DNA of 64,000 nucleotides from an uncultured delta proteobacterium (GTDB taxonomy: Bacteria; Desulfobacterota; Syntrophia; Syntrophales; Smithellaceae), in assembly GCA_963762595.1 (NCBI GenBank), contig CAVXLI010000022.1:52-64051 (forward strand), read 5' to 3'. Positions 1-64,000 of this stretch are shown in pieces (the stretch's first letter is position 1; each line of letters opens with the position of its first letter). Made by a program: the position numbers and the translations under genes. The notes beneath the pieces were generated by a model. That model did no database searches. It had not been told where the DNA came from and saw only the letters and a list, made by a program, of their open reading frames with translations.

Positions 1-160
1 TTTTTCTAGACTAGTTACAGAATAATCAAAACCACCTCATTTGTTACAAAAATACAAACTGAACCAAACCACGGGCATGAACCCCAGAACGAGCTTTAGG
101 AACACTCAGCAGTAAGCTGCGGGGTGTTATGCCCTCCGCTTTGCGTGATAATTCGACCAG

Positions 161-213
161 CAAACTTCAGTCGTAGATGACCTTTAGGTTACGCGCTCCG
201 CTTCTGAAGTTTG
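161..213. repeat. REP-like palindrome with nested 22-bp module
   Basis: CAAACTTCAG...CTGAAGTTTG inverted repeat enclosing GTCGTAGATGACCTTTAGGTTA; related element at 1568-1606 lacks the module. Confidence 0.75.
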
Positions 214-231
214 GGTCTCATTAAAAAATAC

Positions 232-260
232 TTGACTATGAAGACTTTGCAAACAATAAT
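232..260 (+). promoter_or_regulatory. sigma70-like promoter
   Basis: TTGACT-N17-AATAAT upstream of the ORF at 279. Confidence 0.5.
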
Positions 261-278
261 CACACTACAGGAGTGCTT

Positions 279-1175
279 ATGAACGATAGTCTTATTCTTC
301 AGGATACACCCGACCTTGTAAATCCATACATTCTGATCGGCTTGGGCGGCTGGTTGAATGCGGGCGAGGTTGCGACCGGATGCATCGACTTCCTGCGCCG
401 CAAACTTAATGCCCGGAAGTTCGCTCACATTGATTCCCGGGGTTTCCATATCTGGCAGGTCCCGGGCTTTGATCTGGCGCAGGCCATGCGACCCCATGCG
501 GTCATCGAAGAAGGCCTGATCAGGTCGCTTGCCGAGCCCGCCAGTGAATTCTTTTTCTGGAAGAGTGGCGCTGAACATGACCTGATCCTTTTTACAGGCT
601 CTGAACCGAATCTGAGGTGGCCGGAATACGCATCAGCCATTTTGAGTATTGCCAAACGTTATCGGGCGCCAAGAATCTATTCGCTGGGCGGCGTTTACGA
701 CCAGGTCCCCCATACCCGGGAAACGCGGGTCTTTGCCGTGCTGAGCCGTCCGGAGATGAAGAGCGAATTCAAATCGTTTCCATTTCTGAATTACGCGGGG
801 CCGTGCAGTTTCTCCACGATGCTTTTGAACCAGGCCGGCAAGGAGGGTATCGAGGCGGCCGGCATCACGGCCAGAGTCCCGCCGTATATTCAGATTTTTA
901 ACGCAAAAGCATGCTACGATCTTTTGAAAAAGGTGTTCGCCCTTACGCCCTTGAATATCGATTTAAGCGATCTCAAAAAATCCGGGGATAACCTGGTCGA
1001 GATGATGGACAAGTCCTTCAGCCAGAATGAAACCGCTCTGAAACAACTCCGGAAACTGGAAGAAATGTTCGATGCCGCTGTGCTTCAGGAATTCGGTTAT
1101 ACCCCGGGGTCGAACATCGACGAGCTTATGCAGGAAATGCTGAATATGAAAAAGGACGGTCAAAAACTGCACTGA
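279..1175 (+). CDS. PAC2 (proteasome assembly chaperone-like) family protein
   Basis: GGWLNAGEVAT, GSEPNLRW, GGVYDQVPHTR and VPPY motifs typical of PAC2 family; AGGAG RBS. Confidence 0.85.
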   Translation: MNDSLILQDTPDLVNPYILIGLGGWLNAGEVATGCIDFLRRKLNARKFAHIDSRGFHIWQVPGFDLAQAMRPHAVIEEGLIRSLAEPASEFFFWKSGAEHDLILFTGSEPNLRWPEYASAILSIAKRYRAPRIYSLGGVYDQVPHTRETRVFAVLSRPEMKSEFKSFPFLNYAGPCSFSTMLLNQAGKEGIEAAGITARVPPYIQIFNAKACYDLLKKVFALTPLNIDLSDLKKSGDNLVEMMDKSFSQNETALKQLRKLEEMFDAAVLQEFGYTPGSNIDELMQEMLNMKKDGQKLH

Positions 1176-1227
1176 CGCGAGCTTCGGTCCAGGAAGTCCT
1201 CGTTGAATTTGCATTGAATTTGAATTT

Positions 1228-1606
1228 GGGGTCAAATCTTTACTCTTGATATTTGATCTTCAGAAATTTGGCACTTGCTCTATTTATATATAAAAAATAG
1301 AATCGTCCCCTTCTTTTCTCCCTAATCCCCATCCACTTCGCTTCGGGGATAGTTGAAGCCCCTGGTCTTACAGCCAGAGAGCTTCGATACTCAAGGTAGT
1401 TGACAGTTTCTTATTTGCCCGCACATCATGTTGCAAGCAACATGGTGCGCATCGGCACTGTATTCAACTCACAAGCTTCAGTCGCAGATGACCTTTAGGT
1501 TATGCACTTTGTTTCCTAGAGGTGTTACTAATCCCCATCCGCTTCGCTTCGGGGATAGTTCGACTTACAACTTTCAGTTCGCTATGCTTCTGAAAGTTGA
1601 GTCTCA
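1228..1606. repeat. cluster of REP-like hairpins and end motifs
   Basis: GGGGTCAAATCTTTACTCTTGA (1228-1249), AAATAGAATCGTCCCC (1295-1310), 33-bp direct repeat (1322-1354 and 1528-1560, 1 mismatch), hairpin near 1420-1450, 22-bp module at 1481-1502. Confidence 0.8.
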
Positions 1607-1899
1607 CTACATGGTTCAGACGCCGGAGAGCAGACCGCAAATCCTTCACCATACCAGGAATCTTTATAGTCTATCAAAGTTTGATTAAATAGATCTTTTT
1701 CGTGTTTATTATAAACAAACTCGATGCCTTGTAAGTGCACAATTTCATCTTCTTCTCTTGGTTCATCCAGAACCATTGCCAATCTGGGGCCGGTTCAACC
1801 AAAACCTTGCCGAATTAACCGAATGGATTTGGCATTAAAATGTCTAAGTACCTTGACAAGTTCAATTTTCGCTGTTTCTGTTATCGTTATTTCAATCAT
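1582..1899 (-). CDS. HesB/IscA-like selenoprotein (Sec at codon 35, TGA at 1795-1797)
   Basis: Reads MIEITITETAKIEL...IRQGFG-TGA-TGPRLAMVLDEP in one frame with the 1582..1782 ORF; GFG-U-xGP motif; hairpin TGGTTC-TGGAT-GAACCA downstream of the TGA. Confidence 0.88.
1759..1775 (-). promoter_or_regulatory. candidate bacterial SECIS
   Basis: 6-bp perfect stem, loop UGGAU, loop 25 nt after the UGA. Confidence 0.65.
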
Positions 1900-1925
1900 C
1901 ACATTTTCCTTTAAAGTTAGCGTCC

Positions 1926-2012
1926 TGTCATTTCGAGGAGCAAGGCGATGAGAAATCTAAAGATCCCTCACTGCTTTCGGGACATAGATTTCTCCCTTCG
2001 GTCGAAATGACA
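1926..2012. repeat. REP doublet (TGTCATTTCGA...AGAAATCT / AGATTTCT...TCGAAATGACA)
   Basis: long imperfect inverted repeat visible directly in the sequence. Confidence 0.8.
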
Positions 2013-2236
2013 AAAGAAGTGAGATTTTTGTTCATTTCGTAATCTGAGATTAACATATGTCCGCTTTAAAAAAAATCAAGAGTGATGCGTGAAATTAACA
2101 CCTCGTCACTCTTTGTCTTTCATAATAAGAAAAATTTTTCAAAAAAACTTGCAGTTGCCTGCCAACAGGGATAATAATTAGCTGCAAATCAATACAGTAT
2201 CGATATAATCCCATAGGGAGAAAGGACTCTTAAGGC

Positions 2237-2977
2237 ATGAACCAGACTATTGAAGTCATGAAGAACCATAGGAGCATCCGCAGCTTTGTGGATAAGGAAA
2301 TACCGGATGCGATTATCGACGAGCTGATGGCGGTAGCGCAGGCTGCGCCCAACTCCATAAACGGCCAGCAGATAAGCCTGGTCATTGTCCGCGACAAAGA
2401 GAAAAAGCGCCGGATAGCTCAAATCGCCGGTGGCCAGACATGGATTGAGCGGGCGCCGCTGTTCATCCTGTTTGTTGCCGATTTTTACAAGGCAAAACTG
2501 GCAGCCGACAAGGTCGGCAGACCGCTGGTTATTCCCGAGAGTGTTGAGGCCACAATTGCCGTCTCGATCGATGCCGGGATATGCCTGCAGAATATCATTA
2601 CGGCGGCAGAATCCCTTGGCTTGGGGATTGTTCCCATCGGCGGCATTCGCAATGATCCTGCCGCCATGATCGAACTGATGAAGCTACCCGAATATACCTT
2701 CCCCATCAACGGCCTTTGTATAGGCTATCCCGCGGACAGATCACGGCAAAAGCCCAGAATGCCGGTTGCGGCCTTCAGGCATGATGAAGTCTATAACTCT
2801 GCAAAGCTGAAAGCTTTGATAGATGAATATGACGCACTGATGGAACCATATCTGAAAAGCGTGGGCAGGGAAAACGAGATCAACTGGAGTACAAATACAT
2901 TGAATTATTATTCGTTTGTTTACTTCCCCGAGGTTTACCCGATCATGAAGCTGCAGGGGTTCAAAAATGATAAATAA
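2237..2977 (+). CDS. NADPH-dependent nitro/flavin reductase (NfsA/NfrA family)
   Basis: HRSIRSF, AAESLGLGIVPIGGIRN and KPRMP motifs. Confidence 0.9.
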   Translation: MNQTIEVMKNHRSIRSFVDKEIPDAIIDELMAVAQAAPNSINGQQISLVIVRDKEKKRRIAQIAGGQTWIERAPLFILFVADFYKAKLAADKVGRPLVIPESVEATIAVSIDAGICLQNIITAAESLGLGIVPIGGIRNDPAAMIELMKLPEYTFPINGLCIGYPADRSRQKPRMPVAAFRHDEVYNSAKLKALIDEYDALMEPYLKSVGRENEINWSTNTLNYYSFVYFPEVYPIMKLQGFKNDK

Positions 2978-3026
2978 TATTAATTAGGGACGGCTGTCCG
3001 TCTGAGAAGCCAAGGGTAAAAATTAA

Positions 3027-3797
3027 ATGGGGCAATTCATCACTCAGTATACAAAACAAATGATGCGATATTTGGCGGCCATAATGCTTGTTGCCTTTTT
3101 ATCGGGTTGCGCCATGATCGCCCCCGCCCCGATGGATGTGCTTACCTATGATAATCCCAACAAGGCAGCAGCCAACAAGCGGCTGTTTGTCTTCTTGCGC
3201 GGCATGGGAGGGTCTCATCACAGTTTCGAAGAAAAGGGGCTTGTGACCGACGTCTGGGCGCGCGGCTTACCATTCGATATGGTTGCTCCCAATGCTCATT
3301 TTGGCTACTACGGAGACCGCAACCTGATTGTGCGGCTTAAAGAGGATGTGATAGACCCCGCCCGGGCCAAGGGCTATAAAAAAATCTGGCTGGTCGGTGT
3401 TTCAATGGGGGGACTGGGAGCTTTGCTTTATCTCATGGAACGTCCCCAGGACATTGCGGGCGTTTACCTGATCGCTCCATATCTCGGCTCACAATCGTTC
3501 CTTGCCGAAATTGAAGCCGCGGGCGGCGTCCGGCAGTGGAACCCGGGGGCCTACATTGCCGAAGAAGATTGGCAGAGAATGCTGTGGCACTGGATCAAGA
3601 CAACGATTGCCGACAGTCCGGACAAAATAGTTTATTTGGGATACGGTACCGACGATACTTATAAGAGCGGGCCGCAAATACTTGCGCTCCTTTTACAACA
3701 AGACCGCGTCTACATCATTGACGGTGGGCATGACTATAAAACGATCAAAGCCCTGTGGCAAATTTTTCTGGAGAATGATAGTAAATTAAGAAACTAG
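3027..3797 (+). CDS. alpha/beta hydrolase lipoprotein
   Basis: lipobox LSGC, GVSMG nucleophile elbow, C-terminal GGHD; start may be 3060. Confidence 0.8.
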   Translation: MGQFITQYTKQMMRYLAAIMLVAFLSGCAMIAPAPMDVLTYDNPNKAAANKRLFVFLRGMGGSHHSFEEKGLVTDVWARGLPFDMVAPNAHFGYYGDRNLIVRLKEDVIDPARAKGYKKIWLVGVSMGGLGALLYLMERPQDIAGVYLIAPYLGSQSFLAEIEAAGGVRQWNPGAYIAEEDWQRMLWHWIKTTIADSPDKIVYLGYGTDDTYKSGPQILALLLQQDRVYIIDGGHDYKTIKALWQIFLENDSKLRN

Positions 3798-3895
3798 AAT
3801 TTAGGGACAGTTGCCTCTAAGGAAATTGTGATGATTCTATTTTTTCTAGACAAATGGCAGAATAACCAAAACCATCTCATTGAGTAGAGGAACTT

Positions 3896-4447
3896 ATGGA
3901 TCGGGAAACGGCACTGAAAGCCATCAGAGAAAACGTGAAGAATGAAAACCTGATTAAGCATATGCTGGCTGTGGAAGCTATTATGCGGGCGCTTGCCCGG
4001 CGGTTCAAGGAAAACGAAGATGAGTGGGGGCTGGCGGGTCTGCTTCACGATATCGATGTCGAGCTGACTCATGCCGATTTGAAAGTCCACAGCAAGCCCG
4101 GGGCTCAAATGGCAAAAGAGTTGGGCGCAAGTGAAGCGGTCTGTCGTGCAATTCTTGTCCACAACGAAGCGCACGGAGAGCCCTGCATATCGCTCATGGA
4201 TAAAGCCCTCTTTTGTGCCGATCCTTTGACCGGACTCATCACTGCCGGAGCGCTAATTCGTCCGGATAAAAAGCTCGCCTCCGTGGAAGCCAAATCCATT
4301 CGAAAGCGGTTCAAAGAGGAGCGCTTTGCGGCAGGCGCGAATCGGGCGCAGATAGCAAAGTGCAGTGAAATCGGTTTGGAATTGGATGACTTTATTGCGT
4401 TAGGACTTGATGCGATGAAGGGAGTAGCAGGAGATTTGGGACTGTAA
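3896..4447 (+). CDS. HD-domain (HDIG-type) metal-dependent phosphohydrolase
   Basis: KHMLAVE, GLLHDID, DPLTGLI and FAAGANR motifs. Confidence 0.88.
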   Translation: MDRETALKAIRENVKNENLIKHMLAVEAIMRALARRFKENEDEWGLAGLLHDIDVELTHADLKVHSKPGAQMAKELGASEAVCRAILVHNEAHGEPCISLMDKALFCADPLTGLITAGALIRPDKKLASVEAKSIRKRFKEERFAAGANRAQIAKCSEIGLELDDFIALGLDAMKGVAGDLGL

Positions 4448-4526
4448 CAACCTGCTTGAAAAAGACTGAATTGTTATCTCTTTTAGTAGGATTTGACGTT
4501 CAGCGAACCATTGAGCCAACTATTAT

Positions 4527-5270
4527 TTAGAAACGATAAATGAGCTCCAACATATGAAGATCTGCGCCCGTTTTGCCCTGCCCGTATATTGCCGCATCGG
4601 AATAGTGTAAAAACCTGTAGCCCGCACCGAAATTTTGAAAGAGGGGAATACTTAGACCTGCGGTTAGGGCGAATTGAAAGTACCCGCCAAAATCCTGCGC
4701 TCCAAAGCGATGCCTGCTGAGTAAAGCACCGCCTGCTCCCATATCCAGTGTAAATCCTCCGTCTTTACTGCCAAACGTAAGCAAAGGTATAAGAGAGACA
4801 ACCAGTGCATTGTCACCCACGCCGTTAAGGACGCCAATACCGGATATCACTCTTATACCGCCTCCCCAGCCTGACCGGGAATACCATGCCCAGGGCAGCC
4901 TGAATGTGGCAGCCAAATCATATGCGCTAAATTCTTCCGGCGCCACGCTTCCTAAAACATCCAGGCTGGAAAAACGCGCCCGTAAAGCCATGCTAAGCAA
5001 ACACTTCTTAACAGGACCGTTTTCATCGTTTTTGCATGCATCAAAGATGCTGCTTTGTATTTCTGTTTCTTTTAACGTATCGGATGATACTGTTGAGGCA
5101 TCAGGAGCAAGAGAAGCATAAATATATGTACGATTCTTACTCGTAGGATATTGTGAAATTTCACCATCACAACACGTTGCCACTGCAAGTTTAGGAAAAA
5201 GCAGGAAGGCAAAAGCGATGGATAAAAAACGGATAATACAAGCAGGAATATAACATGAGCGATGTTTCAT
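4527..5270 (-). CDS. PagL-like lipid A deacylase (acyloxyacyl hydrolase) beta-barrel
   Basis: signal peptide, DFGGYFQF, GYRFLHYSDA (HxS), terminal YRF. Confidence 0.75.
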   Translation of the reverse strand: MKHRSCYIPACIIRFLSIAFAFLLFPKLAVATCCDGEISQYPTSKNRTYIYASLAPDASTVSSDTLKETEIQSSIFDACKNDENGPVKKCLLSMALRARFSSLDVLGSVAPEEFSAYDLAATFRLPWAWYSRSGWGGGIRVISGIGVLNGVGDNALVVSLIPLLTFGSKDGGFTLDMGAGGALLSRHRFGAQDFGGYFQFALTAGLSIPLFQNFGAGYRFLHYSDAAIYGQGKTGADLHMLELIYRF

Positions 5271-5371
5271 TCTGCCGTACCTCGATTTTCAATATATTCC
5301 CCTGTTCAATTACAGGGGAATAGGCCGAGGGAAATAAGTCAACAGAGATAGTGCTTTAATATTATTTTTCG

Positions 5372-5429
5372 TTTACAAATTATATCAATATAGTTACATA
5401 ACTAACGAGCTAGTACAACGGTTCTATTT
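5372..5429 (-). repeat. 58-bp dispersed repeat copy 1 with extended -10 promoter
   Basis: 53/58 identical to 7471-7528; minus strand reads AAATAGAACCG...TGnTATAAT. Confidence 0.85.
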
Positions 5430-5477
5430 TAAAAAAGGACAAACTGGAATCGGCCTACGCCGGTATAGCGGTGGCGT

Positions 5478-7397
5478 CTAGATGCCCGCTGCCGCGGCGT
5501 AACCCTCATGAATGGCATCCATGATTGTGCGCGGCTTAGAGCAATCGCCGATCACCAGCATCTGTGGAAATTTCCCCTCCAGTAAAGAGATTATACCGTT
5601 ATCCACGGTGGGCGCAGGCGAAAGAATTACCGTATCCGCAGTGATGTGTTCACTCGCGCCTGAATCACTGACAATTACTCCTTCCTTGTCAATACTGACG
5701 ATGGTTGCGCTCTCCCTGATCTTCACGCCGCTTGCCGCAAGAGTCTGCAAAAAAGAATTCCGGGAAGCAGGGCCCAGCTCATGTGCCAGACGGTTTTTGC
5801 CCGACATGCGCACGAGGGTAACGTCTTTACCCTGCCGGGCAAGCAACTCAGCGGTTTCACAACCCACCCTTCCGCCTCCGACTACAACCATCTTTTGTCC
5901 GACGGGCTTGTTTCCTGCTAAAACATCGCGCGCCAAAAACACATGCGGCAAATCGGCACCGGCAATAGCCGGGCGCTCCGTAATCGACCCGGTAGCGACG
6001 ATAACAACGTCCGCGTGCAGATCAATTATTTCTTGCGCCGTGGGGGCATGACCGAGCTGCACATCGATCCCTTCTTTATATAACTGCGCACTGAGATAAC
6101 GGATAGTTGTCTGGAGCTCATCCTTGCCCGGCGGCACCGCTGCGGTGATGAGCTGTCCTCCCAGCGCTTTATCTTTTTCGTATAACGTCACCTTGTGTCC
6201 CTTCAGAGCGGCAACGCGTGCCGCTTCCATGCCGCCCGGCCCGCCGCCGATGACAACTACTTTTTTGGGTTTTTTTGCCGGCAGAAGCTTTTCCGCCTCG
6301 CGGCCCAGTTCGGCATTGACGGAACAGGCAATCGCTTTTCCCTTCAGCAGTGAATCCATACAATTACAGCAGGCAATGCACATCCTGATGTCGTCATAGC
6401 GGCCTTCTTTGGCTTTGACCAATATTTGCGGATCGGTAAGGAAAGGGCGCCCCAGCGCGATGAAATCGGCCCGGCCTTGCGCCAGTACCGTATCGGCAAA
6501 CCTGGGATCGACAATGCGGCCGGCGACAATCACGGGAACACTTACATTCTTTTTGATTTCTTCGGCAAAAGGCACGAGGCAACCGCGAGGCAGCCAACCC
6601 GGCTGGCAAGTCCATTGCCCTCTCTCATAAATGCCTGCCGAGACATCCACACTGTCAACTCCGGCATCCTGCAAGGCGCGGGCTATTACCTTTGTTTGTT
6701 CGATATCCAGACCGTCCGGCACGAATTCTTTGGCGCTGATCCGGAACATAATGGGAAAATCGGAACCTAACTTCTGTCTTGCCTTCTTAACGATATCCAG
6801 CGCGAAGCGCATCCGTTTCTCCAGACTGCCGCCGTATTTATCGGTGCGTTTATTGGTATAGCCGGAGAGAAACTGGCAGATCAGATAGCCGTGAGCGCCG
6901 TGGAACTCCACGGCATCAAAGCCCGCTTTTTTTGCGAGCAACGCGCCCGTGGCAAATTTTTCCACCAGGTCGTCCGCTTCCTCGGTTGTCAAGGCACGGG
7001 GCTCCACTTTCAAAAATTTACAGGCTATCGCCGAAGGGGCAACCGGCTCTCCCATGTGCTTCGGTCTCTGCCGGCCGGCGTGGTGTAACTGGATTGCCGC
7101 CTTTACGCCGTGTTTGTGGATGACAGCGGCGAGCTTGCTCAATCCTTCCAGGTAAGTATCGTCAAAAATTGCCGGTTCTCTGGTTTCCGATTCCCCGCCG
7201 CGCGCCACCGCTGTATTTTCCACGATGATCAAACCCATGCCGCCGCGGGCGCGTTCCTCATAATAAGCAAGAAGCCGGTCCGACACATAGCCATTCTCAT
7301 TGGCGAGCTGGGTATACATGGGTGCCATGATGACCCTGTTGGCGAGCGTCATGCTTCCAATTTTTGCCGGCTGAAAAAGATGATTCAATTTATCCAC
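5478..7397 (-). CDS. NADH:flavin oxidoreductase (old yellow enzyme, FadH/BaiH-like) with FAD-binding domain
   Basis: NRVIMAPM, HGAHGYLICQF, NKRTDKYGGS, CIACCNC Fe-S motif, two GGG dinucleotide-binding motifs. Confidence 0.92.
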   Translation of the reverse strand: MDKLNHLFQPAKIGSMTLANRVIMAPMYTQLANENGYVSDRLLAYYEERARGGMGLIIVENTAVARGGESETREPAIFDDTYLEGLSKLAAVIHKHGVKAAIQLHHAGRQRPKHMGEPVAPSAIACKFLKVEPRALTTEEADDLVEKFATGALLAKKAGFDAVEFHGAHGYLICQFLSGYTNKRTDKYGGSLEKRMRFALDIVKKARQKLGSDFPIMFRISAKEFVPDGLDIEQTKVIARALQDAGVDSVDVSAGIYERGQWTCQPGWLPRGCLVPFAEEIKKNVSVPVIVAGRIVDPRFADTVLAQGRADFIALGRPFLTDPQILVKAKEGRYDDIRMCIACCNCMDSLLKGKAIACSVNAELGREAEKLLPAKKPKKVVVIGGGPGGMEAARVAALKGHKVTLYEKDKALGGQLITAAVPPGKDELQTTIRYLSAQLYKEGIDVQLGHAPTAQEIIDLHADVVIVATGSITERPAIAGADLPHVFLARDVLAGNKPVGQKMVVVGGGRVGCETAELLARQGKDVTLVRMSGKNRLAHELGPASRNSFLQTLAASGVKIRESATIVSIDKEGVIVSDSGASEHITADTVILSPAPTVDNGIISLLEGKFPQMLVIGDCSKPRTIMDAIHEGYAAAAGI

Positions 7398-7470
7398 GGT
7401 TGCCTCCTAAAATTCACTTTCGCGGGCCAGAGCTTCGCGATTGATATTGCCGCTTTCCTGAAATTATTCT

Positions 7471-7528
7471 TTTACAAATTATACCAAAAGAGCTACATAA
7501 CTAACGAGTTAGTACAACGGTTCTATTT
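7471..7528 (-). repeat. 58-bp dispersed repeat copy 2 with extended -10 promoter
   Basis: near-identical to 5372-5429. Confidence 0.85.
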
Positions 7529-7573
7529 AATTTGCAAGATGCTTCCCCCGGAAAAACGGACACCTTCTAATTA

Positions 7574-8317
7574 TTACCCCTGGCTCGTCGGCATAATCAT
7601 GATATCGGCATTATTCACATTATCCGGCTGGTTTAACGCATAGAGCACTGCACGGGCGATATCATCGGCTTTCAAGGCTTTCACGTTTTGAAATCTCGGC
7701 CCGATCACAGCCAAAACTTCCTTATCCGTAATAGCCCTGCCGAGCTCTGTGGCCACCATTCCCGGCTCAATAACCGTCACGCGAATATTGCTGGAGGGGC
7801 CAAGCTCCATGCGCATCCCCTCGGAAAGTGCCGAGACAGCGTATTTCGTGGCGCAGTATACCGCGGAACCCGGCAACACTTTTCTTCCGGCCACCGACGA
7901 GATATTTACGATGTGGCCTGAAGCCTGTTTGATCATGCCGGGCAGCACGGCGCCGATGCAAAAGAGCACACCCTTGATATTCACATCCACCATACGTTCC
8001 CATTCTTCCTCATGAAGGTTTTTCATCAGCGACAGAGGCATGACTCCCGCGTTGTTGATGAGGATATCAATATTGCCGAAAGCCTTCAGGCATTCATCAA
8101 CAGCTTTTTTGACCTCGCTCTTTTTCGTTACATCAGCGCATGTGACAAGCGCCGTTCCTCCCCCCTTCTGAATTTCAGCTTTTAGAGTTTCCAGACGATC
8201 ACTTCTTCTGGCCATCAGGGCAACCTTTACTTTTTGTGCGGCCAGTACCCTTGCCGTTGCTTCTCCAATGCCGCTTGACGCGCCGGTAATTAAAGCCGTT
8301 TTGCCGTTCAATTCCAT
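7574..8317 (-). CDS. SDR family oxidoreductase
   Basis: [17 protein letters not shown]. Confidence 0.93.
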
Positions 8318-8407
8318 GTTACACCTCTCAATTCTTTAATAAGTTGTATTAATTTTATATTGTATTATCAGATTTTCTTGCATTACTCCACCATACTTGA
8401 CGCAATT

Positions 8408-8460
8408 AGTGGAGATCCCTCCGGTCGCAGATGACCTTGAGGTTACAGGAGCCAGAGGCT
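8408..8460 (+). repeat. AGTGGAG...GAGGCT palindromic repeat, partial copy with 22-bp module
   Basis: matches reverse complement of 15192-15244. Confidence 0.8.
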
Positions 8461-8579
8461 CCCTTGGAATTCTGGTTTGCTTATCAGAAGATATTGAGGA
8501 TTAGATATTTACTCTTGACACGTTGCAAGGTTGGATGTTGTACTTGCGGTGATTGCGGAATATACAAAAAGGATATGCC

Positions 8580-9050
8580 ATGAAACGAGTTGTGACGATT
8601 TTGCTTATTTTCGTTATAGCCGTTGCCGTCCTCAGTTGTAACAAAGAGAACGACCAGGACAAGGTTAAGAAGGTCATTACGGACATCCAGGCAGCAGGTG
8701 AAGCCAAGGACGTCAGGAAGATCATGAACAACCTCTCGAAAACCTATAGCGATCCTCAAGGTTTCAATTACGAAAGTATCAAAGGGCTGCTCGTCGGCTA
8801 TTTCTTCCGGTATCCGAAGATATCGGTCTATATCAACAATCTCACGATATCCGTTGAGAACACATCGGCCAGAGCTGTCTTTCAGACTGTCCTGACCAGT
8901 GGAGAAAAGACCGGCTCTGTAACCGACGTAATCCCGCAGTCGCTCGGCATTTGGGACTTTGATGTAACACTGAAAAAAGAATCGAGTGACTGGAAAGTTA
9001 CCTCTGCCAAATGGGAACAAGCGGAAATGATGAAAACGGAGGAGCGATGA
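8580..9050 (+). CDS. NTF2-like lipoprotein
   Basis: lipobox VLSC; C-terminal LKKESSDWKV typical of NTF2-like fold. Confidence 0.65.
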   Translation: MKRVVTILLIFVIAVAVLSCNKENDQDKVKKVITDIQAAGEAKDVRKIMNNLSKTYSDPQGFNYESIKGLLVGYFFRYPKISVYINNLTISVENTSARAVFQTVLTSGEKTGSVTDVIPQSLGIWDFDVTLKKESSDWKVTSAKWEQAEMMKTEER

Positions 9051-9136
9051 AACTCAGGCAGCAGAGGGACACTGTTAACTTATTAAGTTGTGAGCGAAAG
9101 GGGACGCTCAATAACTAGTATGGCGTCCTCGGAATA

Positions 9137-10075
9137 TCAAACAAGCCCATCAAAGACCTTATTTACAACATCAACGTAATTATCTCTGTGATGTGTTTTA
9201 TTTATTTTCTTTCGTATTTTTTCCCCGTTTTCGAAAAAGCCTGCCATATAAGTCCAGATTTCTTTCATTTTATTGACGATATGCGACGGGCCGGACAACA
9301 TTTTCAAATATTCTGCAAATAACTGATCGTGGAAAGCCCTCATGATTTTGATTTTTTCATCATAAGGTTTTTCCATATGAAATTTAATTTTTTCCGCAAG
9401 GAATGGGTTCCCGATGAGGCTTCTGCCGATCATCCACCGCTTAATTGATCCGAACCGAAGCGAGAGCATCTCAAATTTCTCAAAAGAGTCTATGTCCCCG
9501 TTATAGACGACCCTGTGTTTCGATAGACCCAGACACTGCTCGAACATATCGAGGTCAACTTCACCTTCATACATTTGCACACCAGTCCTCGGATGGATGA
9601 TCAGTTCCTCAAGCGGATATTGATTGAAAAGCGGGATAAGTTGCAACACCTCGTCAGGATATTTGAACCCTATCCTGAGCTTGATCGATAAACTCGGTTT
9701 TATAGCAGGCATGGTTTTTTCGAGAAATGATTCGATCCTGTCCGGATAACAAAGCATACCCGCCCCTCTGCCCTTCTTCACAACCATGGGGAACGGACAG
9801 CCCAGATTCCAGTTTACCGTGCCATAGCCAATGTTGTATAAAGCATTGGCGAGCTTGGTGAAATCATCCGGGTTAGAACTCATGATCTGCGGTATCGTCG
9901 GAATACCCGTATTTTTATCAGGGTAAAATTCGCGCAGAAGGTTATTCACCGGTTTCATTTTCTTCGATGAGGAGATAAAAGGCGCAATAGCCATATCAAC
10001 TCCCTTAAAATAAATAGGGAACAGGTTGCGATAAATCCTGTCGGTTATCCCCTGGATTGGTGCGAGGTATATCAT
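9137..10075 (-). CDS. tRNA-dihydrouridine synthase family protein
   Basis: LAPIQGITD, NLGCP, IHPRT, YNGDI, MIGR. Confidence 0.9.
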   Translation of the reverse strand: MIYLAPIQGITDRIYRNLFPIYFKGVDMAIAPFISSSKKMKPVNNLLREFYPDKNTGIPTIPQIMSSNPDDFTKLANALYNIGYGTVNWNLGCPFPMVVKKGRGAGMLCYPDRIESFLEKTMPAIKPSLSIKLRIGFKYPDEVLQLIPLFNQYPLEELIIHPRTGVQMYEGEVDLDMFEQCLGLSKHRVVYNGDIDSFEKFEMLSLRFGSIKRWMIGRSLIGNPFLAEKIKFHMEKPYDEKIKIMRAFHDQLFAEYLKMLSGPSHIVNKMKEIWTYMAGFFENGEKIRKKINKTHHRDNYVDVVNKVFDGLV

Positions 10076-10226
10076 GGGTAGGCTCTAAATCCTTTTTTTG
10101 GCGTATGCAAAATTTTAATTAACATTTTCTGATAGCAGACGGTTTGTCAAGAAATATAGTTGATATTAGCTAAGGACATGCCCTATAATTAATTGATTTT
10201 TGAGAGTCTGCTTAAGGGAGGAAACT

Positions 10227-10702
10227 ATGAAGACATTACAGCTGTTGGAGTATAGTCAATTTTTAAGGCACAAATATCTGGAAACTTTAAGCAAGCTTCC
10301 CTGGGAGGAAGTTAGTCAAGGATCGAGGCGCCAGTTTCCCTTCCCTGAGAGACATCTTTCTGCATATGGTCTTTGTGGTGGATGCCTATATTAATTATGT
10401 ATTGCAAGGCAATAACAATTATCCGAACGTCAACTATAACGAATACGACAGCATCGAGAAAATCACGAAATATCTGGAAGAGGTGGAATCCAGAGCCAAC
10501 GCCAACTTAAGCAAAATGACGCCGGAAGAACTGGCGAAATTGAGAACGAAAGACGGTGAAATTACCGTTAGGATGTTGCTCGACTTTTTCCAGGAAGAAA
10601 CGCATCATCGGGGAGAACTTTTAGGCGTTGTTATGGCAAATGGATGTTGAGCCTCCCCACACGGGATTTATTCAATACACGCGGTCGCAAAAGCGCAAAT
10701 AA
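10227..10702 (+). CDS. DinB family protein (two apparent frameshifts)
   Basis: joined frames give ...RGASFPSLRDIFLH...EETHHRGELxALLWQMDVEPP; GGGAGG RBS. Confidence 0.75.
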
Positions 10703-10784
10703 TAAATAGCGTCTCTCGTGAAGCGCGAAGCGAAAAAAGAAACATTCCCATAGATATAATAAAAGAGATAAGGAGGTATAAACA

Positions 10785-12257
10785 ATGAATCAGCCATCGG
10801 AAACTCAACAAAAAGATAAATTCTCGTATCTCTGGTTGGCACTGTCCCTTATCCTTATGACATTTTCAGATGGACAGTGGATATTCGCGCTTGCTCCCTG
10901 GCTTGCTCTGCCTCTGCTTCTGCGTTTCGTAAGATATCAAAAACCGCTAATCGGTTATTTAATCACCGTTGCCGTGATGACAATATCGTCTTCAATCGCC
11001 TGGTCTGGCCTGTTTCCGATACCTCTGCCGTATCATATCTTATTTTACTTTATTCCAGCCCTTTTCAAGGCACTTCCTTACCTTGCCGATAGGCTTATGG
11101 CCCGCCGTGTGCAAGGCTTCCTGGCGACCTTGGTATTTCCGGTAGCGGTAACAGCAATGCAATTCTTTTCATCATTCAGACCGGATAACGGAACTTATGG
11201 TTCGCTTGCCTATACGCAATACGGCATTCTGCCCCTGATACAGCTTTCATCCATAACGGGCATATGGGGAATTGTTTTTTTAATATCCTGGTTTGCATCT
11301 ATAATCAATTACTGCTGGGAAAATGGATTCGCCTTTACAAGAATCAAAAAGGCAGCCGTAATTTATTTGTGCGTACTTGTGGCTGTCTTCCTCTATGGCG
11401 GCGCGCGCCTGCTCTTAATAAAACCCGCTGTAACAAGTGTTCGTGTGGCGGCAATAACTACTCCTTCAGATATCGTAGGAAGAGTAATGGGAATGTTTGC
11501 AGGGAAATCGCCGTTTAATCTTCAAGAGTCGCTGACCTTACTGGAATCACAGACCACAAAAGCGGCGCAATCCGGAGCGAAGATCATTGTCTGGCAGGAA
11601 TACGGCGATTTGATCTCCAGGGAGGACATAGATGTTTTTATTAAACGTGGGCAAAAAATTGCCGCCGCTAAAAAGATCTATTTACTCATCTGCGCAGGCA
11701 TCCTGGATAGCAAGAAAAAAGAAAAAGGCGAGAATCTTTCCATATTCATTGACCCCGCGGGGGACGTTAAATGGAAACATTTAAAAAGTTACCTTGTTCC
11801 AATGATTGAGGAACCATTCTTTAAAAGGGGCGATAGAAAAGTTCCGGTGCTGGATACGCCTTATGGGAGAATAGCGTCGGTCATCTGTTTTGAGTATGAT
11901 CATCACAGGTACATACGATCAGCGGGGCGAGGGATCACCCTTTTTCTGGTTCCGGCATTAGACGGGAAAACGCTTACCCCCGTGCATTCTCATATGGCTG
12001 TTTTTCGGGGTATTGAAAATGGCTACTCAGTGTTGAAACCAACCGGTGAAGGACTTTCAATAGCGGCTGATTACTGCGGAAGGGTTATCGCTGAACAGAA
12101 TTACTTCACTTCAAAAGAGAGAGTGATGATTGCCGATGTGCCGGTGAAATCGGTCTCTACGATTTATTCGGTGATCGGGGATATGTTTGCCTGGCTGTGC
12201 GTTATCGGTTTGATCATTCTGATTGTGGTTGCTGTGATCAGGCGCAAGCGAAATTAA
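10785..12257 (+). CDS. apolipoprotein N-acyltransferase-like membrane nitrilase-family protein
   Basis: multiple TM helices, then WQE, K and ICFE nitrilase triad; FRGIENG. Confidence 0.85.
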   Translation: MNQPSETQQKDKFSYLWLALSLILMTFSDGQWIFALAPWLALPLLLRFVRYQKPLIGYLITVAVMTISSSIAWSGLFPIPLPYHILFYFIPALFKALPYLADRLMARRVQGFLATLVFPVAVTAMQFFSSFRPDNGTYGSLAYTQYGILPLIQLSSITGIWGIVFLISWFASIINYCWENGFAFTRIKKAAVIYLCVLVAVFLYGGARLLLIKPAVTSVRVAAITTPSDIVGRVMGMFAGKSPFNLQESLTLLESQTTKAAQSGAKIIVWQEYGDLISREDIDVFIKRGQKIAAAKKIYLLICAGILDSKKKEKGENLSIFIDPAGDVKWKHLKSYLVPMIEEPFFKRGDRKVPVLDTPYGRIASVICFEYDHHRYIRSAGRGITLFLVPALDGKTLTPVHSHMAVFRGIENGYSVLKPTGEGLSIAADYCGRVIAEQNYFTSKERVMIADVPVKSVSTIYSVIGDMFAWLCVIGLIILIVVAVIRRKRN

Positions 12258-12405
12258 GAACGGCGGACGGGTCAAGTCTTTGCATGGCTCATCTGGCGGT
12301 GAAAATTATTTTATAAAAAGATAGCTTCAATTTGATTCCGTGCAAACTGGGAGCATCCTGATTCGGATTTCAGCTGGCTTAGCCAATATAAAGGTGATCA
12401 TTATT

Positions 12406-13227
12406 ATGTCGCAACAAAAATATTTTTTGGAATGGAAAAATCAGGGGAAAGTTTTCATAACCGGCGCATCGGCCGGTATAGGGGCTGCATACGCGGAAGC
12501 GCTTGCAAAAAAAGGATTTGATCTGGTTTTGCTGGCGCGACGCAAAGATAAGCTGCAGGTTCTCGCGAACCGGCTGGAAGCTGATTACTCTATCCATTGC
12601 GAAATAATGACCGCGGATCTCGCCAGTCTTGAAGAGATTGGAAAAGCTGCAAATTACATCCGTAAGATCGATAATCTGGATATTCTGATAAATAATGCCG
12701 GCTTCGCGACTATAGGTTATTTTGCCGATATACCTATCGAAAAAGCGACGCGGATGTTTCACGTGCATATGGCCGCGACCATCCAATTGAGCCATGCGGC
12801 GCTTCAGGGCATGCTTGAAAGAAAACGCGGAGCAATCATCAATGTATCATCTATGGGCGCGTTTATGTTAACGCCGGGCAATGTTTTATATGATGCGACG
12901 AAATCTTTTCTTGCCACATTTTCAGAAAACCTTTCGCTTGAAGTGAAAGATAAAGGGATTAGAGTTCAGGCATTGTGCCCGGGTTTCACGCGTACGGAAT
13001 TTCACGAGGTCGGCGATTTCGAGAATTTTGACAGGAGTGTTGTCCCTGATTCTTTATGGATGATGCCGGATGAAGTTGTAGCCTTGTCTCTAAAAGCGTT
13101 AGAAAAAAATAAAGAGATTGTCTATATCCCGGGCTGGGAAAATCGTCTCTCTAAATGGATTATATTGCACAGCTCGATTGTTCGTAAGGCTTTGCAGAAA
13201 AGAGTAAAAGAAAGAGACCTAAGATAG
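12406..13227 (+). CDS. SDR family oxidoreductase
   Basis: TGASAGIG, NNAGF, YDATK, LCPGFT. Confidence 0.9.
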   Translation: MSQQKYFLEWKNQGKVFITGASAGIGAAYAEALAKKGFDLVLLARRKDKLQVLANRLEADYSIHCEIMTADLASLEEIGKAANYIRKIDNLDILINNAGFATIGYFADIPIEKATRMFHVHMAATIQLSHAALQGMLERKRGAIINVSSMGAFMLTPGNVLYDATKSFLATFSENLSLEVKDKGIRVQALCPGFTRTEFHEVGDFENFDRSVVPDSLWMMPDEVVALSLKALEKNKEIVYIPGWENRLSKWIILHSSIVRKALQKRVKERDLR

Positions 13228-13315
13228 TAAATATTATTTGGGGAAAGCAAATCGGATTCAAAAATCGGAAAATATGACATTAATGTATTCATGCTCGAGA
13301 ACAAAGGGAGGCTGC

Positions 13316-15112
13316 ATGGAAAGTACAGGTAAAACATCGGATATAGAAGATAAAGGCATTACTTTTATCCGGCATGCTAGTTCGGCGGCAGGAAAGCGAA
13401 AATGTATCGGCCTTCTTCTGCTTATTTTGTGTTTTTTTGTGATTATTACGGGATGCAGTACCAATTATGCATATTGGAACAGCCCAAAATCGGCGGCACC
13501 CTCGTATTTCTTTTCCAGTACTGTTGCCAAGAGTAAACATGCTTCATTCAAAATCACAGATGATCGCGGAAATCAGGATGTGCTGGTCCTACTGGCCCTG
13601 TCAGGCGGCGGCAGCCGTGCCGCCTATTTTTCTGCGCGTGTAATGACAACGCTCCAGCATGACAGCGATTTGGATATACTCAAGGAAGTGGACGTGATCT
13701 CGTCCGTTTCCGGCGGCTCTCTGGCCGGCGCTTACTACGCCGTTACACAAGATCCTGAATTCGTGATCCCCGTTCCCCGCTGCAAATTGGATTGTGGAGC
13801 ATTCGCCGGGCAATCGAAAATTGCCTGTCAGAAAACAGGGAAAAAACAACAGCTCGTGATTGGAAAATTAACCGATGAAGAAAAAGAAGCGGCGCAGAAA
13901 GCTCTGCCGAAGGCTATCAGCGGTTGTTCCGCAAAGGAGTGGGCATATATCGACCGGCTTTTTAATCTATCACAGGCTAAAGTTACCTCTAACCGGATCT
14001 GGATCAGCAGGGAACAATGGCTTGGATGGACGGAAAAAGGATTGCTCAATTTGAATTTGGGATTCAAGAGAGCCCACGTAGAAGATCTTATGTCGCGGGA
14101 TTATGTGAGCCGGTGGCTCCAGAGTTGGTTCTGGCCGACGAATATAGTCCGCTATTGGTTTACTGCCTATGACCGTTCCGACATTATGTCCCAAACCTTC
14201 GAGGATAATCTCTTTGATACAAGAAATCTGGGGTTTGCCCTGAAATTTGGCGATCTGAATCCCGAGCGCCCTTATCTGATTATCAACGCCACGGATGGAA
14301 CGGAGCCCTATAAAACACAGAAGCAAGAGCTGAAACCAAGGTCTCAAAATATGCATTTCGGCTCTGTCTTCACCTTTACCGATGAGGATTTCACCGAGCA
14401 CCTGAATTCCGATATCTATCAGTTTGATGTGGCGCGGGGCGTTATGGCCTCCGCGGCATTTCCGGCAGTATTTAGTTATGTGACACTGAAGGATTTCACG
14501 GATGAAAATGATGAAAGATATCATCATGTCTTCGATGGCGGCAACGCCGACAACCTGGGCCTGCGCAGTTTATCCAGGGTCATCAAAAGCAATCCCGACC
14601 GATATAAGCACATCATTGTCATTCTCGTCGATGCGTTCGTTGAACCCGTTGGAAAGAGCAGCACAAATCCTGAACCAAGAAGTTCTTTCAGTCATTTTCT
14701 CGATATGAACTTTATGGATAGCTTCGACGCTTTATTAAAAAGTAACAGACAAATCGGCATCAACGAATTTCTTAAAGATAATATAGATCTTCGTGATAAA
14801 CTGACTTTCTGGCATATAACCTTCGATAAGGTTGATGAAGACACACTCGACATCACGCCACTAAGAGACGATGACAACAAGACGCCGTTAAGAAATGATG
14901 ACAACAAGTTGGAGCTAAGAACGCTCAGGGAGGGATTAAATCGCATTGAGACAAATTTACATATCTCCGATGACGACAAAGCAAGGATAGAAGAAGCAGT
15001 CAGGATCATTTTTGAAAAGGACGGTCCATGCCTGGAACGGATCAAGAAAATTCTCCTCAACGAAAATCCGGATCCGCCCGGTCCAGCACCTGAAACAGCA
15101 GTCTGCCGTTAA
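13316..15112 (+). CDS. patatin-like phospholipase, probable lipoprotein
   Basis: IITGC lipobox, LSGGGSRAA, SVSGGS, SAAFP, DGG. Confidence 0.85.
   Translation: MESTGKTSDIEDKGITFIRHASSAAGKRKCIGLLLLILCFFVIITGCSTNYAYWNSPKSAAPSYFFSSTVAKSKHASFKITDDRGNQDVLVLLALSGGGSRAAYFSARVMTTLQHDSDLDILKEVDVISSVSGGSLAGAYYAVTQDPEFVIPVPRCKLDCGAFAGQSKIACQKTGKKQQLVIGKLTDEEKEAAQKALPKAISGCSAKEWAYIDRLFNLSQAKVTSNRIWISREQWLGWTEKGLLNLNLGFKRAHVEDLMSRDYVSRWLQSWFWPTNIVRYWFTAYDRSDIMSQTFEDNLFDTRNLGFALKFGDLNPERPYLIINATDGTEPYKTQKQELKPRSQNMHFGSVFTFTDEDFTEHLNSDIYQFDVARGVMASAAFPAVFSYVTLKDFTDENDERYHHVFDGGNADNLGLRSLSRVIKSNPDRYKHIIVILVDAFVEPVGKSSTNPEPRSSFSHFLDMNFMDSFDALLKSNRQIGINEFLKDNIDLRDKLTFWHITFDKVDEDTLDITPLRDDDNKTPLRNDDNKLELRTLREGLNRIETNLHISDDDKARIEEAVRIIFEKDGPCLERIKKILLNENPDPPGPAPETAVCR
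14855..14908 (+). repeat. intragenic 27-bp tandem duplication
   Basis: encodes TPLRDDDNK-TPLRNDDNK. Confidence 0.85.
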
Positions 15113-15244
15113 TCCCGCGGCTTGGAAGCCCCCGGCTCCAGCCGGGGGGAGGAATGCGCCGTAACCCGCGGGAGGTCGCGTTATTACAGGTAGCCTCCGG
15201 CTCCTGTAACCTCAAGGTCATCTGCGACCGGAGGGGGCTCCACT
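15111..15244 (-). repeat. long palindromic dispersed repeat, full copy
   Basis: homologous to 52369-52474, 15896-16008 and 8408-8460. Confidence 0.85.
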
Positions 15245-15328
15245 GATGAGCAAAAAAATCTGAGAACAAAGGCGCACTATTTTTTTAAAAAATAATATAA
15301 AAACAAAAAACCGGAAGAATTTTTTGAC

Positions 15329-15375
15329 GGTGCTTCAATTTAATTCTTGAGCTGCTAAGTGTAAGGTGATATTTT
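15329..15375 (+). promoter_or_regulatory. duplicated promoter module copy 1
   Basis: 30 bp identical to 16788-16817; TTGAGC-N17-TATTTT with extended TG. Confidence 0.7.
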
Positions 15376-15423
15376 TAACATTCAAACGTCATATATATTT
15401 GCAGGAAAGGTCATTATAGTAAT

Positions 15424-15831
15424 ATGAAATATTTCACTGCTATCGAAGCTAAACAATTCGCCCAGAAATGGCTGCCGGCCTGGTCCGGAAACAATCCCGA
15501 GTTACTGGTAAGTTTCTATTCGGAAGACGCCTTTTACCTCGACCCGGGCGTTCCCGAGGGTGTAAAAGGAAAACCGGAGTTGCTGGCCCACTTCCGCAAG
15601 CTTCTGGCCAATAACCCTAATTGGGTCTGGTCACAGATCGAAGGCATTCCGCTTGCGGATGGTTTTCTGAATAAGTGGCTGGCGAAAATTCCGGTAGGCC
15701 CTGTTACGTTAGAAATCGTCGGCGTGTGCCTGGTGCAACTGGACAGCGCAGGTAAGATCCGCCGTAACGAGGTGTACTTCGACCGCACACAACTCCTTGC
15801 CGAAATTGCCAAGTTCAGGCAGCGAAAATAG
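15424..15831 (+). CDS. SnoaL/NTF2-like protein
   Basis: FYSEDAFYLDP, GKIRRNEVYFD. Confidence 0.85.
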   Translation: MKYFTAIEAKQFAQKWLPAWSGNNPELLVSFYSEDAFYLDPGVPEGVKGKPELLAHFRKLLANNPNWVWSQIEGIPLADGFLNKWLAKIPVGPVTLEIVGVCLVQLDSAGKIRRNEVYFDRTQLLAEIAKFRQRK

Positions 15832-15895
15832 TGTTGGGGCAATACAGAGAACACCTGACTCCTATTCCTGTTACTCTCATCGCTTAGAACAATTT

Positions 15896-16008
15896 CACCC
15901 CGCTGCAGAAAGTCCCCGTCTCCCGCCGTGGGTTGAATGCTTTCTGCAAGCCGCGGGATGTCGCGTTTATGAAAAGGAACCTCCGGCTCCTACCAGAGGG
16001 GCTCCACT
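15896..16008 (-). repeat. diverged copy of the long palindromic repeat
   Basis: AGTGGAGCCCC...GCCGGAGG...ACGCGACATCCCGCGG on the minus strand. Confidence 0.7.
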
Positions 16009-16011
16009 GTT

Positions 16012-16638
16012 TCACTTAGGAGAAATTCTTTTTCCGAATTTCTCGATTTCGTCTCCGGTTTTTTTCAGTCCTTTCCCAACCTCTTCAGCCATCACAGAGC
16101 CTTTTTCCTTCAATTTCAGCGCCAGCTCTTCAGATTTTTTTATAACTTCTTTTGTACCTGTTTCAACTTTCTGGCCGGCCCAGGCAAAGCCTCTCTCCAA
16201 ATCTTTAGTGGCCGAATCAAGGGCATCGCCGGCTTTTACTTTCTGTTTCTTCGCCCATGCTTCCATTGATTTAGTATGGGAATCGGATGCCAATGCATGA
16301 TAGGCGCGGGCAAAGGCTTCATCAAGTTTTTTTACCGAGGTTACCGCTCCTTTATTCACATCCTCAGACAGTTTGTTCAATTCGCGAGCCGATGCTGCCA
16401 GCGCCTCTTTTCCCGTAACGGACGCTTTCTCCGCCTCGGCTTTCATGTATGCTGAGGCCTTTTGAATCTGTTCAGCTGCGGATTTCAAATTTTTATCCAA
16501 GTAGTCTTTTTTTGCCTTCTGAAAAGTCTGTTCAATTGAGGATTGTGATTCTGAGCCGGCAACGGCCGCCTGCGGCAAAATTCCCGTTACGATCAATGCA
16601 AAAACAAGAACAACGATGACAAGATTTAAGCGATACAT
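16012..16638 (-). CDS. secreted helical hypothetical protein
   Basis: signal peptide, Ala/Lys/Glu-rich, AGGAG RBS. Confidence 0.75.
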   Translation of the reverse strand: MYRLNLVIVVLVFALIVTGILPQAAVAGSESQSSIEQTFQKAKKDYLDKNLKSAAEQIQKASAYMKAEAEKASVTGKEALAASARELNKLSEDVNKGAVTSVKKLDEAFARAYHALASDSHTKSMEAWAKKQKVKAGDALDSATKDLERGFAWAGQKVETGTKEVIKKSEELALKLKEKGSVMAEEVGKGLKKTGDEIEKFGKRISPK

Positions 16639-16787
16639 GGTTTTTCTCCTTTCTAAATATTGGATATAAACGAATTTATTTATTCATATACGTTTGTCAA
16701 AGGGTATTTTTTTATCGCCCCTGGAAATTAGGATTAAATCTTTGCATGATTCATCTATTATCGGTGAAAAGCATTAATATAATCCAG

Positions 16788-16834
16788 GGTGCTTCAATTT
16801 AATTCTTGAGCTGCTAAATGGAAGATGATATTCC
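16788..16834 (+). promoter_or_regulatory. duplicated promoter module copy 2
   Basis: GGTGCTTCAATTTAATTCTTGAGCTGCTAA; TTGAGC-N17-TATTCC. Confidence 0.65.
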
Positions 16835-16925
16835 ATGACCTGATCCAAGGCGATAATTTTTGCCGCCGGTAATGTCGGGTTAGATTCATGACGGCATTAA
16901 AGGTTGCAGCATAAGGAGTAGATGT

Positions 16926-17924
16926 GTGAATAAAGTAAAAATACTTGGCATCATTTTAATGATTATACTGGTGGCTCAACCGGTACAAGGTAACGAGCGG
17001 AAAGCCCTACAGCAGAAAAAAAAATATCAAAATTTTACCCGGATCGACACTACCTTCAAAAGCCGGGGAACAACCTGTGCCGCGTGGCTGTATCTGCCTA
17101 AACGCGTCAGCAGGCCCCCTATTGTTATAATGGCTCATGGATTTGGTGGAGAACGAACCTTCCGGTTGCCCGCATATGCAGAATACTTTTCCCGTCAGGG
17201 GATGGCCTGTCTTGTATTTGATTATCGCACTTTTGGCGACAGTGAAGGCGAACCGCGAAATTATGTCAACCCTACACGACATCTGGAGGACTGGCAGGCG
17301 GCCATAGCCTTTGCCCGATCGCTGGATTCGGTGGATAATAGACGCATAGCGCTGTGGGGAACATCGTTCAGCGGCGGGCACGTGATTGTGACCGCGGCCA
17401 ACACACCGGGCATCGCGGTTATCGTTGCCCAGGTTCCCTTTGTGGACGGGCGATCAACAGGCCGGAGTTTTGGGTATAAGCTCCAGGCCGTGTATCACGG
17501 ACTTTTGGATGCAATCGGCGCCCTGTTTAACAGCAGGCATTATGTGCCCATTGTGGCTGACCCTGATACCTTCGCTATGATGAATACGCCGGACGCCCTC
17601 GAAGGATCAAAAAAACTCCTGCCCCCGGGTGTCAACCCCGACAGGAAATGTCCCGCAAACATAGCCCTGACCTTGTTCTTTTACCGCCCTATAGAATTTG
17701 CCCCCAAAGTAACCTGCCCTGCTCTTATCATCTATGCCCAAAAGGATACACTGATATCGCCGCAAGATGTAAGTCGCGCAGGGGAAAGCATGCGGAAGGC
17801 AACGGTGATCGCCCTGCCGATTAAACATTTCGATGTCTATGATGGAGCGGAGTTCGAGACGGTCGTCAGGCTGGAGGCTAAATTTTTAAAAAAACAACTT
17901 GCCCATGCGTCTGTCCGTCCGTAG
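16926..17924 (+). CDS. secreted alpha/beta hydrolase
   Basis: signal peptide, MAHGFGG, FDYRTFGDSEGEPR, WGTSFSGG, HFDVY. Confidence 0.88.
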   Translation: MNKVKILGIILMIILVAQPVQGNERKALQQKKKYQNFTRIDTTFKSRGTTCAAWLYLPKRVSRPPIVIMAHGFGGERTFRLPAYAEYFSRQGMACLVFDYRTFGDSEGEPRNYVNPTRHLEDWQAAIAFARSLDSVDNRRIALWGTSFSGGHVIVTAANTPGIAVIVAQVPFVDGRSTGRSFGYKLQAVYHGLLDAIGALFNSRHYVPIVADPDTFAMMNTPDALEGSKKLLPPGVNPDRKCPANIALTLFFYRPIEFAPKVTCPALIIYAQKDTLISPQDVSRAGESMRKATVIALPIKHFDVYDGAEFETVVRLEAKFLKKQLAHASVRP

Positions 17925-18111
17925 AAAGATGTCGGCATCAAATGAAGTACGCCGCGGCATGATAATAGAGGGAGAGGCTTGAAAAATAAGTTTTCGCTAA
18001 CACGACACCAGCTCTGTAACTTTTTTTATTTATATCCATCTGGTTTGTGTTAACTTATAGTTTGTTTTTACTTATCTTTTAAATTACAGTACGCATGTCA
18101 GGAGGAATTTG

Positions 18112-18990
18112 ATGGATCAGCTTAAGCCTTATCGTTCTTTTGTGAGCTATATCGACCGCAGCAGAGAATACTACGCTGCCCAGGGCTATGATAAACCATA
18201 CGCATGGCCGCACTATGACAATGTTCCCTTTACTCCCCTGCGAAAGCCGCTCTCGGAGTGCCGTGTCGGATTGGTAACGACCGCGGGTAAGCCAAAGCCT
18301 GTCAACCCAATGGAGAACATTATGTATCTTCGGGAGATGTACGCTGAACAGGCAATTCCATCACCGCCATCTCTCTTTACCGATGATTTGTTTTGGGATA
18401 AGAAAGCTACCCACACGAAAGATGTTGACAGCTTTTTACCCGTGAACCGCCTGGCGGAGTATGCCAGAAACGGACGCATTGGATCGGCTTCACCCCGTTT
18501 CTATGGTGTGCCCACTGATTACAGTCAGGGTAGGACGATGGAGCGTTATGGTCCACAGATCCTTAAATGGTGTCGCGAGGACGGCCTCGATGCTGTGCTC
18601 CTTTCTGCGCTGTGACCGGTTTGCCACCAGACCGTGAGTCTGGTCGCCCGTCACCTGGAGGAGAATGGCATTCCAACAGTCATTATGGGTAGTGCGCGGG
18701 ACATAGTGGAAGAGTGCGGTGTTGCGCGTTTCGTATTTACCGATTTTCCCCTGGGGAATCCCTGTGGAAAACCGTGGGATGCCGAGATGCAAAGCTCGAT
18801 CGTAGGGATTGCGCTTGATCTTCTTGAGCGGGCCTGGATGCCGCGCACCACAATTCAGACGCTTTATCAATGGAACAACGATGAATGGCGGGAAGCCTTC
18901 ATGAGGGTTGACGCTGTCAATCGCGAAGCCCTTGCCCGTGAGGGAGAAGCGCGCCGCGAATTTCAGGCCCAATTAAAGAATAATCAGTAA
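18112..18990 (+). CDS. PrdB/GrdB-like (glycine/sarcosine/betaine/proline reductase selenoprotein B family) selenoprotein, TGA at 18613-18615
   Basis: ORFs 18109..18615 and 18634..18990 share a frame: DAVLLSAL-U-PVCHQTVSLVARHLEENGIPTV (UxxC); hairpin ACCAGAC-CGTGA-GTCTGGT follows. Confidence 0.92.
18626..18644 (+). promoter_or_regulatory. candidate bacterial SECIS
   Basis: 7-bp perfect stem, loop CGUGA, loop 17 nt after the UGA. Confidence 0.75.
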
Positions 18991-19112
18991 TCATGTATGG
19001 CAAAAAAAATACGGGTGATCGGTGTAACCCTTGCTGACAGTTTCAGAAATGCAGAGGAGGGTGTTATAGTGAATTCACCAGTTAATGACAATTGTAAGGA
19101 AGGAAAAAAAGA

Positions 19113-20504
19113 ATGCGACCCATTCAGGAAATCTTAGAAGCCAAAAGTATTGCGGTTATCGGAGCATCGAGGGATCAGGGGAAGCCGGGGGCGCAGCTCC
19201 TTAGAGTTCTGAAAGAAGTGGAATATCAGGGTAGTGTTGCCGGTGTAAATCCTCAAGGTGGAGAAGTATTTGGAACCACTTTATATCGGAATCTGGAGCA
19301 AATTCCTTTCAACGTTGATCTGGCGGTTTTGCTTATCCCCCCTCGGTTTGTTCCGGAAGCACTGCGGGAGTGTGCCCGTAAAGGTGTCAAGGGGGTGGTG
19401 ATCTCCGCGGAGGGCTTTGCGGAAACGGGACCAGAGGGGGCAAAGTATCAGGAAGAAGCAAGTGCTATCTTAAAATCCACAGGCATGAGGGGATTTGGAC
19501 CCAATACCCTGGGCGTGATCAATACAGCAACCAAACTGACCACGTCTTATTTTGCCAATGCCCAAATGCTGATGCCCGGATCCATTGGATTCGCTGCGCA
19601 GTCCGGGATTTTTGTGGGGGCGCTTCTGAGGTATTTGAGTTCATTCGATGGACTGCATCTCTCTAAAGGTATCGGTCTGGGAAATAAAGTGGATGTGAAC
19701 GAATCGGATGCCCTTTCCTACCTGATGGATGACGAGCAAACCAAAATCATCGGCATGTATCTGGAGGATGTCAAAGATGGACGCTTGTTTACGGAAAATC
19801 TCAAGAAGGCTGTGGCTAAAAAGCCTGTGCTCATCGTCAAGAGCGGGCGGACTCAGGCGGGCGCCAGAGCTACGGCATCTCATACGGCAAGTCTCGCGGT
19901 CGAAGACGCCGTTTTTGACGGAGTTATCCGTCAGGCCGGAGCCATCCGCCTGACCGGGATCGATGATTTCATCCGCACTCTAACAGGGTTTTTGAATATG
20001 CCCCTTCCCCGAGGAGACCGGCTGGCTTTTGTTACCTACAGCGGGGCACAGGCTATTATGAGCATCGATGCGGCCGTTGAACATGGGCTGCAAGTGGCCC
20101 GATTGGGAGAAACTACTCAGGCAAGAATTGCCGGGGTAATCGCAACCCCTTCCAAGACCAGAAACCCGATTGACATTTTTCCCGATTGGCTGTCTCACGG
20201 ATATGAAAAGACGATGTCGGAGATAATGAAAGCTCTCCTGGATGATCAGGGTGTGGACGGTATTGTTTTTATTTCTTTTGCTGATGCCACGCCTGAAGTG
20301 TATCAGCCAATGGCTGATATTCTCAAAGGGGACCGTCGTAAGCCGGTCTTTTTTTCCCTTTTAGGGGATAATAAAGAAAAAGAAGCTTGTCAAAATTTTC
20401 TGAATGGAAATGGTCTTCCCTGTTATGATTTCCCGGAATATGCCGTTCGTGTTTTTGCCCATATGCGGCAATATGCCAGGATCAAAGAAAGACGATCAGG
20501 ATAA
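19113..20504 (+). CDS. acyl-CoA synthetase (NDP-forming) alpha subunit / CoA-binding protein
   Basis: IAVIGAS, GPNTLG, QSG, LGNKVD, SHTASL phospho-His, NPID; no ATP-grasp domain. Confidence 0.88.
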   Translation: MRPIQEILEAKSIAVIGASRDQGKPGAQLLRVLKEVEYQGSVAGVNPQGGEVFGTTLYRNLEQIPFNVDLAVLLIPPRFVPEALRECARKGVKGVVISAEGFAETGPEGAKYQEEASAILKSTGMRGFGPNTLGVINTATKLTTSYFANAQMLMPGSIGFAAQSGIFVGALLRYLSSFDGLHLSKGIGLGNKVDVNESDALSYLMDDEQTKIIGMYLEDVKDGRLFTENLKKAVAKKPVLIVKSGRTQAGARATASHTASLAVEDAVFDGVIRQAGAIRLTGIDDFIRTLTGFLNMPLPRGDRLAFVTYSGAQAIMSIDAAVEHGLQVARLGETTQARIAGVIATPSKTRNPIDIFPDWLSHGYEKTMSEIMKALLDDQGVDGIVFISFADATPEVYQPMADILKGDRRKPVFFSLLGDNKEKEACQNFLNGNGLPCYDFPEYAVRVFAHMRQYARIKERRSG

Positions 20505-21314
20505 ACCAGGTAAAAGCTTTACTCCATTCTCCCAAAAAATTTTTTTATAAAAATCCTCTGAGAGATTCAATTTGTGCAGATAGTTGATTTCATCCTCACG
20601 GGGTAAAAAAATATTCGGGAAATCAGATCCGTAGAGAATTCTATCCCTGTATTTTTCCAGCAGACTTGTATCGAGATTAAAGCTCCATGGTGCCTGGGGC
20701 CAAAAGGTAAAAGTTGTATCAAGGTAAAGGTTGGGGTATTCATCGAGAAGCTGTATGAATTCCCAATATTCCAAACCGCCCATGTGTGCAATATTGGCAG
20801 GAAGGTTTGGGTATCGCTTTATGAGTTTGCTGAAGCGTTTGATACCGACAAATTCATTTCCAACTGGACCGGTTCCCACATGAAGCAGGAGCCGTTTTTT
20901 CTTATTGATCACCATCTCATAGAGTGGAAAAAGCCTTTCATCATCCGGAGAGATTTGTTGCACCAGGTGATGAAGCTTTATCCCGACAACCTGTTGCAGA
21001 GATAGCATTTCCTCTGCGTAGCTGAGCGCGTTTTCATCATCGGGATGATATGCGGCAAAGCAATAAAGGTTGGCAAATTCCTTGAGAATGTCTCTGTTCC
21101 AGTTGTTGAGCCATTCTGCGATTCCCTTTTTATGGGCATAGTTTGAATAAACAATATAATGAATATTATGTGCCGCAAGGTATTCTATGCATTGTTTATA
21201 ATAGTATTTATATAGGATTGTAATGCCATATTGTTTATCAAATGTTTTCCATAAAGCATCAAACATATTGTCCGGGAATAGGTGAACATGGAAATCAATC
21301 ATTTTATTTGGCAA
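20496..21314 (-). CDS. amidohydrolase_2 family protein
   Basis: IDFHVH, GIKLH, IAHMG, YGSDFP. Confidence 0.88.
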   Translation of the reverse strand: MPNKMIDFHVHLFPDNMFDALWKTFDKQYGITILYKYYYKQCIEYLAAHNIHYIVYSNYAHKKGIAEWLNNWNRDILKEFANLYCFAAYHPDDENALSYAEEMLSLQQVVGIKLHHLVQQISPDDERLFPLYEMVINKKKRLLLHVGTGPVGNEFVGIKRFSKLIKRYPNLPANIAHMGGLEYWEFIQLLDEYPNLYLDTTFTFWPQAPWSFNLDTSLLEKYRDRILYGSDFPNIFLPREDEINYLHKLNLSEDFYKKIFWENGVKLLPGLS

Positions 21315-21433
21315 TATTTTTTCTATGGAAACCTCCTGTCGTTAAAAAACTCACAACTCCATACGAACACAGTTATTCTATATGGGTTGTAAATACAATC
21401 CATTAATTTTTTTGTCAAGCTGCTACTGAATTC

Positions 21434-21535
21434 ATAAGTTGGTCATGTCCCCGATAACTGGAAGGGGGAACGGGTCAAGTCTTTGCATGGCTCATCTTCA
21501 GAGTGGAAATAATATGGACAATGGTTCTATTTAAT
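21434..21535. repeat. cluster of end motifs
   Basis: TAAGTTGGTCATGTCCCC; 28 bp (21470-21497) identical to 12267-12294; ATGGTTCTATTTA. Confidence 0.75.
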
Positions 21536-21596
21536 TATAATACAGCATGGTATTTGTAAAACATGTCTTAAAGATATTTAATGAACGGAGGGGCTT

Positions 21597-22257
21597 ATGT
21601 TGAAGAAAGTATTTTTGAGTGTCGCCATTATATTTTGTTTTGTTTCTTCTGCAATTGCTGCAGAACTAAGCCCGATTAAACTTCTTCCGCCCGATATGAA
21701 AGGCGGGAAATCCCTGATGCAATCGTTGCAGGAGCGAAAAACATCCCGGTCATTCAGCACTAAAAAACTGCCGATGGAAGTGCTTTCCAATCTGATGTGG
21801 GCGGCCTGTGGCATCAACCGGCCGGACAGCGGCAAACGCACGGCGCCGTCCGCCCGCAACTGGCAGGAAATCGACGTCTATGTCGCTATGGAAGAAGGCC
21901 TTTATCTTTATAACGCGAAAGCTCATGTGCTCGATCCTGTGTTGAAAAAAGATCTGCGCAAGGACACGACCGTTTTCCTTCAACCGTCAAGAAGCTCGGT
22001 AGCCCACGCACCGCTGCAATTGATCTATGTGGCGGACTATGCGAAGATGAGCTTTGACACGAACGATGAGAATAAAAAGTTCTATTCGTCTGCGGATACC
22101 GGTTTCATTGCCCAGAATGTTTATCTTTATTGCGCTTCCGAAGGACTGGCCACGGTGTGTCCGCGGCATGGTCGATAGGGAGGCTCTGGCCAAAGATATG
22201 AAACTGCGCGACGAACAAAAAATTATTCTGGTGCAGGCGGTAGGCTATCCGCAATGA
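21597..22257 (+). CDS. SagB/ThcOx-type nitroreductase family protein with signal peptide (one frameshift near 22160)
   Basis: RKTSRSF, LMWAACG, RTAPSA, QNVYL; C-terminus continues in ORF 22054..22257 (QAVGYP). Confidence 0.85.
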
Positions 22258-22316
22258 CAAAAAAATTCACCTAGGCCTAATTTAACGGCAGGTGCTCCCA
22301 TCCGTTAATTAAATCT

Positions 22317-22766
22317 TTAACCAAGTGCCTTACGTATGTCTCCAGCCTGTCTTTCCAGCCGTTTCTGCAGTCCGATCCTGGCAAACGGGTTAAGAAACCT
22401 TGTAAACAGACGGGTCAGAACAAAAAGAAGATCATTGCCATAACGGGGAATTACGTGGAGATGCAGGTGAGGGATGTGCTGATTGGCTGCCATTCCGTCA
22501 TTTATGATCAGGTTGGCCCCCTTTGCCTTCAGATTTGACCTGCAGACAGCGCTGCTCAGGAGAGCGCCCTTTTCGAAGATGTGTGATCTAATCTGTGGGG
22601 TCAGCTCATGGGAAAACTGAGCATGCTCAAGGGGAATAACCATCAGGTGGCCAGGGCTGGTCGGGAAAATATCCATAAGCGCGATGCAGATTTCATCACG
22701 GTAAACCTCCACCCCGGGAAGCTCGCCGGCTATTATCTCGCAAAAAACACATTCCCTATTATTCAT
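22317..22766 (-). CDS. HIT family hydrolase
   Basis: CVFC, HIPHLHLHVIPR. Confidence 0.92.
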   Translation of the reverse strand: MNNRECVFCEIIAGELPGVEVYRDEICIALMDIFPTSPGHLMVIPLEHAQFSHELTPQIRSHIFEKGALLSSAVCRSNLKAKGANLIINDGMAANQHIPHLHLHVIPRYGNDLLFVLTRLFTRFLNPFARIGLQKRLERQAGDIRKALG

Positions 22767-22807
22767 TCTTACCTCTCTTCATTATCGACAAAATCTATCA
22801 CCGTCAC

Positions 22808-24397
22808 TTAGGATAGGGAGCCTTCATTTGCCGGAGCCGCGACAAATAGAATTTTGCCGACATCGTAGATCTTGCCGTCTTTGATTACCATTTGCGGTTT
22901 GCGACAAGCCTCTATTTTTTCCAGAGGATTTTCTTTCAGAATTACCAGATCGGCGTATTTGCCCGCTTCCACCGATCCGATCTTATCGGCCATGCCGGCA
23001 ATCTTCGCGTTGTTGATGGTGGCGCACCGCAGGACTTCGGAGTTGGAAAATCCGATGCGGCTGAGCATCTCCATTTCACGCCACAGTGTTCCGTGATATG
23101 CAAACGGAACACCGGCATCCGTGCCGCAGCCAATGACAATTCCCATATCTTTCATTGTCTTTAAATTCCGGGGTCCGACAAGCAGAATATCGAAATAGAT
23201 TTCAGGATTGGCCAGATACATGCCTCTTTGGTACAAGTTCCCGCAACTGTATTTTCGATAGTTTTCCAGATAAGCGATATTGCCTTGATGAATGGAGGCT
23301 TCCGTGTAATCGCCCAATGAAGAATTGATGTATTCGCGCCGGATAGTCATTTCCCGGTCAATAAAATCGTTGCGGTATTTTTGGGGCAGTTCATCGTAGG
23401 CTTCGGGCGCGGCCAGCATCTGTGCAACAATCATGGTGGGCACATTGGCGATTTTCTTTTTAGCCATCGCGGTTATTTCCTTTTCGGTCAGCATCGCGTC
23501 GGCAATAGAATGTTCCATCGAGCTGATGCCGTATTGCAGTGCACGGTTAAATCCGAATTTAGTATGAATGTGTCCGGCGGTCAGCCAGATTATTTTTTTG
23601 CGCGTAGTCAAAAATCGCTTTTAAGTGTTCATCAGCGTAGACGGGTATCTCGCCTTTTCCGCACAACACGGACTTCCTATCCATCGTGAGTTTGATAAAG
23701 GACGCACCGAAGGCAGAGTTTTGCCGCATCTTTTCTTCCAGATCGACTGTATCTTTGAACCATAAATTCGAATGGCCGGTAAAAGCCATCACCAGCGGGG
23801 CAAAGATGCTGATCGTAGCAGGGTCAATATCCGGGTGGCCGCCGTAAATATTGGTGAAGGAGTTGCAAAACACGACTCGCGGACCGATGAGTTCGCCCTT
23901 ATTCAATTTGCGCCAGATAATCATGCAGGACATTCGGCATCGCGCCCATGTCGCGGATAGTGGTCACGCCCTGTTTGATCTGTTGGAGGTAGTTTCTTTT
24001 CATTTGATTCATCGTCGTCAAAAGGCCCAAAGGATTGAGAGTCGATTCGCCGGGCAGGGTTACATGACAATGCGCGTCAATTAAACCGGGTATGACGAAC
24101 TGATTTTTCAAATCCAGAATCAGGTCGCCTTCCCGCGCGGAGGGAATCTTATTGGAAATCGTTTCAATGACGCCACTTCCGTATGGCGATCGTCTGGTCG
24201 CGACGGATGACGCCACGGAAAACATCAAGCACATCGCTATGGATGAGATACAGCGCTTTACCTTCAGCGGTGCCCGCCGGCTGATATTTCGGGATGGATG
24301 AGCAACCGGTTACATTCGGCATTCCCAGGAAAAAAGCGGATGCCGCCGCTGTCTTCATCAGTTGCCTTCTGGTCATTTCGAAAGAAATATTTTGCAT
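22808..24397 (-). CDS. amidohydrolase_1 family, Tat lipoprotein (three apparent frameshifts)
   Basis: TRRQLMK...TGC, PGLIDAHCH, GVTTIRDMG, EH, GTDAG, ATINNA, GKYADL spread over four consecutive ORFs. Confidence 0.82.
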
Positions 24398-24448
24398 GGA
24401 TAGCTGCCCCGCTTAATGTTTTTCAAAACATCCATCTAATTATGTCTG

Positions 24449-24562
24449 AATTCGGTAGCGAGCGCATACGCCGTAGCTTGCTACGGGTAAGCGAGCGAAT
24501 ACTGAATTATATTGTTCCTTAAGAATCGAAGATTCTCCGCGGCTTGCCGCGGAGAGCTTCAA
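24449..24562. repeat. GCTTGC-loop hairpin pair (IS200/IS605-end-like palindromes)
   Basis: CCGTAGCTTGCTACGG and CTCCGCGGCTTGCCGCGGAG within larger inverted repeats. Confidence 0.7.
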
Positions 24563-24644
24563 TTTATATTGAAAACACCGGATATTGCAAGAATATATTG
24601 AACTACGACATATAGCATAATCAATAAGCATCAATAATAATGTG

Positions 24645-24674
24645 TTGACAAAATAATCCATAATTTGGATTATT
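24645..24674 (+). promoter_or_regulatory. promoter with overlapping palindromic operator
   Basis: TTGACA immediately followed by AATAATCCA-N5-TGGATTATT. Confidence 0.6.
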
Positions 24675-24704
24675 CACTAATTAAATGGGCAATTAAATAT
24701 CAGG

Positions 24705-25838
24705 ATGTTGACAGACAATCAAATTTACAGGCAGCTCCAGCTTCAATTAGACAAGTATCCTATTGGATATCCTTCAACAAAAAGCGGTGTTGAAATTGAT
24801 ATCTTGAAATATTTTTTCACGCCGCTTCAGGCAAAGATAGCGCTCTGCCTTACACTCCGATCAATACCCGTTTCCAAAATCCGCAAAAGGCTCAAAGATA
24901 AATTCAATATCGAATTATCCCAGTATGATCTGTCTTCGATGCTTTATGAAATGTTTATGAAAGGCGTCATCAGCCGATCAGGAAGCGCCGGGCCTCCCCG
25001 CTACAGCATTGCTATGCTGGCGATTGGTATGTTTGAATATCAGGTGGATGATCTCACCAGGGAACTGATGGAAATGATCCACAAATATTTTGACGAAGCA
25101 TTCGGCGCTGAATTCTTCCGGTCATCCCTGCCCCAGCTGCGGACAAGCCCCCATATGAAGGCGATTGTTCCGGAATATATTGTTGATACGTATGACAATA
25201 TGCGGCACTTCATCACCAACACCAAAGAAACAATTCACGTGGCCAACTGCGTCTGCAAACAGGGTGAAGCCATTATGGGGAAACCTTGCCAGCAGACGGA
25301 TAATATTGAAGTCTGTCTGCTGATCGGCTCAAGCAGTCATGCGGCGCGCAACAGAGCCAGGCAAATATCCAAAGAGGAATGCCTGAAGATATTGGATGTG
25401 GCCGAAGAAAAAGGGATGGTCCTTCAGCCCGGAAATTCGCGAAAACCCAACTGCATCTGTATCTGCTGCGGTTGCTGCTGCGGGGTTTTAACGACCGCCA
25501 AAAAACAATCCCAGCCGGCCCGATTTTTTGTTTCCAATTATTATGCCCGCATCGATACAGCTTTATGCAAAGAATGCGGAATTTGCCTGCAACGCTGTCA
25601 GATGGATGCGATTATTCAGGAGGACAAAAACTTCCGGGTGGATCTGGACCGGTGCATCGGGTGCGGCCTTTGCGTGACAAAGTGTAAACTGAAAGCCGTC
25701 AAGCTGATTAAAAAAGAGAAGGTTACCGTGCCGCCGAGAAACACCGAGATTTTATATTTAAGTATCCTGATGGAAAGAGCAGGCAGGAAAAAAATGATTG
25801 TCAATATGCTCCGGCTGCTTTTGGGGAAGCCTTTATAA
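24705..25838 (+). CDS. 4Fe-4S dicluster domain protein
   Basis: CVC, CICICCGCCC, two CxxCxxCxxxC ferredoxin motifs. Confidence 0.88.
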   Translation: MLTDNQIYRQLQLQLDKYPIGYPSTKSGVEIDILKYFFTPLQAKIALCLTLRSIPVSKIRKRLKDKFNIELSQYDLSSMLYEMFMKGVISRSGSAGPPRYSIAMLAIGMFEYQVDDLTRELMEMIHKYFDEAFGAEFFRSSLPQLRTSPHMKAIVPEYIVDTYDNMRHFITNTKETIHVANCVCKQGEAIMGKPCQQTDNIEVCLLIGSSSHAARNRARQISKEECLKILDVAEEKGMVLQPGNSRKPNCICICCGCCCGVLTTAKKQSQPARFFVSNYYARIDTALCKECGICLQRCQMDAIIQEDKNFRVDLDRCIGCGLCVTKCKLKAVKLIKKEKVTVPPRNTEILYLSILMERAGRKKMIVNMLRLLLGKPL

Positions 25839-25858
25839 TGCCTTTAGCTTCATAGATA

Positions 25859-25887
25859 TTGACATTTGTCTACTTAAGCTCTAAATT
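25859..25887 (+). promoter_or_regulatory. sigma70-like promoter
   Basis: TTGACA-N17-TAAATT. Confidence 0.55.
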
Positions 25888-25915
25888 GAAAGAAAACCAT
25901 ATGGGAAATTAAGTT

Positions 25916-26164
25916 ATGCCGATTTATGAATATAAATGCGATAAGTGCCGAAAACAATTTGAAGTTGTCACCATGAGCATGAATGAAAAAGTAAATGCGC
26001 TATGTCCGAAATGCAAGTCCAAAAAGACCAGCAGAATGATGTCCCAATTCGGCCGCGGGAAATATGGTTCACTTAGTTCGGGTAGTTCCAGCAGTGCCAC
26101 TTCCTCCAGCAGTTCCGGGTGTTCATCGTGCTCCTCGTCAAATTGTTCGTCCTGCGGGCATTAA
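25916..26164 (+). CDS. FmdB family zinc-ribbon protein
   Basis: MPIYEYKCDKC...CPKC; Ser-rich tail with CSSC repeats. Confidence 0.9.
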   Translation: MPIYEYKCDKCRKQFEVVTMSMNEKVNALCPKCKSKKTSRMMSQFGRGKYGSLSSGSSSSATSSSSSGCSSCSSSNCSSCGH

Positions 26165-26335
26165 GTTTATCGAATTCGGCGGCAAGCGCCATCCCCGATA
26201 GCTTACAGCGGGGTAAGTGAGCGATATTGTTCCATAAGAATAGAAGATAATAGGCTGGTTGCCGCGGAAAGCCTCAAATAAATAATAGACTTGTTTTCGA
26301 AAATTGTGATATGAATCAAACAAAGGAGGGTGCTT

Positions 26336-26728
26336 ATGAAAAAGATCATTTTGGTTCTTTTTGTTGCAATTTTTGCAGTCACTGTCTTGGCCTTTGCTGC
26401 CGAGAAAGCGAAGACGGAGCTACGCCCCGCCCAGAAGATAATGCGGGCTCGGGCAGCCTGGTTGACGGACATTAAGAAAAACCTCGGAACCAGCAATTTT
26501 GCAGCCATTGGCAAGGATGCCGATGCATTGGCGGCACAGACCAAGAAAGTAGGAGATGGTCTGGCCAATCCTGTGGCTAAAGAAATAACACTGGCTGTTT
26601 CAATGTTTGCCACAGAGGCCTCCGCTGCCGCTGTCATTAAGGATGGCGCCACTGTAAAAGCCAAACTGGGAGCGATAAAGGGCAAATGTGACGAGTGCCA
26701 CGCTAAATTCAGAGATAAGAAGAAATAG
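26336..26728 (+). CDS. cytochrome c'-like monoheme periplasmic protein
   Basis: signal peptide, helical, C-terminal CDECH. Confidence 0.8.
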   Translation: MKKIILVLFVAIFAVTVLAFAAEKAKTELRPAQKIMRARAAWLTDIKKNLGTSNFAAIGKDADALAAQTKKVGDGLANPVAKEITLAVSMFATEASAAAVIKDGATVKAKLGAIKGKCDECHAKFRDKKK

Positions 26729-26760
26729 TAAGATTAGAACGAGCAATAATCGGGATTGAG

Positions 26761-26791
26761 GCGGTTGGAAGGTTCTTCCAACCGCTTTTTT
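26761..26791 (+). terminator. Rho-independent terminator
   Basis: GCGGTTGGAAG-GTT-CTTCCAACCGC followed by T6. Confidence 0.85.
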
Positions 26792-26825
26792 AATAAGCGG
26801 TTCGCATGAACTGAAAAGAGGAAAG

Positions 26826-27983
26826 ATGTTCGATTTTATATTCTATAATCCGACAAAGATAATTTTCGGCAAAGAAACCATCAAATTTATTGCGCGGGAA
26901 ATTCCCGCAAAATCAAAGGTGATGATTACCTATGGCGGAGGAAGTGCAAAACGCCATGGCTTACTGGATAAGGTTAAAGCGGCCCTGAATGGTTATGACC
27001 TGACCGAATTCGGCGGTATCGAACCAAACCCCGAATACGAAACATTGATGCGGGGGCTGGCGCTGGCACGCAAAAAGAAAATCGATTTTCTGCTGGCACT
27101 CGGCGGCGGCTCGGTCATCGACGGCACAAAATTTATGGCTGCGGCCATTCCCTTCAAGGACGATCCGGCTCTTTTGCTGGCTGACTCCGGCAGCGCTATC
27201 CGGCAGGCTTTGCCGGTTGGCACGGTTGTGACGCTTCCAGCCAGCGGCTCGGAAATGAACAACCGCGCGATTATTACCCGCAAGGCGTTACAGTTTAAAC
27301 AAGCCATTATGAATTCTTTTTTGTTTCCGAGATTTTCCATTCTTGATCCCACCACGACTTTTACTCTGCCCGCAAAATTCATCGGCAACGGCGTTGTCGA
27401 TACCTTTGTTCATGTTCTTGAACAGTATCTGACCTATCCGGTTAATGGAAAAGTGCAGGATCGTCTGGCCGAGGGATTGCTTTTAATGTTGCTTGAAGAA
27501 GGCCCCAGGGCGCTTACCGAGCCGGAAAATTACGATGTGCGCGCCAATCTCATGTGGGGGGCTACGCTAGGTCTGAATGGTCTTCTGGGCGCTGGTGTGC
27601 CTGAGGACTGGGCGGCGCATCGCAGCGGATACGAACTGACAGTCTTGTACGGATTGGATCACGCCCAGACTCTGGCTTGCCTGGTGCCGGCCATGCTTAA
27701 AATTCGTGCCGGGGAGAAACGGCAGAAACTTCTGCAATATGCCGATCGTGTCTGGGGAATCAATTCTGGGGATGAAGACGCGCGCATAAATGACGCGATA
27801 AATAAAACCCGCGCATTTTTCGAGTCCATGGGGTTGCCTACCCGCTTAAGTGATTACGGTGTAAAAAGCGAGTGCATTCCAAGGGTGTTGGAAAAGCTTA
27901 AAGAGCATGGCCTGGTTAACATGGGTGAACGCAAAGACGTCACACCGGAAATGATGCAAGAGATACTGGAGAATTGTTTATAA
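26826..27983 (+). CDS. iron-containing alcohol dehydrogenase (YqhD/BdhA-like)
   Basis: GIEPNP, GGGSVIDGTK, GSEMN, HVLEQY, LDHAQTL. Confidence 0.92.
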   Translation: MFDFIFYNPTKIIFGKETIKFIAREIPAKSKVMITYGGGSAKRHGLLDKVKAALNGYDLTEFGGIEPNPEYETLMRGLALARKKKIDFLLALGGGSVIDGTKFMAAAIPFKDDPALLLADSGSAIRQALPVGTVVTLPASGSEMNNRAIITRKALQFKQAIMNSFLFPRFSILDPTTTFTLPAKFIGNGVVDTFVHVLEQYLTYPVNGKVQDRLAEGLLLMLLEEGPRALTEPENYDVRANLMWGATLGLNGLLGAGVPEDWAAHRSGYELTVLYGLDHAQTLACLVPAMLKIRAGEKRQKLLQYADRVWGINSGDEDARINDAINKTRAFFESMGLPTRLSDYGVKSECIPRVLEKLKEHGLVNMGERKDVTPEMMQEILENCL

Positions 27984-28029
27984 TTTTACAGCGGGGGATA
28001 CTCGAAAATAATTTTCACCGCCAATAGCG

Positions 28030-29202
28030 TTAGCTCATAAGCCACCCATAGCCCATTCCGGCAATCGTTGATAAGACAACCACAATAGAGCAGTAAACAA
28101 ATGTTTTTTTGATGCCCATAATGCTAGTGATGGCAATCATGCTGGGCAGCGATAGCGCGGGGCCGGCAAGAAGCAGAGCTAAAGCCGGGCCTTGCCCCAT
28201 GCCCGAACCGATCAGTCCTTGAAGAATCGGCACTTCTGTGAGCGTGGCAAAGTACATGAGCGCACCGGCAACGGAGGCGAAGAAATTTGCCCACAGCGAA
28301 TTCCCCCCGACGAGAGCTTGAATGGCCGTCTCCGGAATCAGAGCTGGATAACCGGGACGTCCCAGAAGAAATCCCGCCACAAGGACACCACCCAGCAGCA
28401 ACGGCATTATCTGTTTCATAAAACCCCAGGTTGCCTCCAGCCAGCCTACCAGTTCTTCTTTAACAAACCATTTTTTTAGCATTACGGCCAAAACGATGAT
28501 CAGGCCTGCGGTTAAATACCATTTGGCAGCGAAAATGAATTTCCAGATACCGCCATCATCTGCTGTTGGTTTGGCAAAGGAGGCAAAGATCAGAATCAGT
28601 ACCATGGTCAACATATAGAGCCCATCCTGCCAGAGCGGACGTGACTTGTCTTCCTCTTCCGGCAGATAGATCTGACCAGTTTGTCTGTTGGCATCATCCT
28701 TCCGAAAGATGAATGCCATCAGCAAGCCCGTAATCACGGCAAATGCCACAGCGCCAATAGCGCGAGCAAGACCTAACTGCCAGCCCAACACCTTTGCTGT
28801 CAGAATGATGGCCAGCACGTTAATTGCTGGACCGGAATATAGAAAAGCCGTTGCTGGGCCGATTCCGGCGCCCCGTGAATAAATTCCCGCAAACAGAGGA
28901 AGAACCGTGCAGGAACAGACGGCGAGCACCGTACCCGATACGGAAGCTACCGAATAAGACAGGATTTTATTGGCGGTCGCACCGAAATATTTCAACACGG
29001 AAGCCTGAGAAATAAAAACCGTAATTGCTCCGGCAATGAAAAAAGCCGGGATCAGACACGTCAATACGTGTTGGCGGGCATAGTCCTGAAGCATCATAAA
29101 TGCCTCCAGACCAGACTGCCGGATTAGTGTGGTATCCCAGGGGATGTAATAGGCACCCAGAAATACACCGATAATTAATAATAGTTTTTGCCATTCTTTC
29201 AT
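28030..29202 (-). CDS. ArsP-like permease (DUF318)
   Basis: AVCSCTVLPLF, GPAIN, MYFATLTEVPI, GPALSLPS. Confidence 0.88.
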   Translation of the reverse strand: MKEWQKLLLIIGVFLGAYYIPWDTTLIRQSGLEAFMMLQDYARQHVLTCLIPAFFIAGAITVFISQASVLKYFGATANKILSYSVASVSGTVLAVCSCTVLPLFAGIYSRGAGIGPATAFLYSGPAINVLAIILTAKVLGWQLGLARAIGAVAFAVITGLLMAFIFRKDDANRQTGQIYLPEEEDKSRPLWQDGLYMLTMVLILIFASFAKPTADDGGIWKFIFAAKWYLTAGLIIVLAVMLKKWFVKEELVGWLEATWGFMKQIMPLLLGGVLVAGFLLGRPGYPALIPETAIQALVGGNSLWANFFASVAGALMYFATLTEVPILQGLIGSGMGQGPALALLLAGPALSLPSMIAITSIMGIKKTFVYCSIVVVLSTIAGMGYGWLMS

Positions 29203-29221
29203 AATTCATTTCCTCATATTT

Positions 29222-29673
29222 CTATTTTTTTATCTCACTGATAAAATCTTTAGCTCTGTCACCCCGCAGATATTCGGCCAATCCAAGAAGTCCCTCAGTC
29301 AGGTATTTTGATTGGTAGCCCTTCAATGTTAGAAAAGTGCGGGCGATCTCGGCCCGGTCATAATGCGGACAAACTGTGACGATTATCTTCGATTTGTCCA
29401 ACTCATTGAGCCTATCCGGAAGTTCGTTGATCGGAATATGTTTCATGAAACCGAAACTATAGACCTGATGCTCCTCCCGAAAACGAATATCGACGATCTG
29501 CACTTTGCTCTGCTTGTATAGATGCAGCATACCCTTAATGCCGATTTTCATGTTTCTGCGTTCCTGATAGTCAAAGGATTTTAGATAATTCTCAAAAGTA
29601 ACACTTTCCCCTGCGTGAACCGGAATAGTTATGAAAACGTAAACAGCAATATCCAAACTATTTTTTTAGCCAT
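29222..29673 (-). CDS. rhodanese-like protein with signal peptide (5' frameshift)
   Basis: VDIR, VCPHYDR; ATG at 29673 with AGGAGG RBS is out of frame with the main ORF. Confidence 0.75.
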
Positions 29674-29784
29674 TATTCTTTCCTCCTGGCATAATCAATT
29701 CCTGTGCGACTGCTGATAAAAAAACATAGCTGTTATCTTCACTATTAAAGACCTCATTGCAAAAGCTTGTTGCTTGTTTTCTTT

Positions 29785-30834
29785 CTAGCCGGGGAAAAAC
29801 TTCTTCTTAAATTTCAAAGCCACGTTAACCAGAATAATAAGTACCGGCACTTCGATTAGTGGGCCGATGACTGTCGCAAACGCCTGACCTGACCCGATAC
29901 CCCAGATGGCAATGGCAACAGCAATCGCCAGCTCAAAATCGTTACTGCTCGCGGTAAAAGAAACGGCGCATGTTTGGGCATAATTGCCGGTTATTTTCCT
30001 GATGATAAAGAAAGTCACAAACCACATGATAACGAAATAGATGGTCAGCGGAATCGCCACAATGAAGACATCGAAAGGCGATTCAATAATTTTATGGCCC
30101 TGTGTGGAAAACATAACCACAATGGTAAATAATAAAGCTACAAGCGTCAGCGGAGAGAGCTTGGGCATAAAAACATTGTTAAACCATTCCTCGCCCTTCC
30201 AATAGATTATGGAATAGCGGGTAATCAAGCCCGCAAGAAATGGAATGCCCAGGTAGATAAAAACTGTCTTTGCCGATTCGGCCATCGAGACGTTGATATT
30301 GACGGACTGAGCGAGTCCCAGCCAGTTGAGCATCACGGTGATAAAGAAATAAATATAGAAGGCATAAAAAAGAACCTGCGCAATAGCATTGAAGGCCACA
30401 AGCCCTACGGCCAGTTCCCTGTCGCCGCAAGCGAGTTCATTCCACACGATGACCATGGCAATGCACCGCGCCAAACCGACAAGAATAACGCCGATCATGT
30501 ATTCAGGGTAGTTCTGCAGAAAGATGACGGCAAGAACGAACATGACAACCGGGCCGATTACCCAGTTCTGCAAAAGAGATATTGTCAGAAGCTTCTTGTT
30601 TTTGAATACTTTCCCCATCTCTTCGTACTTTACCCGCGCCAGCGGCGGGTACATCATCAGAATAAGGCCGATAGCAATGGGAATTGAGGTCGTGCCGACT
30701 TGCAGGCCGGTAATAAAATTAGACGCCGCGGGAAGAAAATAACCCATAGCGATACCCACACCAATGGCTATAAAAATCCAAAGAGTTAAAAAGCGATCCA
30801 GAAACGACAGTTTTTTTACAACATTTTCAGACAT
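29785..30834 (-). CDS. acr3: ACR3 family arsenite efflux transporter
   Basis: [43 protein letters not shown]. Confidence 0.95.
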
Positions 30835-30860
30835 AATTTTCTCCTTCCAATAGTTATAAA

Positions 30861-31568
30861 TTATATGATGTTTAAGCCAATCATGTAGATGCCTCCCATG
30901 ATCACTAATACACCACAGATTTTTTTCAGGATCACGGCGCCTTTCGATTTTTCGCTCCAGTTCAGATAATGTTGGATAACCTCGGTAAAAGTCCCCGCAA
31001 AAACAATTACCGCGCAGTGCCCGATGCCGTATACCAGAAGCAGAGATACTGCAAAAACGATTTTTGTTGAGGCGATGTTAAAAACAACGCCCAGCATGGT
31101 GGCCATATAAGCGAAGGTGCAAGGACCCAGCGCGATACCGAATAAGAGACCCAAAATAAAGGCCGCGAAAATACCTTTCCGCTGAAAATTGGGATTAGCG
31201 CCGCCTTCCATAAAAGGAAGCGGTAAAATTCCCAGTAAATTGAGTCCGACGACAAAGAAAATAACCGCCACAAAGTAGTTACCATAACCGCCGATGTCGC
31301 CGACCATTCGCCCCATCAGGCCGGTAACTAATCCGATGACACCTATTGTGATGAGGATGCCGAATCCGAAAAGAGATGAAAGCACAAATGCCCTTAGCGT
31401 ACTGATGTTTCCCTGGCCGTCAATAAATCCGACAACTAATGGTATGCAGGCTATATGGCAGGGGGACAGCGCGACGGAAAGCACCCCCCAAACAAAGGCG
31501 GCAGTCAGGGCAATTTGAGGAGATTGTAAAAGTGCTGTTGAAAGCCAGGTAAAGAGATCAACCAGCAT
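30861..31568 (-). CDS. CcdA/DsbD-like cytochrome c biogenesis protein
   Basis: LSPCH and GPCT transmembrane cysteines. Confidence 0.88.
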
Positions 31569-32017
31569 TATCTGACCCCTTTCATCTTGATGACCTTGAC
31601 AACTTCATCCTTGGGGAAAAACCCTTCGTGACGAAAATATTCTTTGCCGTTTTTATCCAGAAAAATCTGGGTGGGTATAACCCTATAATAATAAATCGCG
31701 GCTTCATACTTGCCCTCGGGAGTCCAGACGTCGTGAAAGACAATTTTTACCTGTCCCTTGAATTCTTCTTCAATCGCCTTCATTATCGGCTGCATCATTT
31801 TGCATGGAATACACTTGACCGAACCGATTTCCACAAAGGTCACTAAAACGTTATCGGATTTTTCTTTTGCTTTATCAGTCGTCTTCTTTTCTGTTTGTTT
31901 TCCGGAAGTGGTCTGAGCAGTGGCATGGCGGCAATCGATTGAGTGTGAGATGAAAGCAAGCACAGTCAGCACAGCCAAAGTTACAAAAATTAATTTTGAA
32001 TGCAGTTTCATTTGCAA
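31568..32017 (-). CDS. periplasmic thioredoxin family protein
   Basis: signal/TM segment, CIPC, IPTQIF. Confidence 0.88.
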   Translation of the reverse strand: MQMKLHSKLIFVTLAVLTVLAFISHSIDCRHATAQTTSGKQTEKKTTDKAKEKSDNVLVTFVEIGSVKCIPCKMMQPIMKAIEEEFKGQVKIVFHDVWTPEGKYEAAIYYYRVIPTQIFLDKNGKEYFRHEGFFPKDEVVKVIKMKGVR

Positions 32018-32085
32018 TAGTCTCCTTAATATTGAAGTCAGCAGTTTCTATATTTTTCATGGCAGATTCGACTGAGCTTTGTCTT

Positions 32086-32502
32086 TTAGCATTTGCCGCC
32101 GCAAGAGCAGCCGCCTGTTACCATTTGCTCAAGCGCCGCCTGGGAACTAATAGTGCTTTTAATCTTTCCAGACAGTTCGGCGATAATTTTATCTGTAACA
32201 GGCGTTTCTCCTTTGACCAGACCGAAACTGGTTAATATGTATGAGGTCGGTTTAACGCCTATACGCTCCAGCGTCTTTCTCGCGCAGGCTGTTTTGCAGC
32301 CATCGATGGTAATATTCATATCCACACCCTTTGCCGATTGTACATAGCCGGACAACCCAGCGCCGACACCGGCAAGGCAACTCATCCCGGCGGCACCTTC
32401 GTCGCGCAGCTTTCTGGCGACGCGATCGGCAATTTCTCCGACATCCGACGCGCCGGAACACGCGTAAATTAAATTTGTTTCTGTTACACAACATTCAGTC
32501 AT
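32086..32502 (-). CDS. DGC-domain putative zinc-binding protein
   Basis: ACSGASDVG, CLAG, IDGC. Confidence 0.9.
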   Translation of the reverse strand: MTECCVTETNLIYACSGASDVGEIADRVARKLRDEGAAGMSCLAGVGAGLSGYVQSAKGVDMNITIDGCKTACARKTLERIGVKPTSYILTSFGLVKGETPVTDKIIAELSGKIKSTISSQAALEQMVTGGCSCGGKC

Positions 32503-32524
32503 AATATAACTCCTTGTTATTTTT

Positions 32525-33301
32525 TTAAATATGTATTCCAAAATAAAGCAGTATGTATTTCAATGAAACATACAAAAACAGAAATCCAAAAAGAGCTTTC
32601 AGGACGTTCGGGTTGAATTTGGCGACGAGTTTCGCTCCGAAGATAGCGCCGATTAACGCCCCGATGCCCAGCGTGATGGCCACAGGGATGTTTACTACCC
32701 CCTGATAAATCTTGAATGCCGCGCCTACAAGAGCCATCCAGACAAAAGCTGCCATGGAGGTACCGATGGCGAGTTTCATTGGTGCCCGCAAGAAGTAGAG
32801 AAACGACGGAACAAGAGCGTAACCGCCGCCCAGACCGATAATGCCCGTTAAAATGCCAATAGATGATCCCAAAAATGATTTGGAAACAGCCGTTCCGGGC
32901 ATGGTTGTTCCAGCCGGAGGAGGAGGCGTTTTTCCCAGGAGCCCCTCATAAAGCATGCGCAGGGAGACAAGAATAAAGGCGATACCGATGATGAGATCGA
33001 TAACGTCTCCATAATCTTTAATGTAGCCGAAGACAAAAGAGCCGATGATTACACCTAGAACACCGCTGAATCCAACCTGGAGAGCCGTTGTTTTGTCCAC
33101 GTTTTTCATGCGCAGATGTTGAACCGCGCCTGAACCGGCCGTAAAGACGACGGCGGTGAGAGTTGTTCCCACAGCAAAGGCCGGATCAAAATTAAATCCG
33201 AAGCGGATGACCGGCATAATAAGAGCGCAACCACCCGTCCCCAGCAAACCGCCCACGACACCTGCTAAAAGACCTGTAATAAGATAAAGTAAATAAATCA
33301 T
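32525..33301 (-). CDS. TauE/SafE (TSUP) family exporter
   Basis: GLLGTGG and GLGGG repeats, AVGT/AIGTS. Confidence 0.9.
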   Translation of the reverse strand: MIYLLYLITGLLAGVVGGLLGTGGCALIMPVIRFGFNFDPAFAVGTTLTAVVFTAGSGAVQHLRMKNVDKTTALQVGFSGVLGVIIGSFVFGYIKDYGDVIDLIIGIAFILVSLRMLYEGLLGKTPPPPAGTTMPGTAVSKSFLGSSIGILTGIIGLGGGYALVPSFLYFLRAPMKLAIGTSMAAFVWMALVGAAFKIYQGVVNIPVAITLGIGALIGAIFGAKLVAKFNPNVLKALFGFLFLYVSLKYILLYFGIHI

Positions 33302-33388
33302 TGCACACCTCCCATAGTTTTGACTGTATCTTTATTAAAATTGAAAATATTTTCCCATATTTCTTCTTGGAATAAATTTTATAATTTT

Positions 33389-33625
33389 CTATTTACCGCT
33401 GAGCAATTTCTTAATTTCTTCCAAAGGAGGAATTTTGCCGGCCGCTTTCACTTCTCCGTCAATGACCAGCGCGGGAGTTGTCATCACGCCGTATCCCATG
33501 ATTTTCTTAATGTCGCGGACATGGTCTATTTGCGCTTCGATGCCCATTTCCCGTATAGCAAGAGTTACCATCTCTTCGAGTTTGTTGCATTTAGCGCATC
33601 CTGTTCCTAATATTTCTATTTTCAT
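33389..33625 (-). CDS. small redox-active disulfide protein (MTH895/TM0996-type thioredoxin)
   Basis: ILGTGCAKC, YGVMTTPALVIDG. Confidence 0.92.
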   Translation of the reverse strand: MKIEILGTGCAKCNKLEEMVTLAIREMGIEAQIDHVRDIKKIMGYGVMTTPALVIDGEVKAAGKIPPLEEIKKLLSGK

Positions 33626-33646
33626 TTCTCTATTTCCTTAAAAAAA

Positions 33647-33979
33647 TTATTTCCTACAACATTTTAAAACTTCGAGATGCTGTTTAGTTGTAGAGGATAG
33701 TACATCTTCCACACAACCCATAAACTCCATAATGCAAGGAACGCGCAAGCTGTAGAAAATAGAATTGCCCCTTTTTTCATCGGCAACAAGCCCCGCATTT
33801 TTCAAAACGCTCAAGTGTTTGGAAACTGTTGAAGCATCCGCGCCGATCATGGAAGTGAGTTCATTAACACAACGTTCTTTTTTGTTGAGCTCCTCAATGA
33901 TAAAGAGTCTGCTGGGATGCGCCATGGCTTTGATGATTTTTGCCCGCGCTTCATGCTGGGTTTTTACTAGACTTTTCAT
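33647..33979 (-). CDS. arsR: ArsR/SmtB family transcriptional regulator
   Basis: KAMAHPSRL, ERCV, STVSKHLSVLKNAGLV, C-terminal CC. Confidence 0.9.
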   Translation of the reverse strand: MKSLVKTQHEARAKIIKAMAHPSRLFIIEELNKKERCVNELTSMIGADASTVSKHLSVLKNAGLVADEKRGNSIFYSLRVPCIMEFMGCVEDVLSSTTKQHLEVLKCCRK

Positions 33980-33998
33980 TTTAACTTCCCCAAGTATC

Positions 33999-34034
33999 TA
34001 TTTGGTAATATCGCCAAATAGCCATGGATGTCAA
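33999..34034 (-). promoter_or_regulatory. ars promoter with candidate ArsR operator
   Basis: TATTTGG-N8-CCAAATA (33999-34020) just downstream of a minus-strand TTGACA (34029-34034). Confidence 0.65.
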
Positions 34035-34140
34035 TAATTATTTTACGCTTATGTTTTTGGTGCCGAATTTAAATATAAGAAGGCACTGTTGAGAATATCA
34101 TTGACCATTCTTTCTCTTTTGTTATATCATTGATAAAAAA

Positions 34141-34611
34141 TTGGAAGTCAAAAGCGTGGCTAAAATATTAATCGTTTATCATTCCCAGACAGGCAACACG
34201 GAAAGGATGGCGCATGCTGTTGCCGACGGAGCGCGCTGTGTCGAAGGGGTACAAGTGGTTATGAAAAAAGCGGCGGATGCCACACTGGAAGATTTATTGA
34301 CGGCAGACGGCCTGGCCGTCGGCACGCCGGAAAATTTTGGTTATATGTCGGGAATGGTCAAGGACTTCTTTGATCGCACTTTTTACGAAGCACAGGAAAA
34401 GGTCTTCCGCAAACCTTTAGTTGTCTTTATCAGCGCCGGTAACGACGGCACAGGAGCGCTCAAAGCAATTGAACGTATCGCTTTGGGCTATAAATTCAAA
34501 ACTGTTTACAATCCCGTTATCGCCAAGGGTGTCATTACGGAAGAAATTTTGGAACAATGCCGCGAGCTGGGCGGCACCATCGCCGGCGGCTGCCAGATGG
34601 GCATCTATTAG
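34141..34611 (+). CDS. flavodoxin (WrbA-like) family protein
   Basis: YHSQTGNTERMA, GTPENFG. Confidence 0.88.
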   Translation: MEVKSVAKILIVYHSQTGNTERMAHAVADGARCVEGVQVVMKKAADATLEDLLTADGLAVGTPENFGYMSGMVKDFFDRTFYEAQEKVFRKPLVVFISAGNDGTGALKAIERIALGYKFKTVYNPVIAKGVITEEILEQCRELGGTIAGGCQMGIY

Positions 34612-34617
34612 CGATTT

Positions 34618-35331
34618 TCATATTATTTTTTTGTGCTTTTTCCCTATCGGGCATACGACAATGCATTTGCCGCAAAGACTTACTTCTTTGCCAAAATTAT
34701 TTAGAGATAGTTCGCGCGCTTTATTTCGGCAGGCGAAGGGATCAAAGAATTCATTCCGGTCAACATCAATGTTCCAGAGTTTGCCGTTGGCGGCCTGCGC
34801 CGGGCAGTCCCGGACACAAAAGTCACAAGAGCCGCACCTGCTTTTATCTATCGGGTCGGTGCAATAGGGTAAGGTGTAATCGGTAAGCACTGTAACTAAC
34901 CGCACGCGAGGGCCGAATTTATCGGAGATAAAAAGAGCGGTTTTACCGATCCAGCCCAGGCCAGCGCGTGTTGCCGCCATTTTGTGGGAAAAGTCAAAGC
35001 GCAAGGTCTTAAAAAAATTTTTATCGAGGTCTTTGTCCTGAATTGTTGGTTCAACGACCAATGATTTACTGCCTTGTAGCTGTATCACATCGGCTATACT
35101 GTGCGCGACTTTTGCCAGCTCAAAGTTTACTTCTTCATAATGGTTATAGTATTCGATGTTTGGCCCATCAATGATAGCATCAATTATCCGGTCATCGAGT
35201 CTGCGGGCGAGAACAACCGCCTGGTCAAAGCCGCGGTATTTTTCCGGCAATAGGCCTTTAAGATCAGCATAGCCAATCAAATAATCAACATTCCGCGGCA
35301 ATAGGATTCTGATCGATTCTTCTATATTCAT
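34618..35331 (-). CDS. QueG/reductive-dehalogenase-like 4Fe-4S protein
   Basis: SHKMAATRAGLGWIGK, FGPRVRL, CGSCDFCVRDCP, CGKCIVVCP. Confidence 0.85.
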   Translation of the reverse strand: MNIEESIRILLPRNVDYLIGYADLKGLLPEKYRGFDQAVVLARRLDDRIIDAIIDGPNIEYYNHYEEVNFELAKVAHSIADVIQLQGSKSLVVEPTIQDKDLDKNFFKTLRFDFSHKMAATRAGLGWIGKTALFISDKFGPRVRLVTVLTDYTLPYCTDPIDKSRCGSCDFCVRDCPAQAANGKLWNIDVDRNEFFDPFACRNKARELSLNNFGKEVSLCGKCIVVCPIGKKHKKII

Positions 35332-35338
35332 ATAGATA

Positions 35339-36544
35339 CTAGAAGTCTCGGGAAGCGCCTCCTCCTCCCGATTTACCACCATCGAAATATTTTTCTGATT
35401 GTGATGACGGTTGCTGAGAATCGACAAAACCAGGTGTAAGGGCTGCACCTAAATCGGTCAAATTGATTCCATGGCTTTCCGGTTTCAATATGTTTTCTGC
35501 CGTGAAACCATACCTTGTTTTGTTTGGTCCTCGCGAAAGCCAGCGCGTAATGAGAGTGGATATGAAGATCAGCATAATTCCAAGAATCGCCGGGTCCCAG
35601 GCGTAACGCTCTATTTGCAGATAGGATTTGTTTGTGGCCAGAGTTAAGCATGCAATAACAAGGCTTACATTAAGGATGAGACGTTTACTTTTTTTTATTC
35701 CCCAATAGATACCAATAATGGGAATCAGAAAAGTAAGTATATAGGACAACCAATAAATGTAAGGAGAAAAACCGGCATAGGGTTGAAAGATTATGCTGCG
35801 ATCGTCAAAATATAAACTTACTAATTCCGGGAGACGCAGGTTCACTGCCAGGTAAATAGTACCCAAAAGACATGCCTGAATCAGGGTGTTCCTTTCTTTC
35901 CGGAAATCTTCGATATCCGGTTTATCCAAGAGTATATTTATAAGGAGAATCAGGCACAGAATGATTAGTAGAAAAGCCCTTTCTTCTGTAGGCGGCAGTG
36001 ATAATTGTAAGGGTATTGCACAAAGAGCCATAATGCTGATTAGGGCTGAGTACAAAAAACCAAAGCGCAGATATATCCAGAAAGAGGTAACAGCGAAAAG
36101 AAGGGATACAGCAACAACTCCAAATTGATGATCCAGGTGATATTTGTCCAAAAGTATTCCGCAGCCAATACATAAAGAAACGATGCTGGCTATCGCAAGC
36201 GCTTCTTCAATGCCGTACCTATAAAAGCTATATTTTTTTATTACATATTCTGCCAATAAATAGAGAGGAATACTAAATAAAATTAATATCGTCATTGCCA
36301 CTGTATCACCCGGCTCATTCATAAGCCAGATAAGGAAGGCGGACACGGCTGTTGCGCAAAGCCATGTGAATAAGAAGAAGATCAAGCGAAAGAACAAATT
36401 GGTTTGGTTAACAAAGGGATCGGTGCTGGCTTCCATAAGGCGAAGTTGTTCTTCGGAAATCAGGCCGGAACGCTGCCATGTTTTTACCTTCTTCCTTGTG
36501 CAGATGTTTTCTTCCTGTTCAGAAGTATAAACACCGAAATTCAT
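35339..36544 (-). CDS. multi-pass membrane protein
   Basis: about 10 TM helices; YRYGIEEAL; C-terminal GGKSGGGGAS. Confidence 0.8.
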   Translation of the reverse strand: MNFGVYTSEQEENICTRKKVKTWQRSGLISEEQLRLMEASTDPFVNQTNLFFRLIFFLFTWLCATAVSAFLIWLMNEPGDTVAMTILILFSIPLYLLAEYVIKKYSFYRYGIEEALAIASIVSLCIGCGILLDKYHLDHQFGVVAVSLLFAVTSFWIYLRFGFLYSALISIMALCAIPLQLSLPPTEERAFLLIILCLILLINILLDKPDIEDFRKERNTLIQACLLGTIYLAVNLRLPELVSLYFDDRSIIFQPYAGFSPYIYWLSYILTFLIPIIGIYWGIKKSKRLILNVSLVIACLTLATNKSYLQIERYAWDPAILGIMLIFISTLITRWLSRGPNKTRYGFTAENILKPESHGINLTDLGAALTPGFVDSQQPSSQSEKYFDGGKSGGGGASRDF

Positions 36545-37491
36545 TCATTCTCCTTGAACTTGCGGGATAAAAGAAAAATCATTATTATTACCGCGAGCGA
36601 GGTAAAAATGAAATACAGGAACACCAGCGAAGTTTTGTGCTGGATTAAATCAAAAAACCCGATGCTGATTCCCATATAGCCATAGATAATTGCGTAAAGC
36701 ATGTAAAGAAATTGTCCGGTACGCAGGGAGTATAAAGCAAGAATAGTGCAGGCAACGAGCAAGCCAAGAAAATAAAGCGAGAATAATTTGTAATCAATTA
36801 TGCCGGAAATGAGCGCGATAAATAGAAAATTGACGGCGAAATTAAGATAGATATCGAAGAAATGTTTCTTTATGGATGAGAGGTAGAGAAATCCTCCTCC
36901 CAGAAAAACGATAATGCTGTAAGTAATGGCGTACAGGCGATAATATTCTTGAAAGGAAAAGCGCTGCCCCGATAAAGTAAAACCGAACCAGGCCGCGAGA
37001 GTGGATAAAGCCAGTGATAAAACAAGGCGATTGTCAAAACGGTATGCCAGGAGAAGGAATAAGGCAAAAGAAACCAATAGATAATTATTCCAAAGATCGC
37101 CTAAAACATGGAACTGTGTTTCAATATAAGCAATATCCATCGAGTAGACGGTGCAGCCGAAAAACAGGATGTAATCAAACAGGAGATTGGGTGAGGTAAC
37201 TTCTTCGTTGGAATAATTATTCCCTTTAATAATAAAACAGTAAATAAAAGCGGCGCACACACATAGAGTCAAAGTGCCGATGATGGCAATGTCGCCTAGT
37301 TGTGCGAAGTATTGTTTGATTGTAAAACCAAGCCCGGCGATGATAAGCAAAATACCGGCATAAAGAAAAAACCGCAATTCGTAGTGCACGGAAAAGAGTC
37401 TTTTTCCATGTATATCCAGAAGAGAATTTAACTGTTCTACACTCAGTCTCTTGTCTTTATACATTTTTTGTAATAGGTCTGGAATATTCAT
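36541..37491 (-). CDS. DUF2157-like membrane protein
   Basis: FSVHYELRFFLYAG, AYRFDNRLVLSLA; overlaps the next gene's start by 4 bp. Confidence 0.75.
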   Translation of the reverse strand: MNIPDLLQKMYKDKRLSVEQLNSLLDIHGKRLFSVHYELRFFLYAGILLIIAGLGFTIKQYFAQLGDIAIIGTLTLCVCAAFIYCFIIKGNNYSNEEVTSPNLLFDYILFFGCTVYSMDIAYIETQFHVLGDLWNNYLLVSFALFLLLAYRFDNRLVLSLALSTLAAWFGFTLSGQRFSFQEYYRLYAITYSIIVFLGGGFLYLSSIKKHFFDIYLNFAVNFLFIALISGIIDYKLFSLYFLGLLVACTILALYSLRTGQFLYMLYAIIYGYMGISIGFFDLIQHKTSLVFLYFIFTSLAVIIMIFLLSRKFKENE

Positions 37492-37695
37492 GAGAATAAG
37501 AATTGTATCCTTCGCTTTTAAAGAGGATGTTTTGTGCGGTGAAACTCTAAACATTTCATGGTTATATGTCAAGACTAAAAGTAATACAGGCAATAAATAA
37601 TTTAATCATAATAGCTGTTGTATTGGCAGACAAATTGATTATATTATTACTTACCCTTGCTACATCAAATCAAAAAGTGAGGATAAAAAGATAAA

Positions 37696-40287
37696 ATGAC
37701 ACCAATGCCTCGTGTAAGCACCGGCGTCAGCGGATTAGATGAAATTCTCAATTACCTGCAAATGGGTGATAACGTAGTCTTCCAGGTTGACGACATTGCC
37801 GATTATAAAAGATTTGTTGAACCGTACGTGGAGAGAGCCCTGGCGGGAAAGCAGCGAGTCATATATATGAGGTTTGCCAATCATCCGCCGCTTCTGGATG
37901 TTGATAATAAGGCAAAAATCTACAAGTTAAATGCCAATAGTGGTTTTGAATCCTTTTCCACCCAAATCCATAATATAGTACGCAATGAAGGACGAGACGT
38001 TTTTTATGTTTTTGATTGTCTTTCCGATCTATTAATGGCCTGGGCTACCGATCTGATGATCGGCAATTTTTTTGTCATTACCTGTCCTTATTTATTTGAG
38101 TTAAATACCGTAGCCTATTTCGCCATCCTCCGGAGCAGTCATTCTTTTAAAACTATCGCGCGCATTCGTGAAACCACACAGGTTCTTCTCGATGTTTATA
38201 ATCATAAAGGCAAACTTTGTGTCCATCCGCTAAAGGCATGGCAACGCTATACTCCTACTATGTTTCTCCCGCACATTATGGAAAACGGGAGATTTGTGCC
38301 TATTTTGAACAGCGCGGATGCGGCCAGCTTTTTTTCGTATTTAACCGTTAAAAACGCCACCGGCGGCGAAAGAAATTTGGATTATTGGGATAGGATTTTT
38401 CTACAAGCGGATGATATTTTAAATGATCCTTCCCAGGTCGAAGAAAAACAAGAAATGGTGGAAAAGCTTTCCCGTGTGCTCATCGGGCGCGAGAAACGAA
38501 TGCTTTCTCTGGTTAAAGAATATTTCACTCTCGAAGACCTTGTGGAAATCAAAAAACGTCTGATCGGAACAGGGTTCATCGGCGGTAAATCCGTAGGTAT
38601 GCTTTTAGCCCGCAACATTTTGCGCAAAGATACGTCGGTAGATTGGCCGGAACAATTGGAACTGCACGATTCTTTTTATATCGGGTCTGATATATTCTAT
38701 TCATATATGGTGCAAAACGGCTGGTGGAAACTGCTGATGGCGCAAAAGACTGAAGAAGGTTATTTTGAAATAGCCAAAGATTTGCGCAACAAAATGCTGC
38801 ACGGAGTATTTCCGGACGAAATCAAGGAACAATTTCAGCTAATGCTGGAATATTTTGGACAATCCCCGATAATTGTGCGTTCCAGCTCTCTTCTGGAGGA
38901 CGCGTTCGGCAATGCGTTTGCCGGAAAATATGAAAGTTATTTCTGCGCCAATCAGGGGACACCGGAGGAGCGCTACGAACATTTTGAGGAAGCTGTTCGT
39001 AAAATATTTGCCAGCACTATGAATACTGATGCCCTGACTTATCGCTTACAGCGCGGATTGGGAGGCCAGGATGAGCAAATGGCTCTTCTGGTGCAGCGAG
39101 TGTCAGGTTCACACCGCAAACATTATTTCTTTCCTGATTTGGCCGGAGTCGGTCTATCTTATAATACATTCGTCTGGCAAAAAGGAATGGATCCCAAAGC
39201 GGGCATGCTGAGAATTGTGTTTGGTTTGGGTACGCGGGCGGTAAATCGCGTGGAAAACGACTATCCGCGAATTGTCGCTTTGGATGCGCCCCTGGTTAAA
39301 CCATACGCGAAGCAAGAAGATATGCGGCGTTTTTCTCAACATGAGGTTGATATTCTGAACTTAAATGAAAACCAATTTCAATCTTTGCCGGTAACGGATG
39401 TGCTCAATGAAGATTTGGAAACACGCAGAGATTTATTTGCCGTCCGCGACACGGGAGCCTCGGAATATATGAAATCTACCGGCAGAAATATACGGGATGT
39501 GTGGATACTAACTTTCGATGAACTTCTTGCTTCCACGCCCTTTGCCCCAGATATGTCGAAAATGCTGAAGATATTGGAACGGGTGTACCGTTATCCCGTG
39601 GATATTGAGTTTACGGTCAATTTTAATGCCGAAGGCAAGGTTAAGATTAATCTTCTTCAGTGCCGGCCTTTCCAAACTAAAGGACACTATAGCCGTGTAG
39701 AAATTCCGGAAAAAATAAACAAGGCTAAAATATTGTTGAGACAGGATGCCAACTTTATGGGAGGCAGCATTTATCAGTCCATTTCTCGCATTATCTCTAT
39801 TGATCCTCAGAGATACGCTAAATTATCTCTGTCCGGAAAATATGATATCGCTCGGCTGGTAGGCAAATTAAACAAAAAAATTAACAAAAGAGAAGAAATG
39901 CCGACGATTCTTTTTGGTCCCGGCCGCTGGGGGACAACAACGCCGGCCATGGGTGTTCCGATAACCTTCTCGGAAATCAGCAATATCACGGCTATCGGGG
40001 AAATAGCTTATCATGACGGAAGTTTGATTCCTGACCTTTCATTTGGCACTCATTTTTTTCAGGACATGGTCGAAATGGATATTTTTTATATGGCGATTTA
40101 TCCGGAAAAGGAAAATGTTTTTTTCAATACGGCGTGGATGGAAAAACAACCTAATATTATGGCCGAGTTGGTACCGGAAGATAAAAAGTATGCTGAAGTT
40201 GTCCGTGTTTATGACGTTCAGTCAAAAGATTTACGCCTCCTTTCGGATATCGTTACCCAGAAGATGATATGCTTTTTTGCAAAATAA
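37696..40287 (+). CDS. PEP/pyruvate-binding (PPDK_N) domain protein with degenerate KaiC/RecA-like N-terminus
   Basis: STGVSGLDEIL...GDNVV; IGGKS, VRSSSLLED, FAGKYES, VQRV, DIEF, LLQCRP; C-terminal GPGRWG and SFGTHFFQ. Confidence 0.85.
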   Translation: MTPMPRVSTGVSGLDEILNYLQMGDNVVFQVDDIADYKRFVEPYVERALAGKQRVIYMRFANHPPLLDVDNKAKIYKLNANSGFESFSTQIHNIVRNEGRDVFYVFDCLSDLLMAWATDLMIGNFFVITCPYLFELNTVAYFAILRSSHSFKTIARIRETTQVLLDVYNHKGKLCVHPLKAWQRYTPTMFLPHIMENGRFVPILNSADAASFFSYLTVKNATGGERNLDYWDRIFLQADDILNDPSQVEEKQEMVEKLSRVLIGREKRMLSLVKEYFTLEDLVEIKKRLIGTGFIGGKSVGMLLARNILRKDTSVDWPEQLELHDSFYIGSDIFYSYMVQNGWWKLLMAQKTEEGYFEIAKDLRNKMLHGVFPDEIKEQFQLMLEYFGQSPIIVRSSSLLEDAFGNAFAGKYESYFCANQGTPEERYEHFEEAVRKIFASTMNTDALTYRLQRGLGGQDEQMALLVQRVSGSHRKHYFFPDLAGVGLSYNTFVWQKGMDPKAGMLRIVFGLGTRAVNRVENDYPRIVALDAPLVKPYAKQEDMRRFSQHEVDILNLNENQFQSLPVTDVLNEDLETRRDLFAVRDTGASEYMKSTGRNIRDVWILTFDELLASTPFAPDMSKMLKILERVYRYPVDIEFTVNFNAEGKVKINLLQCRPFQTKGHYSRVEIPEKINKAKILLRQDANFMGGSIYQSISRIISIDPQRYAKLSLSGKYDIARLVGKLNKKINKREEMPTILFGPGRWGTTTPAMGVPITFSEISNITAIGEIAYHDGSLIPDLSFGTHFFQDMVEMDIFYMAIYPEKENVFFNTAWMEKQPNIMAELVPEDKKYAEVVRVYDVQSKDLRLLSDIVTQKMICFFAK

Positions 40288-40310
40288 GACCGGATAGAAC
40301 GGTCCCCCGC

Positions 40311-40340
40311 GTCGTCACCCCGGCATAGGCCGGGGTCCAG
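40311..40340 (+). repeat. REP-like hairpin
   Basis: GTCGTCACCCCGGCATAGGCCGGGGTCCAG, preceded by ATAGAACGGTCCCC. Confidence 0.65.
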
Positions 40341-40381
40341 GCAATTTTCCTGCAAGAGAATGTTGAACTATTAAATAAAAT

Positions 40382-40418
40382 ACTGGTAGTTTCAGGCCTT
40401 GAGGCAGAAACTACCAGT
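40382..40418. terminator. hairpin terminator between convergent genes
   Basis: ACTGGTAGTTTC...GAAACTACCAGT. Confidence 0.75.
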
Positions 40419-40429
40419 TGAAGTGCATA

Positions 40430-41809
<1,380 letters not shown>

Positions 41810-41862
41810 TTATTTGTTTCATGTCATTAATATATACATGAGGTAACTTAGACTAATGGTTT

Positions 41863-42864
41863 CTATATCTCCTCTATGTTGCGGAGTTTTTCAAATTCCA
41901 TTACGGTGGACATCGCCTTGTTCTCCACATCAAAACCTTCTTCATGCGCCGCGGCAATCGGATTCAGTCCGCCTATGAGAAGCATACCAACTTTATTTAT
42001 ATCTACATCAGTCTGGCAAATGGGATTTCCGATAGTGCCTATGGAAAGAATCCCGCTGATGCCGGCCTTATTAAAATCAACGATAATATCTTCGACAAGA
42101 CTGCGGCTGAGCGCAGGTATTTCACGGAAATTGGCCAGAATTTTCCCCTCGCCTTTTTGTGCAACTTCTTTCACCGAGGTCATTTTGCCGCGAATAAAGA
42201 TCTCCGATGGATCAAGCGATGAACCCGAGTAATGGATAAGCTCAACAAATCTTAAAGGTTCTCCATTTTTTACCTGGAGTATTCCGCCGAACTTGGAATC
42301 AATCGGAATGCCGTGCTTTAAAAGGACACCGTTAATTAGAATACTGCAAACTGTGGCTAATCCGACTTTCCCTTCAGGAACGACAATTTCTCCCAGTTTT
42401 TTTCCTGCCTGGGCAACGGCGACGCGGTCAGAGACGGCAATTTTCTTTTTAAAGACAGGTTTCATCACCAAAAGAGCACTATGAAATTGATCTTGCGGAA
42501 AGAAAGAAATGTTGACAGGGACGAGGCCGCGGCGTTTCTTAAGGTTAAAAGTTGTTTTAAAAGACAGAACATCAATGCGGGAAATGGAAAGACTGATTTT
42601 ATCCTGAACGCGGGCATCGGTAATTTCGTCGAGTCCCAGGCTGGTAATGACTCTTCCGTCACGCCGGCCGATAAGTTTTGTCAGTCCCCTTCCGTCCATG
42701 AGTTTCAGGTGGTAGCGGACGGTTCTTTCGCTCAACTGAACGCCGCGTTCCTTCATTTTTCTTGCAATTACACGTGCGCCCAGTGATTCCGGATTTTCGT
42801 TCAGAATCTTTAAGATCAGAATGACCTTTCTTTCGATATCTTCTGGGTTAAAAAGCTGTTTCAT
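41863..42864 (-). CDS. nrpR: NrpR-family nitrogen regulator (wHTH plus NRD/DUF128 domain)
   Basis: SERTVRYHL wHTH, TVCSILINGVLL, GSSLDP, ANFREIP, GGLNP. Confidence 0.85.
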   Translation of the reverse strand: MKQLFNPEDIERKVILILKILNENPESLGARVIARKMKERGVQLSERTVRYHLKLMDGRGLTKLIGRRDGRVITSLGLDEITDARVQDKISLSISRIDVLSFKTTFNLKKRRGLVPVNISFFPQDQFHSALLVMKPVFKKKIAVSDRVAVAQAGKKLGEIVVPEGKVGLATVCSILINGVLLKHGIPIDSKFGGILQVKNGEPLRFVELIHYSGSSLDPSEIFIRGKMTSVKEVAQKGEGKILANFREIPALSRSLVEDIIVDFNKAGISGILSIGTIGNPICQTDVDINKVGMLLIGGLNPIAAAHEEGFDVENKAMSTVMEFEKLRNIEEI

Positions 42865-42873
42865 AAGGCAATC

Positions 42874-42887
42874 GGCAATCGTTTGCC
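42874..42887. promoter_or_regulatory. candidate NrpR autoregulatory operator
   Basis: GGCA-N6-TGCC palindrome 10 bp upstream of the ATG. Confidence 0.4.
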
Positions 42888-43093
42888 GTATTCCTACTGG
42901 CAAAAGCTTTTTTTGTCAAACATAAAATTGTTTTATTTTGATTATATTGATTCAAAAATGTATCATATGGTTAATGATGAAAAAAAGCGGCTTTTTACGT
43001 CTAATACGGCTTGCTGTACTTCTTGCTTCCGGCTGCAAGGGGATTAATGGATTTATGTCTTGGAGATATTTTAGAATTTCTCTTCTTGCTTAT

Positions 43094-43825
43094 TTATTCT
43101 GATTTTAGGAATGTGTTTCTGTCTTCCATGAATTTTTTGTAAAGGCGGTAGTGATCGGTTTCTTCATAGCGGATCGGCTTTACTGAGGAATAATCAAATG
43201 AATAAATTGTTGCGGAAGGGCAGGCAAGCAAAATTGGCGAATGAGTGGCGACGATAAATTGAGCATGGCCATCAATGCTCATTTTATCAAGGAGGTCAAG
43301 CAGTTCGATTTGGCTTTTCGGAGAAAGAGCGGTTTCGGGCTCATCCAACAGATAAAGTCCTTTGATTTGATAGCGGCTGCGGAAAAAGGACATCAGCGAT
43401 TGTCCGTGAGATTGGGTGGTTAATGATTTTCCACCGAAGTAATTTAATTGGCCCCGATCGGCCGCCGCCCACTCATCTAATAATTCAGCGAAGTGCTGAA
43501 ATATTTTTGAGCCAAAAAAAGATCCGGGAACACGACCATTTTTCCATTGCATGGAAATGAATTGATGAAGTTTATCCTCATAGGGATTATATTCAGGACG
43601 GCTTCTTTCGGAATTGCGCCAGATATGAATGCCGCAGGCGATGGCTATAGCTTCCAGCAGTGTAGATTTGCCTGTTCCGTTTTCGCCTACAAATAATGTA
43701 ACCGGTGAATCGAAAGCAATTTGCTTTGCCTTTTGGAAAATCGGCAAATAAAAAGGATAACACTCTCGAGTCGGATATTTTTCCGGATGAATGGTTATGC
43801 TATTTAAATGCATTGCCTTCTCCAT
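43094..43825 (-). CDS. stand-alone ABC/AAA ATPase (COG3910-like)
   Basis: GENGTGKS, SHGQ, LLDEPE, ATHSP. Confidence 0.88.
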   Translation of the reverse strand: MEKAMHLNSITIHPEKYPTRECYPFYLPIFQKAKQIAFDSPVTLFVGENGTGKSTLLEAIAIACGIHIWRNSERSRPEYNPYEDKLHQFISMQWKNGRVPGSFFGSKIFQHFAELLDEWAAADRGQLNYFGGKSLTTQSHGQSLMSFFRSRYQIKGLYLLDEPETALSPKSQIELLDLLDKMSIDGHAQFIVATHSPILLACPSATIYSFDYSSVKPIRYEETDHYRLYKKFMEDRNTFLKSE

Positions 43826-43996
43826 AAATTATGTGGCTTATATAACAATGTATGGATGATTACAAGAATATCTATTAAAAAGTATAAAGCCGAATGGAAT
43901 GGCAAACATTTTCATCAATAGCTCTTTTATTCGATAACATTTTAATGCCAATTTGGTATAATGCAGGTAAACAGGTAAACTATTGGAGTTTTGGAT

Positions 43997-44593
43997 ATGA
44001 TGAAATCATTTTGGTTGTGTTTTGTACCTCTTTTTGTTGCCGTAAATGCTTTTGGCGTTCTGCCGCTATTTATAAATCTCACCGAAGGGATTGAGCCGCA
44101 AAAAATCACGCGCGTTGTTTTTCAATCAATGATTACGGCATTAATTGTTGCCTTGGCCTTTATTGCCTTGGGTACGATAATACTGAATCTTCTCGGTATC
44201 ACCATTGCTGATTTCATGATCGCGGGCGGGGCACTCCTTTTAATCATCTCGATCAGGGAAATTATTTCCACTGATAAAAGTCCATATCCTGTTGATTTGG
44301 ATAGCATGGGTGCCGTGCCCATCGGTGTGCCGCTGATAACAGGGCCGGCTGTGTTGACCACGTCAATGCTTCTAATCAACGAGCACACTTTGGTCATTAC
44401 ATCTCTGGCGATTATTATCAATATTTTGATAGCCGGTGGTATTTTTCTTTCAGCTCCGCTGATTAATCGCGTCCTTGGTAAAACAGGTTCGAAGACAATA
44501 TCCAAAATCACCAGCCTGCTTTTAGCGGCAATCGCCGTGATGATTATTCGCAGGGGCATTGCCGTATTTATTGCTCAAGGAGTTCAATTTTAA
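43997..44593 (+). CDS. MarC family membrane protein
   Basis: FMIAGG, VPIGVPLITGPA. Confidence 0.9.
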   Translation: MMKSFWLCFVPLFVAVNAFGVLPLFINLTEGIEPQKITRVVFQSMITALIVALAFIALGTIILNLLGITIADFMIAGGALLLIISIREIISTDKSPYPVDLDSMGAVPIGVPLITGPAVLTTSMLLINEHTLVITSLAIIINILIAGGIFLSAPLINRVLGKTGSKTISKITSLLLAAIAVMIIRRGIAVFIAQGVQF

Positions 44594-44649
44594 TAAAGGT
44601 GATTAAAATCCGAATGAATCGTTCGTAAAATAAAAAGGGGAGGTGTCCA

Positions 44650-45129
44650 ATGGGAGAAGTCGTTCATACATCACGCATTAAAATCGTGCGGGAAAATGGT
44701 CCGACAAGAAGGGCCATTATTGAGGGGTTTAATGAGCCGATTTATTATGGAGTTCATGGCGGGATAAAGAAATTTTATAAAGTAGAGCCGGAAAAAGAAC
44801 ATGCCGCAACGCTGGATCATATTGTAGCGGCAACTGCCGCCTGAATGATGGGAACACTGGCCGCGTTGCTGGCCGGAAAGAAAATAGACACTTCTGAAGA
44901 ACATTACCGGGTTGATGTGGAAGGAGATATAGAAAATATCAATAATGTGCTCAAAATCACTCAGATTCGCGTTAAGTATCATTTGAAAATACATCCGGAG
45001 AAAATAGCAGAGGCGCAGGATGCTTTTTCTTCTTATTTGAAATTTTGCCCCGCCGCCCAGAGTATCATGGGCTGTATAGAAATAAAAGATGACCTGGTGA
45101 TTGAGAACATGGAATCAACAGCGCATTAA
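44650..45129 (+). CDS. OsmC-like selenoprotein (Sec at codon 65, TGA at 44842-44844)
   Basis: abutting same-frame ORFs read ATLDHIVAATAA-U-MMGTL...FCPAAQS; hairpin at 44857-44876. Confidence 0.9.
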
Positions 45130-45252
45130 TGACACTCGCTGAAAACGAACTTAGTGAAGTTTAAAGCGTTAGTGGAATTAATCCCATAAGCGAAGCGATT
45201 CGGGATATTTCTGATCAGATAGCCACTGCTTGCGACGGGGAGAGGTTCATTT

Positions 45253-45293
45253 AAAAAAAGGGAGTTCATTTTTTGAATGAGCTCCCTTTTTTT
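45253..45293. terminator. bidirectional Rho-independent terminator
   Basis: A7-GGGAGTTCATT...AATGAGCTCCC-T7. Confidence 0.88.
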
Positions 45294-45311
45294 ATTCTCA
45301 AGTGGTTATGA

Positions 45312-46484
45312 TTAAATCTGAATATTCCCTTTTTTCAGCATATCTGTGGGCAGAAACCACTTAATACCCAGTTTCTTTGAAATAGCCTCGCATCGTTCGG
45401 CTACTTTTGCCCAGCCCATCCCCTTGGCAAGAGCGAAAGGACCAAAGGGTGAACCGCCTCCGTTGACCATGGCCTTATCGATTTCAGCGGCGCTACTTGT
45501 AACACCCTCCTGCAGAAGTTTGGTTCCCTCATTTACCTGAAGGCAGACAATATCCATCAGGTCAAAGTTGGGATCGGCTTTACTCATGTCTATTGTGGGC
45601 CTTGCGCCACCGGGCCAAGTGAAAATGCCTTTGCCGGTTTTTTTGCCCAGTGTGCCGGCTGCGACCATTTTCTTCAACCAGTTACTAGGTTTGAATTCCG
45701 GGGATAATGTTTTGGCAAAATAATCAGAACCATGGGCGTAAATATCAAGTCCGGCGAAATCCATTGTTTCGTATGGGCCCATCGGGGCGCCGATTGATCT
45801 GATTTTGGCATCAACAGCCTCAGGATTTATAAGCCCTTTTTCATATATCTCGGCTAGATATAATCCGACCGGCGCGTTAATTCTGTTGAAAATAAATCCC
45901 GGTGAATCTTTCTCCACACGTACCGGAACCATCGCCCCTCTGAAGTTTTTTAATTTCATGATTAAATCATAACTGATATTCATAGTTTCGTCAGATGTTT
46001 TCTGGCCGCGGGTGACCTCAACAAGAGCCATCATGACCGGGGGATTAAAAAAATGAATCCCCACAACTTTGTCCGGTCTTTTTGTTGCGGCAGCCATTTG
46101 AGTAATGCTCATGTTGGATGTATTGGAAGCAAGTATGGCTTGTTTCGGCGCGTTTTCATCAACTTCCTTGAATATTTTTACTTTAAGATCAAGTATTTCC
46201 GGAGCGGCTTCAATCATGTAATCAATATCCTTCACCGCTTCTTTTAAAACAGTGAATCCGTGGATATTATTCATTATCTTAGTTGAGTTATCTGCCGTCA
46301 TCTTTTGTTTTGCGACCTGTTTCTCCAGGCTTTCTTTTATTTTATTCTTGCCCTTGTCCACAAATTCCTGCTTGATGTCATAAAGATTTACCTTTAAACC
46401 CGCCAGAGCACAAACTTCCGCAATACCATGACCCATATCGCCCGCGCCAACGATTGCGATTGTTTTGATGTCTTCTGCTTTCAT
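45312..46484 (-). CDS. 3-hydroxyacyl-CoA dehydrogenase
   Basis: GAGDMGHGIA, SNTS, HFFNP, PGFIFNR, GKKTGKG; duplicated C-terminal domain. Confidence 0.92.
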   Translation of the reverse strand: MKAEDIKTIAIVGAGDMGHGIAEVCALAGLKVNLYDIKQEFVDKGKNKIKESLEKQVAKQKMTADNSTKIMNNIHGFTVLKEAVKDIDYMIEAAPEILDLKVKIFKEVDENAPKQAILASNTSNMSITQMAAATKRPDKVVGIHFFNPPVMMALVEVTRGQKTSDETMNISYDLIMKLKNFRGAMVPVRVEKDSPGFIFNRINAPVGLYLAEIYEKGLINPEAVDAKIRSIGAPMGPYETMDFAGLDIYAHGSDYFAKTLSPEFKPSNWLKKMVAAGTLGKKTGKGIFTWPGGARPTIDMSKADPNFDLMDIVCLQVNEGTKLLQEGVTSSAAEIDKAMVNGGGSPFGPFALAKGMGWAKVAERCEAISKKLGIKWFLPTDMLKKGNIQI

Positions 46485-46609
46485 AGTTTTAAAACTCCTT
46501 TCAATATTTTTTATAAGGACATGCCTTTGAATTTATCGAGTATATGAAGACGGCACTTGAGTGTCAAGATATTTAAAATAGGAAATATAGTCGGCATTAA
46601 GGGGGAGGT

Positions 46610-47750
46610 TTAACGGCTAAGGATGCCGTTTCCCAATGTTTCAACAGCCTGTTCGATTTCTTCTTTTACTATACCAGCACTACCTTGGAGAAACTTTTTA
46701 AGTCCGGCTTCGGCCTGGCTGCCGCCGATACGGCTTAATGCCCAGGCGATCATACACTTTACGCGTTCATCAGGATTTTCTTTGAATGCGCGGATGAGGT
46801 CTGTGACGTAAACAGGGTTTAGACTATTGCCCATGGCGCGAGCCGCATTCATCTTCCAGCGCCAGAGATTATCGGCAGACATATAAAACATGTGCGGCCA
46901 TATCTTCTGTTCGAAGTAAATTTTATCCATATGCAGCAGGCAGGGAAGATCGAAGTTCGCGGCCTTAGCCGCTACACGGGCATGGGGAGGTTTCTCCTCG
47001 GCCATCCAGGGGGTATTGCGAGGACAAACATTCTGACAGCGATCACATCCGTACACATACATGCCCATGGGTTCACGCAGTTCCTTGGGAGTGAGTCCTT
47101 CGCCATAATACGTTAAATAAGAGATGCAGCGGCGAGGATCAATCTTTCCGCCTCCTTTGAGCGCACGGGTAGGACACGCTGCCACACAGGCATTGCGGCA
47201 CCACTCCGGACAACCGATGGCAATAGTCAGGTTCATCGGGAGGATATTCAGTGTCAACTAAAATGGCTATGGGAAACACAAAGGAACTTGTGCGGGCAAC
47301 ACGCCGCGCATAAAAAACGCAATTATTGCCGAAAGTCCCTAATCCGGCGCGCGCGGCTGAAAGCCGGTGGGGCATGTGGGGCGGCACCTTGGAATCAATG
47401 TTGTTTGTCTTGAGGAACTGACGGAAGGCTTTGACTTTAAGTGCCAGACCATCTTTGGTAACCCGGTCATCATTATGATAGCAACGGCCGAAATGACGTT
47501 CCATTTTGAGCGGAAACGCTTCTTCGAAATAAGACTCCAACAGTACGATTATGGATTTTGCATTAGGAAGAATGTTTTTGGGATCCGTTCCGGCAAGCAA
47601 ACTGAAACCGGCTGCCTCTGTCCAGCCATACTCCTCCTGATGCGCCAGCAAATATTCTTTTTGAGAGGCGAAAGGCTCCGCGTCAGTGAAACCGATATCG
47701 GCAAATCCCAGCCGTTTAGCTTCTGTAATAATGTCTTCTTTGGTCAGCAT
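46610..47750 (-). CDS. epoxyqueuosine reductase QueG-like protein (frameshift near 47230)
   Basis: HRLSAARAGLG, ACVAACPT, RCISYLT, YGCDRCQNVCP, HEAT-like tail. Confidence 0.82.
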
Positions 47751-47843
47751 AATATCTCCTTACAGGATTTATACATTAACTCCAAGGCGATTACAAGAAT
47801 ATCAATCTCTAACCTGGGCAGTTTTTATACGACTGGTTTTGTC

Positions 47844-47872
47844 TTGACATAACGATATGTAATCTTTAGTAT
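47844..47872 (+). promoter_or_regulatory. sigma70-like promoter
   Basis: TTGACA-N17-TAGTAT. Confidence 0.5.
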
Positions 47873-47958
47873 TCGTCTAAGTTAAGAAGAGAGTAAACCT
47901 AATCAACAATATTGTAGGGGAGTTGTATAACCACATTATTGACTCCCAAGGAGAAATT

Positions 47959-48802
47959 ATGAAAAAGGTTCTGCTTATTGTTGTTTTGTTGATTGTAGTA
48001 ATCATTGCTGTAGGCGGTTTCTATTTCTGGAAAATATACCAGCAGTTCGGAAATGTGGAGACTGTCCAGCTTGACCCGCAATTGACGGTATATCTTGGCG
48101 GTGGAGGAAACTCGATTGTTCTGACTTCCGAAGATGGCTCCAAAGCTCTTGTCGTTGATACAAAGATGAGAAGGTGCTGCAAAAAAACTCAGAGAAATCG
48201 TGAAGGCCGCGGATATCACAATCGTCAATACACACGCGCATTTTGATCATACCGGCGGGAACGCACTTTATCCATCGGCAAAAATTATTTCCGGAGCGTA
48301 CACCAAAGAGCAGTGGGACAATGAATCTAAAAAAACCAGCAGGTATCCTGATGTGGCTTTAAAATCCGGTGAGGAAAAAGTGATTAAGATCGGGAGCGAG
48401 ACCGTGCGTATTCGCAATATGGGAAGGGCGCATACATGGAACGATGTGGTTGTCTATTGTGAAAAACGCAAACTCCTGGTTACCGGCGATTTGGTATTTC
48501 TCGATATGCACCCGGCTGTGTATGCCAAAAGTGGAACCAACATAGCTTCCTGGATAGGCGTTCTTGATTTACTTTCCAAAAAATATAAAATAAAAACCTT
48601 AATTCCTGGTCATGGGAAGATTTCGGATCAAAGCGCTCTTGCTGTAATGAAGGACTACTTTGTTTCTATCGGCGATGCTATCGGAAAACCGGATAAACAG
48701 GCGACCCTGAAAAAGAAATATAAGGATTATTTTTCTCTGCCGGGCATTTTCAGTTTTAGAAACACGACTAGATTCATCGAGAAGGAAAGAAAAGGCAAGT
48801 AG
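47959..48802 (+). CDS. membrane-anchored MBL-fold metallo-hydrolase (frameshifted near 48170-48200)
   Basis: N-terminal TM, VVDTK, NTHAHFDHTGGN, AHT, TGD, IPGHG. Confidence 0.82.
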
Positions 48803-48883
48803 GTTGCTTTTTGAAAATTATTTAGGGCGCCTCTCTTTACCTTCCCCAATAGAGTATGCATACAAGGACGTACACTTCATTCT

Positions 48884-50258
48884 TTACTTTGATTCTTTGC
48901 GCAGGTTGTATTTAATCATTTTCAACTGCAATCCCTTGCGGCTAAGCCCCAGTTGTTTGGCCGCGTTGGTGACATTGCCGCCGGCTTCTTCGAGACACTT
49001 GATAATCATCTGCCTTTCAACATTTTCCACGTGATCACGCATATAGTCTTTAAACGGTTTTTTGCCGTCGTCTACCGGCGTCGTTGCGATTTTATCCAAA
49101 GCGGCCTTGAATTCGCCGGGAACTTCCTGGGATGTAATCAGATTATTCTTTGCCAGAAGCATCATTCTTTCGATGAGGTTTTCCAATTCGCGAATGTTGC
49201 CCGGCCATTCATAGTGCAAAAGCATTTCTTTTACTTCGCTGTCCACCTTAACTGAGAGGTCCAGCTTTTTGTTGAATTTATCCATAAAATAATCAACCAG
49301 AGGCAGGATATCTTCTTTTCTCTCCCTGAGCGGCGGGACGTCAATAGGAAAAACATTGAGACGATAGTATAAATCTTCACGAAAATTTCCCGCCTGAACT
49401 TGCTGTAAAAGATTTTGATTGGTGGCGGCAATAATGCGCACATCCACTTTTATTGTTTTTAGCCCTCCGACTCGCTCAAATTCCTGTTCCTGAATAACGC
49501 GTAAGAGTTTTACCTGCATATCGCGCGGAATTTCTCCCACCTCGTCAAGAAACAGAGTCCCTTTATGAGCCAGTTCGAATTTCCCCGGCTTGGTAATGGC
49601 AGCGCCGGTGTAGGCGCCTTTTTCATAACCGAATAGTTCGCTTTCCATCAGAGTTTCAGCAATGGCCGCGCAGTTGATTTTGATGAGCGGATTATTTTTG
49701 CGCGGAGAGTTGTAATGAATGGCGTCGGCCACCAGCTCTTTGCCGGTGCCGGTTTCCCCGGTGATCATAATTGTTGTTGTTGTGGGAGCCACCCTTTTTA
49801 TAGCCTCAAATATCTCCAGCGTACTTTTGCTCTGTGCCGATAATTCCGGTTCGTTCTATTTCTTCCGGCGGCAAGAAGAGTTCGGTTTCTTTTAGAGTGC
49901 GAGTTTTTATTGCTTTGGAGATTACATTTTTTAACTCATCTAGATCAAACGGCTTGGTAATATAATCTAAAGCGCCTTTCTTCAGAGCTTCGACGGCAGT
50001 GGCGATAGTGCCGTGAGCGGTAATCATAATTACAGGTACTTCCGGATACTGTTCAGAAATGCGGCTGAGCAGTTCCATGCCGTCAATATCCGGCATTTTC
50101 AAATCGGATACAACCACGGCTATTTTACTTGATTTTAAAATTTGCAGAGCTTCCCGTCCGTCGGAGGCGGAAGCAACTTCATAGCCTTCTTTTTTGAGCA
50201 TGGTGGACAACACCAGCCGCATATTTAATTCATCGTCAACTATTAAAATTTTATTCAT
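48884..50258 (-). CDS. NtrC/AtoC-family sigma54-dependent response regulator (frameshift near 49820)
   Basis: receiver domain (DLKMP, KPF) plus GETGTGKE, ESELFGYEKGAYTGA, WPGNIREL and Fis HTH. Confidence 0.92.
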
Positions 50259-50312
50259 AGTTTACAATTATTATGCTTTAGCATTTAAATCAAGTTGGAT
50301 TGTGCTTAAAAT

Positions 50313-51833
50313 TTAGCCGGCTGCATTGAGCTTGATGAAGAATACAGTTCCTTGCGCAGGAATTGATTTTACCCGGATGATTCCGCCGTGCTCTTTGATG
50401 ATTCTTTGGCAAATAGCCAGACCAAGTCCAACACCTCTTTTCTTGGTTGTAAAAAATGGCTTGAAAATATTTTTTATCTCCTCTTTGCTTATTCCGCTTC
50501 CGGTATCGCGAATTGTTATGCTTATTGCTCCTTCGGCTCCGGATTCGATGTTGGATGTGCGAAAAATTAGAGTGCCGCCCTGCGGCATTGATTCGATGGC
50601 GTTCAGAGCTATATTTAAGATGACCTGTATAAATTGTTGTTCGTCCACTTCCACTGCGGGCAGGTTGTGATTCAATTCCCGGACAATAGCAATATTTTCC
50701 GCCAGCCGATTGGCCGCGATGATGGATATAGCCTTTTGAATAATCACGTTGAGGTTTTGAGCTTTAAGGTCGAGTTTGTATGGCCGCGCATAATCAAGAA
50801 ACTGAGTGACCACGGCATTGAGCCTGTTTACTTCTTCAATAATGACATCTAGGAGATTTTGTTGCTCTTCAGAGGGTGTTTCCGATTTCAAATACTGGGC
50901 AGCGCCTTTTATCGAACCCAGCGGATTGCGAATTTCATGAGCGAAAACCGGTGCCATTTCCGCCAGCATCAAGGCCTTTTCGCTTTCCAGCTTTTCGTCA
51001 AATTCATAAAGAGAAGTGAAGACATCTTTGCTGTCGGGGTAAAAGTAGCTAAAACCTTTTTTCAAAACCATTTTTATCGGCGAGAGGGAAATAGCGATTA
51101 AAAATGCAGCCATCAAAACGCTGGTAAAAGAAGGTATGTTGGAGCTGAAAAATAAAGCGACAAAGTAAAAAATGATTGTGCCGGTGAGGGTGCTGATAAA
51201 AATTACCAGTGCCCGGGCGAAAAAATCATGCAATTCATGGAGCTGCGGATAAGCGATGATTAATAAGATTAAATATAGCAGCGCTGATAGAACAAGGCCG
51301 GTTATTGGCGGGAAATTGAATCCTAAGTAAACGAATAGATCAATACTGCTCACTATTACAGCAATGGGACAAGCGACGAGCAAGTAACCCAGTCTTTTTT
51401 TTTCGTTGCTGGGCGGTAGTCTGCTTACATGACGCAAGAGGGCGAAATAGCAGAGAGCCAGAGTGCTGAATGTGTAAAATAAAATGAGGGCGTTAAAATG
51501 CGGCAACTCAGATAACCTTGTAAAGAGGGAAAAACCCCCCGATAAACTTATTAGAGTGAAAATAAAAACCACTCCCCGCGAAATAAAAGATTTATTGCGG
51601 GTCAAATGGCGGAAAAAGCGAAGAGCAAAAGGCGCGACAGCCAGGCTTCCCATATATTCAACATTTACCCAAAATTCGGAAGCGAAGAGAGGGCGGAGGA
51701 AGACGGCAATTTGCAAAATAAAAACAGTGGTGCAAAGAGCGGTAAAAGACCCGTGCAGCTTATCTTTTTTACCGGTAAGCATGAGTGAAAAGGCGATAAT
51801 AAAGCTGGTTGCCGCAAGAGTAAGTGTATCCAT
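50313..51833 (-). CDS. 7TM sensor histidine kinase
   Basis: TM N-terminus, AHEIRNPL, NAIES, DTGSG, GVGLGL. Confidence 0.92.
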   Translation of the reverse strand: MDTLTLAATSFIIAFSLMLTGKKDKLHGSFTALCTTVFILQIAVFLRPLFASEFWVNVEYMGSLAVAPFALRFFRHLTRNKSFISRGVVFIFTLISLSGGFSLFTRLSELPHFNALILFYTFSTLALCYFALLRHVSRLPPSNEKKRLGYLLVACPIAVIVSSIDLFVYLGFNFPPITGLVLSALLYLILLIIAYPQLHELHDFFARALVIFISTLTGTIIFYFVALFFSSNIPSFTSVLMAAFLIAISLSPIKMVLKKGFSYFYPDSKDVFTSLYEFDEKLESEKALMLAEMAPVFAHEIRNPLGSIKGAAQYLKSETPSEEQQNLLDVIIEEVNRLNAVVTQFLDYARPYKLDLKAQNLNVIIQKAISIIAANRLAENIAIVRELNHNLPAVEVDEQQFIQVILNIALNAIESMPQGGTLIFRTSNIESGAEGAISITIRDTGSGISKEEIKNIFKPFFTTKKRGVGLGLAICQRIIKEHGGIIRVKSIPAQGTVFFIKLNAAG

Positions 51834-51916
51834 ACCGCTTTCGTAAAGATGATATTAATAATGCCGGTTTAATCCGATATTAATCCGTATCCTGATTGAC
51901 AAAGGAAATTTTGCTA

Positions 51917-52327
51917 TTATTCCCATCCTATAGGATCGTAACCTTTTTCTTTAAGGCAGCGATTCACAAAGGCTTTATAAACAGGGCTTGGTTGAGAAGC
52001 TTTGTAAATGCCGCGGACAAGTCCGCTTGCCGCTCCAGCCGCCGCCCCTATTGATGCGCCTCTGGCCAGATCACCGGTTACGGCTCCCACCGCTCCTCCC
52101 ACGACTGCACCTCCGGCGCCGCCTACGATTGTACCCCCGACTACCTTGGCTCCCGGATTAGCTTTGACATAAGATTCGGCCATATGTGAACATTCCTCGA
52201 TATCTTTTTGTGCTTGAGTTTCTCCGACGGTTTTTAAATGATTATTAGGATAGAGGACAGGACTTTGAGACCGTGCCGCGCATCCGATTAGAAAGAGAAT
52301 TACTGTCAGCATTAGTGTTGTTTTCAT
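51917..52327 (-). CDS. glycine-zipper lipoprotein
   Basis: LIGC lipobox, GGAGGAVVGGAVG, CLKEKGY. Confidence 0.82.
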   Translation of the reverse strand: MKTTLMLTVILFLIGCAARSQSPVLYPNNHLKTVGETQAQKDIEECSHMAESYVKANPGAKVVGGTIVGGAGGAVVGGAVGAVTGDLARGASIGAAAGAASGLVRGIYKASQPSPVYKAFVNRCLKEKGYDPIGWE

Positions 52328-52368
52328 AATTTTTTCCTCTTTAAGCAAACCGGTTTTTTTGAACGAAC

Positions 52369-52474
52369 AATCCCGCGACTTGGAATCCTTCGGCTCCAGC
52401 CGAGAGAGGAAAGCGCCTTGACCAGCGGGAGGTCGCATTATTTTAAGAAGCCTCCGGCCGGGGGGGGCTCCACT
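52369..52474 (-). repeat. long palindromic dispersed repeat without the 22-bp module
   Basis: homologous to 15111-15244. Confidence 0.82.
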
Positions 52475-52687
52475 AACTGAGCAAAGCGATATTTTTGTAA
52501 ATACCCAATTATATGAAACAATACTTATCAATATTTTTAACCAAATTCTACAACAATATTTGAGTGCCCTCAGAGCGTTTCCATCGTGAATTATCATTGA
52601 TAACAATGATTTACTGGAACAATTATTCCTTTTTGGCTGATGGATAAATTATCAACATCGATTCTTGCAGGTGAAGTCCTGTTCGCA

Positions 52688-52705
52688 GTGTGAACTAGTT
52701 TACAC
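52688..52705. promoter_or_regulatory. candidate enhancer (UAS) palindrome
   Basis: GTGTGAACTAGTTTACAC (TGT-N10-ACA) about 100 bp upstream of the sigma54 box. Confidence 0.55.
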
Positions 52706-52802
52706 ACAGCAGATAGCTTTTTTTATTTTTATCCTCCGGTGATAGTTATCAAAAACACAATAAATCCCGATTCTTTTAATTTTATAATTTTTTCCCGGTC
52801 TA

Positions 52803-52818
52803 TGGCATAAATTGTGCT
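52803..52818 (+). promoter_or_regulatory. sigma54 -24/-12 promoter
   Basis: TGGCATAAATTGTGCT (GG-N10-GC). Confidence 0.65.
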
Positions 52819-52902
52819 ATTAACTGCTAAGATCTTGTTCTTGTCATTAACCGTATTTTAAGATAAGTTTATTAAATATTTTTTAAGGAAAAAAATTGAT
52901 AA

Positions 52903-53855
52903 ATGAAAGATTTTAAAGATATAGCGGTTGTTTTTCCCGGGCAAGGTTCGCAAAGGCCGGGCATGGGGAAAGACTTTTATGAACAAATTCCTGTATGCCG
53001 CGAAACATATGAAGAAGCTTGCTGACACCTTGGGCTGGGATGTATCTTCCATGTGTTTTGGTGAAGATGAAAGATTAAATCTAACGGAATATACTCAGCC
53101 TTGCATCGTAACAACGGAAATAGCCATGCTGAGGGGATTAGCCAAACGATATGGTTTTACGGCTAAATTTTTTGGCGGCCACTCCTTAGGCGAATTTACT
53201 GCGCTTGTTGCTGCTGGAGTAATGCCGTTTAATGAAACTCTAAGAATAGTTCAAACCCGTGGGAAATTGATGCAGGAAGCTGTGCCGGTTGGCGTAGGGG
53301 CTATGGCGGCGGTTATTTCCGAAGATATAGACGTTGATACACTTAAGCAGTTAATGGAGGATATACCGGTAGATATGGCCAATGTTAATTCCGCCCATCA
53401 GGTTGTAATAAGCGGCGAAACTTCCGCAGTGAGAGAAGTGGAAAAAAGATTGGAGCAAATGCTGGCTTCTCCAAAACCTTTTCGCTTTGTTCATCTGAAT
53501 GTAAGCGCTCCGTTCCATAGCCGTTTCATGAAATCAATAGAAAATATTTTTTTCCATACCCTGAAGGAAGTAGGTAAGAATATTAAGCCGCAAAATGCCC
53601 CTCAAGTAACATCAAATTTTACCGGCGGATTTCATTCGGACGATATTGACAGAAATAAGAGAAAATCTAGTGAATCAAATTAGCAATACTGTACACTGGC
53701 GGGAAAATATGCAAAGTTTAGCCGCAAAGGCCAGGGAAGTTTACGAAGTCGGCCCGGGACGGCCGCTGCGTGATTTTTTCAAAACAATAGGCGTAACCTG
53801 TCAATCAATTACCGGACTTGCAGCAGCTGAAAAGAGTTTTAACCCGATAAACTAA
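52903..53855 (+). CDS. fabD: malonyl-CoA:ACP transacylase (two frameshifts)
   Basis: VFPGQGSQ, TQP, GHSLGE, VSAPFHS, EVGPG. Confidence 0.9.
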
Positions 53856-53909
53856 AAAACGTGCAACTTACATAAAGATGCCCGCTAAAGTCGCCAGGGA
53901 GGAATTACT

Positions 53910-55359
53910 TTGAACAGTTTTAAAAAGGTTCCAACGAATCCCCTAAAAATTCAGGATAATACTTTTCGCGATGGCCATCAATCCATTTATGCCACAAGAA
54001 TGAAAACGGAAGATATGCTTCCCATTGCCGAAGAAATGGATAGTTGTGGTTTTCACGCGATGGAAGTATGGGGTGGCGCGACCTTTGATACGATGCACAG
54101 GTTTTTGGGTGAAGATCCCTGGATGCGTCCGAGAATTTTAAAAAAATATATCACCAAAACTCCTTTTGCCATGCTTATACGCGGACAAAATCTGGTTGGT
54201 TACCGTCATTACGCCGATGATGTTGTGCGCGCTTTTGTGGATAAAGCCTGCGAAATCGGCATTGATGTTTTCCGTTGTTTTGACGCTTTAAACGATTTCC
54301 GCAACATGGAATCATGTGCGGAAAGAATCAAAGCCAACGGCAAACAGTTTCAGGGAGCTCTTTGTTATTCATTGACCGATGTCCGTTTGGGAGGAGAAGT
54401 TTATAATCTTGAATATTTCGTGGCGAAAGCCAAAGAACTGGAGCAAATGGGCGCGGACGCGGTCTGCATTAAAGACATGGCGGGACTTCTTTCTCCTTTT
54501 GACGCTTATGATCTGGTTTCTGCCATAAAAAAAGAAATTAAATTGCCTTTGCATTTACATTCCCATTACACCAGCGGCATGGCTGTCGATGACATATTTA
54601 AAAGCGATAGAAGCCGGAGTTGATGTTGTGGATACATGTCTGGCGCCTTTTGCGCTGAGAACTTCGATGCCCGCCATTGAACCTTTGGTTGCAGCCCTTC
54701 GGGGAACCGAGCGCGCGACCGGAATGGATTTACACAAACTGTTGGTGCTGGGTGAACATCTGGAAAATATTGCTCCGAAATATAATCATCTATCTGGCTA
54801 CTCATAAACTATCAATCATCGATAACGGAGTTCTTGCCCATCAAATTCCCGGCGGTATGATTTCCAATTTGACCGGCCAACTCAAAGAAATGAACGCGCT
54901 GGATCGATTGGGAGAAATTTACATAGAAGTAGTTCAAACGCGCAAAGATATGGGCTATCCGCCTCTGGTTACACCGGTATCGCAAATCATCGGAGCGCAA
55001 GCTGTGTTCAATGTGCTTTTTGGCCGTTATGTTCGGGTATCCAACCAGCTTAAAGATCTGGTTTTGGGACTTATACGGAAAAACTCCGGTGCCGATTGAT
55101 CCGGAATTGACCAAAAAGATACTGAAGAATTACAAGCGTGGACAGGAACCGGTTTCCGGAAGGCCGGCTGATTATCTGGAACCGGAAATCGAAGCGGCAA
55201 AAAAACGTATCGGCGATCTTGCCCGCAGCGATGAAGATGTGCTGGCATATATCTTATATCCCGCAACTATGGAAAAATTTCTGCAGGACGAAATATGGAA
55301 TAGATTCGCCGGCAAGTGCGGGAGTGGAAAAATTCCCAGGAAAAAAAGTTGCCGCATAA
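53910..55359 (+). CDS. pyruvate carboxylase subunit B / oxaloacetate decarboxylase alpha / transcarboxylase 5S-like carboxyltransferase, no biotinyl domain (several frameshifts)
   Basis: RDGHQS, WGGATFD, IKDMAG, HSH, HQIPGGMISNL, GYPPLVTP. Confidence 0.88.
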
Positions 55360-55459
55360 AGTGGCAATAATTAAGGTTCCTTTTTTTAAAAAGAGACTTC
55401 CTCCAAAGGAATTGTCTTATAAATTAATATCTAAAAAAGTGAAACGAAAGGTTTGGTTT

Positions 55460-56663
55460 ATGGATTTTAGTCTTAATGAGAATCAGCTTAACGTATCTGG
55501 ATACTGTGCGCAAATTTGTAAAAAATGAAATAACGCCTCATATTTTGGAGATGGAAAAAGCTCATATATTTCCCTGGGATGATTATTAACAAGGCCTGGG
55601 AAATGGGCATTATCAATTTATGCATTCCGGAATCTGTCAAAGGTTATGAAATTGACGTTATTTACTTCCGCTTTGATTATTGAAGAGCTTTCCTACGGCG
55701 ATACGGGCATTTCCACTTCGGCGATGTGCAATGATTTGGCCAATGTTGTGATAGGCCTGCATGGCACGGATGAGCAAAAAGAATTATTTCTCAAACCTTT
55801 TGTGGAAAAGCCTCTTTTGGCTTCTTTTTGTTTAACGGAACCTAACGCCGGTTCGGATAATTCGATGATGACCAGCTTTATCGTCAAGAAAGATGACGGC
55901 ACTTATGTTTTAAACGGGTCCAAGTGTTTTATTACCAATGCTTCTTATGCTTCTCAATATCACTGTTATTTGCAAAATAGGAAAATCGACGAGCAATTTT
56001 ATGGCTTGCGTTGTTATTCCGGTGGAGCCGGTAACGTCAAAAGAAATTCCCGATATCGGGCAGTCCACCAGAGAAATTAATCTGCCGACAGGCGGAAAGA
56101 TAATTATCGGCAAGCCGGAAGATAAATTAGGGCAACGCCTTTCCAATACGGCCAGCGTCACTTTTGAGGATGTAATTATCCAGCCGAATCAGATTATCGG
56201 AGACAGGCGTTTCGGCTTTAAATATATTGTTGATGTTTTGGATTATGCCCGGCCGATGGTGGCCGCAATCGGCTTAGGATTGGCCAAAAGGGCGTTTGCG
56301 GTCACTCTGGAATACACGCGGGAACGCAAACAATTTGGTCAGAGAATTTGCGATCTTCCCGTGGCCAGAGATATGATAACAACCATGTGGAAAAAAGTGG
56401 AACTGGCCGAACTCGCTCTTTTAAAAGCGGTCTGTAAAATTCAGGAAAAAGCCGATGATGCCGGAATTTACGCTTCTTTGGCCAAGAACACGGCCGCTGA
56501 AGCTGCTATCTTTTGTTCAACAGAAGGGCTTCATTTACATGGCGGTTATGGTTTTACAAACGAGTACGAAATTTCCAAGCTCGCGCGTGACGCTCATATT
56601 ATTGATATTTATGAAGGTGTGCGGGAAGTGCAAAATATGATTATCGGACGGGAGATTGTTTAA
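55460..56663 (+). CDS. acyl-CoA dehydrogenase (several frameshifts)
   Basis: MDFSL, FCLTEPNAGSD, LNGSKCFITN, RKQFG, HGGYGF, IYEG. Confidence 0.88.
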
Positions 56664-56665
56664 AA

Positions 56666-57658
56666 ATGCTTTATCTTCACTCAATGGGACATTTCAATCC
56701 GGAAAATATAATTACGAACAAATTTTTAGAAGATCTGGATATCGGCACAAATAACGAATGGATTTTGGAGCGTGTGGGCATCCAAAATCGCCGGACAGTA
56801 TTACCTTTGGACTATATTAAAAAAACTAAAAATAGTGATACACGCGCAGCTTTTGAAGCCAGGCTTTACAAAAATGCACAAATGGGAGCGGCAGCCGCGA
56901 GGCTCGCGCTTAAAAGAGCTTCACTAAAACCTGAAGATATCGGAATGATTATTGCCGGTTCTTCATCACCGGATAACATCTCGCCGGCGGAAGCTTCGGC
57001 GATTGCTACAGAACTGGGTATTGAAGTACCCTGTCTCGATATGAATTCGGCCTGCTCTACTTTTGGGATGCAAATCAATTTTCTATCCCGAATGAAACCG
57101 GATAGTCTCCCTCCTTATATATTGTTGATTGACTCGGAAACGCTGACGAAATGCGTTGACTATACCGACCGTAGTGTAGCGGTGCTTTTTGGCGATGGCA
57201 GTTCGGCGGCAATAGTATCCACAATGCTTCCAGCGCGTGCCGCTTTTTTGAATTGTTTTTTCGATTCGAGGCCTTCTGCCTGGACAAAAGTCGGTATCGG
57301 CTATGATTGGTATTTTCGTCAGGATGGCAATGCCGTGCAGGGTTTTGCCATTAGGCAGACAACGGAATCCGTGAAAATTCTGCAGGAGGCATTCGCGGCT
57401 GAGGCAGGACGCTTTATCTTTATCGGCCATCAGGCCAATTTGCTGATGCTTAAGACGGTGAGTGAACGAAGAGGAATAAAGCCCGAACACCATTGGTATA
57501 ATGTTGATCAGTTTGGCAATACCGGCTGTTGCAGCGCACCTACCGTTTTGAGCATGCACTGGGATGATATTAAGGTCGGAGATCGTATCGCTATGGCGAT
57601 CATCGGAGCGGGACTTTCCTGGACGCACATGGTGTTGAAAGTGGAGGAGGGCAAATGA
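56666..57658 (+). CDS. fabH: beta-ketoacyl-ACP synthase III family
   Basis: SACS, LFGDG, HQAN, FGNT. Confidence 0.88.
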   Translation: MLYLHSMGHFNPENIITNKFLEDLDIGTNNEWILERVGIQNRRTVLPLDYIKKTKNSDTRAAFEARLYKNAQMGAAAARLALKRASLKPEDIGMIIAGSSSPDNISPAEASAIATELGIEVPCLDMNSACSTFGMQINFLSRMKPDSLPPYILLIDSETLTKCVDYTDRSVAVLFGDGSSAAIVSTMLPARAAFLNCFFDSRPSAWTKVGIGYDWYFRQDGNAVQGFAIRQTTESVKILQEAFAAEAGRFIFIGHQANLLMLKTVSERRGIKPEHHWYNVDQFGNTGCCSAPTVLSMHWDDIKVGDRIAMAIIGAGLSWTHMVLKVEEGK

Positions 57659-58386
57659 TGGAGAAACCGGTTGCAATTGTTACAGGTGGAGGAACGGGCA
57701 TAGGGGCGGCTTGCTCCCGCGCCCTGGCGTCCGAAGGTTTCCACGTGGGCATCAACTACATACCCGTTATGGAAGAACCGTCGAAAGCGGTTCTTGCCGA
57801 GATAAAGGAAGGATTTCTAATAGAAGCTGATCTGACGGACCCGGACCAGATAGACATGATGGTAAACCAGATCAAGGAAGTGGCGGGCCGCGTGGATGTT
57901 CTTGTCAACAACGCCGGCATTTCGATCAACAATGATATCAACTCGATGAAAATCGAGCAATTTGACCGCCAGCGTGAACTTGTACGGGGCGTCTGGTATC
58001 TGACCAAAAAAATTCTCCGGCAGTTTATGCTTCGGCAGAATACGGGGCGAATTATCAATATCTCCAGCGTTGTTGGGCATACGGGTAATGCCGGACAGAT
58101 TCCCTACACGATGGAAAAGGCGGCGCTGGATGCCTTTACGAAGTCTCTGTCGCAGGAGTTATGGGGAAGAAATATTCTGGTCAATTCCGTTGCTCCCGGT
58201 TTTATCGACACGACCATGACAAAGGAACTTCCCGATCAAGTCAAGGAGAAGATCCTGTCAAGCATTCCATTGGCCAGATTGGGCAAGGCCGAGGAAATTG
58301 CGGATGTGGTCGCTTTTTTGGCAACAAGGGCCAATTATATTACCGGAACAGTAATTCATGTCAATGGAGGGCTTTATGGAGGCTGA
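57655..58386 (+). CDS. fabG: 3-oxoacyl-ACP reductase
   Basis: TGGGTGIG, NNAGI, GNAGQIPYTMEK, VAPGFIDT. Confidence 0.88.
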   Translation: MMEKPVAIVTGGGTGIGAACSRALASEGFHVGINYIPVMEEPSKAVLAEIKEGFLIEADLTDPDQIDMMVNQIKEVAGRVDVLVNNAGISINNDINSMKIEQFDRQRELVRGVWYLTKKILRQFMLRQNTGRIINISSVVGHTGNAGQIPYTMEKAALDAFTKSLSQELWGRNILVNSVAPGFIDTTMTKELPDQVKEKILSSIPLARLGKAEEIADVVAFLATRANYITGTVIHVNGGLYGG

Positions 58387-58845
58387 TGACGGAATGAAGC
58401 AGGAAATTTTGGCACTTGTGCCGCAGCAGGAGCCTTTTCGTTTTATTGATGAAATTATCAGTCTCGATGAGGAACAGATAGTCGGGGCATACCGTTTTCG
58501 TGAAGATGAATTTTTTTATCGCGGACATTTCCCGGGCAGTCCTATTACGCCGGGCGTGATTCTTATTGAAACGATGGCGCAAATCGGAGCTATTGCTTTT
58601 GGAATTTATCTTCTTGCGTGTCAGAAAAAAATGCGGCCGGGACAATGGATATACCGCTTAGTTTGTTTTCATCGGCGGATGGCGTGGAGTTCAAAGGAAT
58701 TGTAGTACCGGGTGAAAGAGTAATCGTGAAGGGCAAAAAAAATTATTTTCGTAAGGGAGTTTTAAAAGTGGATACGACTATGGAAAGAGAAAATGGCGAA
58801 ATAGTTTGCCTGGGAACGCTGACGGGAGTGGGAGCGAATAAATGA
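58376..58845 (+). CDS. fabZ: 3-hydroxyacyl-ACP dehydratase, FabZ family (frameshift near 58645)
   Basis: PQQEPFRFID, GHFPGSPITPGVILIE. Confidence 0.85.
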
Positions 58846-60124
58846 GGAAAAGAGTTGTCATTACGGGAATGGGTGTAGCAGCTCCCAACGCGCATGGATT
58901 GGATAATTTTGAGACAGGCGCTCAGAGGAGGTCGTTCCGGCATTCGTTTTATTCCTCAATTGGAGGAATTGAAATTTGGCTGTCAGATTGCCGGAGTGCC
59001 GGAAAATTTTGACGATATCCGGAAAAGTTATTTTGATCGCGAAAAGCTTTTATCCATCAATGATAATATCGGCTTTGCTTCGGTTTCGGCGGTGGATGCC
59101 TGGAAGGATGCCGGCTTTAATATTCCGGATAGCGATGACGATACGGTAGATTGGGATACAGGTGTTATTGCCGGTTCCGGAATCGGCGGCATGGATACGA
59201 TTGCCAATAGTGTCGTTCCTATGATTAATGAAGGCAAGGTACGACGATTGGGCAGCCGTGTTGTCGAACAGGTGATGAGCAGCGGCACCAGCGCCCGCAT
59301 TTCCGGTTTGATCGGCGCCGGCAATCAAGTGACATCGAATTCTTCGGCTTGCAGCACCGGTAATGAAGCGATAATTGATGCCCTCTGGAGAATAAGAATG
59401 GGATTGGCCAAACGCATGGTGGCCGGCGGTTCCGAAGGAGCGACGCCTTACATCTGGGGAGGCTTTGATGCCATGCGCGTGCTTTGCCGTAAATTTAATG
59501 ATAATCCGGCGGCGGGTTCCCGCCCGATGAGCGCTACTGCTTGCGGCTTTGTTCCCGGTTCCGGCGGCGCCATGCTGGTTTTGGAAGAACTGGAAACGGC
59601 TCTGGCCAGAGGAGCCAGAATTTACGCGGAAATAATCGGCGGCTATGTTAATTGCGGCGGTCAGCGAATGGGCGGTTCCATGACTGCGCCCAATCCTGAA
59701 GGTGTGAAAAGATGTATTCGCGGTGCGGTTGCCGATGCGGGAATTGATCCGGCCGAAGTTGATGCCATCAACGGACATTTGACGGCGACTTATGCCGATC
59801 CTCATGAAGTTAAAAACTGGGCGGAGGCGCTGGAGCGAACTCCGGATAATTTTCCTTATATTCAATGCCACAAAATCATTGATCGGCCATTGTCTGGGCG
59901 CCGCCGGCGCCATAGAATGCGTGGCTTCTGTTTTGCAGATTTATAAAGGATTCCTGCATCCTTCTATTAATTGTGAGGATGTACATCCGGATATTGCCGA
60001 ATATGCTCCGAAGATTCCGCAAAAATGTTTAGAATTTCCGCAATTGAGAATTGTCGCCAAAGCCGGTTTTGGTTTCGGCGATGTTAACAGTTGTATTATT
60101 TTTAAAAAGTGGGAAGAAAAATAA
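58842..60124 (+). CDS. fabF: beta-ketoacyl-ACP synthase II family (two frameshifts)
   Basis: RVVITGMG, SACSTG, INGHLT, KSLIGHCLGAAG, FGFG. Confidence 0.88.
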
Positions 60125-60149
60125 TTTATATTATAAGGAGAATGGTTTT

Positions 60150-60398
60150 ATGGATGAGAAGAAAATTTTTGAAGAAATGATCAATATTTTGAAAGCCTAT
60201 ACCAAGGACCAGACTCTTTTGGAAAAGGCGACGATGGATACGCACATTTTAAATGATTTAAAGGTAAATTCCGCCCGTCTGGTTGATGTAATCATCAAAT
60301 GTGAAGATGTTTACGGTATCAGCGTTGATGATGATGAAGCGGATAAAATTCGCACCATTGGCGACGCAGTGAAAATTATTAAACAAAAACTCGGGTAA
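60150..60398 (+). CDS. acyl carrier protein (NSA motif variant)
   Basis: 82 aa, DLKVNSARLVD, IRTIGDAV; AAGGAG RBS. Confidence 0.88.
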   Translation: MDEKKIFEEMINILKAYTKDQTLLEKATMDTHILNDLKVNSARLVDVIIKCEDVYGISVDDDEADKIRTIGDAVKIIKQKLG

Positions 60399-60402
60399 AA
60401 AA

Positions 60403-61227
60403 ATGGATAAAAAATCCAAAGTATTTATTCAGGTACAAAATATTTTAGGACGAATTGCGATACTAATCATCGCGCCTTTATATTTTTTTATTGCTAAAAT
60501 TTTATTTTATCGAGTACAGAATTTGAAAGAAATTCGCCGCCAGTGCGCGAGTGAATTTGCCCAGCACAAGGGATCCTGGATTGTTTGCGCTAATCATTTG
60601 ACGATGATTGACTCTTTTATTTTGGGTTATGCCACTTTCAGCTTACGTCAGCATATAACCGGGTACAAGAAGCTGCCCTGGAATTTACCGGAAAGAAGTA
60701 ATTTTCAAAGCAATATTTTTCTGGCGGTATTGTGCTATCTGGCCAAATGCATTCCCATTGATCGCGGCGGATCCCGTGAAAAGATAAAGAAGACTTTGGA
60801 TAAATGTGTTTATCTGCTGCGTAGCGGCCATAACATCATGATCTTTCCTGAAGGCGGGCGTTCCCGCACCGGAAGAATTAATAAAGAAAGTTTTTCTTAC
60901 GGCGTGGGACGTTTCGTCAAAGACGTGGAAGACTGCAAGGTGATGTGTATTTATATGCGTGGAGATAAGCAGGATAAATACAGTGCTATTCCTGCCTGGG
61001 GCGAAAAATTTTCAGTGCAAATAGAAGTATTTTCGCCGGAACGTATCGAGGGAAGCGGACTGCGAGTGCAACGAGAATATGCCACGCAAATAATTGACCG
61101 GCTCGCGCAAATGGAGGAAAAGTATTTTGCCCTACGTCGGGAACGATATCGTGGATTTGAGAGAGCCGGCGAACGCGGGAAAGAGCCGGGATTCGCGCTT
61201 TCTAAAGAAAATCCTCACCGATGCTGA
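60403..61227 (+). CDS. lysophospholipid acyltransferase (PlsC-like)
   Basis: ANHLTMID, IDR, IFPEGGRS. Confidence 0.88.
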   Translation: MDKKSKVFIQVQNILGRIAILIIAPLYFFIAKILFYRVQNLKEIRRQCASEFAQHKGSWIVCANHLTMIDSFILGYATFSLRQHITGYKKLPWNLPERSNFQSNIFLAVLCYLAKCIPIDRGGSREKIKKTLDKCVYLLRSGHNIMIFPEGGRSRTGRINKESFSYGVGRFVKDVEDCKVMCIYMRGDKQDKYSAIPAWGEKFSVQIEVFSPERIEGSGLRVQREYATQIIDRLAQMEEKYFALRRERYRGFERAGERGKEPGFALSKENPHRC

Positions 61228-61753
61228 AATTGAATTTGTACAAAACGCGGAAAATCCTGATAAGGCGCTTTGGTCGCTTTGGGCTTGTAAAGAAACCGCG
61301 TATAAAGTCATAAAAAAATCTTGTGCTGATGCCGCTTTTTTACCGCGCCGGTGGAAGGTAATTCTCAAGAAACCCGAATCGGCATGTTCAGACGGCGAGG
61401 TTGAGATTACCGACGCAGAAACAGTTTATATTCGTCTCTTTTCCCATTCCCGCTATGTCCATTGCGTGGCAGCAGATAGCCCGGCTGATTTGGACAGATT
61501 AATTTGTAAAGTAGAAGCTCTGCCGGAGAAGGAAAACGAGAAAAAAATAGACCCATCTTTATTTGCGCGAAAATGCCTTGTCCGAAGTTTAGCCGATTTT
61601 TTCCGTTTGAATTTTAGTGACATCAAAATAAATAGAATAAAAGAAAGAAATGAGCTTCAGCCGCCGCATGTTTATATAAACGGCAAAAAATCAGATATTG
61701 ATATAAGTTTAAGCCATGACGGTCAATTCGTTGCTTACGCTTTTTTATCCTGA
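61127..61753 (+). CDS. 4'-phosphopantetheinyl transferase
   Basis: VGNDIVD, WACKETAYK, ISLSHD; TTG start after GGAGG. Confidence 0.88.
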   Translation: MPYVGNDIVDLREPANAGKSRDSRFLKKILTDAEIEFVQNAENPDKALWSLWACKETAYKVIKKSCADAAFLPRRWKVILKKPESACSDGEVEITDAETVYIRLFSHSRYVHCVAADSPADLDRLICKVEALPEKENEKKIDPSLFARKCLVRSLADFFRLNFSDIKINRIKERNELQPPHVYINGKKSDIDISLSHDGQFVAYAFLS

Positions 61754-61916
61754 CTACTCTTTGAAGCAATTAAGTGCAAATAAATCTTAAGCAAATTTCC
61801 GAGGTTATGTTATCACGAGAGAATAACTATTCATTTTCCATATATTATCTTGTCAGGTTATTTTTCTTATGGTAATTAATTATTAGTTTAAATTCAAAAT
61901 AGTAAAGGATTTTATT

Positions 61917-63300
61917 ATGAAAATCGCGGTTTTAAACGGTTCGCCAAAAGGACAGATCAGCGTTACCATGCAGTATGTTCATTTTCTGCAACAAAAATTT
62001 CCGGACACCGAATTCAAAATTTTTGATATAGCCCTGAAAATTAAAAAACTGGAAAAAGAAAAAAATGATTTTCAGGAAATTATCGGGGAAATATCCGCTT
62101 CTGATGCCGTCCTCTGGGCGTTCCCCCTTTATTTTTTTCTTGTTTGTTCGCAGTATAAAAGATTTATCGAATTGATTTTTGAAAGAAACGAGACCTCGGC
62201 TTTCCGCGGAAAACCGGCCGCGAGCCTTTCTACATCAATCAACTTTTTTGATCATACCGCCCACAATTATATCAATGCTATCTGCGACGATTTGGAAATG
62301 AAATATTTTGGATCCTATTCGGCGGAGATGAATGATCTGCATAAATCCCGGGAAAGAAAAAGACTCCAAACTTTTGGTGAATTATTTATCAAGGCGATTA
62401 AAGAAGGCACACCTTCAATAAAAAATAATAAACCGCTGATTAAACAGGAAGTTGTTTATGAACCGGCCAAACCTTTGCCTGTGGAGACCAACGGCAAAAA
62501 AGTATTAATTGTCGTTGATGATATGGGTAAAAGTCCTAATCTCCGTAAGATGGTGGAAAATTTGCAAAAAACTTTTTCCCCTGCCGCTGAGTTAGTGCAA
62601 CTTAAAGATATTGATATCAAAGGCGGCTGCCTTGGGCTGTATGCAGTGCGGTTTAGATAATGTCTGTGTTTACGAAGGTAAAGATGGATTTATTGATTTT
62701 TTCAACCAGAAAATAAAAACAGCGGACATTTTATTTTTTGCCGGCTCCATTCATGACCGGTATCTTTCGTCATTATGGAAATGCTTTTTTGACCGCAGCT
62801 TTTTCAACGGCCATACACCGGTTCTACAGGATAAACAAATCGGTTTTGTTATTTCCGGGCCGTTCAGTCAAATTTATAATTTGCGTGAAATTTTTGAAGC
62901 TCATGTCGAAATGCAACACTCCAATCTTGTCGGATTTGTCAGTGATGATATGGGCAGCTCGGCAGAAATTAATACCGCTCTGCAAATTATAGCTTCCAAC
63001 GCGGTTATGTACGGTAAGCTTGGCTATATAAAACCGCAGAACATTTTATCAGGTTGCGGGTACAAAGTTATTCCGGGATGCCGTTTGGAGCAGGCTGCGT
63101 CCTGTTTTCCAGGCTGATCACAGATATTACAAAAAACATGGTTTTTACAATTTTCCTCAAAAGAATTATAAATGGCGGATGATTAACAGCACGCATAGTA
63201 CTGCTCACAAAAATCCCGTTCATTCGCCGCGAGTTTATCAAGCGAATGAAAGTGGAAATGATCAAGCCTTTTGCAAATGTTGTGAAAAAAACAGGAATAA
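61917..63300 (+). CDS. NAD(P)H-dependent two-domain flavodoxin-like oxidoreductase (several frameshifts; end approximate)
   Basis: LNGSPKG, FPLY, GGCLGCxxC, FFDRSF, FQADH. Confidence 0.78.
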
Positions 63301-63399
63301 ATTCCATTCATAGTTCAAAGGATCATTATGACCAGCAGTATAGTGCAAACAGACAAATAATTGGCGGTTGATATATTTCGATGAAAAAAGGGAGGAGAT

Positions 63400-64000
63400 A
63401 TGAATATCAAGGATGTGGTTGCGTTAGTAACGGGCGGAGTGTCGGGATTGGGAGAAGCCACGGTCATCGAATTGGTGAAACATGGCGCGAAGGTCGCCAT
63501 CGTTGATATTGATTCGGTCAGAGGCGAGAAACTCGCGGCTGATTTAGGAGCAAACGCGATATTTATAAAAGCCGATGTGACCAGTGAAGTCCGAAATTCA
63601 GCAGGCCATGAAAAAGACAGTAGACGCCTTCGGGAAAATAAATGTTGCCGTCAATTGCGCCGGTGTTGCCAATCCGGGAAAGGTTCTGAGCAAAAAAGGT
63701 CCCCTGTCTTTGGACGCGTTCAATAAAGTAGTGCAAATTAATCTTGTCGGAACGCTCAATGTGATCAGGCTGGCAGTCGAGCAAATGAATAATAACACGC
63801 CCAATGAAGAAGGCGAAAAAGGTGTAATCATTAATACAGCTTCAGTTGCCGCGTTTGATGGACAGATAGGACAGGCGGCCTACAGCGGTTCTAAAGCCGG
63901 TATAGTGGGAATGACGCTGCCCATCGCCCGCGAATGTGCCGATTACGGAATAAGGGTGGCCACTATTGCCCCGGGACTTTTTGATACGCCGATGATGGCC
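63400..64000 (+). CDS. 3-hydroxyacyl-CoA dehydrogenase type 2 (HSD17B10-like SDR), truncated by window end, one frameshift
   Basis: [44 protein letters not shown]. Confidence 0.88.

Follow-up and report, generated by a model that had tools for sequence, protein, structure and literature searches.

Transposase-end repeats at gene boundaries of a hypervariable hotspot in Smithellaceae-like genomes

An array of unrelated single genes

The window analysed here is a stretch of 64,000 nucleotides whose first base lies 51 nt to the right of the start of contig C22 in G000, a 2.19-Mb assembly (38 contigs, 58% complete) that served as the reference for comparisons. Its first 22 kb hold ~21 genes of unrelated Pfam families, 7 of them on the opposite strand. 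The sequence-only reading had described an array of unrelated genes in mixed orientation with no integrase or transposase in view, and indeed none of the 30 ORFs scanned for domains carries an integrase or transposase domain. This part of the window belongs to a hypervariable chromosomal hotspot that extends to ~43 kb, is adjoined by no integrase, and occurs in a clade of Smithellaceae-like genomes. Two short motifs recur in the array: motif A (GGGTCAARTCTTT, here TIR-A) and motif B (AAATAGAAYCRT), whose reverse complement is TIR-B. The features are as follows, in window coordinates unless marked C22.

1–58 (+): module M1 copy 1, upstream of the PAC2 gene
C22:37–52: TIR-B core GGGGACGATTCTATTT of M1 copy 1, ending at window base 1
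111–230: dispersed repeat R1, of a family found genome-wide (~25 BLAST hits across many contigs)
273–1175 (+): PAC2-family gene, conserved backbone
1228–1249 (+): TIR-A, left-end type (GGGGTCAAATCTTTACTCTTGA)
1292–1312 (−): TIR-B copy, the sole minus-strand TIR-B in the region
1322–1612: dispersed repeats, R2 at 1322–1354 and 1522–1612, R1 fragment at 1462–1515
2237–3797 (+): nitroreductase (2237–2977) and alpha/beta hydrolase (3027–3797), variable; elsewhere in G010 and G009
3827–3881 (+): module M1 copy 2, immediately 5′ of the HD gene; left edge with a degenerate TIR-B
3896–4447 (+): HD-domain gene, backbone
5353–5429 (+): repeat P5a, with a TIR-B remnant at 5415–5429 (+)
5411–7509 (−): polymorphic unit with an FMN/FAD oxidoreductase gene (5478–7397)
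7452–7528 (+): repeat P5b, 84% identical to P5a, with a TIR-B remnant at 7514–7528 (+)
8405–8464: dispersed repeat R3, reverse complement of 15188–15247, genome-wide family
8493–8518 (+): weak left-end-type TIR-A-like stretch, 77% identical to 1224–1249
12267–12338 (+): TIR-A, then shortened module M2, between Lnt and SDR2
15113–15250: dispersed repeats R4 and R3, an insertion relative to G013
15329–15373 (+): 3′ part of module M2, upstream of a SnoaL-like gene
15898–16012: repeat R5, a variant of the R3/R4 family
16731–16832 (+): full module M2 (TIR-A with 2 mismatches, an extended −10-like stretch and a leader), upstream of hydrolase 2
21470–21532 (+): TIR-A (21470–21497) and TIR-B remnant (21518–21532), upstream of nitroreductase 2

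R1 at 111–230 is missing at the same site in G013 and in one contig of the wetland metagenome X1, and a second R5 copy adjoins a 175-aa tyrosine recombinase gene on contig C11.

Relatives differ by single genes

Along this one chromosomal stretch, ORF-size units, mostly redox, detoxification and hydrolase genes, have been gained, lost and reordered, and individual genes come and go between close relatives. Comparison of G000 with six regions of five relatives establishes a mosaic at the level of the ORF, with 33 homology blocks, all single genes, that run from ribosome-binding site through stop codon and stand in differing order. Left block edges lie 8–13 nt upstream of the start codon (PAC2 3/3, HD 4/5, DinB 4/5), and right edges fall at the stop codon (PAC2 3/3 within 4 nt; HD 5/5). 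In contrast, the 17-kb flank at window positions 43–60 kb is colinear, with blocks of 2–7.5 kb at ~90% identity. Duplicated 5′ gene fragments flank inserted genes, specifically 47 codons of HD in G011 and ~40 codons of DinB in G013 and G010, and relatives carry the duplicated HD fragments along with M1. These duplications indicate ordinary homologous recombination.

Two motif families are concentrated in the array

Both main motif families are genuine: their copies greatly exceed chance and cluster in this region. Exact GGGTCAARTCTTT occurs 3 times in the window, where 0.02 would be expected and none of 100 shuffles has as many as 3; these copies, all within 1–23 kb, are the only three in the assembly. 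TIR-B with at most one mismatch occurs there 7 times (expected, 0.88; a count of 7 is attained in none of 100 shuffles), and 5 of the 12 exact genome copies of AAATAGAAYCRT lie within 1–23 kb. The motif positions first reported were correct, with GGGGTCAAATCTTTACTCTTGA at 1228, ATTTACTCTTGACA at 8507, identical copies of a 28-mer at 12267 and 21470, and AAATAGAAYCRT at 1295 (+) and at 5418, 7517 and 21521 (−); additional copies of AAATAGAAYCRT lie at 3831 (−) and at C22:41–52, just left of the window. Two other proposed repeats fared less well. ACACCTGACTCC, at 15851, has no second copy in the genome and is not confirmed as a repeat. Nor is the GGGAC/GTCC class, which is mixed and only ~2-fold enriched (8 copies in the 4.1 kb of intergenic DNA; genome mean, 0.85 per kb); some of its members resemble degenerate TIR starts and others plain hairpins. 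Longer shared modules (M1, P5 and M2), missed in the sequence-only reading, surround the motifs.

The TIR copies have uniform polarity irrespective of gene orientation, 9 of 10 in the window being on the plus strand, including the two beside the minus-strand oxidoreductase gene. The exception belongs to a perfect 21-nt inverted TIR-B pair that flanks the PAC2 gene in G000 (C22:35–55, +; C22:1343–1363, −). In the other counts the plus strand carries 18 of 19 M1 rows, 9/9 of M2, 18 of 20 TIR-B copies (≤2 mismatches, outside ORFs) and 12/12 of TIR-A (≤1 mismatch), counts that are not independent in that copies in relatives are related by descent. M1 has multiplied locally: its matches are confined to this region in G013 (6/6), G009 (4/4) and G011 (2/2), and there are none in G002 or G006. 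On the left M1 has a sharp boundary, where the TIR has its GGGG end; on the right its edge is ragged.

The motifs are ends of TIRYT transposase genes

The sequence-only reading suggested a likeness to the ends of Y1/HUH transposase genes, which proved apt, as both motifs flank Y1_Tnp genes in relatives. Specifically, TIR-A is a 24-nt inverted repeat (513–536, +; 1523–1546, −) around a 320-aa Y1_Tnp+Bac_DnaA_C gene in L024, a genome of the genus; the protein has the HYH motif. In another genome of the genus (L042), TIR-A precedes a broken copy of the transposase gene. TIR-B inverted repeats, ~750 nt apart, flank Y1_Tnp ORFs of 231–236 aa in five genomes, one from the genus and four from other genera (L030, L031, L032, L033, L040). 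Both motifs are thus terminal inverted repeats (TIRs) of "TIRYT" transposase genes. Of 151 genomes of the order, 60 contain TIR-B (≤1 mismatch), and reversed-pattern controls give 0–2 matches per genome; among 15 genomes of the genus, 9 contain TIR-A (23 matches in all, 0–5 per genome), and its control gives none. A classical RAYT with GTAG palindromes, found in one genome of the genus (L041), is a separate family.

TIRYTs are a published but barely studied transposase class (subclass 2.1 of Quentin et al. 2018, PMC6006769), and their TIRtrons and TIR repeat families were described by Di Nocera et al. (2013, PMC3733652). In the portions of these papers drawn on here, TIRtrons are, as in our genomes, Y1/HUH genes between long inverted repeats that start with GGGGWSAS, one family has a Bac_DnaA_C tail, and single, paired and clustered TIR copies are moderately abundant elsewhere in the genome. 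Those portions do not link TIRs to variable gene arrays, uniform polarity or TIR-bounded gene units, all of which are seen here, and the copies here are few and concentrated in one hotspot.

Some breakpoints coincide with motifs

Gene order is not conserved across relatives, and part of the proposal that genes are gained and lost at the motifs stands: some breakpoints do fall on them, but most ORF-block edges have no motif, and only 8–9 of 21 intergenic regions carry one. Block edges at 3828, 12338, 16719 and 21463 lie at or within ~12 nt of a module edge. The hydrolase block shared with G009 stops at 3828; homology with G013 stops at 12338, where the downstream gene is SDR2 in G000 and a beta-eliminating lyase in G013, and again at 21463, next to the TIR-A at 21470. 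In addition, a PNPOx unit is 95% identical over 474 nt between G013 and G011, with different neighbours, and the homology spans one TIR-A core to the next, so that one gene is bounded by motifs in two contexts. Finally, an X1 contig (a single Logan contig of depth ~4) lacks the oxidoreductase gene and joins 5410 to 7510, a deletion at a motif whose joint lies inside 19 nt common to P5a and P5b and containing the TIR-B remnant. The 2-kb bin 6001–8000, which covers much of this unit, has a GC content of 0.53, against 0.43–0.50 in the other bins of 1–22 kb.

Metagenome-assembled genomes can be chimeric at repeats, and the apparent shuffling could come from joining strains in this way. C22 does begin inside M1, G000 is incomplete and fragmented, and short-read assemblies are broken by repeats. 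This explanation is nevertheless very improbable, given that nine further genomes have similar arrays, two of them on contigs of 871 kb and 378 kb (6-contig assemblies), and that the flanking 17 kb is colinear. Moreover, the 5410/7510 joint shares only 19 nt; assuming a Logan word length of 31, it could be assembled only from words that span it and occur in no other form than the joined one.

Promoter function may explain part of the spread

A different reading takes the shared sequences mainly as promoter or operator modules of a stress or detoxification regulon, re-used as "mobile promoters"; the mosaic would then reflect the usual gain and loss of genes at a horizontal-transfer hotspot, and any resemblance to TIRs would be incidental to function. 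In the M2-type copies compared, the TIR is followed by an extended −10 (TGATATAAT or a close variant), and P5, which is promoter-like on its minus strand outside the TIR-B remnant, has a predicted extended −10 (TGGTATAAT) and a 14-nt palindrome before the oxidoreductase gene. A P5-like module lies upstream of a 276-aa ORF on contig C28, and TIRtron left ends themselves have a −35-like TTGACA directly after the TIR. The variable genes of relatives include catalase-peroxidase, a Fur-family regulator, Cu/Zn superoxide dismutase, flavodoxin and FMN reductase. In P5, however, the TIR remnants face away from the gene downstream of them, and TIR polarity is independent of how the genes are oriented. 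Inspection of M1 reveals no convincing sigma-70 hexamers, and a consensus promoter scan found no site in M1 or M2; within P5a, the scan did find two overlapping sites on the minus strand (5388 to 5361 and 5388 to 5359). The copies are also 85–95% identical over 75–90 nt and have coding fragments attached, which shows DNA copying and not convergence. Re-use of highly similar promoter sequences before unrelated genes is published (PMC3575422), but relative to the cases in the part of that paper drawn on here, our modules have a transposon end at their start, have multiplied inside a single locus only and lie at structural breakpoints. We consider the regulatory reading improbable as a whole, although M2 and P5 have good extended −10 elements, and selection for promoter activity could account for some of their spread.

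Source of the repeats and catalyst of exchange

The sequence-only reading proposed that an enzyme encoded elsewhere may have built the array; the likeness of the motifs was borne out, the building by that enzyme was not. In its fullest form, a TIRYT encoded elsewhere or supplied occasionally by a mobile element would cut one strand at the outer ends of co-oriented TIR cores, releasing circles of gene plus TIR that reinsert at another TIR, in an integron-like single-strand capture. In favour of this are the genuine TIRYT ends, the uniform polarity irrespective of gene orientation, the sharp left and ragged right edges of M1, and crossovers within cores of 13–19 nt; Y1 enzymes of IS200/IS605 act on same-strand ends. 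Likewise, solo or paired TIR-B copies lie between consecutive unrelated genes in two other genera (5/5 on one strand in L037; 5 dimers in L036). Against this, PF01797 has no match in three array-bearing genomes, G009 (95% complete), G011 (98%) and G000 (58%), a minority of junctions carry motifs, and the gene-fragment duplications better fit homologous recombination. G002 and G008 differ in gene content although their copies of the region have no credible TIR, so the repeats are not needed for variability. The published TIRYT descriptions (PMC3733652, PMC6006769), in the portions drawn on here, show activity for no TIRYT. We regard such capture as unlikely.

With modest confidence, we favour recombination between co-oriented repeats seeded by TIRYT elements. 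In one subclade, the spacers hold locally multiplied modules M1, M2 and P5 whose left edges are solo TIRs of two TIRYT element families. Recombination between two direct-oriented copies would remove the intervening DNA, probably as a circle, and the released piece could recombine with any other copy, or with the 5′-end of a homologous gene, and so reinsert elsewhere. TIRYT elements would be the source of the repeats and not the engine, and host recombination acting on short repeats would be the present-day catalyst. The junctions without motifs and the variability of G002 and G008 count against this reading too, and the two best junctions share stretches of 19 and ~13 nt, which is short for RecA-dependent recombination. 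Leftover transposase-end sequences at many junctions give a hint, short of proof, of a new way of gene capture.

Relation to known gene-exchange systems

Like integron cassette arrays, the array has unrelated single-ORF units in a row with very short leaders, repeated sites of one polarity between units, and presence/absence variation among relatives. In contrast to integrons, it has no IntI gene at or near it, its sites are not attC-like palindromes and are missing at most junctions, and 7 of ~21 genes are on the other strand. REP/REPIN systems with their RAYTs are similar in that short extragenic repeats are associated with, and flank as an inverted pair, a Y1 gene that is single-copy and looks domesticated; here, though, palindromes tagged with GTAG or CGTC are absent and the copies number far fewer than 100. 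In neisserial intergenic mosaic and minimal mobile elements and the pdif modules of Acinetobacter plasmids, as these are generally described, gene-sized units also lie between short repeated sites and, as proposed here, are exchanged by host or trans-acting recombination with no dedicated gene in the unit; the repeats, enzymes (host homologous recombination or XerC/D) and hosts are different.

Gene content of the array

The first 22.3 kb of the window hold about 21 genes, seven of them on the minus strand, and their Pfam families are unrelated: PAC2, two nitroreductases, two alpha/beta hydrolases, HD, PagL, an FMN/FAD oxidoreductase, two SDRs, Dus, DinB, an Lnt-like protein, patatin, and SnoaL-like, GRDB-like, CoA-binding and amidohydrolase proteins, together with ORFs that match no family. 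As the sequence-only reading had stated, no integrase or transposase is in view; none of 30 scanned window ORFs carries a recombinase or transposase domain. An Rfam scan of 1-24 kb (E up to 1) and a tRNA scan of the window each returned zero matches. The parent assembly (G000) comprises 2.19 Mb in 38 contigs and is 58% complete; the window corresponds to C22:52-64051.

Two genes are broken in the window. The DinB-family gene (10200-10650) is read as two overlapping ORFs (10200-10394 and 10366-10650) and is a single ORF of 149-177 aa in relatives; one base is missing at 10314 in one contig from the wetland metagenome run X1, and the split may be a frameshift or an assembly error. The Amidohydro_1 gene (22808-24234) lies in three ORFs, its equivalent in the relative G013 is one ORF of 543 aa, and the window copy is probably a pseudogene or carries sequencing errors. 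The HD-domain protein (3896-4447) has homologues with 60-77% amino-acid identity at many loci titled Dehalococcoidia or Chloroflexota (L061-L113), which suggests movement between phyla.

Repeated motifs and longer modules

Every motif string listed by the sequence-only reading is present at its position, and the strings differ in standing. Motif A, GGGTCAARTCTTT, has three exact copies in the window, where chance would give 0.02, and these are all the exact copies in the genome. Motif B, AAATAGAAYCRT, is found in reverse complement with at most one mismatch seven times in the window (0.88 expected); five of its 12 exact genome copies fall within 1-23 kb, with one more 1-12 nt to the left of the window. 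ACACCTGACTCC, proposed as a shared motif, occurs once in the genome and was rejected as a repeat. The GGGAC/GTCC motifs were likewise rejected as one family; they are a mixed class, enriched only about twofold in intergenic DNA. Outside the array, and still within the variable part of the window, the core of TIR-B (ACGATTCTTTTT) has one-mismatch matches at 38666-38677 (+) and 39904-39915 (+), 1.2 kb apart.

Three longer shared modules, M1, M2 and P5, contain the motifs, which are terminal inverted repeats (TIRs; see below):

Repeat modules and dispersed repeats of the window
1-58 and 3827-3881: M1, about 75 nt
5353-5429 and 7452-7528: P5, 77 nt
16731-16832 (full), 12267-12338 and 15329-15373 (both partial): M2, about 90 nt
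111-230, 1322-1612, 8405-8464, 15113-15250 and 15898-16012: dispersed repeats, present on many contigs

The dispersed repeats are ordinary small repeats, spread genome-wide and set apart from M1, M2 and P5. One of them, R5 (15898-16012), has a second copy, 88% identical, at G000:C11:122720-122831, 76 nt beyond the 3' end of a gene (C11:122907-123380) for a 175-aa tyrosine recombinase that consists of the catalytic domain alone; the same pairing is found in G009:C2. A palindromic element bounded by GTCATTTCGA...TCGAAATGAC lies at about 1929-2013 (depth bins 1335-2668). In the four wetland metagenomes its contigs reach a summed depth of 38-168, compared with about 1-10 for other bins, and numerous distinct loose ends start at 1976-1986 and 2013-2018. 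The element resembles a repeat common to numerous organisms in the samples.

The motifs are ends of TIRYT elements

The likeness of these motifs to the ends of Y1 transposase genes, suggested by the sequence-only reading, proved correct: TIR-A and TIR-B flank Y1_Tnp genes in relatives (loci L024, L030-L033 and L040). PF01797 has no match in the 58%-complete G000 genome and matches in 6 of 15 genomes of the genus. At L024, inverted 24-nt repeats, 513-536(+) and 1523-1546(-), enclose a 320-aa protein that combines Y1_Tnp and Bac_DnaA_C domains; these repeats match motif A at 22 of 24 positions. At L042, a TIR-A repeat precedes a broken gene of this type. TIR-B, the reverse complement of motif B in its extended form GGGGACGRTTCTATTT, was detected in 60 of the 151 genomes sampled from the order, in up to 15 copies each (reversed-pattern control, 0-2). 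It flanks 231-236-aa Y1_Tnp ORFs as inverted copies about 750 nt apart in three other genera (L030-L033) and in the window's own (L040).

A TIR-flanked TIRYT gene, or TIRtron, is a published architecture with a DnaA-like tail in one subgroup and the TIR consensus GGGGWSAS (PMC3733652, PMC6006769). The starts of TIR-A (GGGGTCAA) and TIR-B (GGGGACGG) each fit this consensus at 7 of 8 positions, and that of a third TIRYT family (GGGGACAG, L023) at all eight. Two translated TIRYT proteins (L024 564-1526 and L040 1153-1848) have HYH (in L024) and HLH motifs plus a Y-x-x-x-NP stretch. Y1_Tnp, HUH and catalytic tyrosine occur together between inverted repeats at L024, L030-L033 and L040, and the additional single, paired or clustered TIR copies away from the gene that characterize TIRtrons are found here as well. 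The available text of the two papers catalogues the repeats, gives TIRYTs, which are orphan Y1/HUH proteins, no function or role and links them to no gene arrays.

Other Y1 elements occur in the genus. A 157-aa Y1_Tnp gene between GTAG-tagged palindromes (L041, G007:C50) is a classical RAYT/REP unit, which brings the kinds of Y1 element in the genus to at least four, and classical tnpA-tnpB pairs are found elsewhere in G012 and G013. By BLAST, neither these pairs, the L023 type nor the L041 RAYT has a significant match to the window modules. M1 was also considered as a copy of a TIRtron left end and rejected outside its TIR of about 20 nt, its interior being unlike L040 and L030-L033.

Close relatives exchange ORF-sized units

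To compare the array with its relatives, we searched 30 of them at the DNA level, fetched homologous regions from nine genomes and clustered their ORFs. Genes of the window recur across the genus in sets and orders that differ, and gene order is not conserved. A recurring backbone of PAC2, HD, orf8553, DinB, patatin and SnoaL is interspersed with numerous singletons. Among 30 variable genes of relatives scanned with Pfam are a catalase-peroxidase, a Fur-family regulator, Cu/Zn superoxide dismutase, flavodoxin, FMN reductase, CMD, HpaB, PNPOx and a TetR regulator, with AbiEii and DruA toward the left flank; no recombinase domain was found among them. On the left flank of the hotspot in G013 and G009 (L025, L026, L011), the M1 arrays are directly bordered by genes of defence type (AbiEii, DruA and a HerA/DUF87-like ATPase), and thus the hotspot may extend into a defence island.

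Between G000 and six regions of the five closest relatives, the 33 DNA homology blocks correspond to single genes. On the left they begin 8-13 nt upstream of the start codon (PAC2 3/3, HD 4/5, DinB 4/5), right edges fall at or within a few nucleotides of the stop (PAC2 3/3, HD 5/5), and the flanks beyond are unrelated. Such exact edges, from ribosome-binding site to stop, are unusual and demand explanation under any mechanism. By comparison, window 43-60 kb, with its intergenic DNA, aligns at about 90% identity with G011, G013 and G009 in blocks 2-7.5 kb long that are interrupted at small dispersed repeats only; the mosaic is therefore a property of the region and not of the genome. An assembly artefact is a highly improbable source of these patterns.

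Repeats share one polarity

All M1 matches in G013 (6), G009 (4) and G011 (2) lie in the hotspot region, and G002 and G006 have none. Eighteen of 19 M1 copies and all nine M2 copies are on the plus strand of the array; M1 precedes 13 different genes and M2 eight, both beginning 5-80 nt past the preceding stop. M1 has a sharp left edge, where the TIR has its GGGG end, and a ragged right edge, with some copies including the first 4 to 47 codons of HD. Across all 11 regions, TIR-B (at most two mismatches, outside ORFs) is on the plus strand in 18 of 20 cases and TIR-A (at most one mismatch) in 12 of 12; at its loosest thresholds the scan is noisy, with 72 real matches against 22 in the control. 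Nine of the ten TIR copies in the window are on the plus strand, including two remnants that flank the minus-strand oxidoreductase gene, which shows that TIR polarity is independent of gene orientation. In 80 loci around HD homologues (1.18 Mb), the two TIR patterns gave 19 matches against 2 for reversed controls; 18 come from loci with Smithellaceae, Syntrophaceae, Smithella or deltaproteobacterium in the title, all but one of these 18 on the HD strand. Elsewhere in G000, solo TIR-B copies have no consistent orientation relative to neighbouring ORFs, as judged by naive ORF calls.

The sole minus-strand copy (1292-1312) forms a perfect 21-nt inverted pair with a TIR-B at C22:35-55, bracketing PAC2 in an arrangement that resembles a TIRtron with its transposase replaced. 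Because PAC2 occupies the same place in all relatives, this may be a coincidence of two solo ends.

Breakpoints at repeats, and how units might move

The expectation that gain and loss breakpoints map to the motifs was borne out at several junctions and not at the majority of block edges, which are motif-less; TIR-A or TIR-B occurs in 8-9 of the 21 intergenic regions. Since block edges are gene edges, the null for a coincidence of breakpoint and motif is the motif-bearing share of junctions. When Logan contigs from four wetland metagenomes were aligned to window 1-20 kb, one 546-nt X1 contig (depth 4.1, one mismatch per side) joined 5410 to 7510, omitting 2,099 nt that make up the oxidoreductase gene, with a TIR-B remnant inside the 19 nt common to both sides; another X1 contig retains the gene. 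The 2-kb bin 6001-8000, which covers much of the skipped segment, has a GC content of 0.53, against 0.43-0.50 in the other bins of 1-22 kb. G013 and G011 share, amid differing neighbours, a PNPOx gene unit with 95% identity across 474 nt, the homology running from the GGGG of one TIR-A core to about 13 nt into the next. G000 and G013 cease to be homologous at 21463, shortly before the TIR-A that begins at 21470, and at the right end of M2 (12338); beyond these points the two genomes carry different genes. Position 3828, where the M1 TIR starts, is the end of the hydrolase block, and the orf16012 block ends at 16719, 12 nt before a TIR-A. The joints 58->266, 1354->1609 and 15969->15197 and the 9299/14381 row were discounted as cassette evidence, as they involve dispersed repeats or contain unknown letters.

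TIR ends are thus co-oriented at junctions where close relatives exchange single ORFs, and two junctions lie inside repeat cores. On balance we favour a gene-shuffling hotspot in which TIRYT ends would have seeded the spacers, the seeded repeats would have multiplied locally, and co-oriented repeats would act as crossover points through which ORF-sized units are lost and re-enter. If the repeats serve only as substrates of recombination, the region offers a clear natural example of transposon debris organising a gene-shuffling hotspot.

An enzyme-driven, integron-like capture is rather unlikely. Here TIRYT, possibly supplied in trans, would recombine single strands at co-oriented TIR cores, excising ORF-sized units as circles and reinserting them at other cores. 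The short crossover cores and uniform polarity are in keeping with it, as are similar TIR-B strings between consecutive unrelated genes in two other genera: L037 (G015:C15:7500-17000) has five solo TIR-B copies on one strand near DUF3800, Lgt, PD-(D/E)XK nuclease and Schlafen-like helicase genes, and L036 (G071:C36:34000-39574) has five TIR dimers of about 93 nt, with flagellin and type I restriction S subunit genes nearby. However, the scarcity of TIRs at intergenic regions and block edges argues against it, and gene content differs even in G002 and G008, which are without a credible TIR in the region. Nor was PF01797 found in the array-bearing G009 (95% complete) and G011 (98% complete), or PF00589 in or beside the hotspot of G013, G009 and G011. 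Inserted genes are flanked by duplicated 5' fragments of HD and DinB, which also speaks against a dedicated system; duplications of this type would result if a circle underwent one homologous crossover. Were capture true, it would be a second gene-cassette route in bacteria, mechanistically unrelated to integrons, and catalysis by TIRYT would provide both a function for the family and a non-integron cassette system.

Promoter-like sequences in the modules

The modules probably double as promoters, judging from an extended -10 (TGATATAAT or a near variant) downstream of the TIR in M2-type copies, a 14-nt palindrome plus TGGTATAAT on the minus strand of P5 ahead of the oxidoreductase gene, and TTGACA directly after the TIR in TIRtron left ends. 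Contig C28 has a P5-like module ahead of a 276-aa ORF, and its palindrome is a different one. A sigma-70/terminator consensus scan gave counts close to the shuffle expectation; it listed no site in M1 or M2 and two overlapping minus-strand promoter-like sites inside P5a. A purely regulatory reading of the shared sequences is nonetheless improbable: the P5 TIR remnants face away from the gene, and so a promoter role cannot account for TIR polarity. M1 as the ancestral HD promoter was rejected, as HD lacks an upstream M1 in G002, G006, G007 and G008.

Comparison with known systems

An integron has IntI next to its array, whereas none of the 30 window ORFs has a recombinase domain; on the left the array is truncated by the contig end. 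Integron boundaries each carry an attC-like palindrome; here motifs mark 8-9 of 21, and their cores are not palindromic. Integron cassettes are co-oriented, whereas seven of about 21 genes here are on the minus strand, although relatives' arrays are mostly co-oriented. REP/RAYT systems (REPIN) have a high-copy 20-40-nt palindrome tagged with GTAG/CGTC; TIR-A and TIR-B lack the tag, their cores have no visible palindrome, and exact copies in the genome number 3 for TIR-A and 12 for TIR-B. IS200/IS605 elements carry tnpA, with or without tnpB, between hairpin ends, and G000 is without a PF01797 match. Re-used (mobile) promoters place near-identical upstream sequence ahead of non-homologous genes, and the same arrangement is found here, with putative promoter activity.
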